A stretch of 62,860 nt of DNA, filler included, from Asterionella formosa (Eukaryota): assembly GCA_002256025.1 (NCBI GenBank). It is 20 parts of 20 records of this genome, joined end to end, with 100 filler letters (N's around TTAATTAATTAA, not from the genome) between each part and the next. Parts side by side here need not be neighbours in the genome. Positions count along the whole stretch, not along the records: positions 1 to 28,027 come from NKIB01001328.1; positions 28,128 to 29,863 come from NKIB01001329.1; positions 29,964 to 31,698 come from NKIB01001330.1; positions 31,799 to 33,533 come from NKIB01001331.1; positions 33,634 to 35,368 come from NKIB01001332.1; positions 35,469 to 37,203 come from NKIB01001333.1; positions 37,304 to 39,037 come from NKIB01001335.1; positions 39,138 to 40,871 come from NKIB01001336.1; 12 more parts are not named here. One strand, given 5' to 3'. A program made the translations under genes and the position numbers. This document shows, piece after piece, positions 1 to 62,860 of this stretch (positions are counted from its first letter, which is position 1; each line of letters opens with the position of its first letter). The notes beneath the pieces are model-generated. The model made no database searches, was not told where the DNA came from, and saw only the letters and a program-made list of their open reading frames with translations.

Positions 1-1499
1 TGCATCGATAATTCGTATTTTTCTGGGGCTATTTTGACTCCTAAAACTTTCTCCGACTTAATTGTCCTATTAGGGTGCGGCTCTCTCTAAGCTATTGAGG
101 ATCCATGTACATAGTAATATATAAAGAAAGATTAAAATTGGCAATGAGAAATCATCGATATTGTTGAGCGCCATTGTGAGTTTTCCGATTTTACATATTC
201 GACTATATCTAAACGAGTAAGTACAAGCTACAATGAAATTAGTTTCATAATATGCTAGCGAATAATCTACCGGTATTCTACTTAAGGACTAATAATAAAA
301 TAGCTTCATGTTAGAAAATCAACAATTTTCATTGGTTTCAATAGTTGTACTGACAATGCCGGCAAAGTATATAATTTTTCAGTAGGATAATAATTATACA
401 CCGGTATGATTCTGCCATCAGTGCGTACATATTCATCTACTCCGTAAATCCTTCGTGCGCTCACCATAGGAACGATCGATTCCTCATTGTTCATCATCAC
501 GCACCACCGTGATAGTAGTAGACTAAACTGATCGCTTGTACAATGCGTGGTGAACAGGGCGGAGCAACAACACTGCATGTGACATTGATGATCAATCGAA
601 GTCACTAAATATAGAAACAAAAGACACTAAAGAATTAGCTAAATTAGCTGAAATGTGATCTAGTAAGTGTCAAAAATGCATTGCCAGTTCAACAGGGTAA
701 CCTGATTTGACCCAAATTTTGGCGACAGCTGCCTTCGACCTATTTATCTCAAGAACGGCCACGAAAGCACAAACTTACAAGTATTAACATTGCTCCTGCG
801 CATACATGCCAAGGAAGAACTTTGCCTGAAACAGAATCAACGTATTTCTAATATTCGTCCCAAAATGTATGATTACCAGTTGACTCTCAGTTTTTAGGTC
901 ATACCTGGTAAATATACCATAGTCTACTGTAGCTGATACCAGTACCAGTGGTACCCCTGGTATTTGTACAGCTCATATGACAATCGGAATACTAAAGTCT
1001 ATACCAATACCTGGTAATCTAATTAATAGTCTATGACCATGGGTGTTAAAAGCTTTGTACTCCTTCCTGTCTGGCTGATGGGTATCTCCTTACGTAGAAC
1101 TTACCTGTTGTAGTACTAGTACTTATACCTATCATTGCTAGCCTTCTTGCTAGTTTTCGCTTTTGACCTTTCTCTGTCAATTCTCAGTTTCTTAAATTAA
1201 TAAGCTTACTCTTAAAGCCTAGTTTCTATCCCATTCATCATACTTTGAGAGCTTGCTCTTTTGTTGATGCAAACCCTCTTTTGATTGATCTGAAACATCC
1301 ATCTCATTACTTAGTTTCTTGACATCATGGGAATGCTCCATTTGGTTCATTGGCCTATAATCGAGTCGACAGTTCTCGTGACTCATAGTATTCATTGATA
1401 CTATATTCTTGGCACACAGGTATGTTAGTCAGTACAAATAAATAAATAGTATACACCATCTATGTATATATACTGATGTATGATGATCATAATAAGGTA

Positions 1500-2232
1500 C
1501 CAGTAAAAAACTGCCATGACCCAGCATTGAGAATATTTTTGAACTGCCGTTACCCATTGAATGCAGAATAACACGTTTTGCAATCAAAACTTAAATAAAT
1601 GTAAATTTTGAGAGTTCTGGCTCCTTCCCGAGCATATAGGCTAGTCAGCTATCTAATTAGTTTGAGATCTGGAGCAAGTTGTTCATCTCGATAGATTGCC
1701 TGAAATGGTTGCCCATGAAGAACACGGATTAGGGTAAGTTTAGAAGTCACCGCATCATATGATATATGATGATCAATATAAAAATTTCGATATTGATTTG
1801 AACCTTCACCTCATTTGGGACAATATAGTATATCTTGTCTTGGTATTGACTTCTTCGGAGATGGCAAATTATTTAGGCGCACGGCATCATCATGCAAATG
1901 CGTTATGTATGATTACGGGTATACCAGCCAGGTAGGGAGTACATACCAGGTTTTCATCACACCTTTCTAATGACACATATGACAAGTGCTTTAACACATG
2001 ACCTAATCCGTCCTCGAAAATACATATAAATTTATATATGTTTATCAAGAAAAAAGTAAATACTGGTACTCCTGATAAAATAATTCTATCAGAATTCTAA
2101 CACAACGGCTTGATGGATCGATGCTGCTCTGACACTATCGAACAAATGGATCCAGAATTCGGTAGAATTTACCATAGTCGGAGGAGTCAAACAAACACCC
2201 TAACTCAATGGGTCATGGCAGTTTTTTACTGG
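1500..2232. mobile_element. Non-autonomous TIR element (MITE), 733 bp, TA target-site duplication; probably IS630-Tc1-mariner superfamily
   Basis: Perfect 24-bp inverted repeats CCAGTAAAAAACTGCCATGACCCA (1500-1523) and TGGGTCATGGCAGTTTTTTACTGG (2209-2232). TA lies on both sides (1498-1499, 2233-2234). No transposase ORF inside. Confidence 0.88.
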
Positions 2233-2448
2233 TACCTGGTACCAGGTACCAGGAACCAGGGGAGGGGTACTCGTTACCAGGGTAGAAGAGGTGAAATTAA
2301 CTGTCGTGTGCATACGATATATGTATAGTGTTCGTACATCCATGTTGTGGTGGTCCTACTGTCATTTTCAAGAAAGGAGACCCATCCTAACCAACCCAGC
2401 GACCAAGGGAAAGTGAAGAACCACCTGTGGTCACGAAAAGGAAGAAAA

Positions 2449-3144
2449 ATGAGAAGTTGGACCTCCGTTATCTTATTGGCAGCAACAACAACAACAGAAT
2501 TCGGTGTTGCGTTCATCAGGACACCACTTCCTCTTCTACGACGATCGTCATTATTGCCACAACAGCTCCGAATGACAGACAAACCAGCTGGATCATTTTT
2601 CAATAAAATTCCTGAACGAGATGATTCCGAGAAGAAACCAGATGAATCCATCGATTTTGACAAGCAAGTCGCGGACTTGCTAGCCGCCAGAACCAAAAAG
2701 GGCCCCCCTCCGTCAACAGTTGGAGGTGTCCCAATCAATGGATTTTCCGTTGCCTCTGTCGGCCGAGCCAAACCATATATTGGTCTTGGACCACCCGACG
2801 TGCCAGCCAATGATCCAACAAGGCCAGAATACGACGATCAAGGATACACACTCTACAAGGACGAAACAACCGGTCAGAAAGCTCGTGTCTTCGAAGCCCT
2901 CGTCGAGTATCCCTGCGACTTTACCTTGAAGATTGTAGGACCCAACGAAGGATCCTTTGTGGCAGAGATTGTTCAGTGTGTTGCAGACTCGTGTGAAGTC
3001 AAGTTGGAACAAGTGCCGTACACGACGAGGGACGTGGGGAAGTGGACGAGTGTAACTGTGAAGGCGCCTGTGCAGAATGCCGATATGCTCTACCAGCTGT
3101 ATGAAAATGTGGACCGGGATCCTCGAGTCAAGTTCAAGTTTTAA
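2449..3144 (+). CDS. DUF493/YbeD-like protein, probably plastid-targeted
   Basis: C-terminal LVEYPCDFTLKIVG...GKWTSVTVKAPVQNADMLYQLYENVDRDPRVKFKF matches DUF493. Likely ATG at 2449 gives a signal peptide ending VA-F followed by an R/S/P-rich transit-like segment. Confidence 0.82.
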   Translation: MRSWTSVILLAATTTTEFGVAFIRTPLPLLRRSSLLPQQLRMTDKPAGSFFNKIPERDDSEKKPDESIDFDKQVADLLAARTKKGPPPSTVGGVPINGFSVASVGRAKPYIGLGPPDVPANDPTRPEYDDQGYTLYKDETTGQKARVFEALVEYPCDFTLKIVGPNEGSFVAEIVQCVADSCEVKLEQVPYTTRDVGKWTSVTVKAPVQNADMLYQLYENVDRDPRVKFKF

Positions 3145-3311
3145 CGGGAAAGGCAAATTGACAATGCCTGTTTGGTGCGCATTCCGAATAAGGATGTTAT
3201 TATAGAATTCTCGCAAGAAGGTACTCAATGATGCTTGCTCTCATGCATTTTACAATAACTCATTGAATTATCTTGAATAAATAAAAATGGCGTTGTCACA
3301 CATCGTACTAT

Positions 3312-4583
3312 CTATGCTTTGGTTGGGTCCTTCTCCATGATATCGTGGACGTACTTAAGAAGCATGGCATCCAACTTTGATTCAGGATCGTACAATGGGT
3401 TGACTTGACCCTCCTTCATTCCGCACACGAGATGATTCACATCACGATGCTCGGCTTCATCGGCACGCACAGCATACATGAGATCCAAAATACTCCCGTG
3501 TTCACCCAGCTTCCAGTAAGCCTTGGCGATTGGAGGCGCATGTTCTGTCTTCCATTTTGCCAGTTCCTCTCCCTCTGGAGCATTTTCAATCGCCGCAATA
3601 ATTTTCGTGTAGGTTGCGCAGGCTTCCTCTTCCACATAGCCAACGAAACGATGGCAGAATTTGGGGGAAATCATGTATGCTGTCATAAACGCAAGCCCAA
3701 ATCCGAACTGCCCACCAATCACAGCCACACGAAACCAACGACCAGGATTCTTCATTCTGACAAACGTCAAAAGATGCATCCGCTCGTTGTTGGCTTCTTC
3801 GAGGAACATTTGAAGTAGCCCACCATCAGGAGTCATATTTCGTAATGAACTGAAGTGACGAATAATCGCTGCCACCATTCCGGGAACAGCAGCTATGGTC
3901 TCAAGATATATGACACGGTTCATGATGTTTGAAATGGTTATGCTGTCGTTTTTCCATCCAGTTGCTCGATCAAACAAAAAACGAACGGCCTTAACGGAAT
4001 TGAAGGCAAGCTGATCACGGACACCATTTGGTGGAACATGTGTTAACTTGACATTCAATTCTTCGGCAGTATAGTGCCCATGTCCTTTTCCGGCTTGGTA
4101 GAATTCCATTCCATCGCGACCAATTCCAAGCGGATGACGGCCGGAGTCCTTGAAATGAGGATGTTTCTCATCTGTCGTCGAGACTTCCTTGGGAGAATTA
4201 AGGGCAGCGCGATCGATGGCCTCGATGAAGCGCTCAAAGGAAACAGATCCTCCTGCCTTTCCAGCGTAGTAGAGGTCTCCAATCTCGACGATCTCATCAT
4301 CAGTGAACTTACTGTGATGCCTCCGAAGTAATTCCTTCAGCTCCCCAGCATCAATTCTCCCGTCCGAGTTGACATCGACTGCCATAAGTTCAGCCTTGAT
4401 CTGACGAACAACGGACATGTCGAGAACAGAAAGAGTTTTGTCAACCGTGCCTACCTCAGAAGACCAGGCCGGAGACGTTGAAAAGTTGGCGCATCGCACG
4501 AAGAACGCAGGTCCTTGTTGCTGAAGGAAGGCCCTTCGAGCCACTTTGGCTATCGGACGCGAAGCGAAGCGCATAGTCAGCAT
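3312..4583 (-). CDS. AOX: Mitochondrial alternative oxidase (ubiquinol oxidase) with N-terminal EF-hand
   Basis: Di-iron motifs LETIAAVPGM, EEANNERMHL, VGYVEEEA and RADEAEHRDVNH. R-rich mitochondrial-type presequence. EF-hand loop DVNSDGRIDAGEL. Confidence 0.95.
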   Translation of the reverse strand: MLTMRFASRPIAKVARRAFLQQQGPAFFVRCANFSTSPAWSSEVGTVDKTLSVLDMSVVRQIKAELMAVDVNSDGRIDAGELKELLRRHHSKFTDDEIVEIGDLYYAGKAGGSVSFERFIEAIDRAALNSPKEVSTTDEKHPHFKDSGRHPLGIGRDGMEFYQAGKGHGHYTAEELNVKLTHVPPNGVRDQLAFNSVKAVRFLFDRATGWKNDSITISNIMNRVIYLETIAAVPGMVAAIIRHFSSLRNMTPDGGLLQMFLEEANNERMHLLTFVRMKNPGRWFRVAVIGGQFGFGLAFMTAYMISPKFCHRFVGYVEEEACATYTKIIAAIENAPEGEELAKWKTEHAPPIAKAYWKLGEHGSILDLMYAVRADEAEHRDVNHLVCGMKEGQVNPLYDPESKLDAMLLKYVHDIMEKDPTKA

Positions 4584-5480
4584 TTTGGTCTATATCCCTT
4601 TCGTTGCGTTGGTTGGAACAAATGCGAAGGATGAAAAAAGTATTGCTTAATAATAAATATATTTGTGACCAAATCGTATCTCACATTTTGCTGGGAACCT
4701 TGAGGCCTATGAACCTTCAATTCCGGAGAATCTATGAATGAATAACATGAAGATGTATTTATTACATTGTACATAAGGCCTTAATCGAATCAAGGAAATG
4801 CATTTAAGTAATAATTAATACATGGGGCACCGATGACGACGTGGCCAGTCGTATGTAATGTATGTTTCTACATTGCCATGGCTATCATCAAACAAAGTGC
4901 GTATCGTCATGAGAAGGTTTGGGATTTATTGTTTTTGTTCTCGGTACCAGGTACCGGTACCTGGTACCAGCCATAGCTTCTTCGAAGCGGGACTCACCCT
5001 ACATGATCGCTCGTTGGAAATATATTTGAGTAGCCATGACAACAGACTATTCTACAGTACAGGGGTACCAGTACCAGGTAGCTCTATCAGCAAAATTCGG
5101 TCATTTTGCAAAAACTAAATGTTTAGCTTACTTTATCCGATATTAAATTGTTTGTTCAAGCAATATGAAAGCAAGTTGCAGGTACTCCACCGTACAAGGC
5201 ACCGTGTACCCCGTACCAGGTACCAGGAAGATGCTGTACTGCACGTTTCATGCGCACGCCCCTTTTCAGTTACAATTCACTCCCAATGATTTGTCCCATG
5301 CCTGCCAGACAAGATAGGCTAGCTTTCGGTGCAAAAGATATTTCTTAAGGAATTTAGGATAATGATAATTTGCAGAGTTAAACTCTGAACATGACATGGA
5401 TTTGCTGACTGATCAACCTGTTCAGCAAACTGCCTTCTTGCTTCAAAATACAAATAGGAATCGTTCTACATTTAGAACTT

Positions 5481-5546
5481 GATGACTACAAATAGAAATT
5501 GCTGACTACAAATAGAAATTGCTGACTATGAATAGAATTTGCTGAA
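5481..5546 (+). repeat. 20-bp tandem repeat, ~3 copies
   Basis: GATGACTACAAATAGAAATT / GCTGACTACAAATAGAAATT / GCTGACTATGAATAGAATTT. Confidence 0.85.
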
Positions 5547-5611
5547 ATGACTAGAACTTGAGGGTGGATACAAATAGATTTTCTGAATGACCCTTCTGCA
5601 AATGAAGTACA

Positions 5612-6500
5612 CCACCTAAAAACTGAGAGCAATCCTTACTTACCCTATGTTACAACAAAAATTATTTTAGTCCAATTACTTGGTGATGTTGAAGCAAGTA
5701 TGAAGTTTATTGTAGCTTGTCCTCTCAGGCACCACTAGTAGATCTGAATATAACTTGGGTATTATAAACTTGGGTGAAGTTAATATTTCTTGAGATATGA
5801 AAGTTTCTAATGTCATCGTTTTGCCTCATAAGGATGACTCTCATTAAATGGTTGTAATACATACATGAGGAGCGAGTTTTTAATCTTCCATTTTCACCCA
5901 AGTACCCTATTGTTGCCACGAAAACTTTTTGATGCCACAAAATTATTAGTCCATTACAGATACCTACCCTTTATTTATTATCCCTTTCGATGTTTTCTTC
6001 ACATAATAATAGTCGGTTTCGACGATACTCCACTGTTAATATTTGGTTTCAGGTAAAAAGCAACTTCAGTTATTTATTTTAGTGACGGTTTAAGTAATAT
6101 TTAATTACGTCTACCGCGTGACAGCCTACCACTTGTTGTTTGACAATCCTCATACATAAAATATGTAGGCCATATAATAACTGCTGGCAATGAAGCTGTG
6201 TACTCTGGGTAAACGTCATGATGATGTTGCTGATCAACAAAGCCATGACAATAATGAAAGAAAATTTTGTTTAAATATTGAAATGTGAATCAATAATGGG
6301 TTTTGAACGTAATCTCATGCAGATTATGATATATCATACTAGAACAGCACATCTGTTCGAAAGCATCGTGCCTTAATGTGACAAAGAGGGATCGAGAAAT
6401 CATTGATAGTATTGAGCGCAATTGTGAGTTTTCCAATGTTACATATTCGACTATATCTAAACAAATCTACAACCTAAAATGAAAATTATTTCATAATATA
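5612..6500 (+). mobile_element. Left part of a degenerate TIR element family (end CCACCTAAAAACTGAGAG)
   Basis: 5612-5865 aligns, inverted, with 15590-16089. 6393-6500 aligns directly with 146-253. The same end motif occurs inverted at 884-901, 16072-16089 and 21031-21048, each followed by TA. Confidence 0.65.
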
Positions 6501-6529
6501 TAAGGCTTGGTATGCTTGATGATGAGGAG

Positions 6530-7630
6530 CATTGTGAAGTGGAATTGCTGTTGACACTTAGTAACATAATACCATGAGGCATGAAGCATCCTACTCTCTT
6601 CCCCCATTTCCTGCAGTCAATTTTCCTTAAGTAAAAGGTAAAAGGCAGTCAGTTGAGGGGCTATAGAGTATAGTAATCAAATTCCCTAAAATAAAGGGCA
6701 GTCAATTTCGGCAACAAAATCAAGGGGCTCTTGAATATATTGATGGTACCTGGTACCAGTAATTTTTCAGTCAAAAACGGAGCATATGAAATATACAGTA
6801 TATCCTTAATGTGAAAGGTAATTGCAGGATTGAGTAATCCAAAAACGAAGCATATGCTATATTCAAAAAATGTTCTACATGAAGGGCAACTGGCTAGTTC
6901 GCATCCAACATACAAATTTTTTAAAAGTTTGGCAATCAAAAAATAGAGCATGTGAAATACACCAGCGTTGCGAGAAGCTCTATCTGCGAGGGCCTCCTAG
7001 TCGAGTACACAAGATAACTGAAGGTAATACACGAACGAGGGTGGAGACTGCCTGCAAGTATTTTTTCCGGCGCTGCGAGACGAACAGCCTGCGAGGGCCT
7101 GCCAAGCCAAGTACACAAGATTACGAGTAGGCAGACTCCTCTCCTCCCGAGTAGGGTACTATCTACCGTAGGCAATTCACAAACTAGCTATCGGCGCGCT
7201 TTTCGCCATTACATTGCTCTTTCAGTTAACATTGAAACCATATTTTAGATAGTTTGTATGTTGGATGCGAACTAGCCAATTGCCCATCATCATATAAAAC
7301 ATATATTGTATATTTAATATGTACAGTTTTTGGAGTACTCAATCCTGCAATTTGCCCATCATATAAAACATATTTTGGATATTTCATTTGCTCCGTTTTT
7401 CGACTGCCAAACTACCTTCAATATTTTCAATAGCCCCTAGATTTTATTGCCGAAATCGACTGCCGTTTATTGAAGGGAATTTGATTACTGATATCTATAG
7501 TCCCTCAATTGAGTGCCATTTAGTTTAGGAAAATTGACTTCCGAAATTGGACGAGAGTAGGAGGAGCTACATGAAGGCACAAAATGATGGTTTTCTTTAA
7601 AGTGTCCACAGCAATTCCCCTTTTCACATC
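6530..7630. mobile_element. Foldback/long-TIR non-autonomous element (~425-bp imperfect arms, ~250-bp core)
   Basis: 6530-6955 is the imperfect reverse complement of 7205-7630, e.g. GGCTAGTTCGCATCCAACATACAAA / TTTGTATGTTGGATGCGAACTAGCC and AGTAATCAAATTCCCT / AGGGAATTTGATTACT. Ends approximate. Confidence 0.82.
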
Positions 7631-9174
7631 CCTGCTATCTTCCCCCAGGATGCTCCAATGTATACAAAATCTGGTCATTAATGCCTCAAGTACTGACTCT
7701 TCATCAAATGGATCTGGCTGGTTGTTGGATAATTCGACTTCTTATGGGATTCATATCGTCACATCATGCTTGCTTTGTCACAGTGGTGCCAAAATCTCGG
7801 TTCCCCTTTCTGTTGATTTCCGATAGCCTTTCCGGTCAACTCCTTCGCTAAATTTTGTATGTAGTGATAAATAAATTAATGATTAATCAAAAGTAACCTC
7901 AATGAGTTGTTGGGTATCAAAACTCGAAACGTTATGGTACTAGGTCAAAGTTAGGCTTCCATCTCATCATTAAACCGGTATTTTTGTAGTATGTTTTTAT
8001 GTTTTCTACGTGTTCTACACTGTCTCAAATCAGATCTCAGCAGCAAGTTTTAGTGCTCATGTGTTGGCTTTTTTCCGCTGCCCTACAATAGTATTGTTTC
8101 ATTGCTTTCTAATCACAATATTACTTTTGTTACTTCTGCATAATCTTCTAAAATGACAACGAAAAGTCATCAATCTCAATGATCTATCGCAAACTCCGTA
8201 AAACAGCCAGAACATGATGGAACCGGTGTTCTGCATTATCTCATATTCAACAAGGAAGAGAGGACAGGTATGTGCTGGTTGATTGTTGTTGTCATATTTG
8301 AGTTCCTGCCATGGTTGAGTATTCTAATTATGAAACATATTTCTTCCTCTTCAGAATGTTGATGAAGGCCATTGTCATGTTACTCCTCTACTTCCTGACG
8401 ATGCAACAAATCAGTATCCACTGGTCAAACCAGCTTGTCCAATGAGGTGAAATATGTTGCCAGTTGAATGTTGTTTTCATGAGGCATAATAAACACACAC
8501 TACCATTATTCTTTTCCTGTTTCCCAATGCTAGCAAGCCACTTTTATCGAAACTCGCACAAAGATTGCAAATTCTTCAGGTCACAAACAATGTGGGCAAC
8601 ATATCTCGCCAGCACCAACAACATATTACTCCATTGCTCCCTATCAACCTACTCAAACCTGTCCTCCTCAATTTTCAAAGCCACAAATGCCCACATCAGC
8701 CAGTAAATTTTCGACGCATCTTGCTCCTCCTCCTGCCAGATACTACCTGGTACCAGAAGTCTGCATCGCCAGCACCAAACCTCCACTATCAAGCTGTTGC
8801 TCCTCCAACACCTCCGCAACCACAAGTCCGAATCAATACAGAAACCAGTACTTCCTCTAAATCCATTCAGGAATCGATTTCTGCTCCTCCAGGCCCAATC
8901 TGAACATTACTGAAATTATTGTCGTTGCAACGACAAAAAAGTGTGAGTTGACAATTGTTAATGAAAAAGCGTTGACAAATCTGGACATGTTTGTTTGTTC
9001 AAAAATTGTTTCCAAACTTCAATGACTGCTCTGTAATTGTACAGAGATTCTAGAATGTATTGAAAATGCATTGACAAATTTTCACATGATTTTTCAGCTG
9101 ACCCATTTTCTTTTTCACTTTTTACTCTACTCCCTGCTTGTCATTTTTACGTCTTACCTTTCGATTACCGTTTC

Positions 9175-10045
9175 ATACTTTGGTTGCTTAATAACATTGT
9201 GTCGAATTTTCGATGCTTGTTACAATTATTCTTGTGTGACTATTTTTCATGCATATACTGGTACCGGTATTTTCGGTGGTCCATGCATTTTTGATGTGTC
9301 CAAACTTTTTCCCATGATAATTCTATGTACTCCTTATGTTGCTCGATGGTCCCTGCTGCTCAAACTTAAAATTGACTGCCGAAAAATCCACTGTGCCCCA
9401 TATTGCCCCTAAATAAAAAAATTCTGAAAGAAACCAAAGATTACTTAGACAACCATAGTTCTCATCGAAAAGCAAGACGACAGCTAGGGTGGGGATTGCT
9501 GAAGGCAATACGCGGCCGAGGTGATCGCTTGCCTGCGAGCATACCGGTACATTTGTTCGATGCTGGGTGGCGCGAGTAGGTTGACCATACGAGTGGTGCC
9601 CCCGGCGCAGCGAGAAGGTCTCTTGCCTGCGAGTATACATGTGTTCGAGGCTGGGTGGTGCAAGTAGGTTGACTGAACAAGTGGCGCCCCCGGCGCTGCG
9701 AGAAGGTCACCCTACGACTGCCATCCCAGTCGAGTACACATGTATACAAAAGGGCATGTAGCCGCCGAGAAGGGTATTGTTTAAGCAATTCCCACTCTAG
9801 CTATCGTCGCGTCATTCGCTTACCTACTGCCCACAAATTTAGCATAAATGTCAATTTTAGCCTACTATTGCCCATAATATAAAATATATTTTGGATATTT
9901 CCTATCTTCACCTCGAAAATTGCCAAAGGTCCGATATTGCCCATCATTAATTAATTTTGTATATTTCATATGTTCGCATTTTGGCAAGACAACAGACGCC
10001 AATTGCCCCTCGGTTTTCCAGCCCTGGGATTGCCGAAATCGGCGA
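9175..10045. repeat. Relative of the 6530-7630 element with an internal 94/88-bp tandem duplication
   Basis: Tandem copies at 9528-9621 and 9622-9709. A 25-bp inverted repeat (9476-9500 / 9784-9808) brackets them. 9790-10045 resembles 7170-7460, and 9175-9500 resembles 11268-11535. Confidence 0.75.
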
Positions 10046-11267
10046 GGGGTATGCGGTTGATTGTTGGATTGCTTGTCTTCTTGAGGCATTCATGTAGTCG
10101 CATCGTCCATTTTTCGTCGGACGAACGATGATATCGATACATCTGATGTTGGTGGCAAGTTTTTGCTCCGGTCATGTATGTAATGATGCTTATGTAATGG
10201 ATATTCTACCAGTTACCGGCAGTCATCTAGTCTACATACGTACGTGGTACTAAAAAAACCATGCATGGTTTAAGCTATGCTTTAACGCTTACTTTGAACA
10301 CGTTATAATATTATCTCTGTAGACTCGGTATTATTTTTACGAGACCTGAAATGTTGAATTATATCATTCACATATTCATTGATTTTGCGTACCGTCTGCC
10401 CGATTTCGTCCTCAAAAATATAGTTCTCACTCTATCTTGCCTGCCTTTGCTCTATTCGGGCTTGCAATAGGCAACGTTCGTCTTTCTTTGATCCCATCGT
10501 CTGCTGCTTGTTATGCTAGTTGAAGCGGATCGGTAAGTACAACAGTGAAACACTGAATGTGGATTGTAGATCGTATTTATTGGGCCGACTTTCCGATTTG
10601 ATTGCTTCTGTGGTTTGTTTTAATCGCTTCCATTGTTGTTTGTCGTTACACACTGTTGTTTTGTTTCGATTGTACATATCTACATAGAACCAGCCAATGC
10701 ATTTATCAATGACTACTCATTGAAGATGTGGTATTGTGCCGTTGTTGATCGTATTTCTTGATTTGTATAGTCATTGACAATGATGTCAATATTGCCACCA
10801 AGCAATGCTTTTCTTGTATTAACGCGCTTTGCTACATTTCTACTACGAGTGCGTATCAGAAGCTACATGAATACTCAGCTAGAGAGAGTCAATAGTGCTG
10901 GAGCAGCATGGTGATCACGCTTGCTCAGAATGGAATGATCAGGGTTGCTTGTTTGGTGGGCGGAGAGGAATGACTGTTGCGGAAATACTGCTACTGGTGT
11001 CAGGCTACTACAGCGATGCGCATCATGGTTGCAGCAAACAGACCATTTACGCTACATAACGATGCAGGTCTACATTGGGTTCAGCTTTTTTCTTCTTCTT
11101 CTTTCGGTCTTCGATTGTGTGGTGGTGATGGAAAGTCAATGTTGCCTGTGTAAGTACTACTACAATGAGTCACAATGCATATGTCTCCATTGGAACTCTT
11201 ATTTTTTACTTCATTTCTAACCCAAAACAATTTTTTCTATTTCTCATTTGATGCTACTTATTACATC

Positions 11268-11569
11268 GACTTTGGTTGCTCCAAACATCATGTTCAATTT
11301 TCATTGATGTTGCATGTTACAATCATTCTCTTGTGTTTTACGCTTGTTGTACCATCTCTACCGGCATGCATATTACCGTTATTCTGGTTGTCATGCTAAA
11401 ATCAGCAATTTTATTGCCGAAAAATTCGATGTGCCCCATATTATCCTTAAATAAAAATTACTTAAGAAATTACTTAGAGCCTAAAAATTACTTAAAAGGG
11501 GCCCGAATGGCAAGACGACAGCTAGGGTGGGGATCGCTAGCTGACAGTCGCCACCCCTGGTCGTGTCTT
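11268..11569 (+). repeat. Dispersed direct copy of 9175-9500 ending in a GC-rich hairpin
   Basis: Shares ACTTTGGTTGCT, TGCCGAAAAAT, TGTGCCCCATATT and GCAAGACGACAGCTAGGGTGGGGAT. Hairpin AAGACGAC..AGGGTGG / CCACCCCT..GTCGTGTCTT at 11512-11569. Confidence 0.7.
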
Positions 11570-11700
11570 ACAATATGAATAATAGAAGACGGCAATATAA
11601 ATTATTATAATAAAGCTATCAAGGGTTTACTTTTTCAATCTGTCCAACATCAAAAGTTCATCCGTTTTGACGATGTTGGTGTTTGAACTTTAGAATCAGG

Positions 11701-13026
11701 ATGCGTTTTTTTCTCATCGCCATTATGACCCTGATTATTGGAATTTCATTGGTCCCTTTTACGGGGTTATTCTCAGCGGACGATGGTATCGTTGCTATTC
11801 AAATGTTGAAAAAAGAGGATAAGCTGGGCTTCGTTCCGGATGGTGGAAGGAACGACATCAGGAACAAGGAAACATACATGTCTTCATCTCATTTCGAAGC
11901 TCCTGGTACTTATCGAACTGAAAATTTAGATGAGTTGTCTGAGAAGATGGAAAAATTCGTTTCAAAGGAATTGAAAATGGTAGACAAGTCCAAGGTTGCA
12001 TCGAACGAAGAAAGATGGAGGGAAGCAAGGCGCGTTCAAGCAACTACTTCTCTCCACACATGCCAACTGCACAACGAGACAGTTACCATACCAACTGTAC
12101 CCTATTTTGTTATCATTGGAGCTCAAAAATCTGGCACAACCTCCATAGCCCGCTATCTAGGAGAACATCCTGATATTTTGCCCCAATTGCATCCAAGACG
12201 AAAAGAAGTACACTTTTTCAATAATGTGTTCCAGGGGCTCATAGCGAATCACTGGGTACTTAATAAACATAATGACACCTTGCCTGAGTTTTGGTGCCGA
12301 TCTCGGAAAAGATATGTCGAGACTATGTATCAACTAGATATCTTTCTGAGGACAATCAATGAAACAGGTGGTTCAACAAATCTTGTCTCCTTTGACAAAA
12401 CACCATCCTACATACACCTCGATAATTGCCCCGAGTTTCTGAAACGTACCTGTCCATGGATGAAAAAGATCATTGTAGTCCTCCGAGATCCAGTTGACCG
12501 AGCTTATTCTCAGCATCAAATGGACAGCATGAGGAAAGAAAAGCGCTCATTTGAACAGCGTATACGCGACGAAATCAAAAAAGCAAGGCTCACTGGTCTT
12601 CATGACTTCCCAGATATGCCCGATTCGCTAGAAGAGATCCAAAAAATTGAGGAGATGCCCAATCTCAACAGAACTTCTGAACAAGAGTACGAATCTTTTC
12701 GGCAGTTGATTGGGTATCCCATGCTGAAAAAGGGTCTGTATGCTATTCAGTTACGTAAGTGGTTTGCATATTTTAATTTTCCGGACGAGATCCTGGTGCT
12801 CAAGTACGAGGAATTCCAGAAAGATCCAGCAACTGCCTACAATCGTGTCTTAGGGTTTGTTGGTCTGAGGAACCACACGCTCAAAACATACGAGAAGCAT
12901 CTGGCTGGACGATACGAACCCATGCCTGAAAATTGCCGACGATACCTGGAAAAGTTCTTTCGGGCGTACAATGATCAACTAGCTGATTTGCTAGGTGAGG
13001 AATGGAGAAATGTTTGGACTAACTAA
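11701..13026 (+). CDS. Type II membrane sulfotransferase (heparan-sulfate 3-O/NDST-like fold)
   Basis: 5'-PSB motif IIGAQKSGTT, KEVHFF, DKTPSY and 3'-PB motif LRDPVDRAYS. N-terminal hydrophobic anchor from the ATG at 11701. Confidence 0.9.
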   Translation: MRFFLIAIMTLIIGISLVPFTGLFSADDGIVAIQMLKKEDKLGFVPDGGRNDIRNKETYMSSSHFEAPGTYRTENLDELSEKMEKFVSKELKMVDKSKVASNEERWREARRVQATTSLHTCQLHNETVTIPTVPYFVIIGAQKSGTTSIARYLGEHPDILPQLHPRRKEVHFFNNVFQGLIANHWVLNKHNDTLPEFWCRSRKRYVETMYQLDIFLRTINETGGSTNLVSFDKTPSYIHLDNCPEFLKRTCPWMKKIIVVLRDPVDRAYSQHQMDSMRKEKRSFEQRIRDEIKKARLTGLHDFPDMPDSLEEIQKIEEMPNLNRTSEQEYESFRQLIGYPMLKKGLYAIQLRKWFAYFNFPDEILVLKYEEFQKDPATAYNRVLGFVGLRNHTLKTYEKHLAGRYEPMPENCRRYLEKFFRAYNDQLADLLGEEWRNVWTN

Positions 13027-13073
13027 GCGTGATACGACGTTGATAGCTCCCATTTCTCCCGTTATAGTTGTCG

Positions 13074-14831
13074 CTAACTGTTTTGACCAGCAAGCCGCAC
13101 TTTCTTAGCTGCCGTGTCTTTCTTTATTTTGCTCCATAGAGCTCCACCCCAGATTTTTCCTGCAAACATGGTGGCCCGAAACATTTGAAAAGCAGCAAAA
13201 CATCCCCATACTTGGGATACTGGTCCTCCAGCCAGTTTGATTTGAATCAATGCGAATGGCAAGACGATGGAACTGACAAGGTAAACAGTTGCCAAGAATG
13301 GAAGCTCTCGCTTAGCCAACAAGACTCCTTCTGATACTGCCACTGGAGCTGTCAAGAAAGCACCTGCCCAGAGATACTTGGCAAGTGGTTTCACTGTATC
13401 TTGGACCACACGATCCGATGTGATGACGTTTGGAAAGATGGCAGGAATGGCAGACACCAAAGTAGCAATAAATGAGGCTACAACAAGTCCAATCGCCATC
13501 AAACGGCTTGCAACCTTGAAGGAAGCTGCCTGCCAAGGTTGAACCACTGGATCAGTATCGGGATCATAGGACGGATCCTTCTTTTGCATTGTGGTAATGT
13601 AGTCCTTGACTGGTGCTATATAGGCGGGCAAGAAAGTTTGGGCCGTCTGCGATATGACTTCCAAAAATGGTGAAATGAAGAAGAAAGTGCTAAGGATGAT
13701 CTGATGAGATGCCAAAGTTGTTGGTTGTCCCGGTAAGCCTGCAGCAGCATTTGTCATGAAACCAAAGGCAGCTAGCTTTCCGAGAATTAATGTCAAGACT
13801 GGACCAGCAAAGATCAAAAAGGCCTTACTGGTTGTGCGATTCGCAACATCGATTTTCTTGTGCTTGTTCGATGTCAATCCAAAATCATGGTCCTTGACAA
13901 GCTTTCTTCTGGCTGGTCCAATCAAGGCAAGAGTTGCACCCCACTGCGCCAAGGTAGTTGCAATAGCAGCTCCACGAAGTCCCATCCCAAAGACGGTGAC
14001 AAGGAGGTAATCCCCAATGATGTTGATCAACATGGACCAACCTACAGCAACCAAAGGTGTTACAGAGTCTTTGGCACCAAGCAACGCAGCCTGTAGGACA
14101 CCCAGTAGAAGAGACGTTGGCATAGAGAGTGCACGCCAACGAACATAGTCAGTGGCCCAATTCAAGAGATTGGGCTGTCCAGCCGCTTCCGCTCCTGTAA
14201 TCGAAGAAAGAAAGCGTGATTAGGAAAAAGTAGATCAAATTACACCAAAAGAGAACCGGTGAAACTTACCAATATAAATCGCCAATAAAGGTCTTGCAAC
14301 CGTCAACAGGAGCCCCATTAGGGCAAATCCACATATCAATGAAACCCTAGCAGCCGTCCTGACAACAGATTCCGCCCGTGGTGAGTTGTCTCCTGTCTGC
14401 GCTCTAGCGGACGAATATAAATTCGTCGTTGCCACGTTCAAAAAGGCAAACAAATAAGTAGCTCCGTCAATAAAAGTCGTTGCTGGTCCAAGGGCAGCCA
14501 ACGCTTCGGCAGACTGTGCTGCCGTTCCGGAGAGACCGACAAACGATGTATCCACCAACGACAAGAGAGGCCCCATGACCCAAAGTCCAAGACAAGGCCA
14601 AGCAAACTTCCGGTAAATCGTCATGGTAGGAAGATCAGGAACTTCCTTCGGGACGCTGGTGCCTCCTCGTGGAAAATCCTCCAATGCAGCATCGGAGGGC
14701 GATTCTCGAAGAAGTGAGGCGTGATGGGTTTTTTTCTTGAGAGAAGGATTAGCTAGTGAATGAGTTGTGAAAGCACCGCTTACGGTAATAAATGCACTCA
14801 AGAGGGGTACCAGGATTGCAACGATTCTCAT
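13074..14831 (-). CDS. MATE family transporter (DinF/EDS5-like), probably plastid-targeted; 2 exons (14831-14270, 14194-13074)
   Basis: [38 protein letters not shown] and LASHQI motifs. A 75-nt GT-AG intron (14195-14269) joins the two ORFs in frame ([15 protein letters not shown]). Signal peptide ending GA-F. Confidence 0.9.
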
Positions 14832-15589
14832 GATCAATGAACAGTAGTTATGAAATAGGTATGGATACGGTAGACTACCGGTATTACATATGGTGTTTTA
14901 TGGTTCATCATCAATAATCCTGTGGATCCTAATAAACGCACCAGTTTTGCTTGATATGATACCCACCGATAATGGTAGACCACTTAATTTTAATTTTAAG
15001 TGTCGATTGTCGAGGACTGACTGATGGCATACCGTACGTACATTTGTACATTTATTTTTATTTAATTAAATGACACTCTAACATATCGCTATGCCGGTAT
15101 GTACAGTGTGCTTCATATGTTTCACTCATCACTGGGAGAAAATTAGCTTTTCTAGCAGTGCAGACATGTAAATGTATACTAACTCCGGTACCTGGTACCA
15201 GTAGTAGTGGTCTGGTTGTATACCGCTACCAGGTACCAGGTACCAGTACCTACATACAAGTTACGGTAATTTTGTTGACATCACGATCTCAGCAATATAC
15301 AATGTAGTCGCTGCTTTGACCCAATACTTTTTGTACTGCAATATGCTGGCTAGTAGCGCATAATGCCGTTTTTTCATTCGTTGTATGATTTTAAGCTCTA
15401 AATATGATCATTTTGGCAGATGAAAACCTAACTCGAATCGAGTATAGTTTACTTTGGGTCATTGGGTCATTGCTCGATTTGAGTACCGGTAACGTTTACC
15501 TTACATACTGCCAAATCGAAAACATTTTAGAATACTTACTATTCGCCAAAGTGATCAAACCACCCCATATTCATCTACCGTACTGCCTG

Positions 15590-16089
15590 TGTATGCATTA
15601 AAAACCAATATATTGAGAGTCATCCATATGAGGCCAATGATGACATTAGAAACTTTCATGTCTCACTAAATATTGACTTCACCCAAGTTATAATCAGACG
15701 TAAAAAAATTGTCAATTAAATTTCATAGTACGTTAAAGTTATCCATTAATCGTACTTGTGCCCAAATAAATGGACACAATTAGTACTGGTTTATTCGTCT
15801 GTACTGTACAATGTTACCTGTCTCCTCGTCAGCCACTCACCCTGGAACCCTAGGGACTACATAAAAGAACAACACATGTGAAGAATTCAGGAATCGAACC
15901 CGCCACCTCATTAGGTGGGCTAACCACTAAGCTATTCCCCCAAGTTATAATCAGTCCTAGTTGTACCTGAGAGGACGAGCTACAATAATCTTCGTAGACT
16001 GCTTGCTTCAACACTACCATGCAATCAGAATAAAATAATCTGAATCGTAACATAGGGTAAAATGAGGATGGCTCTCAGTTTTTAGGTGG
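15590..16089 (-). mobile_element. Inverted copy of the CCACCTAAAAACTGAGAG-end element, interrupted by a SINE-like insertion
   Basis: Aligns with 5612-5865 on both sides of the insertion. Ends ...TTTTTAGGTGG|TA at 16089-16091. Confidence 0.7.
15698..15940 (-). mobile_element. tRNA-derived SINE-like retroposon, ~243 bp
   Basis: The minus strand starts GGGGAATAGCTTAGTGGTTAG (A box)...GGTTCGATTCC (B box)...ATTCTTCA and ends in a T7 run. It is flanked by a perfect direct repeat CAAGTTATAATCAG (15684-15697, 15941-15954; 16 bp if CC is included). The paralogous site at 5743-5775 lacks the insert. Confidence 0.75.
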
Positions 16090-18700
16090 TACTAGTCTGA
16101 CAAAATAAGATGTTACTAAGGGTAGACTTCATGGCTGTAGAACCTTGGAACATAATGGTACTGGTACTGGTACTAGTCTCATCATAATGAAATCAAACAT
16201 ATACCAGTCATCGCTTAGGTGAGGCGGCGCAGGAGATTTGAATTGCAAACAAGTAGCCAGGTACCTTACCAGGGTGTCAAAATTTAGTACTGCGTGCATA
16301 TTAGTTCAGTCGAACTAATCAATCTTGAATAATATTCCAGCCAAATTCCCGTTTTGAAATGCTGCGAGAATTTGAACAGCATTGATTGCCAATAACTATA
16401 TCAGCAAATTAAGGTAAATATTCGAATGGAATTTTTTCTAAGTAATCAAAATTTCAATGAAGGACAGGTATATATGCAATGCAAATAGCATTGAATATTC
16501 ACGATTGTTCTACTAAGTGAGTGGAGTGGAGTGGAGTTGAGTTGTCAGTTGAGAATTGAATGTCTAACAACACAATGAATATCTATATACAAATTTGGGA
16601 AGAGAACCTTAATAATTGGTCATGTGAACGATTACAAGATAGATCAAATAAGTTCACAATAAGGTGGGATTAGAACAGAAGGTTTTCATACACGGAGCTT
16701 GTCTAGAAAGAGCTAGCATTGCAGTCAGACTGCAGAAGAATTTAACAAGAGGGTACCAGAGAGTACTTCCTACCAGAAAAAACAGTTACTTTTGATCGCT
16801 CGTCACTGCTCGTTATGAATGCATCCTCATGTGCATTGATCACAAACGCACTTGAGTCATATGGGTCAAGTACACTATGTTAGCATTGTTTCTCTGTATT
16901 CCTGCAAGTTGCAGTAAATTTTCTGAAATGACGATTTGGACATCACAGATATTTACGCCTGCCAATCCAATACATAAATCAATTTTTTGGCCAGCTCAAA
17001 TAGCAGTTCTCTTTCATTTGTGGCATGATCCATTTGAATACTTTCTACTGGAAGTAACTCGATTTGACTGGAATTATTTTAGAATGAAACTCATTCCCCC
17101 AATCAAAATAAGATTGGAAAGTTTTACTAGACAACAAGGTTTCATCAGGGTCAAAGGCACAAACAGATAGAATATGTTTACCTAAAGCTAATGACTGTGT
17201 ATATGCAATAGTAACAAAACATAAATGTTGGTGGTATATAGTTTGTATCGATACAGTAAAGAATATTTCTGTTCATTTTTGTTCCTGGAACATGTTTAAC
17301 AGAATCAGTATTTGTAACAATGTCATGACAATGATGCTACAACTATTGTAAACAGATTAATCACGATTTGTAAATCAATTGGTTTTTTTTCAGCCAATGA
17401 TGCTGTGGTTTATGGTTACTTGATGTACGATGGTTGTGTATAAACAATTCGGGTTTTGATCTACCAGGCAATAAATCATGGAGATATTGTCGCTGAAGCC
17501 GAGCGCATTTTTTCTCCTATTTTCTATTCTAGCAATTTTGCAATTAATATCAAAGTTACGTCAACAATTCTTTCACCACTTGCAACTGACACTTGAAATC
17601 TATCTAAGATTTGGGCATTCATTAAAAAATGAATATCAATAATCATGTTCTCGTGGTAATAATGCTGGTCATAATGGGGAATTCTGTTCAATTCTTTGCT
17701 TAAATGTGTAGAACATGCATGTTTTACATGGTTCTTATATGTACACCGATTTGCACACTTGTACTTATAAAATGCATGGAAACCTGGAGATTTTTGGAAT
17801 TAGAATCTTGAACAGAAATGAAATTGGGGGGAAACCCCAATCGTAGCAAGCAAGGTTGGGGAAACTTGGTTTTTAAAAAGATCATTGTTTGAACTTGACT
17901 TTGATATTTTGAAATTAATTGGGCCAGTGCGATTTTTTTCAATTTGAGTCTCAGTCCAGCACCACATTGTCAGCTTGGAAATGTGACAGCAACTTGCTGC
18001 TAGTTACCTGTTATTCCTCTGTCCAACAACATTTGCAAAAATTTGCACTGACTCAAGTGCCGAGCAGCTTATTTTTTGATTGAATACAAAGAAAAAATGA
18101 TCTTTGTGGGAACCGGCTTACTCGGAAAAATACGTTTTATCAGTTACGTAGATGTAAACATAAACTCTGTTTCTGTCATTATATTATTAGCATCTAAATC
18201 AATTAATTGAAACCGATTCAACATGATATGCACATACATACATTGTTTGCATATACATATCACCAAATGCTGTTTTACATGCCGGCCACTCATATATTTA
18301 TGGGAAACCAAATAAAAAACATATCTATCATAATTACAAAATAATTACAATAACTATCATTCCATATAATTTCTTTGGTTGTTACATTTACATGGACCAC
18401 ACCCCCCGAATTTTTTGATCCCGATCATCAAAACAAGCATACCATCATTTTTTCCCTTCCCATCATCACCACATTTATGGCAGATTGTTGCACAATTCTT
18501 AATCAAAGGCAAGTTGCCGGTGTTCTACTGTTATACTCTACATCATATGTATGTTCAAAATAGATGATGGGTCGAAAAAAGTGGGTCCTCATGCATCTGC
18601 ATTTTGTTCAAGATAGCCAAAAGCTAAAATCGAAAAATGCCAAAAAAGGTTTTTCAAATGTAGTTGCCAGCTTTAATCTGAATCTGAGAGCAAGGCGTAA

Positions 18701-18769
18701 AATCGGGCAATTGAGCCGGAGAAATCGTTCGAGTCAAAATGGCCCCCGAGATATTGAATTATCGATGCA
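18701..18769 (-). repeat. Dispersed inverted copy of positions 1-70
   Basis: Its reverse complement TGCATCGATAATTC..GGGGCCATTTTGACTC..TTTCTCCGGCTCAATTG aligns with 1-70. Confidence 0.65.
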
Positions 18770-19462
18770 ACTGTGTTTGGACAGAGGGATTTCTTGCAAG
18801 TTGCTGAAATGGACAACGTGATGCAGGACAGAGCTTAAAAGACTAAATAGAGAACATCATCAATTTTCTCTTTGAATCGACAGTATCACGACTTTTTAGT
18901 GATGTAGGTTTTAAGCTAATTATTTTGTCTAAACGCGGAGACTTCAAAACGACGCAAATGACTAAAAAGAAATAACAATGACCGGGGCACGGCTCAGAGC
19001 AAAAGTAATTTAGTCTTGCTTGCTTGCTTACTTTGCTTAATTCTCTCCAAACTTAAAATCATTCTCCTTTTCCGCTTAAAGTAATGAAAACAACCAATAA
19101 TAATCGGTTCTGTGCGTATCAACTAGTATTTGAATATTCACATGTTAGCATCATATGTAACAACTAGTGGTACCCGAAAAGACAATTATTCCATATCACC
19201 TTATGCATTCTGGCTGGACTCATGCTACTCAGGGTACCAGCAAGTCGCGGTAATTATGCTTATTCGTGTACTCATTCCCAAAACCGACAAATGTTTCCGA
19301 CTCGGCAGCCGTTAAGAAATCAAAGTATGAAACATCTAACGGCTCGCGCCCGCAGGCCGTGAAAAGACGACTGGACAAAATTTGATAAATTCAGATAAAT
19401 TGGGACAAAAAAGTTTCTGATGAATTGTAATTTTGGGTTAAAGTATTTAGGGACTATGTTAG

Positions 19463-19544
19463 TTTAAGCAAATTGATTCTAAGCAAAACTATTTTAAGCA
19501 AACCCTCTTTGAGCAAACGTACTTTAAGCAAGATTTTGCTTAAA
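19463..19544 (+). repeat. 15-bp-period array with TAAGCAA core (5 units plus 1 inverted core)
   Basis: TTTAAGCAAATTGAT TCTAAGCAAAACTAT TTTAAGCAAACCCTC TTTGAGCAAACGTAC TTTAAGCAAGATTTT. Confidence 0.85.
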
Positions 19545-20254
19545 CTAAACAAAGCTGCCTACGTCATTACGGAAGAAAATTGAGTTACCGGTACCCCTGA
19601 TACCGGGACACTCTTTTCGGCACATGCATGGCTTGCCAAGTAGTATCAACCTGGTTTCATATGTTACGGTACATAGGAATGGACTGCTGCACATTACTAC
19701 GACTACAAGGCATTACTGGCAGTTTTGACGACATCATATACTGGAGTGAATGCTTCACATTTGCCGGCTCTATCAATTCTCATTAGATAAAAGCCTTATT
19801 TCAAATCGTTTGCTTTGATCATTCATTTTAATATTGTAGTTGTAGTCTCATTTGTTGTGTGTCTACTATGCAAGTGTCGAATTGCTCGTGGCATCGTAAT
19901 TTATAGATTGCGCATCTCTAAATTCGATGAAAAATGTGCCAGTGGCAACTTCAGTTTTCGTTGTCAATATTAGTGCTATTAGGATTATTCTTTTACGATT
20001 GTACTTTCTATGTCGCGTTTGATATATGTATCTGCATCGAAAAGGAAAGCATCATTCTCATTTTTCGTCGAGATATTCGCTATTTTCATTATGGTCAACG
20101 CTGTGATGACATGATGATGAAGGATTCTCCACCCGCTAGCAACTACTGCTATACAACCACCAGTGTGTAATCAGGAAGATCATAGTTAGCTACAGGATGA
20201 TAACGTAGGTCTTAGGTGACTGTGATGGCAGCAGCATTGAAATGATGACATCAC

Positions 20255-20380
20255 AATAAGCAAAATTGCTACTTTAAGCAAACGCACTTGAAGCAGACCT
20301 ACTTTAAGCAAATCTGCTTTAAGCAAAACGGTCCTACATTAAGCGAAACGAACGAGAAGCAAATGGCAGAATAAGCAAAA
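20255..20380 (+). repeat. Second ~15-bp-period TAAGCAA array, same orientation
   Basis: TTTAAGCAAACGCAC TTGAAGCAGACCTAC TTTAAGCAAATCTGC TTTAAGCAAAACGG..., plus degenerate units. Confidence 0.8.
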
Positions 20381-21516
20381 TAGATTGGTATCAGAAAGTA
20401 TTTCTGTCGATAGATTCATATAGTTTCCAAACAGTTTTTTTGTTGGTACAAAAAATGCAATGACGAAATCATTGTGCTTACTCCTCTAGCTACCTAAATG
20501 GCGAACATCGGCTGCAACCACTTGGCGTGACTACCTGAAACAGTGCATACGAAATTCTTTCATGAAATTGCCACAATAACCTGCGAAATGAGTTGAAACA
20601 AGAGGAGGACCACCAGACAGATGAGAACTTGAAGTGATTGATATGCAACAAGGTCTGAACAAATTCTTGACAAATATTCTACTGTTATGATGGGCACTTG
20701 AATCCGGGTACCGTAGCTGGTACCGGTAATCATAGCTACTAGTATCATTAAAAGAACAAAGAAAAGTTTTTGTGGTAACAATTGAGTAAAATAAAACACG
20801 GTTTAGGGATAAAATATCTTTTTGTATTGAGTAAAAATATGCACTGAAAGACAATGATAATTAACAGTCCAAATAAATGGATAAAATTAAATGGCTGAGA
20901 TCTCCATATTGAATGTTCTACTTCAGAACTGATTAAATGATTGCCATCCCCGTTCTATCGACTAAAATAAAATTCATACTTGGTTCGACTTCGATAATTT
21001 TAGTCGGAAGAAGGAGAAATTAAATGTTGACTCTCAGTTTTTATGTGGTACTGATACCAGGTACTGTCAGAGTCGAAACAGTCCACAAATGGTGATGCCA
21101 GAGTTCTCATCAATTGGTGACACTCTCTCTCGTCCATGACTGGTTTTTCGACCTGGTACCAGGTGGTACCAGGTAGGAGGTACCTACTCAAAACAATATG
21201 CATCGGCCTCAGTATGCTGTGTACATATGTACCGATAGCTAAATTAACTACCAGTAGCAATGGAAATTTGATGATACTGTCTGTACTGTACCAGGTATCT
21301 GGTACCGGTAGATCGGTGAAAATATGTACCGGTGTACGGTAGATATAAACACATCAAGACAAAAAGTGGTTGTACCAATAGTGTGCTTTCAGCGGCGCCT
21401 TCACAGCGAGAACGACGACAAAGAAACAGGAGCATTTAGTCGAGGATTGGAGGAAAGATACATTCCTTATCGAAGGAACATACACAATTCAAAATACAGT
21501 CCGAACGACAATCATA

Positions 21517-22931
21517 ATGCTGGCATCAAGAGCAACCCGCACTTGTCGCGTCCTTCAGGGATCACTTCGCGCCTATACGACGCATTCTGCCCTTCCAGAA
21601 GAACATAGAATGGTCTATGAAATGTGTCGCAAATTTGCTGATGAAGAGTTGGCTCCCAACGCTGGGACGTGGGACAAGGAGCATAGGTTTCCGAAAGAGG
21701 CTGTTGATCACTTGGTACGTGATAGTCCTTTATCGATGCGTATGCGCTGTTTGTACATTTAAAGTGATCCAACCTCTCACTGGCGCATCCAAATTCAAAC
21801 TTGGAATCAGTCCGAGTTAGGTCTCATGGGAATCAACTGTAGCCCAGACCATAATGGATCAGGCTTGGATGCCATGTCGTATGCTATTGCCATGGAAGAA
21901 ATCAGTCGAGGCTGCGCTTCGGTTGGTGTTATTATGAGTGCTCATAATTCATTGTACCTGTCGCCCATTGATAAGTATGGCACTGAAGAGCAGAAAAAGG
22001 AGTGGATTACTCCTTACGCATCAGGAGAAAAGATTGGATGCTTTGGACTCTCCGAGCCTGGAAATGGCAGTGATGCAGGAGCAGCGACAGTGACGGCCAC
22101 AAAAGACGGGGACGAATGGATAATTAACGGAACCAAGGCATGGATTACAAATGCGCACGAATCAGGCGCAGCTGTTGTCTTTGCGACCACTGATAAGTCA
22201 CTCAAGTAAGTACATGGGATTTTGCTTTGTGTGTGTGTGTGCGCCTTACGATGCTTACAGTATAATTTGATGAACAATCGAATCACTCACTGTAAATTGC
22301 TAGGCATAAAGGTATTTCTTGCTTTGTTATTCCCTTGGATTCCAAAGGGTTTTCCTTAGGTGCCAAGGAAGACAAACTGGGTATTCGAGCGTCCTCTACT
22401 TCTAATCTAATTTTTGATAATGTACGTATCCCTAGCAAGAACCTCATCGGAGAAGAAGGCATGGGGTTCAAGATTGCAATGCAAACATTGGATGGTGGTC
22501 GCATCGGTGTTGCGGGCCAAGCTTTGGGTATTGCATCCGCTTCGATTGACTGCGCCGTCAAGTATGCCTTGGAGCGTCATGCCTTTGGCAAGCCGATTTC
22601 TGATCTCCAGTCGATTCAAAACAAAATTTCACAAATGGCAGTGGCTCGTGACAGTGCTCGGTTGTTGACTTGGAGGGCGGCACAAATGAAGGATAGAGGT
22701 GAGCGTTATGTACGTGAGGCTGCCATGGCCAAGTTGGCTGCGTCGGAAGCTGCTACCATGTGCGCCCATCAAGCAATTCAAGTTTTGGGAGGGATGGGCT
22801 ACGTCACTGACATGCCAGCCGAGAGGCATTACCGTGATGCTCGCATTACCGAAATTTATGAAGGAACATCTGAAATTCAGCATTTGGTGATTGCTGGTGA
22901 TGTTTTGAAGGAGTACAAAAAGAACATGTGA
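21517..22931 (+). CDS. ACADS: Mitochondrial short-chain acyl-CoA (butyryl-CoA) dehydrogenase; 3 exons (21517-21714, 21811-22205, 22304-22931)
   Basis: [41 protein letters not shown] and [16 protein letters not shown] motifs. GT-AG introns 21715-21810 and 22206-22303 restore the frame. Confidence 0.93.
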
Positions 22932-22976
22932 TGAAAGCAAGTTTGCCTATGTAGCATTTTCATCGGCATTTATAAT

Positions 22977-23666
22977 TTAGGAAATATTTGCATTGCTGTT
23001 CCAGTATTTGTACGCCTCCATGTAGGCGCATCTGTCAATCGGGATACCAGATCCGCCTTCTTCCTTCCCAAGAGCATTTCGCATGGCTGTAATAGGTGTC
23101 ATGGGAAGCTCGTGATTGACATCTTGAGCTTTAATACTAACAATTCCCCATGGTGCTGTTTCGTTCGGGTCCTTGCCCTTGTTCATTGCCTCATTTTCCT
23201 TGTTGATCTGCTCCCGGGAGTAAAGAATCAAATCTAGATACTTCGCCTTTGGTAAATCGTCTCCTACTAGTTCCTTTGGAAAGAATCTCTGCAAGATGGG
23301 GAGTTCCTTGTCGTTTCTCGCCACATACTCCGTGCGAAGCAAATGCTCGTTCTCTTTGGTGATGGGCAAGACGTTTACTCTAGCATCTGTAAAATCGTTT
23401 TCGATGAACAAATGCTTACAGAAAGGAGCGTACCCATCTTTCAAGTTCTCTTCCAGGTAACGTTCGTTGACAATCCTGGCGAATTCTTCCATTCCGATGA
23501 CAAAAATAGTTCCGCCATACGCCATACTCGACTCGTGTTCAGCAAATTGACGAAAGCAGAACGGATCAACCGCAAGGGCTTGTGAGGCGAACATGCTCAA
23601 GTTTCGAGAAGTTCCGGGTGAAGTGTTGGTGAAAGCAAATATCAGCGACGGGAGTTGGCCTCTCAT
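22977..23666 (-). CDS. DUF3228 family protein (start could be 23594)
   Basis: DPFCFRQF, DGYAPFCKHLF, ELPILQRFF, YLDLILYSREQI and MRNALGKEEGGSG motifs. Confidence 0.85.
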   Translation of the reverse strand: MRGQLPSLIFAFTNTSPGTSRNLSMFASQALAVDPFCFRQFAEHESSMAYGGTIFVIGMEEFARIVNERYLEENLKDGYAPFCKHLFIENDFTDARVNVLPITKENEHLLRTEYVARNDKELPILQRFFPKELVGDDLPKAKYLDLILYSREQINKENEAMNKGKDPNETAPWGIVSIKAQDVNHELPMTPITAMRNALGKEEGGSGIPIDRCAYMEAYKYWNSNANIS

Positions 23667-24816
23667 GGCGTGCTGACCCAAGAATTTAAAATGGAGTCTG
23701 GGCGCACCACATCATGCTTGCTATTTATCACCAGTCTATGGAATATACCAAACGAGTACCGGTATGCTGCAAGTCCGAGTACTGTACTATACCATTGTTA
23801 TGCAAATTGGCACTAAAACCCGCGCTTTTGCGGGGGAGAATTGGAAAACCTCATTCAAAACACTATGCTTGTCGGTGAGACGTAAGGCTAAAGCAAATGA
23901 GGACATAAGTGCAGACGAGCACGCTCCGAAGTAGTAAATGCTAACAATAATCCGTGCGTGCTACTGAGAGGAACCTTGTCGTTGACAAAGGTGAGCTACC
24001 ATATATGATTACAGTACATAGCAGTATTAGCAGCATGGAGGATATCTACCAGTATTTTCTGGATTATTTACTGGTGCGTATGATAGCGTTTTCATTTACC
24101 GTACCGGCGGGATAATACAGGATGACTGTGTGTGTGTGTGTGAGAGAGAGAAGAAGAAGAGAGAACGACAGCGATACTAAATGGTTTGGCAACAAACAAA
24201 CCCCCCATCACATTTGTGAATGTGAACTTGTTTGGAGGGCGATGTTCATCTCCGGATCTAAATTCGTTCTCTCTTTGGAAGAATACTGTGCTGGAATGGA
24301 ACAGGAAAGTGTACTTCTCTCAAGCGAAGGCACGTTTTTTCACTGTTCTTCTGGAAAAGATATAAGCTATGTACAGGAATAGACATCAATGGCATGACAC
24401 ATGGATCTACCAATAGACGGAGTAAGCATTACGCCAGTGGGAATCATTCATTGCCTCCTAAATTATGGAGTCGGACTATCACCATGAGGGGACTCATTGT
24501 TCGCACCTCGAATGAGGCTGTATTTCGAGCGACTCAACCTTTGGTCTATCATGGTGGGACCCAAGGATGTGTATCCCCTCAAATTTGCTTCCTTGCTGAA
24601 TTTCCCAACTTTAAATATGCACACACTTTTCTCAAGCCGACAAAAATAGCAAAATCATGATTCGTTTCGTTCTTGCTCTTGCTCTTGCTCTTGCTCTTGC
24701 TTGCCACTGGTGTTCATGCTTATGACGAGTTCAGCCTTTTGCGAAAACTCAACAATCGCAATGCTAATGACAAGGAAGGTGTGATGAGAGGGTGAGACTT
24801 GCTTGACATATAACTT

Positions 24817-25401
24817 TTGAAGGATTCCCTCAGTTTTTCCAATGCTAACCAAATAGCTCAACTCCCTATAGACTACTTTTCGCAGTTTGCTCGTAAAATT
24901 CTCGTTTTCAATGTCATTGTCGATGTCCGTGGATTACTCTTTGCCAACACTTTCGTTGTCACCCAATACGCCACTTTGGACTGTGGCTCCATTGGCAACT
25001 CCAACAAGCGTGCAATCCCTACCATTACAATGAGTCCTTCTTCTGATTATGTTTCTCAGCCCCCTACGCCAGTCACAGATGTCGTACCCACACTTGATAC
25101 TGTTGAACCTTTGTATCCATCAGATCCTGTGTCTTTGGCACCACCAATTTTTGAAGAGCAACCATTTATTGCCAATGTTGGCGGGAACACAGGTTCCAAT
25201 GGATCAAGGCGATGGATCTTGGGTACTTGCCTTGGTATTGTTGGTGGTGTTATTCTTGCCTTGACGGCTGTTGTTACCAAGAAGCGCCTTGATCACTCCA
25301 GAAATGCCAACAAAAAGGAGTTGCAAGATAGAGAGAGCAGTGAAGAGACTTCAATTGATCATGGCGACAACATTTTGACTGTCATGACCAGCCAGTCCTG
25401 A
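24817..25401 (+). CDS. C-terminal part of a hypothetical single-pass membrane protein
   Basis: P/S/T-rich stalk, a hydrophobic helix WILGTCLGIVGGVILALTAVV and a basic stop-transfer KKR. True start and exons are unresolved. Confidence 0.45.
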   Translation: MKDSLSFSNANQIAQLPIDYFSQFARKILVFNVIVDVRGLLFANTFVVTQYATLDCGSIGNSNKRAIPTITMSPSSDYVSQPPTPVTDVVPTLDTVEPLYPSDPVSLAPPIFEEQPFIANVGGNTGSNGSRRWILGTCLGIVGGVILALTAVVTKKRLDHSRNANKKELQDRESSEETSIDHGDNILTVMTSQS

Positions 25402-26239
25402 GATCCCAGCTGTTGAGAATGCTTAGGATAAGGAAATGAGGAATGATGGGTAGTTACAATGTTATTTTTGGGTAACTGACAGCAGCTCTCATGTGGGTCA
25501 CATTTATAGACACATTGATATTTAAGAAGATGAAACCACTGCATAATGGTTTGTTTATTATGATTCTGCTGAGACCTTTGGAGGAGTTGCTATAAACTAA
25601 TTGAAACATTTCTTGATGTTCTTTCTTCATTTGAACAATGTGCATATGAAAACATTCTTATGTCGAGACACCAGTGGCGTGATCTCAGTGGACAAGAAAC
25701 TACCCACCGGTGCTTATGAGTTGCTCGTATCGTAGGAGTAAATAGTATGTGGCGTACAGGCCGCCACCCAGGAGCTCATGTAAGACGATATTTTTTCAGA
25801 TTATCATTTCTAGTCAGACAAGTCAGACACATACTAAAAAGGTTTTCAGACACATCACCAGTGGGCGTGCTCTGATAATAAAAATATTATTATATCATCC
25901 CCTGACGCTGCGGCTTAGATGATCACCTTTTGCAGAAGGTGGTTGGGTACTCACCTATGCTAACAAAACTAGGGAAGCACAGGTCTTTTTGGCAGGTAGC
26001 ACAATAAAATACTTGCCTTGAAAGGAGAGGGGAGCACGAATGGGCTATAAAACATACTAACTTTTATAACACAAATTATTTTGGTGATTTGCTACATAAT
26101 ATCGTCCTTGCGCTCTGATAATAGAGATATTTTAGATTACTTCTCTGACATAATATATATTTTTAACTTTAATTTTCAGCAGTTAAATTCTCATGTCCAT
26201 GCATCCTCTTGTATGCTAGTATGCCGCCTCTTGTTCATT

Positions 26240-27490
26240 ATGCAGGAGTTCCATAAATTCAACATTGTCAGTCACTGTCCATGTCGACTTTTATCTCATC
26301 TCCTTATGATGTTGATGATGATGACAATATGATCACATTGCTACTGTTAGTAATGTGATATCCACCAGTAAATAAGACGCCATCGTTCAGGGAAAGTTTG
26401 AATGTTAATGAGGTCAGAAGGAGAAGTGGCAAAATCCGTCGCCACGCACTACAGCATCCATTGTCACGTCCATTCTGGACTTTGTTCAACAGCAAGCATG
26501 ATGATGCTCTGATTACCTTGTGTGGGTTTGACCATGCTTCTTTCGAGCTCCTACACCAGCTTTTGAAACCTTGGTTTTATTCCTTTACTCCCTGTCGGAA
26601 AAATACGGATTTCATTGTTAGAAATTCAACAACCAAGAAAGGTCAGCAATCAAAGATACCTCTCTTCGATCAGTTGTCTAGCACTTGGGTTATCATGGAC
26701 CAGGACTCATGGTTCCTATTTGATTCTTCAGATTATTTTCGGATTAACTCATGGTTCTTTGAGTGTTTGGTTGAGGTTTTCAAGGCAAATGATTGTAAAA
26801 GTACTGCTGACATGACATGAAGATGCCATTGTGAGACTACCTACTGCAGACGAAGCCCCCTTGTCTGCAACCATGATCAATCAGAATAACCGCTTATAAC
26901 AAATTGTTGGGGAGCAATGGATGTTCTGAAACTGACCCTGCAACAGGCTGGAAATGAAACACAGCAGAACAACTTCTACAATGGATGGACTCATGAACAT
27001 TATGTGACAAACTTGTTTCTTTTTTCGCCTGATGGCAAAATTCGCTACTCATATTTAATGCACCTGGCTGGTGTTCTCCATGACTCCACCATGGCAATTT
27101 CGTCATCGATCAATGATCAGATTGAAAAAGTTTACATGGATACAGGTAAAAACGTAGTTGTGAATTCAGCATTTGCATCTAAGAAATCAAATGCAATGTT
27201 GAAATCGCATCATAAAAATGTTGATGCAAATGGTAATCCTCGACAAAGATTTGGTATGAATCGCCAAGCCACCTCAATCCAACAGTTGTCGGAATGGGGA
27301 ATGCGATGCCTTCAGGGATCGTTTCCGAGAATCAAAGACAAATTTCGTTATGAAAAAAGGCGAGAGAAAATTAACACTCCAAATGATTGTATTGCTTTAC
27401 AACTTTCGTGCTAGCAAAGTTGGTCAGAACCAAATTGCTTCAGTGTATATGCCCTATTGGCATAGGAATACAAATAGATATGCTATGTAA
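26240..27490 (+). pseudogene. Frameshifted PIF/Harbinger DDE transposase
   Basis: DDALITLCGFDHASF, FYNGWTHEHYVTNLFLFSPDG, GVLHDS, VVVNSAF and EWGMRCLQGSFPR are spread over several frames with stops. Ends approximate. Confidence 0.8.
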
Positions 27491-28027
27491 TTCATAGAAT
27501 TTATTCATTCATGATTATTTACTACCACTTCTTTCATATTATATTAGAATGAATTAGGAATGAATTAGTTTAAGGTTATTCATCATCACTACTACTACCA
27601 CTGTTATTTTTTGGTGTTTGACATTGAGTTGAGGCAGACAAAGTTTGTTGTGCATTGGAACCTGCTGTTGAATTTAGATTTTGGCTTTGCATTATTTGCT
27701 GTATTGAAATCATGTTCGAAGCAATAATTGAATTAATTACTGCCTTATGGGATCAGCACTGTCAGTGGAAGTAGTTGTGAGAGGTACCCCACAATTCAAT
27801 AACAATGCTATGATTGACATCATGAGCATGATCATGTTCATCATGTTTTGTTGCTGTTGTTGTTGTTGCTGCTGCTGCAGGTTATCAGTATCAGTTCGAG
27901 TAGCCTTGTGAAGCAACTGCGTCGAAAGAAGAGAAAGCACTTTCTCAACAGGCCCAGTATTGCTCGACACTGCCTTATCTCTAAATCGAGGGGACACCAT
28001 AGGTCGAGGAAATCTTGAACCATAGAA

Positions 28028-28127
28028 NNNNNNNNNNNNNNNNNNNNNNNNNNNNNNNNNNNNNNNNNNNNTTAATTAATTAANNNNNNNNNNNNNNNNN
28101 NNNNNNNNNNNNNNNNNNNNNNNNNNN
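28028..28127. other. Artificial contig linker N44-TTAATTAATTAA-N44 (first of 19; then roughly every 1.83 kb to 61030-61129)
   Basis: Identical 100-nt spacer with stop codons in all six frames. The intervening contigs decrease in length from 1736 to 1731 nt. Confidence 0.98.
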
Positions 28128-29863
28128 TTACCAAGAAGGCTCAAGCCAAGGGCAAGTTTCAAGCCAAGGGAGGGAGCAATATTGCTTCTCAATCAATCAA
28201 GAAGTCAGTCAATGACTATAACTACTACCTCGGATCATCGAAGCAGGCATCTGATTATGAGACTACTACTGAGTACCTCATCAATCATATCAAGAAAGTG
28301 TTCGACTATGGCAACGACATAGGAACCGCGCTCGAGTTATTAGAACCAATGAGCACATTGGCATGGAAGCCAAGAATGCAAGTGAGCATTGCAACAACAG
28401 AAGAAGATCGCGCTGCAGAGAATTGACAATATGAGATTGAGTTCAAGGCTGACTATGACACCTACAGTAAAAGGGTACAGGCCTACGAAAATAATAATAC
28501 CAAGGCATATGCGTTGCTCTGGGAAAGATGCAACAAAGCCATGAAGAACAAGATTGAAGCAAGATCCGATTACAATAGGATCAAAAATAACCCAATAACA
28601 TTGCTTATGGCAATTAAAGAACACGCACTAAATTTTCAAGAAAATCGATATTCTATGTCGATCATTTTAAATGCGATGAGAACGCTTTTATTTACAAAGC
28701 AGAAAGATGGAGAAAGTCTACAAGACTACACCAAGAGATTTCGTGTGGCACGAGATGTGCTAAAGTCATACATGGGAGGACCCATTATCCTCACCAAGTT
28801 TGTTGAAGCCATGGATGGATACAACGAGACCGACATCAAGCAACGAGATAAATTTCGTGAACAAGCTTTCAGTCAATTTATGGCATATTTATATCTCGAT
28901 AATGCCGACAAGACCAAATACGGATCAATTATGACCGGGCTGAACACTCAACAGTCACTCGGCAACGATCAATACCCAAAGACCATCACCGAATCAAATA
29001 ATGTTCTCAGCAACCATCGGTTTGACGTAACAAATAAATCTGTCTACAAGAAACCAGGAGATAATGATAAAGAGAGGAAACAAAAGGATGGAGGCAAGGA
29101 AGACGAAGATGTGAACTTATCGTTTGCACAGCTAGAAGGAAAATGTTACTGCTGCGGAAAAGCAGGTCACAAATCTCCTTCGTGTCGAGACAAGAATAAA
29201 CCCAAAGAGGAATGGGCAATTAACAAGGCCCAAAGCCATGCACAGGCACAGGCTAATACATCCGACACAAGTACAGTTACCTCTGTTAATTCCAACAACC
29301 CACCGTCATCACAAGCTTCACAACAAGCAAATGCCAATCAATTTGGATGGATGGGAGCTCATATGAAACTACAATTTTACCAAGCATCTGAGATGCGTGA
29401 CTGGATACTATTGGATAATCAATCAAGTGTCACAGTCTTTTGCAATCCAAAAATGGTTAATAACATTCGAATGTCAACCAACGGAAGCATGCACCTGGCC
29501 ACAAATGGTGGATCCATGGTAACTAATATGAAGGCTGATCTTCCAGAATGGGGAGAAGTATGGTTCAATGAAAAGGCAATCACAAACATCTTCAGTTATG
29601 CCGAAATGGCAGATAGGTACAGAATTACCTATGACTCTGAGAAAGAAGATGCATTCATTGTTCATTTGCCTGACAAAACAGTTCGATTTGAAAGAATTGG
29701 GATGAACTTATATGTTTTCAAGCCAACTACAAGAACGAGAGCGGAGAATGCTCAAATGTTAAATACACTTGAAGAAAACAAAACATTTTACACTGAACGT
29801 CAATTTCAGAGAGCTAAGCGAGCTCGTGATCTATTTCATGCCTTGGGTACACCATCAATTAAT
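28128..29863 (+). mobile_element. Ty1/copia (CoDi-like) gag-protease fragment
   Basis: Zinc knuckle CYCCGKAGHKSPSC, protease WILLDNQSS and RARDLFHALGTPS. One in-frame TGA near 28424. Truncated at both contig ends. Confidence 0.9.
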
Positions 29864-30318
29864 NNNNNNNNNNNNNNNNNNNNNNNNNNNNNNNNNNNNN
29901 NNNNNNNTTAATTAATTAANNNNNNNNNNNNNNNNNNNNNNNNNNNNNNNNNNNNNNNNNNNNCATAAACTAAAGGGAACTGATGGTGTTTTGCCAACCG
30001 TGTGTAAGTACCTACAGGTACCGTCCTTACCTTCCCAGTCTGCAGACAGTCATACATGGGCATGTACATATCTGTAGCTATCTATAGTTTTAAAGAGATG
30101 ATAGTTATTCATAGATGGATGCATGTGCGAGTCTACTTGTGTGTGAGTACTGGTGCCAGGTACTATCTATTGTATCATCTATTGTACTGGTACCGATATG
30201 TTGCACAGATATTTTGGTATGTATAGTATATAGGGAGCGCAATAACGCCAAATCTAGAAATAGGCTCCCGGTAGGATAACGGCACTATAAAAATTATTGA
30301 TATATATATATATATACA

Positions 30319-31157
30319 CGATTGATTTGAATTTAAATCATGCCCATCATAGGGATACCTATATATGTAACACACATATTTTTGCATGTAAACGTATGTA
30401 CCGGTATAAGATTGATTTAATTAAATCATGTCCGTCATAGTGATACATATGTACAGGACGAGGTATGTTTCACAGATATTTGTATTTAAACGTACTACGT
30501 GTACGATTGATTTGAATTCAAATCAGGACCATGATGATAGGGATAGGGATAGGGAATGACATTGGTATATCTAAAGGTGATTGAAAGTACCCTGGTACCT
30601 GGTACTCGCAATATCAAGTAGTTGTACAAACACGGTGGCATTGTTATCTACTGGTAATGAAGGGGATGCAATAACACGTTCTCGTACAAACAAGGTGACA
30701 TCATTGGTATGTATTGTCACCTCGTACTCAGGCTAGAACACGTTATTGTACTGACAAGGTGACAACATTGGTATCTATTGGTGATGGAGGGGAAGCAATA
30801 ACACGAGGTGACATTGGTATCGATTGTCACCTCGTACTTGGGTCAAAAGTAACATCAAACGAGCTAAAAAATATCTACCTATGATCTTATTTAATGGAAA
30901 TAATATCTAACCAGAAAGTATGATCTGAAATTTTTTAGTAGCAAGATATATTAATGTTAAAAGAAAGATCAAAAAAGCTAAAGATTGTTATCTATGATCA
31001 TATTTATTGGCAATCATATCTAACCAAAGTATGATCTGTAAATTTTTAGTAGTAAAATATATTTATGTTAAAAGTAAGATCAAAAAAGCTAAAAATTGTT
31101 ATTTGTGATCTTTTTTATTGGCAATCATTTCTAACCAGGAGGAGGTATGATCTGTAA
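30319..31157 (+). repeat. Three adjacent, unrelated minisatellite arrays (~90-bp, ~125-bp and ~112-bp units)
   Basis: GATTGATTT(G)AATT...AAATCA x3 (30319-30545). GCAATAACACG..GGTGACA..TGTCACCTCGTACT x2 (30620-30845). ATCAAAAAAGCTAAA..TCTAACCA..GTATGATCTG x~2.7 (30846-31157). Confidence 0.8.
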
Positions 31158-31910
31158 TTCATAAAGTTTGATTCGAGCGATTCATCTACCGGTAAATATT
31201 TTATGATTTGTACCATATGAAAAATGTCGTATGACTCCCGCTAATTGATGGGCTTAATTAAATTAGTTACTTGTAGGTACAAGAATTGATGCGGAAAAAT
31301 TCAAAGATAGTACATCAGGTCGTGGAAAACAATGATATCCTCATGCATAGTATATATTTCAATTATGTATAAGCTTAACTGATGATAGTATAAACATTAT
31401 GTGTATATATTTATACGTCCTCAAATTTTTATAATTGTATACATAGCCTATACATTTGAAATCATGTTTAGAGGTTCCTTGTTATGCATACCGGTAACAC
31501 ATGATCCTGAAATGAAAGACAATCTCTGCCTTGTGACAAGGAAAACTGATAGAACGACGCTTGAACGCACACAATGATGACAAAGCTTGCGGCTTAGAAG
31601 GATTGAAAATGGAAGAGTGAATGGAATCTAGCTATGGTATGTCAAGAGCACATGCCAAGGTAATCAATTGTTGGGTTCACAAAGACTAAATGATTGCTNN
31701 NNNNNNNNNNNNNNNNNNNNNNNNNNNNNNNNNNNNNNNNNNTTAATTAATTAANNNNNNNNNNNNNNNNNNNNNNNNNNNNNNNNNNNNNNNNNNNNCA
31801 TTATCCCGTGCCCTGTGTTTCACTATTGCAACTAATATTGGCCCCGATAATTTAGTCAGTCCAATGAATGAGGCTGAACATTTAAAGAAAAATGGGTATT
31901 CTAGTGTTGT

Positions 31911-33350
31911 TTATCGCCCGTCTACTATCTTGTCATAAATCCGCTTCATTTTGGCCAGAATGTGTGATGTTTCACCGCATCGGATTTCGCGAGACTTGGC
32001 TATCATTTCCACGTTACGATCAAGTAGTGCCATCCCACGATCGAGAAGGTCTCGCTCGACCAACCTTGACTGAAAAAGTGGAAGGATCGTGGCTCCATCT
32101 TCTTGAACTGCGGATCGACTGGAGTTACAAACGATACGATACCGCAACGGAATGGAAAGATACTTGGACATCATAACGAGAGAATGGCAAATGTATCCCA
32201 ATGCAGCTGAGATTTCGTCTTCCGTCACTAAGCCCACATGCAACTCTGAAGGCAATTCTATACCCCGAATAAAGTAATGATGCTCAGGTTTGCATTGAAT
32301 GGGATAAATGGCGCGAAGCTCTTTCAGCAGTTTGATACGCTGACCTTCGACGACTAGATCAAGGTCCTTTTGTTCTTCAAGCACCTTTGCAGCATAGACC
32401 CGAATATCTTGAGTTTCTTTCTCTATGCTCTGAATCTGTTCAAATATTTCTCTTATCCCATCTTTATTTTGGTTGAACAAGTTTGTGTCGAACTCCAACA
32501 GTCTCTGTTCATCTTCTATAATAGCCTCTAATGCAATCTTTTCACTTTGCAATTCTCTGACCTCGCATTCCAAGATACTTGAAATGGATTGCTCATTCTC
32601 TACTTCATACTCGTTTATTAAATTCGTAATTGGTGATACCAAGGCTTCGTTGACTGTTTCAAGCAGACTCGATTGTGCTGGATGGATCTGGCAGACGACC
32701 TTGTCCAACTCTGTAAACATCTTGTCCTCAAAACGAAGGGCCCGCCCACTTTCTTCGTCCTCCTCCTCCAGTAATGGCAAATCAACTGCGCTAACTTCTT
32801 CAATGATATTTCTTTGCAGCAGCAACTGATACAGGCTAGGATGCACTCGTGTGGATCCATCCGAGTACTGAATCACGACGGAATTAATTGGAAGTGCTTT
32901 TGGAGGGTGGTGAGGTTGGCCCCAAGATACCAGTTGATCATCATTGTCTTCGGGCAATTGACGTAGATTACTTAGAAGAAGTGACATGTCATCAATCAAT
33001 ATGGTTTCTTTGTCGCCACCAAGAATGACAACTCGAATCTTCGGGGCCAAGTCCCACTGTTCGGGTTTTATCCGGTCCTCCAGATGATACCAACTCGGGT
33101 GCACTGAAGGCTGGTCCAGCTTGGCCGAGAAAAACACAATCTCCTTCATTGTTGTTACTCCCTGGCGGTCGGTAAATGTCTCCTGTCGATAAATATCCAA
33201 TCTAGTCTGTACTAAAAGACGAGCGGTGTGTTCCGGTCGGAAGAGGCGCGACGTGGCTGCATTTTCATTTGGCGGAAATAAGTTGAACACAGTAATCGCA
33301 ACTGGTATCAGAGCGGTCTCCTCCAGTGACTTTGGGCTCGAGTATAGCAT
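31911..33350 (-). CDS. UVRAG/Vps38-like (Atg14 family) PI3K complex subunit
   Basis: Long coiled coil followed by LLKELRAIYPI, IRGIELP, ISAALGYICH, KYLSIPLRY and LPLF, typical of the BARA-related region. Intronless 479-aa ORF. Confidence 0.8.
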   Translation of the reverse strand: MLYSSPKSLEETALIPVAITVFNLFPPNENAATSRLFRPEHTARLLVQTRLDIYRQETFTDRQGVTTMKEIVFFSAKLDQPSVHPSWYHLEDRIKPEQWDLAPKIRVVILGGDKETILIDDMSLLLSNLRQLPEDNDDQLVSWGQPHHPPKALPINSVVIQYSDGSTRVHPSLYQLLLQRNIIEEVSAVDLPLLEEEDEESGRALRFEDKMFTELDKVVCQIHPAQSSLLETVNEALVSPITNLINEYEVENEQSISSILECEVRELQSEKIALEAIIEDEQRLLEFDTNLFNQNKDGIREIFEQIQSIEKETQDIRVYAAKVLEEQKDLDLVVEGQRIKLLKELRAIYPIQCKPEHHYFIRGIELPSELHVGLVTEDEISAALGYICHSLVMMSKYLSIPLRYRIVCNSSRSAVQEDGATILPLFQSRLVERDLLDRGMALLDRNVEMIAKSREIRCGETSHILAKMKRIYDKIVDGR

Positions 33351-35490
33351 AGTATCAGTAGTTGAATGACGAGTAATGGTTCACTGTAAGCAGATCATCA
33401 GGTCGTCAGACAGGAGAGACAGCATTTATTGTGATGTTGGTCGTGTACTTTGTATTACAGTATAAATGTCCCGGTCAGACAATACCCTATATCGTATGAT
33501 TTTTACATGATGAAAATAATGGCTTTGTGTTTTNNNNNNNNNNNNNNNNNNNNNNNNNNNNNNNNNNNNNNNNNNNNTTAATTAATTAANNNNNNNNNNN
33601 NNNNNNNNNNNNNNNNNNNNNNNNNNNNNNNNNATTTTTCTTCTTGGTGCTGAAAGGAAAATTCCGATTGAAACAAAAATATTTGGATTTCAATCCACAT
33701 ACCGATGAAACTTCAGAGAACGATATTCGTCATTCTACTGATTTTGTCGACATTGGTGGGAAACCACTTATTAAAAAAAGTGTGAGGGAAGAAAGTTCAG
33801 TTTCAAATGGTCTCACTGATCAATAATAGAAACAATACATATAATAATTAAATATAAATAGTCAAAAGGGTTACTATTTCAATTACAAGAGCATTTATCA
33901 AAATTATTAGATGATATAAAGAAAAATTATGATCAGATGATCACAATCCTATGATGCATTATGGAAATATGATATTTTGTATTTGCAGATGTAGTAGTAT
34001 CCATGGGAGGGCAGTGGTAGCAGCAGAATATAGTGTTTACTGTAGTAGTATACCGATATTTCATGCATGTATATGCTTGTATATTGGTATTAACCTTATA
34101 CATCTCTATTGATGATGATGTATTGTAAAATAGTTTTTGGAATAATTCAATATATATATTTACAATATTTGATCATAGGCATGTGATCATTTTTTGTATG
34201 TGTATACTGGTAATCTGGTGGTGGCTGATGCTAGTGACATTGTGATGATGATGTCGTGTCCTAATATTTTTATTTGAGCAAGATCTCAATCCACTGCACC
34301 AAAATCGATACTCCTCATTTCTCAGTCAGAACAGCCAAGTTGTCAGGAGCATTGAGCTTTAGTAGACAAATTTTCAGTCTGCATGTGCAATCCAAATAAT
34401 GTTGTTAGTCATGGCATCTGAATCCTATCTACACACCACAACAGTTCCATGTATCATCAATTCAACTTATCAATTAGCAATAGAGTATAAGTTCAATCTT
34501 TTTGATCAACCTGGGTTATGGCTCTTCTTTTCAAGTTAACGACTTTTATCTTTTTGGATTTATGGGTTTTTTACATGTTTTCTAATCCCGAAAACCTGGA
34601 GTGGTAGAAAACCTTCTTGTTTGAGCGCAGAAATGACCTGGTCATTTTCTTTGTACTTACATTTCAAAAATAAATGAATATTTCTACACTTTTAGCGGCA
34701 AGTTGATTGAGAGGCATTGACTTTCGATACGGCTTTCTCTAACATTCATCTTGATATTTAAGCTGTTGTGCACGGACTGTTCTGGCAGGAATTCTAGAAA
34801 CTTTCATTGCTTGTTTTCGATCATTCGAAGTATTGAGCTTCGTTGCCTAAAGGCAATACTATTCAGGAATTAGCAGAACTGCACTATCTATCATGGGATT
34901 TTTCAGGGTTACTAAGTGTACTCACTTGCTTTGCGTTTACGCAACAACTGGGCTATTAGGTGAGCATTGTTGATTCTTGTTGCCAGGTGTTTTTGTGTGT
35001 GAACAAAAAACTTCCCATGGTCAAATAAATGAGCCTTTCCTATTGCTAAATATGCATAGCCTCCTAATTTCTACAATTTCATCATGTCTTCATGAAAAAT
35101 CGTTTAGTATAAGTTACTGAAATATGGATACATGCGGGAATCGAGCTCATACATTGACTTAATGCCTGTGTAGTCAGTCTATTCTGACTGAAAACGGCTG
35201 GCAACAAAGCATTCGCTAACCCGCACCATGCAATGTAATGACAATACGTCTGGTATGTCCTCCACCCCAACCTCCTTGGTCGCGGTGTTCATTCAAGTAT
35301 ATGCCTTGCCAAGTGCCCAGAGCCAGGCGGCCATTGCGGATTGGAATATTGAGTGAAGGACCCATCAANNNNNNNNNNNNNNNNNNNNNNNNNNNNNNNN
35401 NNNNNNNNNNNNTTAATTAATTAANNNNNNNNNNNNNNNNNNNNNNNNNNNNNNNNNNNNNNNNNNNNATGTACAGATAGAAAAATATGC

Positions 35491-35697
35491 ACTGTAAGCC
35501 ACCGCTATGCAATAATCTTAGTGACTTTGGAAAAATTATTTCTTCATGGCTAGATACACTGAATCAAAACTGATTCCTTAATAGTATAGCAGAGAGCATT
35601 GTCTAACATAAGCTTTGTACTTGCGTCAAGTTTTGATCGTTGAATTACATAAATATTTTTAGTCGAAAGATAGAGTAAAATAGCGGTGGCTTACAGT
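35491..35697. mobile_element. 207-bp MITE with perfect 18-bp TIRs
   Basis: ACTGTAAGCCACCGCTAT (35491-35508) and ATAGCGGTGGCTTACAGT (35680-35697). Confidence 0.75.
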
Positions 35698-35717
35698 TTT
35701 TAAGTGGTACTATGTAA

Positions 35718-35844
35718 CTATGTAGGCTAGGGTTTAAATGTTTGTAGAAAGAGGCGGGGAACGAAATATCTTTTTCCAATAAATATAGGAAAAAGATATT
35801 TCGTCCCCCTCTTTTTATAAACCCTTAAACCCTAGCCTACATAG
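35718..35844. repeat. 127-bp near-perfect palindrome (fold-back mini-element)
   Basis: CTATGTAGGCTAGGGTTTAA...ACGAAATATCTTTTTCC, a 10-nt loop, then GGAAAAAGATATTTCGT...TTAAACCCTAGCCTACATAG. Confidence 0.88.
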
Positions 35845-36679
35845 CCTTCATATAAACCACCAATTATTTTTTTTCTAGTACACGGAAATCAGTTGGCTTG
35901 ATGACACTGCCGTGACGGCTGCTACTCATACTACACATGCACATCATTGTGTTCAAATTGACTCTGATGGCCTCAACTAAAGCAGTCAGAGCCTATTGAG
36001 GACAATACAGAGGAGGGACTGGATGGCCCTGTACAGGCGTTCTACGGCGCTGTAATTCGAAGATACAGAGCGCAGTTGTGCACTTGAATGATCACCCCTT
36101 GACCCTCAGTCTACATGATGTCAAGGCGAGATAATTGTGGAGTTCATCATCTTTGCAGGCTTCCATTAAAAGATCAACAGAGGGAAAGCGACGTTACCTC
36201 CCAACGATGTTATGTCAACTCAAGGTGAATCTTGGGAAGCTAATGCAACAAATGGAATCATCAATGGATCTGATGCTGCTCAGCTCGCAGTTCATTTGGA
36301 ACAATTTTTGTAGTGTGATATACAGGAATATATAGTGTATAAACTGCAATTGTTGAAAGCACAAAATCGGTAGGACGAACATGAACTGAAATCAGCAAAG
36401 CGCAACCTTAATGACACTCTAAGTCAAATGATGAAGAACCGACGACCAGAAAAAATTGCACAGATTGTGGATGCTTTGGAAAATGAAAGTGAAGATGGAA
36501 CAGAAAGCAACAGCGAAGATGAGAATGACAGGAGGTATCAACCTGATTATGACAATAATTTATCATCAGAAGAGCCCTTGCGAGTGAGGTATCTGATCTC
36601 GTTCAAGTTTTCTATTGACGAATATGAAGGGCATGAAATGCCCTCAATTCTATGTTCTCTTAACAAGTTGTGAGATGAG

Positions 36680-37203
36680 AAACGAAAGGAGGAGTTTGAT
36701 TGTATCACAGAATCTGCTGTTTGTTGTGTTTTGTCAGAACCAGAAAATGGAGTGTTTTATGAAAGAAGTATTCATTTTTTGATGAAGGTGTGGAGGCTTA
36801 TAAATTGAAGCCTTTATATCTTTTGGGGTTAGTAGGCTATTGCATTTTCTTTTGGAAGGACATTGAAAAATGATGCACATGGTCATGGTTGGATTTTTGA
36901 GCTCATTGCGATGAATCGCTTTTCACTCAATGTAAATGTTGCTTTGGAGAGTTTTTGTCTTTGGACGAATACAATCTGATTGAAACCTTTCCCTCAAATG
37001 AGTTACCGAAAAAAATCATGGCAATGGATGGAATGTATGTAACGCAAAACTTCAATTTTCCTGAAATCGACATGAGCTGGAAGTCTGGTCAAACAGTGTT
37101 TGGTGTTCAGGTACCTATATCAAAATACCACAATATGTTGGAAAAATTTACAGAAGTGTGTGACAAGGTTGGATGGCTAACAAAGCTTATGAAGGTGTAT
37201 CTG
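36680..37203 (+). pseudogene. Degenerate Crinkler/RHS-like C-terminal restriction-endonuclease-fold domain
   Basis: GHGWIFELIA...NFNFPEIDMSW...VFGVQVPISKYH resembles the G-x-x-FE...NFP-x-ID...Q-V-T-x-S-x-x-H pattern. Frameshifts and stops are present. Confidence 0.4.
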
Positions 37204-37815
37204 NNNNNNNNNNNNNNNNNNNNNNNNNNNNNNNNNNNNNNNNNNNNTTAATTAATTAANNNNNNNNNNNNNNNNNNNNNNNNNNNNNNNNNNNNNNNNN
37301 NNNTGAATTCCAAAAATATCGATCAAAAGCATACACCACGCTGTACTTGCTTCTTGAATTCAAAGTACCTGGGACCTAGACATAGGAAACGAAAATAGAA
37401 ATTCTCCGACTAAAACAGAATATCACTCTATAATTGCAAATGAAATTTGAATTATGAATTATTTGAATATTTTCACTAAAGAATAGAACAAAGTTTAGAT
37501 TAAGGTTCCTGCATTTGAACCCCTAGGCTAAAATTAAAATATTGCTTAGGGTTGCCAAATTCCCTGGAACTAAGAATTTTTATGAGTTAATTTTGAATGA
37601 CGTGATTCCATTTGAAATATTTGAATCACTGGAAATTTGCGCGTACATACATAGATTAGTTTTCGAATTCAATAAATATGTACATAAACATTCTCCATCG
37701 CTCAATGTTTATATACCCTATCATACAATCAACATATATATGTCAGACGAGCTGGCAGAATGGCAAATATTGTTGATGACTGCCGGTGAGAAACAAAAAA
37801 AAGCAACAATCAACC

Positions 37816-39037
37816 ATGAGCGAAATTACACATCAAAATGATGACAATGGTAATGAAAAATTTAACTACAGTCATGATAGTTGTCCTACCTGCCAATACC
37901 GGTTGATTGTAGAGTCGTATGTGGAGGGATGTGAGGATCACATCTTCTGCAAATGCTGCGATTTTTGCTGCCCCATATGTCAGTGCCAATGGGATGAAGT
38001 CGAAGAGTTGGTGGAGAAGTTTCTGGAAGGTGAATCCATTCTTACCAGGTTGAAGGATGAAGACATTACGGCATCAAGAGCCCGCAATCTTCTGTACAAG
38101 TTTCAAATCAGAGTTTTCAGTGGTCCATTGGGAAAAGGTGTTCGGATGCAACTTCCTGACTCTTGTTTGAAGGGGGTTCGATCTCTTTTGAAGAACAAGG
38201 ACCCAAACGAAATGTACACTGGTTTCAATATAGCGTCCAATGAAAATCAAAATTGGTGGACCTCTAAGATGCCTTCTTGTCCCCCTACAACAACCACTTC
38301 ACCAATTGAACTAGCAATCACATTGTCACCAATTAAAACAGACTGCTCTCAACTGAACACGAATCATATAATCGACTATAATACATTGTCGAAATTTCTG
38401 CAGGAAGATATGTATTGCAAAAGTTGTGTTAATAAATTTGTAAAAGAATATTGCAAACAATCACTTCGTGACTTTGTGACTTACTTTACATCAAATAGAC
38501 AACAAAAGCTGTCCATTGAACAGCAATGTGAATCATTTCTGGAGCAGGATGTGTTTGACTTTCCGATTTCAACAATGAAACAACCGTTGATTGTTGTCTC
38601 TACCAAAAATTACGGCTTGGCAAGCGAATTCAAAGTCTCTTGTTTGACCTGTCAGAAACTGATTTCTAAACTCGAACCTGCAAGAAGCAACAGCAATGGA
38701 GACAGAAATGATGAGATAAGAAATAACGCAATAGAAGCAAAACACTTTTCTATCAACAAACAGTTTATTTTGGGTTGTCACGAAGCCGGAATGGGACCAG
38801 CAGATGCAGATATCATCTGCTCCGCAATGAATCTTCCACTTACCTTTGGATTTTGGTCTACGCAAGGTAACTTTGGTGCAGTAGAGGAACTGGTAGGAAA
38901 CGCTGAAGTTACTGCAACCGCTCTTGCAATGAAAGAGGCGTGTCAGGAGGAAATATATCTGACACTGAATGTGCATGAACGAGGAGACTGGGCTGACAAA
39001 GGACGTGATTTTCAGTGGTGGAACAGTCTGACTGGTA
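37816..39037 (+). mobile_element. Transposon ORF: Cys-rich P2X7-ballast/KolX-like domain in frame with a Kolobok/'Mutator-like' transposase N-terminus (3'-truncated)
   Basis: RNLLYKFQIRVFSGPLGKGVRMQLPDSCLKGVRSLL..DPNEMYTGF, then CKSC...GLASEFKVSCLTC...INKQFILGCHEAGMG..ICSAMNLP. Confidence 0.6.
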
Positions 39038-39137
39038 NNNNNNNNNNNNNNNNNNNNNNNNNNNNNNNNNNNNNNNNNNNNTTAATTAATTAANNNNNNN
39101 NNNNNNNNNNNNNNNNNNNNNNNNNNNNNNNNNNNNN

Positions 39138-40629
39138 TAGAAGCTATCAAGGCTAACAACGGAGGTAAAATGCCATATGGCACTATTTCTAAAGTGGTGG
39201 AGGCTAGGAAAAGATTGCTCCCATGGCTATCAATTAACCATGTCAAGTACCAGATGAAGAAGAACAAGAAATTATTTAATGAGATTTACTCTAGTACTAC
39301 TACTCCGACCAGCACATTCTCAGCTGCTATGGGTAATGCCGCCTCATCATCGTCTCTGACTTTTGCTTCCCTTTCCACAATGTCGACCAGCGACTTTAAT
39401 GTTCCTAGGAACCTTGTCCCCGCCATCCCCAACAATTATGATTCCTCACCAGTAGCACCAGCAACCACTCCAGCAATTGATTTATTTTATTTGTTTCAAA
39501 CACAGCAGGACGAAGAGGAGGGTGGTGGTGAGATGATATCATTTGATAGCCAGCAGCTAAATGAGCTGACAAGCGCAGAGCAGAATGACACACACAATAT
39601 TGAACATACCTGTGAGAATTTTGGTGAGGGCGAGATGAGAACAGCAGATGCAGAAGGCAGTGTAAGTCAACAAACAACCAGCACAATAACCGGAGGAAGA
39701 CCAAAGGGTGCCACTGCAGCTGCTGTACGAGATGTTGAGCAACGACATGAAATTGCCATGAGGGAAATATGTGATTTGTATGCTGTTGCTCAAGAATATT
39801 TCAAAGATGCCAAGAGGCGAGTAAAAAATGGAACACTTGCGATGATCATAACAGAAGCAAAGGCAAGGAATGGGCTGCCAGAAGAAACTTTCATGAATTT
39901 GGTCAAGTTCTTACCTCCAACAGGACTGCAATTGCCAACCGTGGATGGGGCCCACTCAACTATAATGTTCTCAATCACTCTGAAATCCAACTTACAAAGA
40001 CAACATTGAAAAATGGCACCCAAAACAACAACACTGGAAATGATACTTCTCCCCAAGAATTAAAGCTGTCAGATGGATATGCTGGCACTCTAGTTGACCG
40101 TGTTGTTGAATACAGGAATCGTGAAGATGCTCGAAATGGAATCGACCTTGATGCCCAAGCCCGTCAACGCAAGGAAACTGCCCAAGCCCATCTCGACTCC
40201 CACAAGAAAAGAATCTCTGCCGGCCTATTGGCATCTGCTGGCATTCATGCTCTTGGACCAAATGTGCTTGCATCTGCACTGGTGAGAAAGAGAAAGGCAG
40301 AGGAACTGGTTACTGAGCGTCAAAACAAAAGGCAGCATGAATTTATGAAGCTACGGAACAAATTTATGGCTCTACGCGCAGCCAACAAGCCTGAGCATAT
40401 GCTGTCAGTTCCTGAAATTAAGTTCCTTGTGCGATGGTTTCGACGCAACGGAGATTTCCCGGTACCACAAACAAGACAAGCCCTAATTACCCGCTTGGGA
40501 GAGACCTCACACCGAGGAGACCAGCAGGCGCCAGCAGAAGAGATCAAAACTGCTGTGGTTCTTGCTGCGAGTACCATCCCCCCTATTCTCCCCCCTTGGC
40601 CTGGAGTTGACAATTGTGCTGGCACATAA
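39138..40629 (+). mobile_element. Internally deleted pogo/DDE_1-like transposase gene
   Basis: The N-terminal GGRPKGAT...KRRVKNGTLAMIITEAK joins near 39890, with a frameshift, to the C-terminal SNRTAIANRGWGPLNYNVLNH and KKRISAGLL. No catalytic core is seen. Confidence 0.5.
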
Positions 40630-41888
40630 GGGGGAAATTGAAATTCCAGCCGGACTGCCTTGCATGCTTCGGGCAAGGAAGAATATGAAGGGTGGCTGGC
40701 TGAGAGGAGAAATATGAAGGAAGCGACGAAACAAGGAGGCAGAAGCGGAAGCGGAGCAATGTGGAGGCGAAGGTGGAGAAGCAAACAAGCAATCAAACAA
40801 AAAATTCTCTCTTGGCTGACATCTGTCATAGTAGTAATACCAAACCAGTAGCCTGATGTAAGCAGAACACTNNNNNNNNNNNNNNNNNNNNNNNNNNNNN
40901 NNNNNNNNNNNNNNNTTAATTAATTAANNNNNNNNNNNNNNNNNNNNNNNNNNNNNNNNNNNNNNNNNNNNTGACACCGTTAAGTCGAACAATGGCAATG
41001 ACAGCAACAAACTGGTAAGAAATACGCCTCTGCCCGTTTCGTAGGAAATTCGCCACACCCAATGGTGATGTTGTGTTTGTTGCTGTACAGCATAGCTCGT
41101 CTTCTCGCTGCTGTTGCTCAGTGTACCAGGTACCTGGTACCTGGTACTGCTGCAGACGGGAAGTGGTGTACCGGTATTTTGCATTTTATCAAAAAGCTAA
41201 CTCGGACCGGGTTCCTAGTACCGTACAGTAACAGCTGTACCGGTATGCGAAGTGCAGCGTCATGACTGTTTTCAGTATGCATCACCAGTATCACAGCTGG
41301 CTGTGTGCCATATATAGATGATGCAAAACGGTATGTATACTGTGCAGGGCGTCAGCTTGTGCATGGTTAAAGTATAAGTACAGGTATACAGTACCTGGTA
41401 CCCTGGCTCGTACATTTTTACGCTCCCTGTGGGTGATGTTTTACCAGTTAGTTCCTTGTTCATATTTTATACATCTATCATCATCATGTACTGACATAAG
41501 GTACCAGTACCAGGGTACCGGTTGTCTACAAGAATTGCGAGCCTAGGTGCGAGGACTTTTCGACACTCGTTCGAATCAATGCATACGGTAGTTAGGGTCG
41601 TTCTTATCATTTTTTTTCGTGTATCACGGAATTTGAATTTTTTTGAAAATGTATCAGCAACGGTAACTCGATTTGAACTGAATTTCATTCATTCCAAAAG
41701 TGTCACTGTATCACTAATTTGTGATCACATTGTATCATGGAGTAACATGAATCTTCAACGGCAACTGGCTGGCGAAGATCATGTGTATATCCCTCCGGAA
41801 TATAATGATGGTCTTGATATCAAGCAACAACAAAATATAATTACCGGGAAACTAAATATAATATTAAAAACACACATTTGCATGAATC

Positions 41889-42705
41889 ATGTCGTCGCCA
41901 TTTGATTTACTTGATGATAATGACGATGACAGTAGTGATCTTGATTTCTTCTTCCTCTGTCATTTAGCTAAGGAAGCAGAGGAAAAAGAACACTCATCCA
42001 AACAACAAAGGCGACGCTGTAAACGGCAGCTTCAGTCATCTGAACGACGACGACAACGAAGGCACAAGTGGCACCACGAAAGAATCTCCTGGCAATCACA
42101 TGTCGAGAAACTCAATCACGAGATTGCTTTCGAGAAGACATACAGAATGTCACACAGAGCATTCAAAAAACTCACCTCCATGCTGGAAATTCAGATTGCA
42201 GGGAATTATTCCAAATGTGGCACTTCTGAGCCCATAATTCCCGAAATTGTGGTAGCCATTGGTTTGCGATGGCTGGCTGGTGGCAGTTACATCGACATTC
42301 GGCATGCCGACGGCTGTAGCATTGCTTCACTTTATCGATGTCGTGATTTGTTCATTGATGCTGTACTAAACTGTGGAGAACTCGAAATTGTTTTTCCAAA
42401 AGAAAAAGAAGAATTTATCAAATTGGCTTCCAGCTTTGAATGCAAAAGCTCAGAGGGCATGATGAGAGGATGTGTTGGTGCTATTGACGGCTTCCTAGCC
42501 ACCATCAACCGCCCGACTATAGTTGAAAGTGGCAACAACCCTGGTTCATTTTTTTCCGGTCACTACATGACTTATGGAATCAATGTCCAGGCTGTTTGTG
42601 ATGCTGACTCAAGATTTATTTATTTTGGTGTAATTGCACCGGGAAAATGCAGTGACCAAGTAGCTTTTGAACGAACTTCCATTTTCGATCGAGTTGCAGC
42701 ATTCA
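41889..42705 (+). mobile_element. PIF/Harbinger (HARBI1-like) DDE transposase, 3'-truncated by the contig end
   Basis: FEKTYRMSHRAF, LRWLAGGSY, GCVGAIDG, SGHYMTYGINVQAVCDADSRF and PGKCSD motifs. Open frame. Confidence 0.9.
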
Positions 42706-42805
42706 NNNNNNNNNNNNNNNNNNNNNNNNNNNNNNNNNNNNNNNNNNNNTTAATTAATTAANNNNNNNNNNNNNNNNNNNNNNNNNNNNNNNNNNNNNNN
42801 NNNNN

Positions 42806-43849
42806 CATTTTTGAGCCAGAACGAAGCCGAGATTTTCCATAGTGTAGTGGCGAAACTGCTTTACGTTTCGATCAGGGCAAGAGCGGATTTGCTACTGGCG
42901 GTCAGTTTCCTATGCACCAGGGTATCAAAAAGCACCAAACAAGATCAGCAAAAGCTACGACGGGTGTTGGAATACATAAATGGAAGTATGGATGTGGAAT
43001 ACACCATTGGAGCCGACGACATGGGCAAGATGAGGTCGTGGGTGGAAGCGGCTTTTGCCGTGCACCCTGACATGAAGAGCCACACCGGTGGCATGATGTC
43101 TTTTGGAACTGGAGGCATCATATGCAAGTCGACCAAGCAGAAATTGAACACAAAGAGTTCGACGGAGGCTGAATTTGTGGGTGCCAGCGACTATCTCCCG
43201 AACACACTGTGGGTAAAAATGTTTCTTGAAGCACAGGGATACAAGATTCAAGAAAGTTTCTTCGAACAAGACAACGAGAGCGCAATTAAACTCGAGAAGA
43301 ACGGACGAATCTCGGCAGGGCCAAAGTCTTGGCATATCAACATCCGCTATTTCTGGATTAAGGATCGATCGGTGGATGAAGGAATCACCATTCGCCATTG
43401 TCCAACGTTGGAAATGTTGGGGGATTTTTTTACGAAATCACTGCAAGGAAACCTGTTCAGAACATTCCGAAATGTGCTTCTAGGAGCTGCGCACGTCGAT
43501 ACCCTGACTGCCAGTTCCCTGGCAACAGCCGAGGAGCGTGTTGGAAAAATGCGAGCTGACTGCCACAGGACAGGCGTGAAGGGTATACCGGTAGTGGACA
43601 CGAGAGAGAACAGTACTACAGTTAAAACCGTACAGCCGCTACCAAGATTTACCTGGGCTGACGTGGTAAAAGGCACAACGCAAGGAAAAGCAATCAGAGG
43701 TCAGGAAAAAATGTTTAAGTGCAATGTGAGTACCGGTAATAAGAGTGTTTCGAGACCATTATCTCGAAACAATCCAGTTAGTAAAGTGAAAGTTTAAGTG
43801 TGACAACTTCCTCGTTGCTATCAATTTCATCAACTGTATTCGATTAACA
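42806..43849 (+). mobile_element. Copia (CoDi-like) RT C-terminus/RNase H plus PPT and 3' LTR (43539-43849)
   Basis: AVHPDMKSHTGG, KQKLNTKSSTEAE, EQDNESAI and HINIRYFWIKD motifs. GAGGAGCG|TGTTGG at 43531-43544. LTR end ...TTAACA at 43849. Confidence 0.88.
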
Positions 43850-43894
43850 CAGTACTAGGTTCAAGGCCTACGATACGGTCGAATACGGTAGTTG

Positions 43895-44460
43895 TTACAA
43901 CATGTCCCCACTGGGACACCAGACTAATGACACATCACCCTTTTTGACTCGGTTGCTAATGAAGAAATACCGAATATTGATATATTTTGTACGATTGCAG
44001 CTTTGAAGCCCTTCCATTCTTCTCCAGAAGAATAGCGCTTTTGTTGTCTTGGAATAAAAACTTTGTCCTGAACCTGGTAACCTTGATCTTCTATGAAATA
44101 CCAGGTCCAACAGGTCGCCGGCATGAAGTCATCAGCACCCACAATTTCAGTTTCCGTAGAACTGCGCGTGTTGAGCTTTTGCTTAGTGGAACTCACAATG
44201 GGGAATCCTCTTCCTAGAGAGAGTCCACCACCAGAATGTCCTCGCATGTTAGGTTGGACCGGCCTAGCACGTTTGGTGGCAAACAAAGTCTTGGCCACCA
44301 AGTTGTGAAACTCCACAGCTTTGTTTGATTAAAGCTTCTCACCGTCTTTGTCGATTCTGAAAAGATTTTCGGATGCGGCGCTTGTCTTAGTGCCACCTCC
44401 CTTGGGGTCTGCGTTGGCAAAAGCAGTCAGGATCTCGTTGGAACCCAGCAAATTGCAGTA
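43895..44460 (-). pseudogene. Second, degenerate and deleted copia RT/RNase H fragment in the opposite orientation
   Basis: FHNLVAKTLFATKRARP, MRGHSGGGLSLGRG, KQKLNTRSSTETE and INIRYFFI motifs. Frameshifted. Confidence 0.85.
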
Positions 44461-44643
44461 AATTTGTTGACACAAAGATATTGACATCACGGATATTCCT
44501 GCCCATCCACTGCTTAATAAATATGCTGGCTAGCTACTANNNNNNNNNNNNNNNNNNNNNNNNNNNNNNNNNNNNNNNNNNNNTTAATTAATTAANNNNN
44601 NNNNNNNNNNNNNNNNNNNNNNNNNNNNNNNNNNNNNNNAGAG

Positions 44644-45064
44644 TGTTAAAGTGAGCTCATCTACGTAGTTAGGACTCGGAGTCAAACGAGTCAAACGATT
44701 CGAATGAGTCCACTTTGATGTACCAAGCTCTCATCAACCACACATTATACTTTGCTACTCCGACTATAATGAGCCGGACAACATAAGCTATTTCGGAAGA
44801 CCGATAGTTTGAAATGAATGATCATGGTTAAATACCTATGATCAGTAAGTGTGAGATAGACATGGGTCTATCTATGATTGTATGTTCCTAGAAATGCAAA
44901 CAGCATTTGGAGAATAGTTCGTTTGTTTTGTTCAAACAGAACAACCTAAACTAGATTAGTAAACTCACAATAAGAATATAGAAACGGAAAGAGAAACGAA
45001 CGTCTCTATCTATAGTCTTCTTTGTCTAACGATATAGATCTATACAAAAGGTAATACTTTAACA
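44644..45064 (+). mobile_element. LTR (421 bp), solo or 3' LTR
   Basis: TGTTAAAGT...ACTTTAACA, a 9-bp terminal inverted repeat with TG/CA ends, preceded by purines (AGAG) at the contig edge. Confidence 0.65.
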
Positions 45065-46473
45065 CATGATCACATCAATATATTTATGCATCAATTATAT
45101 CTACAGCTTTATATATGATCGCAGCAGAGGTACCAGGTACCAGGTACCTGGTACCAGTACAAGGATACCAGTACCAGGAATTGTAGTACCTGGTAACCAG
45201 GGTACCGGGTACCTGGTGTCTGATACTGGTACCGAATCGTTTCTGTAATAAAAAAGTGTTTTACCGGACCTTCCTGGTACTTACTCCCAGTTGGAAGATG
45301 CTACGTATCTGTAGCTCTCACGCAGTAAAAATTGCTAGAAAAATGTTTCTACACAATTTGTTTGTTTTACTTTGTTTGCTAATAATTGTTTTTATAAAAG
45401 AGTGAGCTTAATGTAAATGTAAATTTGAATGTATAATTTTGAAACTTCCAAGCTCATGCATGTTTCAAAATAGAGGTGATCTTCGGAGGCGAGGTTCATT
45501 TGTGTTCCCAACTTGAACTGAGAATAAACTACATCCTCTTCCTAAATACACATTTGTCTTAATCTTGGCCTGTCTCAACTTAGGCCAGATGCTGTTTGAT
45601 CGAAGACTGCTTACAGAATGATCCTGTTAATCATAACTAGATCATATCTAGTTTGATTCTTTAATGTTCCTTGATGTTGCGGACATATCTGTAATTGTCT
45701 AGTCAATCATTTATTGATTTGGCTTCTAGGTCTGATCGTCTTCTAGAGTCCAATTAACAGGTTAGAGAGAACTTCTCCTGAAAGTTCCTCTCTCAACTGT
45801 GGCATTTTACACGCGATATTTAACCATGTGATCTTGAATCAATCATCTAGTGGATTGTGGTACATGTTCCTAATCAGGTCACTAGAGGCGAAAATATATT
45901 GACACTCATAACCTGATCAGGAATCAGGAATCTCTATGTGTTTCAACTCTCCCTGCTCCCTTGTATTTATTACCTGATTGTGTTAGTCAACATGTCAACA
46001 TACCTGTATCGTATGTAGCATGTAATGGTACCTGGTACCTGGTAATAAGGTACTCCACCAGATACCAGGTACCTGGAGTACCTGGTACCAGGTAGCATCA
46101 ATGAGCATGGATGAGCACTAACAAACTAACCGGTGGTATAGTCGACAAGAAATTCATGTCATTTCATGATCACTTTCATCATCATGTCATCCTCTGAAAT
46201 GTATACCGGTAAACAAAAATCCCTGGAAGCTCGTTTCCTAGCCCTGGAGAGTTCCCTTGGGTTGTTGCAACCCGTCAACACTGAGGCTTCGTCGTCAGCA
46301 TCATCATTCAGAATCAAGCATCTGGATCTGACCAGCCGCCTCGACGCACTGGAGTGTAAAATCAATTCCTTCGNNNNNNNNNNNNNNNNNNNNNNNNNNN
46401 NNNNNNNNNNNNNNNNNTTAATTAATTAANNNNNNNNNNNNNNNNNNNNNNNNNNNNNNNNNNNNNNNNNNNN

Positions 46474-47212
46474 GAAGTCTTTGCCGTCCTTTCTTGATGT
46501 TACTAATTTCACCATTTACTATGCCTAACTTCTTTTGTATAGTCAATATTGCGGTGGCAGCTGCGTCGTCGACGTCGCGCTGTTTGGGGGTAAATGCATC
46601 AAAGACAGAAGGCGATTCGATTTTCCTTTCCTTGGAGATTGACATTGCGAATTTTCTTTCACATTCCGGATTATTTATTGGTAATGCAACCTTTGCAAGG
46701 TTTTGCTTGGCGGGAGTTGAAGGCTGCAAATTCTGGAAGGGCTCGTTTGTTGGTGCCGGGTTGTTCCGATTTAAAATCTTGATTTGAGAAACTGGCGCCG
46801 CTTTTTCAGGCATGGATCCCTCAGAGCTAGTCTTGACTGTAGCTACTCCATATTTAGATCCCACTGTCTTGATAATAGCATCCGTAATCACTGGCTTGTG
46901 AGTCCCCCATGTTGAACCCCTCGGTAATGATGAAGAAACGACTGACGGGGTAGGGAGTGGCGGAAATTCCACATTCATTAGAGGCGGGGAAGCTGGGACG
47001 AACTGAGTTGATAATAATGAAACTCTGGTATTGCTCTGTGATGATGGAGTCGGTTTCTTAGGTTTCTTCTTTAGCGATTGTTGGTTGCGTTTGATATATT
47101 TTCGGGTCGTTTTCGCCATTGCTGGTCTCGTTGTTGCACTGAGCCCTTCCTGTACATCGTCTTGGGCAAGAATTCGTGGTTCTGTTCTCAGCGTATCTGC
47201 ATGTTTAGACAT
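46474..47212 (-). CDS. Hypothetical low-complexity K/P/S-rich protein, 3'-truncated
   Basis: About 245 open codons from the ATG at 47212. No recognisable domain. Confidence 0.45.
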
Positions 47213-48306
47213 GATGAAAAGAACAAGGACCGCGATTCATCGTGGAAGGTGCCCAATTTGTAATAACAAACTGATGGAAGAAGTAAGACGTGAAACGCTG
47301 CAAAGAGGGGCACTCAATTTGCTTCGTTGTTTAGGTATATGTCATACCAGTGGTATAGTCCACATGTCTACCGGTATACACGCGCCACATAATCATAAAT
47401 GAATACATGAATTTCCTGTTCCATAAAAAATGCATTGCTCTGCGTCTTGTTCATCATTTTAGGATACCGTAGTCGTAGGCGGTATACGGTCGACCTCGTA
47501 TGTTGTCTCACCTACGCAGCTACAGTCTGGTCCGTTTTAAATTACCAAGAAAACAAAAGCAAGATCTAATATTCAAAATATGGTGCATACATCTATGAAA
47601 TAAGGAGTTGGTAAATTTGTCAAGCTTTGCCAACAAGACTGAAGGTTCGCCCCTTCAGAAAGTTGGTTCATTTTAAGTATTTAAAGGGAACGTGATGCAA
47701 AATAGAATTGAAAGAATAGACAACTATAGTAGGATTAGCACTTGATAAGCAAATAGCAATAATTTGACAGAGGGATGGTCAAAAACACAGAACTAATAAG
47801 CGATGGAAGAATCCGTGGTACACAACACATCGCACAACCTATAGCAATCTAGAAGTGGAAAGATCGTGTTGGTGAAAATTACTAACTGTTTTACATCCGT
47901 AGCGTGCTGTGACCTAGGTTGATCCATGTAAATTTTCTCAATGAAAAGACGGCATGGGGCTTTACTTCTTCAAGCAATGCGTTCATCACATTATTTTGCA
48001 TTCCACCTTGAGCTCATGAAACCCTTGGCTCTACATCAGTTTTGTTGGAGCAAAAGTCTTAAAATGGGAGTTTTGTATGCATTCAATGATGCAATTTCAT
48101 TTAGTACAAAACATCCTTGCCTCCCAAGACAACTAAAACAGCAACAGCAGCCATGATGTAAAGCAAGACGTTGGTTTGGGGTTTGTCAGCATCCAAGCCA
48201 ACCTGANNNNNNNNNNNNNNNNNNNNNNNNNNNNNNNNNNNNNNNNNNNNTTAATTAATTAANNNNNNNNNNNNNNNNNNNNNNNNNNNNNNNNNNNNNN
48301 NNNNNN

Positions 48307-50039
48307 GCTTCCTGTAAAAAGGTTGCTTTCGGCATAGATCGTCGTCACGCCTTTAAGAGAGAAGAATTCGTCCGGAATAGTACTGCGAGAAATGTAAGAG
48401 AGTTTGAAAACACAAAGGTTTCAGGCGAAAAAATTGAATAGACTCACCCTGTCATCTGGTTGTTAGCGATATGAATTTCGGTTAGCTTCGCGGGAGCTGA
48501 TCCGATTCCTACAAGTGATTTGAGACTGGTGTTTGACATTTCCAGAGTTTGAAGTTTCGTGGCATCTGCAAAATCAGTAAATGATAGGTCAACATTGTTG
48601 TTGGTAAATCCAAGCAGCCGAATGGATGGCAGCTGGAAGATTTCCGAGGGTATCAGACCCTGTAGACCATATCCATTTAGACGCAATTCGCTGACACCGG
48701 AATCACCCCATTGGTTTACCTCGCAAAAAACACCTTCCCGTTGGCAGATCGGGACCCCTGGCTCCGCCCAGTTCTTGGACGACTTCCAGTAGGACCCACC
48801 TGTTGAAATGTACAGATTATCCAAAATTTCTTTTTCTTGGTTCATGGTTAAATTCTGAGCACAAACTGTAGATCCCATGTATTTGTTACCATTACAGGGT
48901 TGACATCCACTGGCTGCGCGAGCACTGGCCCTTCCATAGAGGTTCCAAGTATTGGAAGGACATAGGATGGCGTCGCAACTCTGGAGCAGTCCCACTTCTC
49001 CATTCATCCACATCGACTTCTGGCACAACTCTCGAGGAACGTGAATGAACTGATTGCCTTCAAGCTCTATGTCGACATCAAGAAACGCAGCCAACTCCAG
49101 CGGGATAGAACCAGTGAGTTTATTGAAAGAAAGACCTATCTTCATATGCTGTGACTTGTTCGCTACACCCTTCAAAAAGGTCGCTGGGATGGGACCTGAT
49201 ATTTCATTGGAGTCTATGGAAAACTCAATCAAATTAGGGAACTTATCAAATGCTGGGAGAGTACCTGTCAAATTTCCGAAAAATTGATGGACGTGAAACT
49301 TCTCTAATTTTACCAAATCACTAACTTGCGTAGGCAAGGTTCCAACGAATGCGTTTTCAGAAATGTCCAGAGTGCGGAGGTTAATCAACAATCCCAATTC
49401 AGTGGGGATATTCCCAGTAAGGTCATTATTGTAGAGGTTCAGGCTAATTGATGCCTTCGTGTTAGAAGCACAATCACATAATTTGGAACCGCATCAACGC
49501 AATAACTTACTCTGTCAATTTTGTGAGGAGTCCGATTTCGCTTGGTAATGTACCCGTCATGTATGCAAAAGGCATTTGCAAACTTTCAAGATTTATCAAA
49601 CCAAAGATTTCATTCGGAAAAGATTTTATGTCTAGGTCAATTCCTTCCAGTATTAGCTGCTTCAAACTCAAACCCAATGAAAGTTGGTTTAAATTGCCAA
49701 GCTTCGCACCAGCGAAATTTAGGTATTCGAGTACTTTGGCATGTGCAACCGAGGAGAAGCCGGTAATCGAGTTTGGGGCGACAGCATTTCTTGACAGATC
49801 CAAGCGCTTGAGTGCAGGCAACTCGAATATCAGGGGTGGAATTTGACCAGTCAAACCATTATTGCTCAAATTTATTTCTTCCACGAGATTCTGTGTATTG
49901 CATGTGATACCGAACCATTTGCAATAATTTAATGTCGACCCGTCGAGGGCCTCCAGTGCGGTCACTTGCAGAAGATTATCCAAAACGTCCCACCCAGTCC
50001 TATTAGCCCACTCCACCCCTCTTAACTCCACGTAGAGCA
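48307..50039 (-). CDS. Large plant-type LRR protein (partial); introns 49444-49510 and 48383-48447
   Basis: LxLxxNxLTGxIP repeats, caps YCKWFGITC and ICQREGVFC, and a Cys-rich CDAILCP...CQPC module. GT-AG introns restore the frame. Confidence 0.9.
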
Positions 50040-50559
50040 NNNNNNNNNNNNNNNNNNNNNNNNNNNNNNNNNNNNNNNNNNNNTTAATTAATTAANNNNN
50101 NNNNNNNNNNNNNNNNNNNNNNNNNNNNNNNNNNNNNNNTACTGTACATCATACATTCAGTAATTCTATTTATGGGCGACGAACACATTACGCGTGGAAA
50201 GCCAACACTCTGCAGCAAGCAAGATACGGTATATTTTCTCGAAGGCAGATCACATGGATTCCTGTGTATGCATACCTGTACCGCCGCTCAATGCTACCTG
50301 GTATCCTAGACCGTTCGAATACGTATGACTACTTACCTGTGACATACCTGGGACTACGGTAGAATAGGAAAGAACAAACTCGAATTTCAGGGAAGCACCA
50401 TTGAACTCGAACAAGAACTAAAGATTGCTGGGGATGGGGTTCTGATCGATTGAATTTGAAGTACGACCACTGTATTAACGCACACATTTTATCGACCATC
50501 ATCGACTACAATCACCGCACCTATATCTACCAATCAAAACATCAATCCCAACAGAAAAC

Positions 50560-51516
50560 ATGGAAAACAAATCAATCAAAAAAGCCATCCTCCGCATTGA
50601 AGGCCCAGATACAAAGGGTATCGTAGCCGCTTTTGCCCAGCTCCTTTATGGTCACGGATGTGGTATTATAGATGCCGAGCAGCACACGGATATTGGAGCC
50701 AATCGATTCTTTCAGCGCATCGTCTTTGAGTACGGTACAATGCACACCGATCGTATCTCTCTGGAAAAGGGGATAAGTGAAGTGTGTGCGAGATTCCAGA
50801 TGAAGAGCCAATTAAGTTGGGGAGATTCCAAAAAGAAGATTTGGTAAGCTGAGTGGACTATTGTTTCTGTTCGTTTAATCATTTCCTTTCCACATACTCA
50901 TCAGACTTCCCTCGTTTTCTATGGATGCAGTATTATGGTGTCCAAATATGACCATGCCCTTTGGGAATTACTCCTTCGTCACCAAGCGGGGGAACTTCCA
51001 TGTGAGGTTGCGCTTATTATCTCCAACCACGACGATTTGCGCCATATTGCGGACCAATTCAACATCCGGTTCGAAGTATTTGCCATTACCAGCAGCAGTA
51101 AGCGTGCCCAAGAAGACGCTGAATTGGCGCTCATGAAGGAACTTGGTGTTGAACTTGTCGTTCTGGCCCGGTATATGCAGATCATTACTGACGAGTTTTG
51201 CAATGCCTTTCAATATGCGGTGATCAATATTCATCACAGCTTTTTGCCTGCATTTATTGGGTCAAAACCCTATCATCGAGCCCATGCTCGTGGAGTCAAG
51301 TTGGTGGGTGCTACCGCTCATTACGCCACAGCGGATTTAGATGAAGGTCCCATTATTGAACAAGATGTCGACCGAATCTCCCACCGTCATACCGTTGATG
51401 ACTTGTTGGCAAAGGGACGCGTCTTGGAACGTCATGTTCTGGTGCAGGCTGTAAAGGCACATTTAGAAGATAGGATTGTTGTGTATGAGAACAAATGTGT
51501 CGTTTTCGGAAATTAA
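50560..51516 (+). CDS. purU: Formyltetrahydrofolate deformylase; 2 exons (50560-50843, 50931-51516)
   Basis: ACT domain GPDTKGIVA, then MVSKYDHAL, VLARYMQI, INIHHSFLPAFIGSKPYHRA and LDEGPIIEQ. 87-nt GT-AG intron. Confidence 0.95.
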
Positions 51517-52078
51517 AACTCAACTGCTAGAGCCTGAAATGAAATGAATAATTGGAGGACTGAATTGGCAGCTGCTTGAATATTTCGCGATGACAAGAAG
51601 AGTCATAAATGTACTATGAACTGTAATGATTATTTATCTGTTCTTGTATGGCACACCAGTTTAGCTTTGTAAATCGATTCCCAAGTTGACACTCACCACG
51701 AAAAAGGAAGAAATTCCAAGATTTGATATTATGCTAGAAATGTACGATGAGGCGAATGTCATCGATGTACCGGTATTTATTGGCTTGCACCCAGTCGAAA
51801 GTCAAGCAGTGAAGAGAAATACATAAATATATTCATGTATGAATTAAACTACATGATTCCTTTTTTTTTGGNNNNNNNNNNNNNNNNNNNNNNNNNNNNN
51901 NNNNNNNNNNNNNNNTTAATTAATTAANNNNNNNNNNNNNNNNNNNNNNNNNNNNNNNNNNNNNNNNNNNNCAACAGGTGTTAGTCAAGTTCTGATATAT
52001 TTGATATAACCCTAACCCGATATACATCTGTATCAATGTGCAGGATCGCTCGCTCTCCCACACTTAGGGGAAAACCTT

Positions 52079-53703
52079 TTACCTATGAAAAGGTTTGACA
52101 CGACGAATATTAATTCGTTCTATAATACGCTTAGTGCGTTGAAAAGTAACTGTACCATTGGCATGAACTTGAATAATAGTATAAGGACCTCGTCCACGAT
52201 CATCCAAAGTAGTAGGACTATCCAAAAGTATTAAGATCTCATCACCCACTTTGTAATCATAAGATCGACGACGGAAATTAACACGATGTAAGCGTTCGTC
52301 GATTATAACTTGTCGATGTTGATGTATCAATTGTAAATCTGTAATTAAAGGAATTTTTAATATCATATCACATTGAAAAACCCATGCTCCTGGTGAAATA
52401 CGTGATATACTATGAATAGTAGCTCCACCTGCATATGACGCAGCTGCAAAACATGTATCCACAATATTTTGGGCTTGAAATTCATTGATTGGAGGATGAG
52501 CCTTTAACATAGTAACTCGTAGACTATTGCTGATAGATTGATGTAAACGTTCACAGATAGCATTTGCTTGTGGATTCTTTACTGTAGTAGTCACATCTTT
52601 GATTCCATTCAATAGTACTAACATGTGTAAGAAAGGAGCACCAGTAAATTCACCTCCATGGTCATGTATACAACGTTCTGGACGGGGATATCTGGCTAAC
52701 CAATCATTTTCAAATTTCATTGCAATATATTCTGATGTTTTATTGGTGATACGTGTGCCAAATTGGTGACTGTGTCAATACAAGTTAGAGCACGAAATTC
52801 AATCGTTTGAGCAGCCACTGTTATCTTCCATGGACCAATTAGATCTACTGCGACTTCTGACCATGGTAATAATAATGCATTCCTGGGTGTAAGTTCACCA
52901 AAACCAGTACCAGGTAATTTTGTACATTGACATGCTTCACATACTCTTACAATATGTTCCACTCTTGCTTTTAATATAGGGTGATAAAAATGTGAAGCGA
53001 TTGTAGCATTTAATCTTGTCATACCCACATGAGCTAACATCTGATGATACCAATTAATAATAGGATCCAATAATGATGTAGGAATAGCAATACGCCAAGT
53101 ATCTCCTGGATTCTTCACAAAACATATTAAAAATATGTCATGAACATTGATAGAGGGAAATTTTAACGGATATGTTTGTTGATTGAGAATCAATTGTATA
53201 TCATGTATTAAATTGTAATCCAGAGGATATTGAATATTGTCTGTCAAGATTGGATGATTAAGGAAACAGGTAAGCAAAGGTTCATCATCTAATTCAATTG
53301 AAAAGGTAGAAATGGATGTTGATGCTGGAGATTTCGGTCCAATATCATCCCCCACCAAAGACTCAAGCCTCGGGAGGCGAGAGATGCAATCTGCAATAGC
53401 ATTGTCAGTCCTTTTCACATAGTGAAAAGTAGGATGATATTCTTCAATATAAAGTCTCCATCTTAGAACACGTTGAGTATGTAAATTATTATAAATAAGA
53501 TTTCGAGGATCAGTGTGAACATGGTGTAGAACTGCACCCAATAACATAGAGCGAAATTCTTTGAAAGTTTCTACCACAGAAAGTAATTCATTTTCAATAG
53601 TAGTATAATTCTTTTGAGCAGCAGATAATTTGCGAGAATAATAAGCAACTGGGAGATCATTTTGCATAATGACCGACCCTAATTGATAATCAGAGGCATC
53701 AGT
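52079..53703 (-). mobile_element. Ty3/gypsy RNase H-integrase fragment, degenerate
   Basis: TDASDYQLG, PVAYYSRKL, NYTTIENELL, HHCC (H..AHVG..CEAC), AVDLIGPW, DHGGEFTG, NPQANAICER and a GPY motif. Frameshift near 52720. Confidence 0.92.
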
Positions 53704-53803
53704 NNNNNNNNNNNNNNNNNNNNNNNNNNNNNNNNNNNNNNNNNNNNTTAATTAATTAANNNNNNNNNNNNNNNNNNNNNNNNNNNNNNNNNNNNNNNNN
53801 NNN

Positions 53804-55457
53804 CAGAGTGCCTTTTGGATGCCCACCCTGAAGCTGCTTCAAATACTAATAACTATGGCAACTTGGCGCTGCACTTTACTGCCTGGAAGAAGGGTCCTTT
53901 GGATGTGGAAAAACTCTTGTTGAAGGTATTCCCTGAGGGTGCTGCTTGCAAGAACAATCACGGAAACTTGCCACTCCACTACGCTGCCCACTACAATGCT
54001 CCTTTAGAAGTTGTCGAAGCCCTGTATAACGCATACCCTCAGGGTGCGCAGCAGAAGAATAACGATAATAATACTCCACTCGATCTGGCCATTGCTGACG
54101 GTGCATCGCCAAATGTCGTGGCCTTGCTTCAGGGCAAGTCTGTGCCTCCAACTGATGATGAAATCTTGGAGTCTGCCAAGAGTAAATGCGAACGTATGGA
54201 AAAGGAGCTTCAGCGATCCATGGAGAAACACGACACTTCAAATGGAGATTTGGAAAAGGTCTTGTCCATGTTGATGGATATTCGCGATGCTTACCCACAT
54301 GCTTTGTATTCGGCTGGAATCGATCCTACATCATGCGGTGATATGGATGCTCTTCTAGAACAGGTATGTACCGCTCGTCACTTGTCACACATGATTGTCC
54401 GATGGTGCTTATGGGGTAGCCATCTAACATATATTCGTATTTTTCATAGGTCCGCAAGGCCGGAGCTGACGAAGCGGCCCGAAACTTGGGAGAAGGAGGA
54501 GGAGACGAATCGTCCATGTACAATCGTTCCGACCCTCGAGACGACGAGGAGGAAGTTCAACTAGTCGAGGAAGCTCTTTGTCCACCAGACGACGATGTTG
54601 AAGTCGCTCTTTCCAAAATTATTGGTCTTGAGGCAGTCAAGAACCAAGTTCGGGGCCTTCGCCGTACTTTGGAATTGGAAAGCTCCAACCGTATTGTCCC
54701 TCGCCATATTTCTTTTGTGGGAAGTCCTGGATCAGGAAAAACGACTGTGGCCCGTATGCTAGTCCCTGTTTTGTACAAGATGGGGGCTGTCAAGACACCC
54801 AACTTTGTCGAAGCTGGTCGCGAAGATTTCGTTGACAAGAAATCGGAAGCTCGTACGATCGCGAAGACTCGCAAGCTCCTTGAGAAGGCTTCTGGTGGAG
54901 TTCTCTATATTGACGAGGCCTACACTATGCTTCCTTCAACAGGTCGTCCTCGTGGACGTGATCATGGCGGTGTGGCACTTCGTGAGATTGCTCGTGCCCT
55001 TCCCAGTGGATCGCCAATGGTGATTTTGACTGGTTCCTCATTGGAACTCCAACGCATTCTTTCCAGTGATATTGGTTTTAAGGGTCACTTTTTAACGCGC
55101 ATAGAATTCCCTGACCCAACCCCATCCCAGGTGGCGCGCATGTTTATGGCCAAGCTGGCTCAAAAAGGTTTGGTTGCTGGCGACGGCTTAACAGTTTCCT
55201 TCCTCGCTGAATTGATTGAGAACAATACTGACGAAGACTGGAGACTCGATCGAAATGGCCGAATGAGTGATTTGTTGTTGCAAGGGGTCCGTGCTGAAAT
55301 GCGCAAGCGATTGCATACTAGTGATGAAGTGTCTCGCATGAGTTCGAGCCCAATGAAGCTCTTGTTGCCTGGATCCCAGCGTATGCCTTCGTCATCACCA
55401 GAAGAAATTTTTGTTACTGTGGAAGATGTTCAGAACGCTATTGTGAATGGAATGTAA
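53804..55457 (+). CDS. Ankyrin-repeat + coiled-coil + CbbX/SpoVK-like AAA+ ATPase (5'-truncated); intron 54364-54449
   Basis: Ankyrin repeats GNLALHFTA, GNLPLHYAA and NTPLDLAI. The splice gives LEQ-VRKAGADEAARNLGEGG. IIGLEAVK, Walker A GSPGSGKT and Walker B GGVLYIDEAY. Confidence 0.88.
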
Positions 55458-55635
55458 CAAAGCGTGGTTTTTGTTGAATCATAGCTTGAATGTGTTCAGA
55501 AAGAAAGATAAAGAGTCCAATCCTGTCTCACAATGNNNNNNNNNNNNNNNNNNNNNNNNNNNNNNNNNNNNNNNNNNNNTTAATTAATTAANNNNNNNNN
55601 NNNNNNNNNNNNNNNNNNNNNNNNNNNNNNNNNNN

Positions 55636-56877
55636 AAATTGGCAAGCCCTGGGTCACTCTCCACTTCTTTGCCTAACTCCGGTTTCACTGTGTATAGCCG
55701 AGATAGGCAAGCAACATTGGGCAAACCAATCCTGTTTGTGATTGGAAATGCCTTTCATACTAAGCGTTACACTGAAACAACAGACTCTGCTTTTCTTGAT
55801 CAAGAGCAACCGAAGAATCGGGCAAAGACCAAAATGGACACACGCACCAGTTTCCAAAAATATCTAAACTGGCAAAAATCAACACCCAACACTTGTACCA
55901 GCACCAGAAATGTATTTTCGAAACTATACTATACTTCGAACAAAGTGCTAGATATATCAATAGTCATTTGGAAAGGTAAAGCGATCGTGATATTCCAAAA
56001 TTGTCAAAATACTACAGATCTGGGATGACAGCTTTGTCGAAAATGTCAGGGCAAGATGGGTTCAGAGAACATGCACCTAGAAAAGGATTTCACATTGCTG
56101 TTATGGTTATGTATATCTATCAATGACACTTTATTCATACCACAGTATACATCAACATGTGTTGATATTTTAGAGGAAAGGGTAAAGAGAGGATTTATGT
56201 CAGTTACTAAGATTATGATTGGTCCCCAATGGGAAATGATATCTCAAATTGGGTTACGAATGGCAAAATGTCACAGAATGAAACATTACCCTCATCTGAT
56301 TAGGAAGTTCGGATCTCCTTTTAATTTCTTTGGTGGATATTTGGAGTCTTTTTTGAAAGACAAATTGAAACGACCCAGTAAGCGTGTCAACGGACAATTA
56401 CATCGATTAAAGCATGACATTTTAACAAGGTCATCTGAAACAAGGCAGTCTGCCTTGGCACGAAAAATTGTTTTTGTAAGTGATTCATTACATACAGAAA
56501 ACAAACAAAAGAAGATGAGTAGAGAAAATACCATCAATGTAACTGAGGGTATTTCAACAGAAATTGATTTCGAAGGAATGATTCCGGATACAATGATGTT
56601 GCCTAGTAGGTCACCTGATAATTTGGGAATGTTGCCTACTAACAAGATCCATTCCCAAGCCCTTCCTGTTAAAGTTCAAGTCTCTGCTTTATCATCAAAT
56701 GGTCTATGGACTATATCAGGTGTCCCTAATAAGATTGGGCATGTATCACAGAGTAAGGATTCACCTTTGTCTTTATTGATTCATCCTGATTTACCGAAGG
56801 GGGCCAACTACGTAAAGAGCATTGCGAATTCAGCAATAGAAATAGCAAGAATCTTTGGAGTGTTTTTGGCGGACGGT
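55636..56877 (+). pseudogene. Plavaka-like transposase C-terminal fragment
   Basis: KCHRMKHYPHLIRKFGSPFNFFGGYLESFLKDKLKRPSKR resembles the K-x-H...H...I..FG...NF...E...K motif. Frameshifts upstream. Confidence 0.5.
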
Positions 56878-57060
56878 TTAATTGGCAATGCCACTGGCAG
56901 TGCTATTATCGGTGACAATACGGGTAGAAGGTTGGGGATGACCAAGCTCAACAAGAATGTTGCGAATAGCATATGCCTCTTTGCCATGATTGTGGAACAA
57001 AGCAGCTAATTCGTCCTCAGCAGCACTTGATAAAACCTCCTTAAGAATTTGACAGTGTAC
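56878..57060 (-). pseudogene. Short copia RNase H fragment
   Basis: CQILKEVLSSAAEDELAALF..RNILVELGHPQPSTRIVTDNSTASGIAN. Confidence 0.82.
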
Positions 57061-57467
57061 AAATTGTTTGATTGCAATCTGCCCTGAATTGATTGAGAAA
57101 AACAGAACGAAATGGATCTCGAGAAATATCGCGACATGATTCGTGAGGATGCAAGCAACAACCAACCCTAATGAGGACAAAATAGGTACGGAACAAAACA
57201 TTTAATATTAAATTTGAAATGCTAAACTAAATATCTATTCGAATTAGTGTGTGTTATCGACTGCAAATCTTCGGAGTGCTATTGGGCATGAATTGATGGA
57301 GAAAATCGAAGCGATGTGGTTGTTGGCAAGTGGGTGCATGAAGCATATCAACAATCATCCTTACCATNNNNNNNNNNNNNNNNNNNNNNNNNNNNNNNNN
57401 NNNNNNNNNNNTTAATTAATTAANNNNNNNNNNNNNNNNNNNNNNNNNNNNNNNNNNNNNNNNNNNN

Positions 57468-58358
57468 GAAGGTGCCATAGGCCGACGGGAAGCTGCCGCC
57501 GAAGGCCACGCCTTGGTCAAACAGCGGGCGCGGGCCGCCGGTGATGTTCTTCACCACCGACAGGTACTTCAGGCCCGTGGCCGTGGGCACTGACGGGAAG
57601 GTGGTGAACAAGGTGGCGGTCACCGCCGTGCCGATGTCGGCCCACTTGGCCGTGTCATAGGCGGCCTGGCCGGCCAGGGCCTGGGCCGTGACCTGCATGG
57701 CGGCGAACTGGTTGAACAGCTCGGCATCGCCCATCACGCCGCACATGGGCACGGCGCCGTGGTACTTGACCTTGTTCTTGGCGGTGGCGGCGGCCTCGGC
57801 CTCGATGGCGGCGCCGGTGATGTGGCCGCCCATCGAGTGGCCGGTGATGTAGGTGCGGGTGGGCGCGGCCAGCACGCGGCCGTTGTTGGCGGCAATCTTG
57901 TTGAACTCCAGCGCCAGGGCGTTGGTGTCTTCAACACCGACACGCACGTCGTAGTAGTTCTTGCTGTAGCTGGACGCCGCCCAGGCGTAGCCGTTCTGCA
58001 CCAGCCAGCGGCGGATCGACGGGTTGCTCACACCCAGCGCGGCGCCAGTGCCGGCGTAGCCGTGGGCGTACATCACCAGCTTGCCGTTCCAGTTGGCGGG
58101 CACCTCCACGCGGTAGGCGGCGCCGTTGAGCACACCGGCCCAGCGGCTGGTGGTGCCCATGGCCACCACATCGCTCGGGTCGTCGGCCATCGCGGTGAAG
58201 GTGGTGGCCGCGGTGGCGGTGAAGGGGCGGCTGTCCTGGGGGCGTGTCTCGTCGGGCTCGGGCGGGGCGGTGGTGCCGCCGTCACCGCCGCCGCAGGCGG
58301 CGATCAGCAGGGTGGCCGCCAGGGCCAGGGTGGTCGGAAGGGAAGGAAATTTCTGCAT
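57468..58358 (-). CDS. Bacterial lipoprotein alpha/beta hydrolase (3'-truncated)
   Basis: GGAG RBS before the ATG at 58358. Lipobox LIAAC, WNGKLVMYAHGY and nucleophile elbow GHSMGG. Very high GC. Confidence 0.85.
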
Positions 58359-58534
58359 GTTTGTCTCCAGTTCGCAGGTCAGGCTGGCCGGCGCCGGGCG
58401 AGATCGCCATGCAGCAGCTGGTCCTGTGCGCAGCGTATCGGCGCGCGGCTCGCAGCAGCAGGCGTGCTTTCCCCTGTGCCCTTGTCGCAGCAGGGACAAA
58501 GCCCCTGCGCCAAGGTCCGGCGCCCGCCGTGCCG

Positions 58535-59198
58535 TCAGACCACCTCGACACCCGCCGCCGGGGGCTGCGCATACAGCGCCTGCACCAGCGCGTCGCGCCG
58601 GGCCAGCGTGGCGCGCTGGTTCACATAGCCCTTGTCGGTGATCTCGCCGCCGTCGATGGACGGTGGCTCGGTCATCAGCACGAAGCGCGCCACCCGGCGC
58701 GACGAGCCGCCTGCGCTGGCGTTGAAGGCCGCCAGGCGCGCGCGCAGGATGGCCGCCAGCTTCTCCAGCGGCGTGCCGGGCGCCGGGTCGTCGGCCAGCA
58801 GCTTCAGCCCGGCCGCGCTGGGCCAGCACAGGGCGCCGGCAAAGGGGCGGTCCTGGCCGGTGATCACCGCATCAAGCACGTAGGGGCTGCAGGCGGCCAC
58901 CAGGGCGGGGCGCAGCGTGCCCACGCTGACCCAGGTGCCACTGTCGAGCTTGAAGTCCTCGGTCACCCGGCCGTCGAACACCAGGCCATGGGCCGGGTCG
59001 GCCTCGTCGACAAAGCGGGCCGCGTCGCCCAGCTTGTAGAAGCCTTCTTCGTCGAACGCCTCGGCCGTGCGCTGGGCATCGGCGATGTAGCCGGTGGTGA
59101 CGGTGGGGCCCTTCACCCGCACTTCGAGCTTGGCGCCGTTGGGCACCAGCTTGATCGTGATGCCCGGCAGCGGCAGGCCCCCCAGGCCCACGCGCTCG
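58535..59198 (-). CDS. fcs: Bacterial feruloyl-CoA synthase-like AMP-dependent ligase, C-terminal part
   Basis: GLPLPG..KLVP, KGPTVTTGY, FDEEGFYKLGDA, FDGRVTEDFKLDSGTWV and EPPSIDGGEITDKGYVNQRA motifs. Confidence 0.85.
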
Positions 59199-62129
59199 NN
59201 NNNNNNNNNNNNNNNNNNNNNNNNNNNNNNNNNNNNNNNNNNTTAATTAATTAANNNNNNNNNNNNNNNNNNNNNNNNNNNNNNNNNNNNNNNNNNNNGA
59301 GATTGGAATTCGCTCAGGACGACAATGTTTTCCTGACAAATTTATTTTGGGGCAGGAGTTTTCGACATGAAGCAATGATGGAATCAAAGAAGCAGGTCCG
59401 ATTGTGGATTACGAACTCTACTACCTGGTACCAGTACCGGCAAACGAGTAAACCATGCACAGGCAATACTTTTCTTGTGTAAACGTACTAAATAGCAACA
59501 TTTTCTTATTTGGAGGATTCTTTATTCGTTCAAAATATTTAATGAATTGCTTTGCAATGACGTTTTCCCTCAAAGCAAGAAACGAAAGAGGACGAGGTAA
59601 AGAATATTAGAAAATTATATACGTAAGAAAACTACATAGAAGTAGATATCAAGCAAACATGCCTACCGGTATCTTAATATATGACGCACACAATATTCAC
59701 AATACCACTGGTACTACCTAGTACCTGGTACCAGGGGTACCGCTAACCATCGCACAACTTCTAAAAAAGTCAACCGAGATGATGATGACAAACTATTTTA
59801 TCAGGATGACAAACTAATTGGGTTCTTGTCGCTTCACTGTCAAGGGCGAAATGTGGAAATGAATATGCATGCATTGATAGCGTATTCCATACTACTATGA
59901 ATGGGTAAAGAAGGAAAGTGATAGACAGATCTTCGGCGTTATTTTCCAGGGCTTTAGTTCACCCAAAAGGGTAACATTTTTGAACATGTTGTTGGTGAAA
60001 TTGAAATGGTGTTTACAATGACAACACAGAAGCACTTCGTTGACAATTAACCCGCAGTGACATTCTATAACGGAAAAATGGCATTGATCTTGGTGGGAGA
60101 AATGGATATGTCGTGATGATTGATGTAGAACTACCAAAAAATGTGAATGGAGACCTGTAGATGGAGCATTTGACAAAGTGAGCTCATCAGTACTAAGTTG
60201 TTGCGTTGGCGAACAATTCTTGACAAAAGCTAAATAGACTTCCAGTATACGGTACGCACCCTTTAAATTTTTACGCCAACACTTTGTATATGTATGAAAA
60301 TTTGCTGGTACCAGTAGTTGGGTGACAAGCAAGCATTGTCATTTGCTGACTGACGAAATATCGAGCTTCCAACTATAATGCTGGTGACCCTTCAATATTT
60401 TTTCTTTCTTTGACAAAATGGTGAACATTTCTCTCACTGTGTCGTGATGATCATGTTGAACCAATGGTGCCATAAAATAGTTTTCAAGTTTCGAATGCTT
60501 CTCAGTACCTTGTAAGCTGGAGCTCCCCTCGTCGCAATGAGAAAGAAATCAATTCCATCAAACCGTAGAACTACCCTGCAAGTATAACTTTCCATCATCG
60601 TGTTAGTTCGTTTCATATGCCTACCAAGAGTTGCTGTAACAGTATTTCTTTTCAATATAAATCTATTTACATGAATGACATGAATGAATTCACCGATGAT
60701 ACAGCACTCTTCGTGTACTTGCATATGGATGATCGGAACGCCTTGAGCGACGCCTAAATTCAGTATAGATGGTTTCAACAAGGCACCACAACAGCATGCA
60801 CCAACCCAAGATTCGATAAACTCTATGGTCGTCGGAAACTTCTTTGAAATGATAATATGTTTCAGATTCTCCCGATTTTGGTGAGAAACGGTGTTGGGAT
60901 GTCAAAATGAGCGACGGTGGTTGGGAATGGGGTTTTCTCTTGAACAGCGGTCCATTTCCATAGGACTTGGCCATGTACAATTGGGGCTGTCGTTTGGAAC
61001 GTAATCTTTGTTGTGCTGGAACAACTTGANNNNNNNNNNNNNNNNNNNNNNNNNNNNNNNNNNNNNNNNNNNNTTAATTAATTAANNNNNNNNNNNNNNN
61101 NNNNNNNNNNNNNNNNNNNNNNNNNNNNNCTTGAACAAGTTGTTGTCATGGGGCATGCGACAAAACATGCAAGAGACTGAAGAGAAGCAAACCAAGTTTC
61201 GCAGTGAAGCAGTCCCCAATGGAACCGAGCAAGTCAAGGTAGTGGGAGCCTAAAACGAAGAGTTTCTTGATGCAATGATTAATTTAACAAAAATACTACA
61301 GAGTAATAATGCAAGAAAGTTATTTATCCACTGTATTAAATCACATGATCCCTTTTTTGGTTGCAGTGTATATAAAGGTGTATATCACCACTCTACTTCA
61401 TTAAAATGCAATGATGTGTAATGTTCAATTCACTCTGCTCTCAAATTCTTGATTTTCAGCAGGAATAAAAGCTAGCTCCCACAACAAAATTCCTTGTGAT
61501 AAGCCAGATCAGACCAACTATTATCTTTTCTCCAACTCCTTGTCTTGTCTTGATGTCAAGCCTACCGGTATCAAGCAGACATTTTGAGATTACTTCGTCG
61601 TTTGATGAACAATGTTTCTAGAAGATGGCCAATTCGGCAGTGCGATACTTTTTAATTTTTTCCCAAATCTTTTCTATATTTCCCTTGGCTTTCATTGTCC
61701 TCCAATCATCATTTATCTTCTCTCATACAAGTTTAAACAGTTTTAATGTAGTATTATAACACTTGCATAAACTCGGACAGCTTTATTGTTAATGTGCTTG
61801 ATAGGGGTAGTACCAATGGTTTGGAAATGGAAGTTGTTATGACTTGGATATAGACAGTGAAGTGCAACAGGAAATCAGATTGCAATTCCAAATTGTTCAT
61901 TTCATGAAACAAAGTAAAACCAGGACTTTTTCAAAAGGGAAAGAAATTGGTAAATATCCTCTCTTATCCCACTCAACTTCAATCAATATACACCACCTAT
62001 CACCAATTTTGTTGATCCTAATGGGATTTGTAAAACAAAGTCCTTGCATGAGCCCCCCAACACTTTGATTCTCCAGCTCTTATTATTTCTTTCAACTGAG
62101 ATAAATTTATACAATTATTGACTTAAGTG

Positions 62130-62600
62130 AGTTGGCATCACTCAGCCTCACAATCTTTGGTCACTTCAAAACTAATTGGACCAACCAACCCATCTGAGAA
62201 TCAATCCTCATAGCAGCCTCTTGTAACGCCAAAATGTCCCCATCGGGGGTTCATCACCACTCATACCCCCTCTTCAGTTCCAACCACTTCTGCTTCCAAG
62301 CCAGGCAGGTGGACACTTAAAGTTAACACTGGCAACTGCAGCAGACAAGTATTATTGTCTGTTAATAACTCTCTTGGGCGTTGAAGCTAACAAAACCTCC
62401 ACTCTGCCAAATCTTACAGAATATGCCAAAATCTACGCTCTGGTCCCTTAACAGCCTACAAACATTGACAAACCTACCTCATCCTCCACAGAGGCGAACT
62501 GCACCCGAATACAATAAAATTAATGCTCCAAGACTTACAAACTTTTATTAGCTAATACTATACAGACTCAACATCATGGAATCCTAATCGAATTGAATCA
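62130..62600 (+). pseudogene. Highly degenerate APE-endonuclease region of a non-LTR retrotransposon
   Basis: Fragments across frames, QAGG-T-LKVNTGN..SLGR(stop) and SGPLTAYKH, resemble LINE endonuclease motifs. Many stops. Confidence 0.4.
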
Positions 62601-62860
62601 TTAGGGTAAGTTGATAAATGCCTACACCTATTGATTGGAATGGACCTCATAAAACGAATGAATAGACTGTGTTACATTATGCACTTCAATATACAAATAG
62701 GCTTAGTATCAATCAAACTTGCCCAGCCCTGGCAGGGTTGGGTGCCTTGATAGGCAGCACACCTAGAGGCATGCTCCCCTTACCCTCACCCTTGAAATTC
62801 CTATTACCATTCCCAATCCCAATGTCTCTCCTTTTCCCTTCCCGCACTCCCCTACTTGAT

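Follow-up and report, generated by a model that had tools for sequence, protein, structure and literature searches.

Stacked TA-flanked units in Asterionella formosa as probable excision footprints of more than one transposon family

Short units of the form TA-CC(N)GG-TA, single or chained in the non-coding DNA of Asterionella formosa, are insertions at a duplicated TA, and it is quite likely that they are excision footprints of IS630-Tc1-mariner elements and that most growth of the CCWGG chains comes from elements repeatedly entering and leaving one spot. Elements of a DD37D kind insert at WGG-TA and within the arrays themselves. A preliminary description of the window (the whole stretch analysed, 62,860 nucleotides with filler, joined from 20 pieces of assembly GCA_002256025.1) had ascribed the units to one very active family; the footprint reading is partly supported, holding in outline, with more than one source.

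Abundance and distribution of the units

Every tract cited in the preliminary description could be relocated, and 11 of the 20 window pieces carry units. The 19 eukaryotic pieces contribute 78 copies of the five main unit types, where 60 order-2 Markov simulations give 3.3 on average (maximum 8), and chains of at least two units number 13, against none in any of the 60; the GC-rich bacterial piece of the window has zero units. The features of the window are as follows.

902..962: CCTGG unit (902-910) and the chain TA-CCAG-TA-CCAGTGG-TA-CCCCTGG-TA (937-962)
1500..2232: MITE of 733 bp, belonging to the CCAG-ended DD37D family (TIR CCAGTAAAAAACTGCCATGACCC) and flanked by TA at each end
2233..2260: CCWGG chain adjoining the MITE and preceding a long ORF; gapless in run X2
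4945..4970: mixed chain of CCAGG, CCGG and CCTGG; covered by run X2
5612..5629, plus strand: TIR end of the CCACC DD37D family, with CA, not TA, before the end
6747..6761: stacked CCTGG and CCAG in a foldback repeat, at a GG-TA site that is bare in 28 of 32 copies
8744..8752: CCTGG unit; 12 matching repeat alignments without it
9542..9549: CCGG unit within one copy of a repeat, not present in 30 matching alignments
15189..15248: two chains, CCTGG-CCAG and CCAGG-CCAGG-CCAG
16072..16089, minus strand: TIR end of the CCACC family, TA-flanked
21031..21048, minus strand: variant CCAC TIR end beside a CCAGG unit (21055-21063)
21156..21310: cluster of CCAGG, CCAG and CCGG upstream of a gene
35469..35707, plus strand: 3' end of a young CCACT DD37D element, 99-100% identical to L244/L245
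39138..40871, plus strand: DD37D transposase with an internal deletion, N- and C-terminal parts left
41124..41146: chain CCAGG-CCTGG-CCTGG
43586..43738: two lone CCGG units (43586-43593, 43731-43738), each lacking from a further copy of its repeat
45131..45231: densest cluster, a four-unit chain with single CCAG, CCTGG, CCGGG and CTGG
46029..46094: CCWGG chains in both orientations
59703..59739: CCACTGG unit and a CCTGG-CCAGGGG chain

Candidate units at 1498-1505 and 2227-2234 were rejected as scars, being the ends of the resident MITE, whose empty site would read AAGG-TA-CCTGG.

The excess over a Markov background that the preliminary description had anticipated extends beyond the window. In a non-random 399-kb sample, six long contigs of the assembly (G000) picked by length and repeat hits, TA-CCGG-TA and TA-CCWGG-TA stand about 50-fold above order-2 expectation. 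Observed and expected counts on both strands are 338 and 6.9 for CCGG, 184 and 3.7 for CCAGG, 122 and 15.1 for CCAG, 24 and 0.7 for CCAGGG, and 17 and 1.2 for CCCGG; CC, CCA, CG and CCATGG cores show little or no enrichment in this sample, and among 16 flanking dinucleotides compared the enrichment of unit cores is restricted to TA..TA. Genome-wide, one 20-mer chain has 338 matches against 0 for its reversed control, and TACCAGTGGTA/TACCACTGGTA is scarce (159, reversed control 82). The whole-genome total is estimated at 80,000-90,000 units and the CCWGG scars at 30,000, CCGG and CCWGG being similarly common. The arrays of the preliminary description are real, but its word "satellite-like" is too strong, since 346 of the 415 runs in the 399 kb are single units and the longest has 5. 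Chains take in 92 of 184 CCWGG units against 29 of 169 CCGG units, and they mix the CCGG, CCAG and CCWGG types.

Fragmentation of the assembly into 15,436 contigs, and the presence of a contaminant contig among them, might suggest a library or assembly artefact. That reading is largely refuted, and its probability is close to nil: contigs, not raw reads, of an independent 2025 run (X2) cover 2231-5160 with one other letter and no gap and are identical over 6519-6915, few units lie less than 500 nt from a contig start, and units shun ORFs, show mutational decay and are lacking in the bacterial piece.

Units are nearly missing from long ORFs, and they are enriched ahead of gene starts. The 500 nt ahead of a long ORF start hold 50% of the non-coding CCWGG units and 16% of TA sites, and the 500 nt past a stop hold 3% of those units and 11% of TA sites. 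Such placement would suit promoter elements, protein-binding or nucleosome-positioning, that selection has kept and multiplied and that transposons merely target, and the promoter association of ACAGT in Trichoplax has been interpreted as regulatory (PMC2871265). This account nevertheless seems decidedly unlikely, since it supplies no origin for the TA duplication and de novo units occur inside unrelated repeats and transposons, where selection for promoter sites is unlikely; promoter function may be a secondary role of the units.

Insertion at a duplicated TA

Comparison of repeat copies bears out insertion at a duplicated TA, and both paralogue pairs first offered as evidence for it, the foldback arm at 6747-6761 and the tandem copy at 9542-9549, stand up. 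Besides the 28 uninserted copies at the foldback site, two carry CCGG plus TA, one has C plus TA, and the one in the window has CCTGG-TA-CCAG-TA. The window sequence at 9542-9549 is longer by 6 nt (with five equal-score alignments, owing to an adjacent substitution). Repeat copies differ by 1,168 indels of 5-30 nt, of which 57 consist of a TA-anchored C..G core (CCGG 26, CCAG/CTGG 10, CCWGG 4, other 7, and CCG/CGG 10, several of which are one inherited event) and 1,111 are of other kinds; where a CCGG core comes with a 2-nt duplication, the site is TA in 11 of 11 cases. In one repeat family the homologous TA is mostly bare; at that TA, L220 has a CCAG-ended element and L065 reads TA-CCAG-TA. 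The two loci, only 86% alike, form a paralogous series, and no far end could be located for the L220 element. Among the differences listed for contigs aligned to the window, none is an indel at a unit, with 7-, 12- and 15-letter gaps in three X2 contigs unplaced. Neither an excision event nor an allelic pair of filled site and scar was seen.

Resident elements as sources

The inserted cores correspond, as had been claimed, to the terminal bases of resident TA-flanked elements, here with CCGT, CCAG and CCAC ends and TA duplication, although CCAGGG and CCAGGGG correspond only in part, and such elements do sit within arrays, for example L236 and the MITE at 1500..2232. Resident pogo elements (DDE_1 at E 3.4e-20) have short TIRs, TA duplication and CCGT or CAGT ends, the former as TA|CCGT..ACGG|TA. 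The second group, with termini TA|CCAG..CTGG|TA and TA|CCAC..GTGG|TA, encodes a DD37D transposase of about 930 aa; CCAC-ended families outnumber the CCAG-ended one, with 154 exact TIR matches against 39 in the assembly (G000), the latter to CCAGTAAAAAACTGCCATGACCC. L236 is a 3,381-bp element of this group, with terminal inverted repeats and TA duplication around one transposase ORF, nested in TA-CTGG-TA-CCAGG-TA|..|TA-CCAGG-TA. The C-terminal ORF of the transposase at 39138..40871 recurs within a CCACC TIR in L123. Across 19 metagenome relatives with both ends, all but one of the 38 ends are preceded by TA, in 28 of these 37 cases as G-TA, and CCAG is the commonest end (25 of 38).

Residues D463, D612 and D650, invariant with DD37D spacing in 38 homologues, would form the catalytic triad. 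A structural model of homologue P0002 aligns with the Mos1 catalytic domain over 190 residues (Z 12.7, rmsd 3.0), with Sleeping Beauty at Z 11.3 and integrases at Z 8.7 or less (Foldseek E only 0.017), as for a mariner-type RNase H catalytic fold. The CCA-ended element resembles pogo, as described in PMC7386202 and PMC7325037, in its short TIRs, TA duplication, single ORF in the 300-977 aa range and DDD triad. It differs from pogo and DD37D maT as set out there in that neither Pfam DDE_1 (PF03184) nor DDE_3 matches any of 5 fragments, the 38 homologues or L245; its motifs are colinear with those of the resident pogo enzyme, with a non-significant profile match (probability 0.2%). DD37D spacing by itself does not assign the element to maT.

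The notion of a very active family is itself indirect: all four DD37D copies fetched from the assembly are broken or deleted, and an intact 944-aa ORF was seen only in L245, a near-identical metagenome contig. In some 13 kb of flank, 17 relatives from other hosts show just 3 units, which means that arrays are not the work of the family alone.

Nor was a single source family borne out. Judged by flanks, CCGG units are unbiased and pogo-like (GG before TA in 0.05) and single CCWGG units biased and DD37D-like (0.38); CCGG would fit the resident pogo elements with CCGT ends, the best source of these units, and CCWGG would fit the CCAG/CCAC-ended DD37D elements. For the CCAG/CTGG units, CpG decay of CCGG is probably the origin of a large part.

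Target preference and chain growth

Of 66 TA-flanked DD37D ends, 44 come after GG (19 after a whole unit, 24 after GG without a unit). The corresponding share is 1 of 22 for pogo ends, 7% for TA half-sites overall and 16% for half-sites near CCWGG units. DD37D ends thus favour GG-TA, and a CCWGG scar thereby creates a new preferred target.

The orientation of units within chains bears on how the chains grow. The 5,576 adjacent CCWGG pairs genome-wide comprise 3,074 in the same direction and 2,502 inverted (45%), and do not show the head-to-tail, one-orientation structure of a microsatellite or satellite. If the scars were footprints and the chains arose by slippage or short tandem duplication, with orientation scrambled by A/T point mutation or by template switching in a near-palindromic array, one could account for the excess of same-direction pairs (55%, p 2e-14), for the inequality of the two inverted pair types (1,002 and 1,500), and for three polymorphic insertions that are formally tandem duplications. 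Slippage alone cannot yield 45% inverted pairs, however, and the other single-base variants of TACCAGGTA (1-17 each, against 184) are so few that point mutation cannot have scrambled orientation; chains of mixed CCGG, CCAG and CCWGG units, and whole elements inside chains, also weigh against this improbable route. The earlier argument that mixed types and orientations contradict simple slippage therefore stands.

A proposed mechanism and its difficulties

In the repeated insertion and excision that we favour, excision would leave 3-nt 3' overhangs that the host joins. With pogo CCGT ends, CCG overhangs could pair via CG to give CCGG, with CCGGG and CCG as minor products; with DD37D CCAG or CCAC ends, CCA overhangs would be unpairable, and one A would be lost or overlapped, so that CCAGG and CCTGG would arise with equal frequency. 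At a GG-TA-CC site, a CCWGG scar would turn one preferred target into two, making chains self-feeding, later CpG decay would convert many CCGG units to CCAG/CTGG, and slippage would contribute perhaps a tenth of adjacent pairs. In published work, 5' ends are cleaved 2-3 nt inside and TA is duplicated (PMC2170065), Sleeping Beauty footprints are variable and arise from end joining (bioRxiv 10.1101/659086), and rice excisions left mostly flank deletions or filler (PMC4423477); the core spectrum here is narrower than such known spectra as that reported for rice (PMC4423477). Against the explanation stand the yield from repeat copies (CCWGG 4, CCGG 26, despite equal genome-wide abundance) and the estimate of about 30,000 CCWGG scars for a few hundred resident ends. 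In addition, CCAGGG at 24 with CCCAGG at 0, and CCAGGGG at 3, are unexplained by a 3-nt cut.

A variant compatible with this explanation, possible but rather improbable, has the DD37D enzyme cutting 4 nt inside, so that CCAG overhangs pair as in Sleeping Beauty (C-G, A.A, G-C) to give CCWGG, and CCAG plus GG gives CCAGGG. The asymmetry of CCAGGG/CCCTGG (24) over CCCAGG/CCTGGG (0), the near lack of CCATGG enrichment and the prevalence of CCAG ends among relatives are in its favour, but the more numerous CCAC-ended families occupy CCWGG arrays, the count of CCACG (8) does not exceed those of other single-base variants, CCACGG occurs once, and the cuts described in PMC2170065 lie 2-3 nt inside.

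Collapse of, or excision between, the ends of an 88-bp hairpin MITE (CAAGTTGCGG..CCGCAACTTG) is a very unlikely origin of CCWGG. Many copies, flanks included, resemble TA-CCAG..CAGG-TA, and one end with its flank has 97 exact matches; yet among 24 copies, a biased set drawn mostly from a search demanding TACCAG at one end, TA occupies both outer positions in only 15, and with flanks unconstrained a 3-bp CWG direct repeat is perfect in 13 and has at most one mismatch in 23. The MITE duplicates the centre of a pre-existing unit.

Comparison with known systems

The footprints of Sleeping Beauty, Tc1 and Mos1, as described in bioRxiv 10.1101/659086 and PMC2170065, likewise consist of a TA duplication around a few terminal bases, have mirror forms that differ centrally (TACWGTA there, TACCWGGTA here), and derive from short end-joined 3' overhangs of the kind proposed here. 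Those come from assays at single donor sites, whereas the present scars are read in genome sequence, with cores of 4-6 nt holding bases of both ends, fixed and stacked at the tens of thousands of places estimated above. Stowaway elements in intron 4 of Triticeae beta-amylase left 1-4 bp TIR fragments inside a TA duplication, and a new element entered at the TA of an older footprint; that account (PMC1925063) concerns a single locus with variable footprints and no chains, whereas the pattern here is genome-wide and stereotyped, and its target bias, as measured, corresponds to the scar. Passer (PMC9976928; footprints of 0-4 bp) and Emigrant/Lemi1 (PMC1636448) are pogo elements with TA duplication, as are the resident CCGT/CAGT elements, and genome-wide accumulation of footprints is not part of what those accounts describe. 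The ACAGT repeat of Trichoplax is, like the present units, abundant, short and clustered upstream of genes, and its unit can be read as TA-CAG; it was presented as a microsatellite and possible binding site, and the word "footprint" is absent from the main text (PMC2871265).

Implications

Footprints are usually seen as rare single-site scars; here they are apparently a main source of promoter short repeats, with 80,000-90,000 units estimated for a few hundred resident element ends. For a broader proposition we see the case as evenly balanced: that the DD37D family, unclassified and of diatom type, prefers CWGG-TA-CCWG, its own scar, doubles a preferred site with every insertion-excision round and so prepares further landing sites for itself upstream of genes, that other families follow (the 88-bp CWG-duplicating MITE in the scar centre), and that about 1% of the genome, concentrated at promoters, would be a unit-per-event record of transposition, neither slippage nor retained element sequence. 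The transposase family was overlooked by Pfam, and a near-identical intact copy exists. If the reading is right, the units would give a means of counting past excisions, which is difficult in comparative studies, and a testable origin for promoter-linked short repeats that have elsewhere been interpreted as binding sites.

Abundance and placement of the units

The TA-core-TA units are a real, genome-wide feature, and every tract cited in the preliminary description is present where it had been placed. The window, made up of one contig of 28 kb and 19 contigs of ~1.7 kb, holds 78 main-type units of five types, as against at most 8 in any of 60 simulations on a Markov background, and 13 chains of units joined through a common TA, as against none in the 60. 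Across 399 kb of six long contigs, a non-random choice from the Asterionella formosa assembly (G000; 68.4 Mb in 15,436 contigs), CCGG and CCWGG units stand ~50-fold and CCAG/CTGG units 8-fold above order-2 expectation, the excess being limited to contexts with TA on both sides. Extrapolation from this sample gives ~29,000 CCGG, 31,500 CCWGG, 21,000 CCAG and 7,000 rarer units; as a check, its 33 adjacent CCWGG pairs scale to ~5,700, and the actual genome-wide count is 5,576.

The units had been described as non-coding, and no more than 14 of the 475 main units fall inside ORFs of at least 200 aa, though such ORFs make up one third of the sample. Half (50%) of the non-coding CCWGG units have an ORF start at most 500 nt downstream, as against 16% of TA sites; the arrays may have a regulatory role. 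An assembly or library artefact is countered by identical arrays in contigs assembled from an independent run. Most sequencing runs containing the stretch carry a freshwater or algal metagenome label, which points to a freshwater diatom as the probable host. One contig of the window (57468-59198), with 71% GC and probably a bacterial contaminant, carries zero units.

Among the matches listed at 85% likeness to window 850-20800 in runs X2, X7, X14 and X16, where repeats swamp the comparison, there was no unit-level allele, excision event or allelic series. In run X2, the contigs matching window 11469-15414, 15845-16337 and 16719-18603 show 7, 12 and 15 gap letters, respectively, somewhere within these spans; the lengths 7 and 12 are unit-sized.

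Units as insertions at TA

The proposal that the units are insertions at TA holds across repeat copies. At the foldback site (window 6747-6761, in the left arm of a foldback repeat), 28 of 32 copies lack an insertion, two carry CCGG plus TA, one carries C plus TA, and the window copy carries two stacked units. When fetched loci were aligned all against all, each of the 11 CCGG cores flanked by a 2-nt duplication sat at TA. A larger set of loci, with flanks treated less strictly, yielded 1,168 indels, of which 57 are TA-anchored C..G cores (CCGG 26, CCAG/CTGG 10, CCG/CGG 10, CCWGG 4, other 7); some of the 57 are a single inherited event appearing in more than one copy, and those backed by one alignment only are unpolarised. 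Since the inserted letters are absent from most flanks, local duplication fails to account for them.

Other micro-insertions with a 2-nt duplication, stereotyped and without TA specificity, occur in repeat copies of the fetched G000 loci: 37 have a GC core (at CA 13, TA 8, AG 6) and 78 a C or G core (29 at TA), and TA-GC-TA is enriched 2.6-fold. These GC, C and G insertions may be scars of another transposon family.

Footprints that combine a TA duplication with terminal bases are established in the parts of the literature available (PMC2170065, bioRxiv 10.1101/659086, PMC9976928, PMC1636448), and it is quite probable that the units are accumulated excision footprints. Counting against this reading are the absence of any excision event or allelic series from the matches listed, the few CCWGG insertions among repeat copies (4 of the 57) and the narrowness of the unit spectrum; in the accessible portion of a study of rice, 8 of 94 excisions were perfect, the majority had deletions or filler, and the scars were far broader in spectrum than the units here (PMC4423477).

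Resident elements with matching ends

A single very active family had been proposed as the source of all units. The cores do match the ends of resident TA-flanked elements, but two kinds of element, pogo and DD37D, match. Pogo is represented by 93 DDE_1 matches in G000, with full copies of ~2.3-2.5 kb whose ends read CCGT or CAGT after TA; a search of G000 for DDE_3 (PF13358) gave 0 matches among 16 candidates. The second kind, flanked by TA at either end, has the termini CCAG..CTGG or CCAC..GTGG, with 39 exact TIR matches in G000 for the CCAG-ended and 154 for the CCAC-ended family. No ORF of at least 120 aa is present in three CCACC elements of 847-965 bp; a 3,381-bp copy lying mid-array (locus L236) has a frameshifted transposase. 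In another DD37D element (L238, G000:C12351) rearrangement has made the 3' part a long inverted duplication, with a right-end TIR closing it on each side.

Elements of the TA-flanked families and the 88-bp hairpin MITE
L245 (metagenome locus), 751-3585: DD37D transposase family member
Window 35469-35707: DD37D transposase family member
Window 39138-40871: DD37D transposase family member
Window 1500-2232: 733-bp MITE of the CCAG..CTGG / CCAC..GTGG kind, TA-flanked
L171-L200, L231 and L232 (fetched loci): 88-bp hairpin MITE; a degenerate end near window 19238-19260 was seen by eye

The DD37D transposase is ~900-970 aa long, in elements with CCAG, CCAC or CCGG ends, and has no Pfam match. A search among longer proteins finds 151 homologues, the named ones only from Fragilaria crotonensis, and three aspartates with DD37D spacing are kept across 38 aligned full-length homologues. 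The structure predicted for one homologue, at a mean pLDDT of 77, best matches the catalytic domains of Mos1, SETMAR and Sleeping Beauty, with Z of 11.3-12.7 and a best Foldseek E of 0.017. The family may already figure among the elements listed in the supplements to PMC7386202 and PMC7325037.

Of 80 related metagenome loci, 39 were checked for inverted repeats and 21 in detail; both ends were found in 19 of these 21, and TA precedes 37 of the 38 ends. An intact transposase exists as an uninterrupted 944-aa ORF in L245. This locus and L244 are 99% alike, occupy separate sites each within a CCWGG array, and match window ~35469-35710 at 99-100%. Relatives from other hosts (n=17) have 3 units in ~13 kb of flank; the DD37D family is thus not enough for array build-up, which has to depend also on time, copy number or repair by the host.

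Assignment of units to elements

GG stands before TA in 5% of CCGG and 38% of CCWGG units that occur singly, as against 7% for TA sites overall. Among element ends, it does so in 1 of 22 for pogo and in 44 of 66 for DD37D. These matching frequencies link CCGG to pogo and CCWGG to DD37D. CCAG/CTGG units are intermediate, at 16%. CCAG/CTGG is the CpG transition product of CCGG, and CpG transitions run at 2-4 times the rate of other transitions in two repeat families; from the flank mixture, decayed CCGG is estimated to account for about two thirds of the CCAG units that occur singly.

With 3-nt overhangs, CCG at pogo ends would pair through CG to give CCGG, and the unpairable CCA at DD37D ends would give CCWGG by loss or overlap of one A. 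A DD37D cut 4 nt inside the end would explain CCAGGG, of which there are 24 as against 0 CCCAGG, but the scars it predicts from CCAC ends are absent from the counts. Separate choice of a 2- or 3-nt cut at either end was rejected, given that CCATGG hardly occurs and CCWGG is frequent.

Chain growth

A CCWGG scar from DD37D excision would have GG ahead of the TA on its right and CC following the TA on its left, turning one good target into two. Consistent with such doubling, a whole unit directly precedes 19 of 66 DD37D ends and no pogo end, and chains take in half of all CCWGG units, as against 17% of CCGG units. The DD37D bias for GG-TA is more than an array effect, since no unit adjoins 24 of the 44 ends flanked by GG and the local GG background is 16%.

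Mixed orientations had been held to argue against simple slippage. Inverted pairs are expected to be almost absent under pure slippage and to make up half under independent events; genome-wide, 3,074 adjacent CCWGG pairs run in the same direction and 2,502 are inverted. Pure slippage cannot yield so many inverted pairs, though the same-direction excess leaves about a tenth of pairs, by calculation, to it. At one homologous TA of a repeat, most copies have no insertion, the L220 copy carries a CCAG-ended element and the L065 copy a CCAG unit, the latter two being only 86% alike; a search across 5 kb did not reveal the other end of the L220 element. For self-feeding stacking in its strong form, the case is about evenly balanced.

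The hairpin MITE and other features

The sequence duplicated by the 88-bp hairpin MITE is the CWG at the middle of a TA-CCWGG-TA unit, in many cases near the start of a host ORF. An exact CWG direct repeat surrounds it in 13 of 24 copies, most of them drawn from a biased search, and one with at most one mismatch in 23 of 24, which speaks against a 96-bp TA-duplicating CCAG..CAGG element with asymmetric ends. The MITE inserts in units and is probably not their source. Its enzyme could possibly come from broken ORFs at window ~26400-27490 and 41880-42705, which look like Harbinger-type transposases. Stretches between distant MITE ends in L089, L231 and L232 hold host-like ORFs and no recognised transposase; these end pairs are separate short elements.

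The foldback-like repeat (window ~6500-7620) has long inverted arms, nearly perfect in the L060 copy, and at least 40 matches in G000. A very high-copy non-coding repeat at ~9500-11500 has, as a rough figure from run X2, a summed contig depth ~1,000 times single-copy depth. Fragments at 28128-29863, 42806-43800 and 51972-53703 presumably derive from LTR-retrotransposon gag/pol; two CCGG units are inserted in the second, at 43586 and 43731. A minus-strand ORF at 3352-4581 is presumably an alternative oxidase with an EF-hand region.

Relation to earlier work

Re-insertion at an older footprint appears, in the part of the report available, in one Triticeae intron (PMC1925063), and the accessible text of PMC12044402 makes no mention of footprints. 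In searches of largely open-access literature, no description came up of stacked footprints across a genome, of this motif or of a target bias matching the scar, and TACCGGTA showed no link to transposon footprints among the matches listed, by title or abstract start. The present analysis adds the DD37D transposase, the division of units between two sources together with CpG decay, a measurement of the target bias and a count of orientations across the genome.
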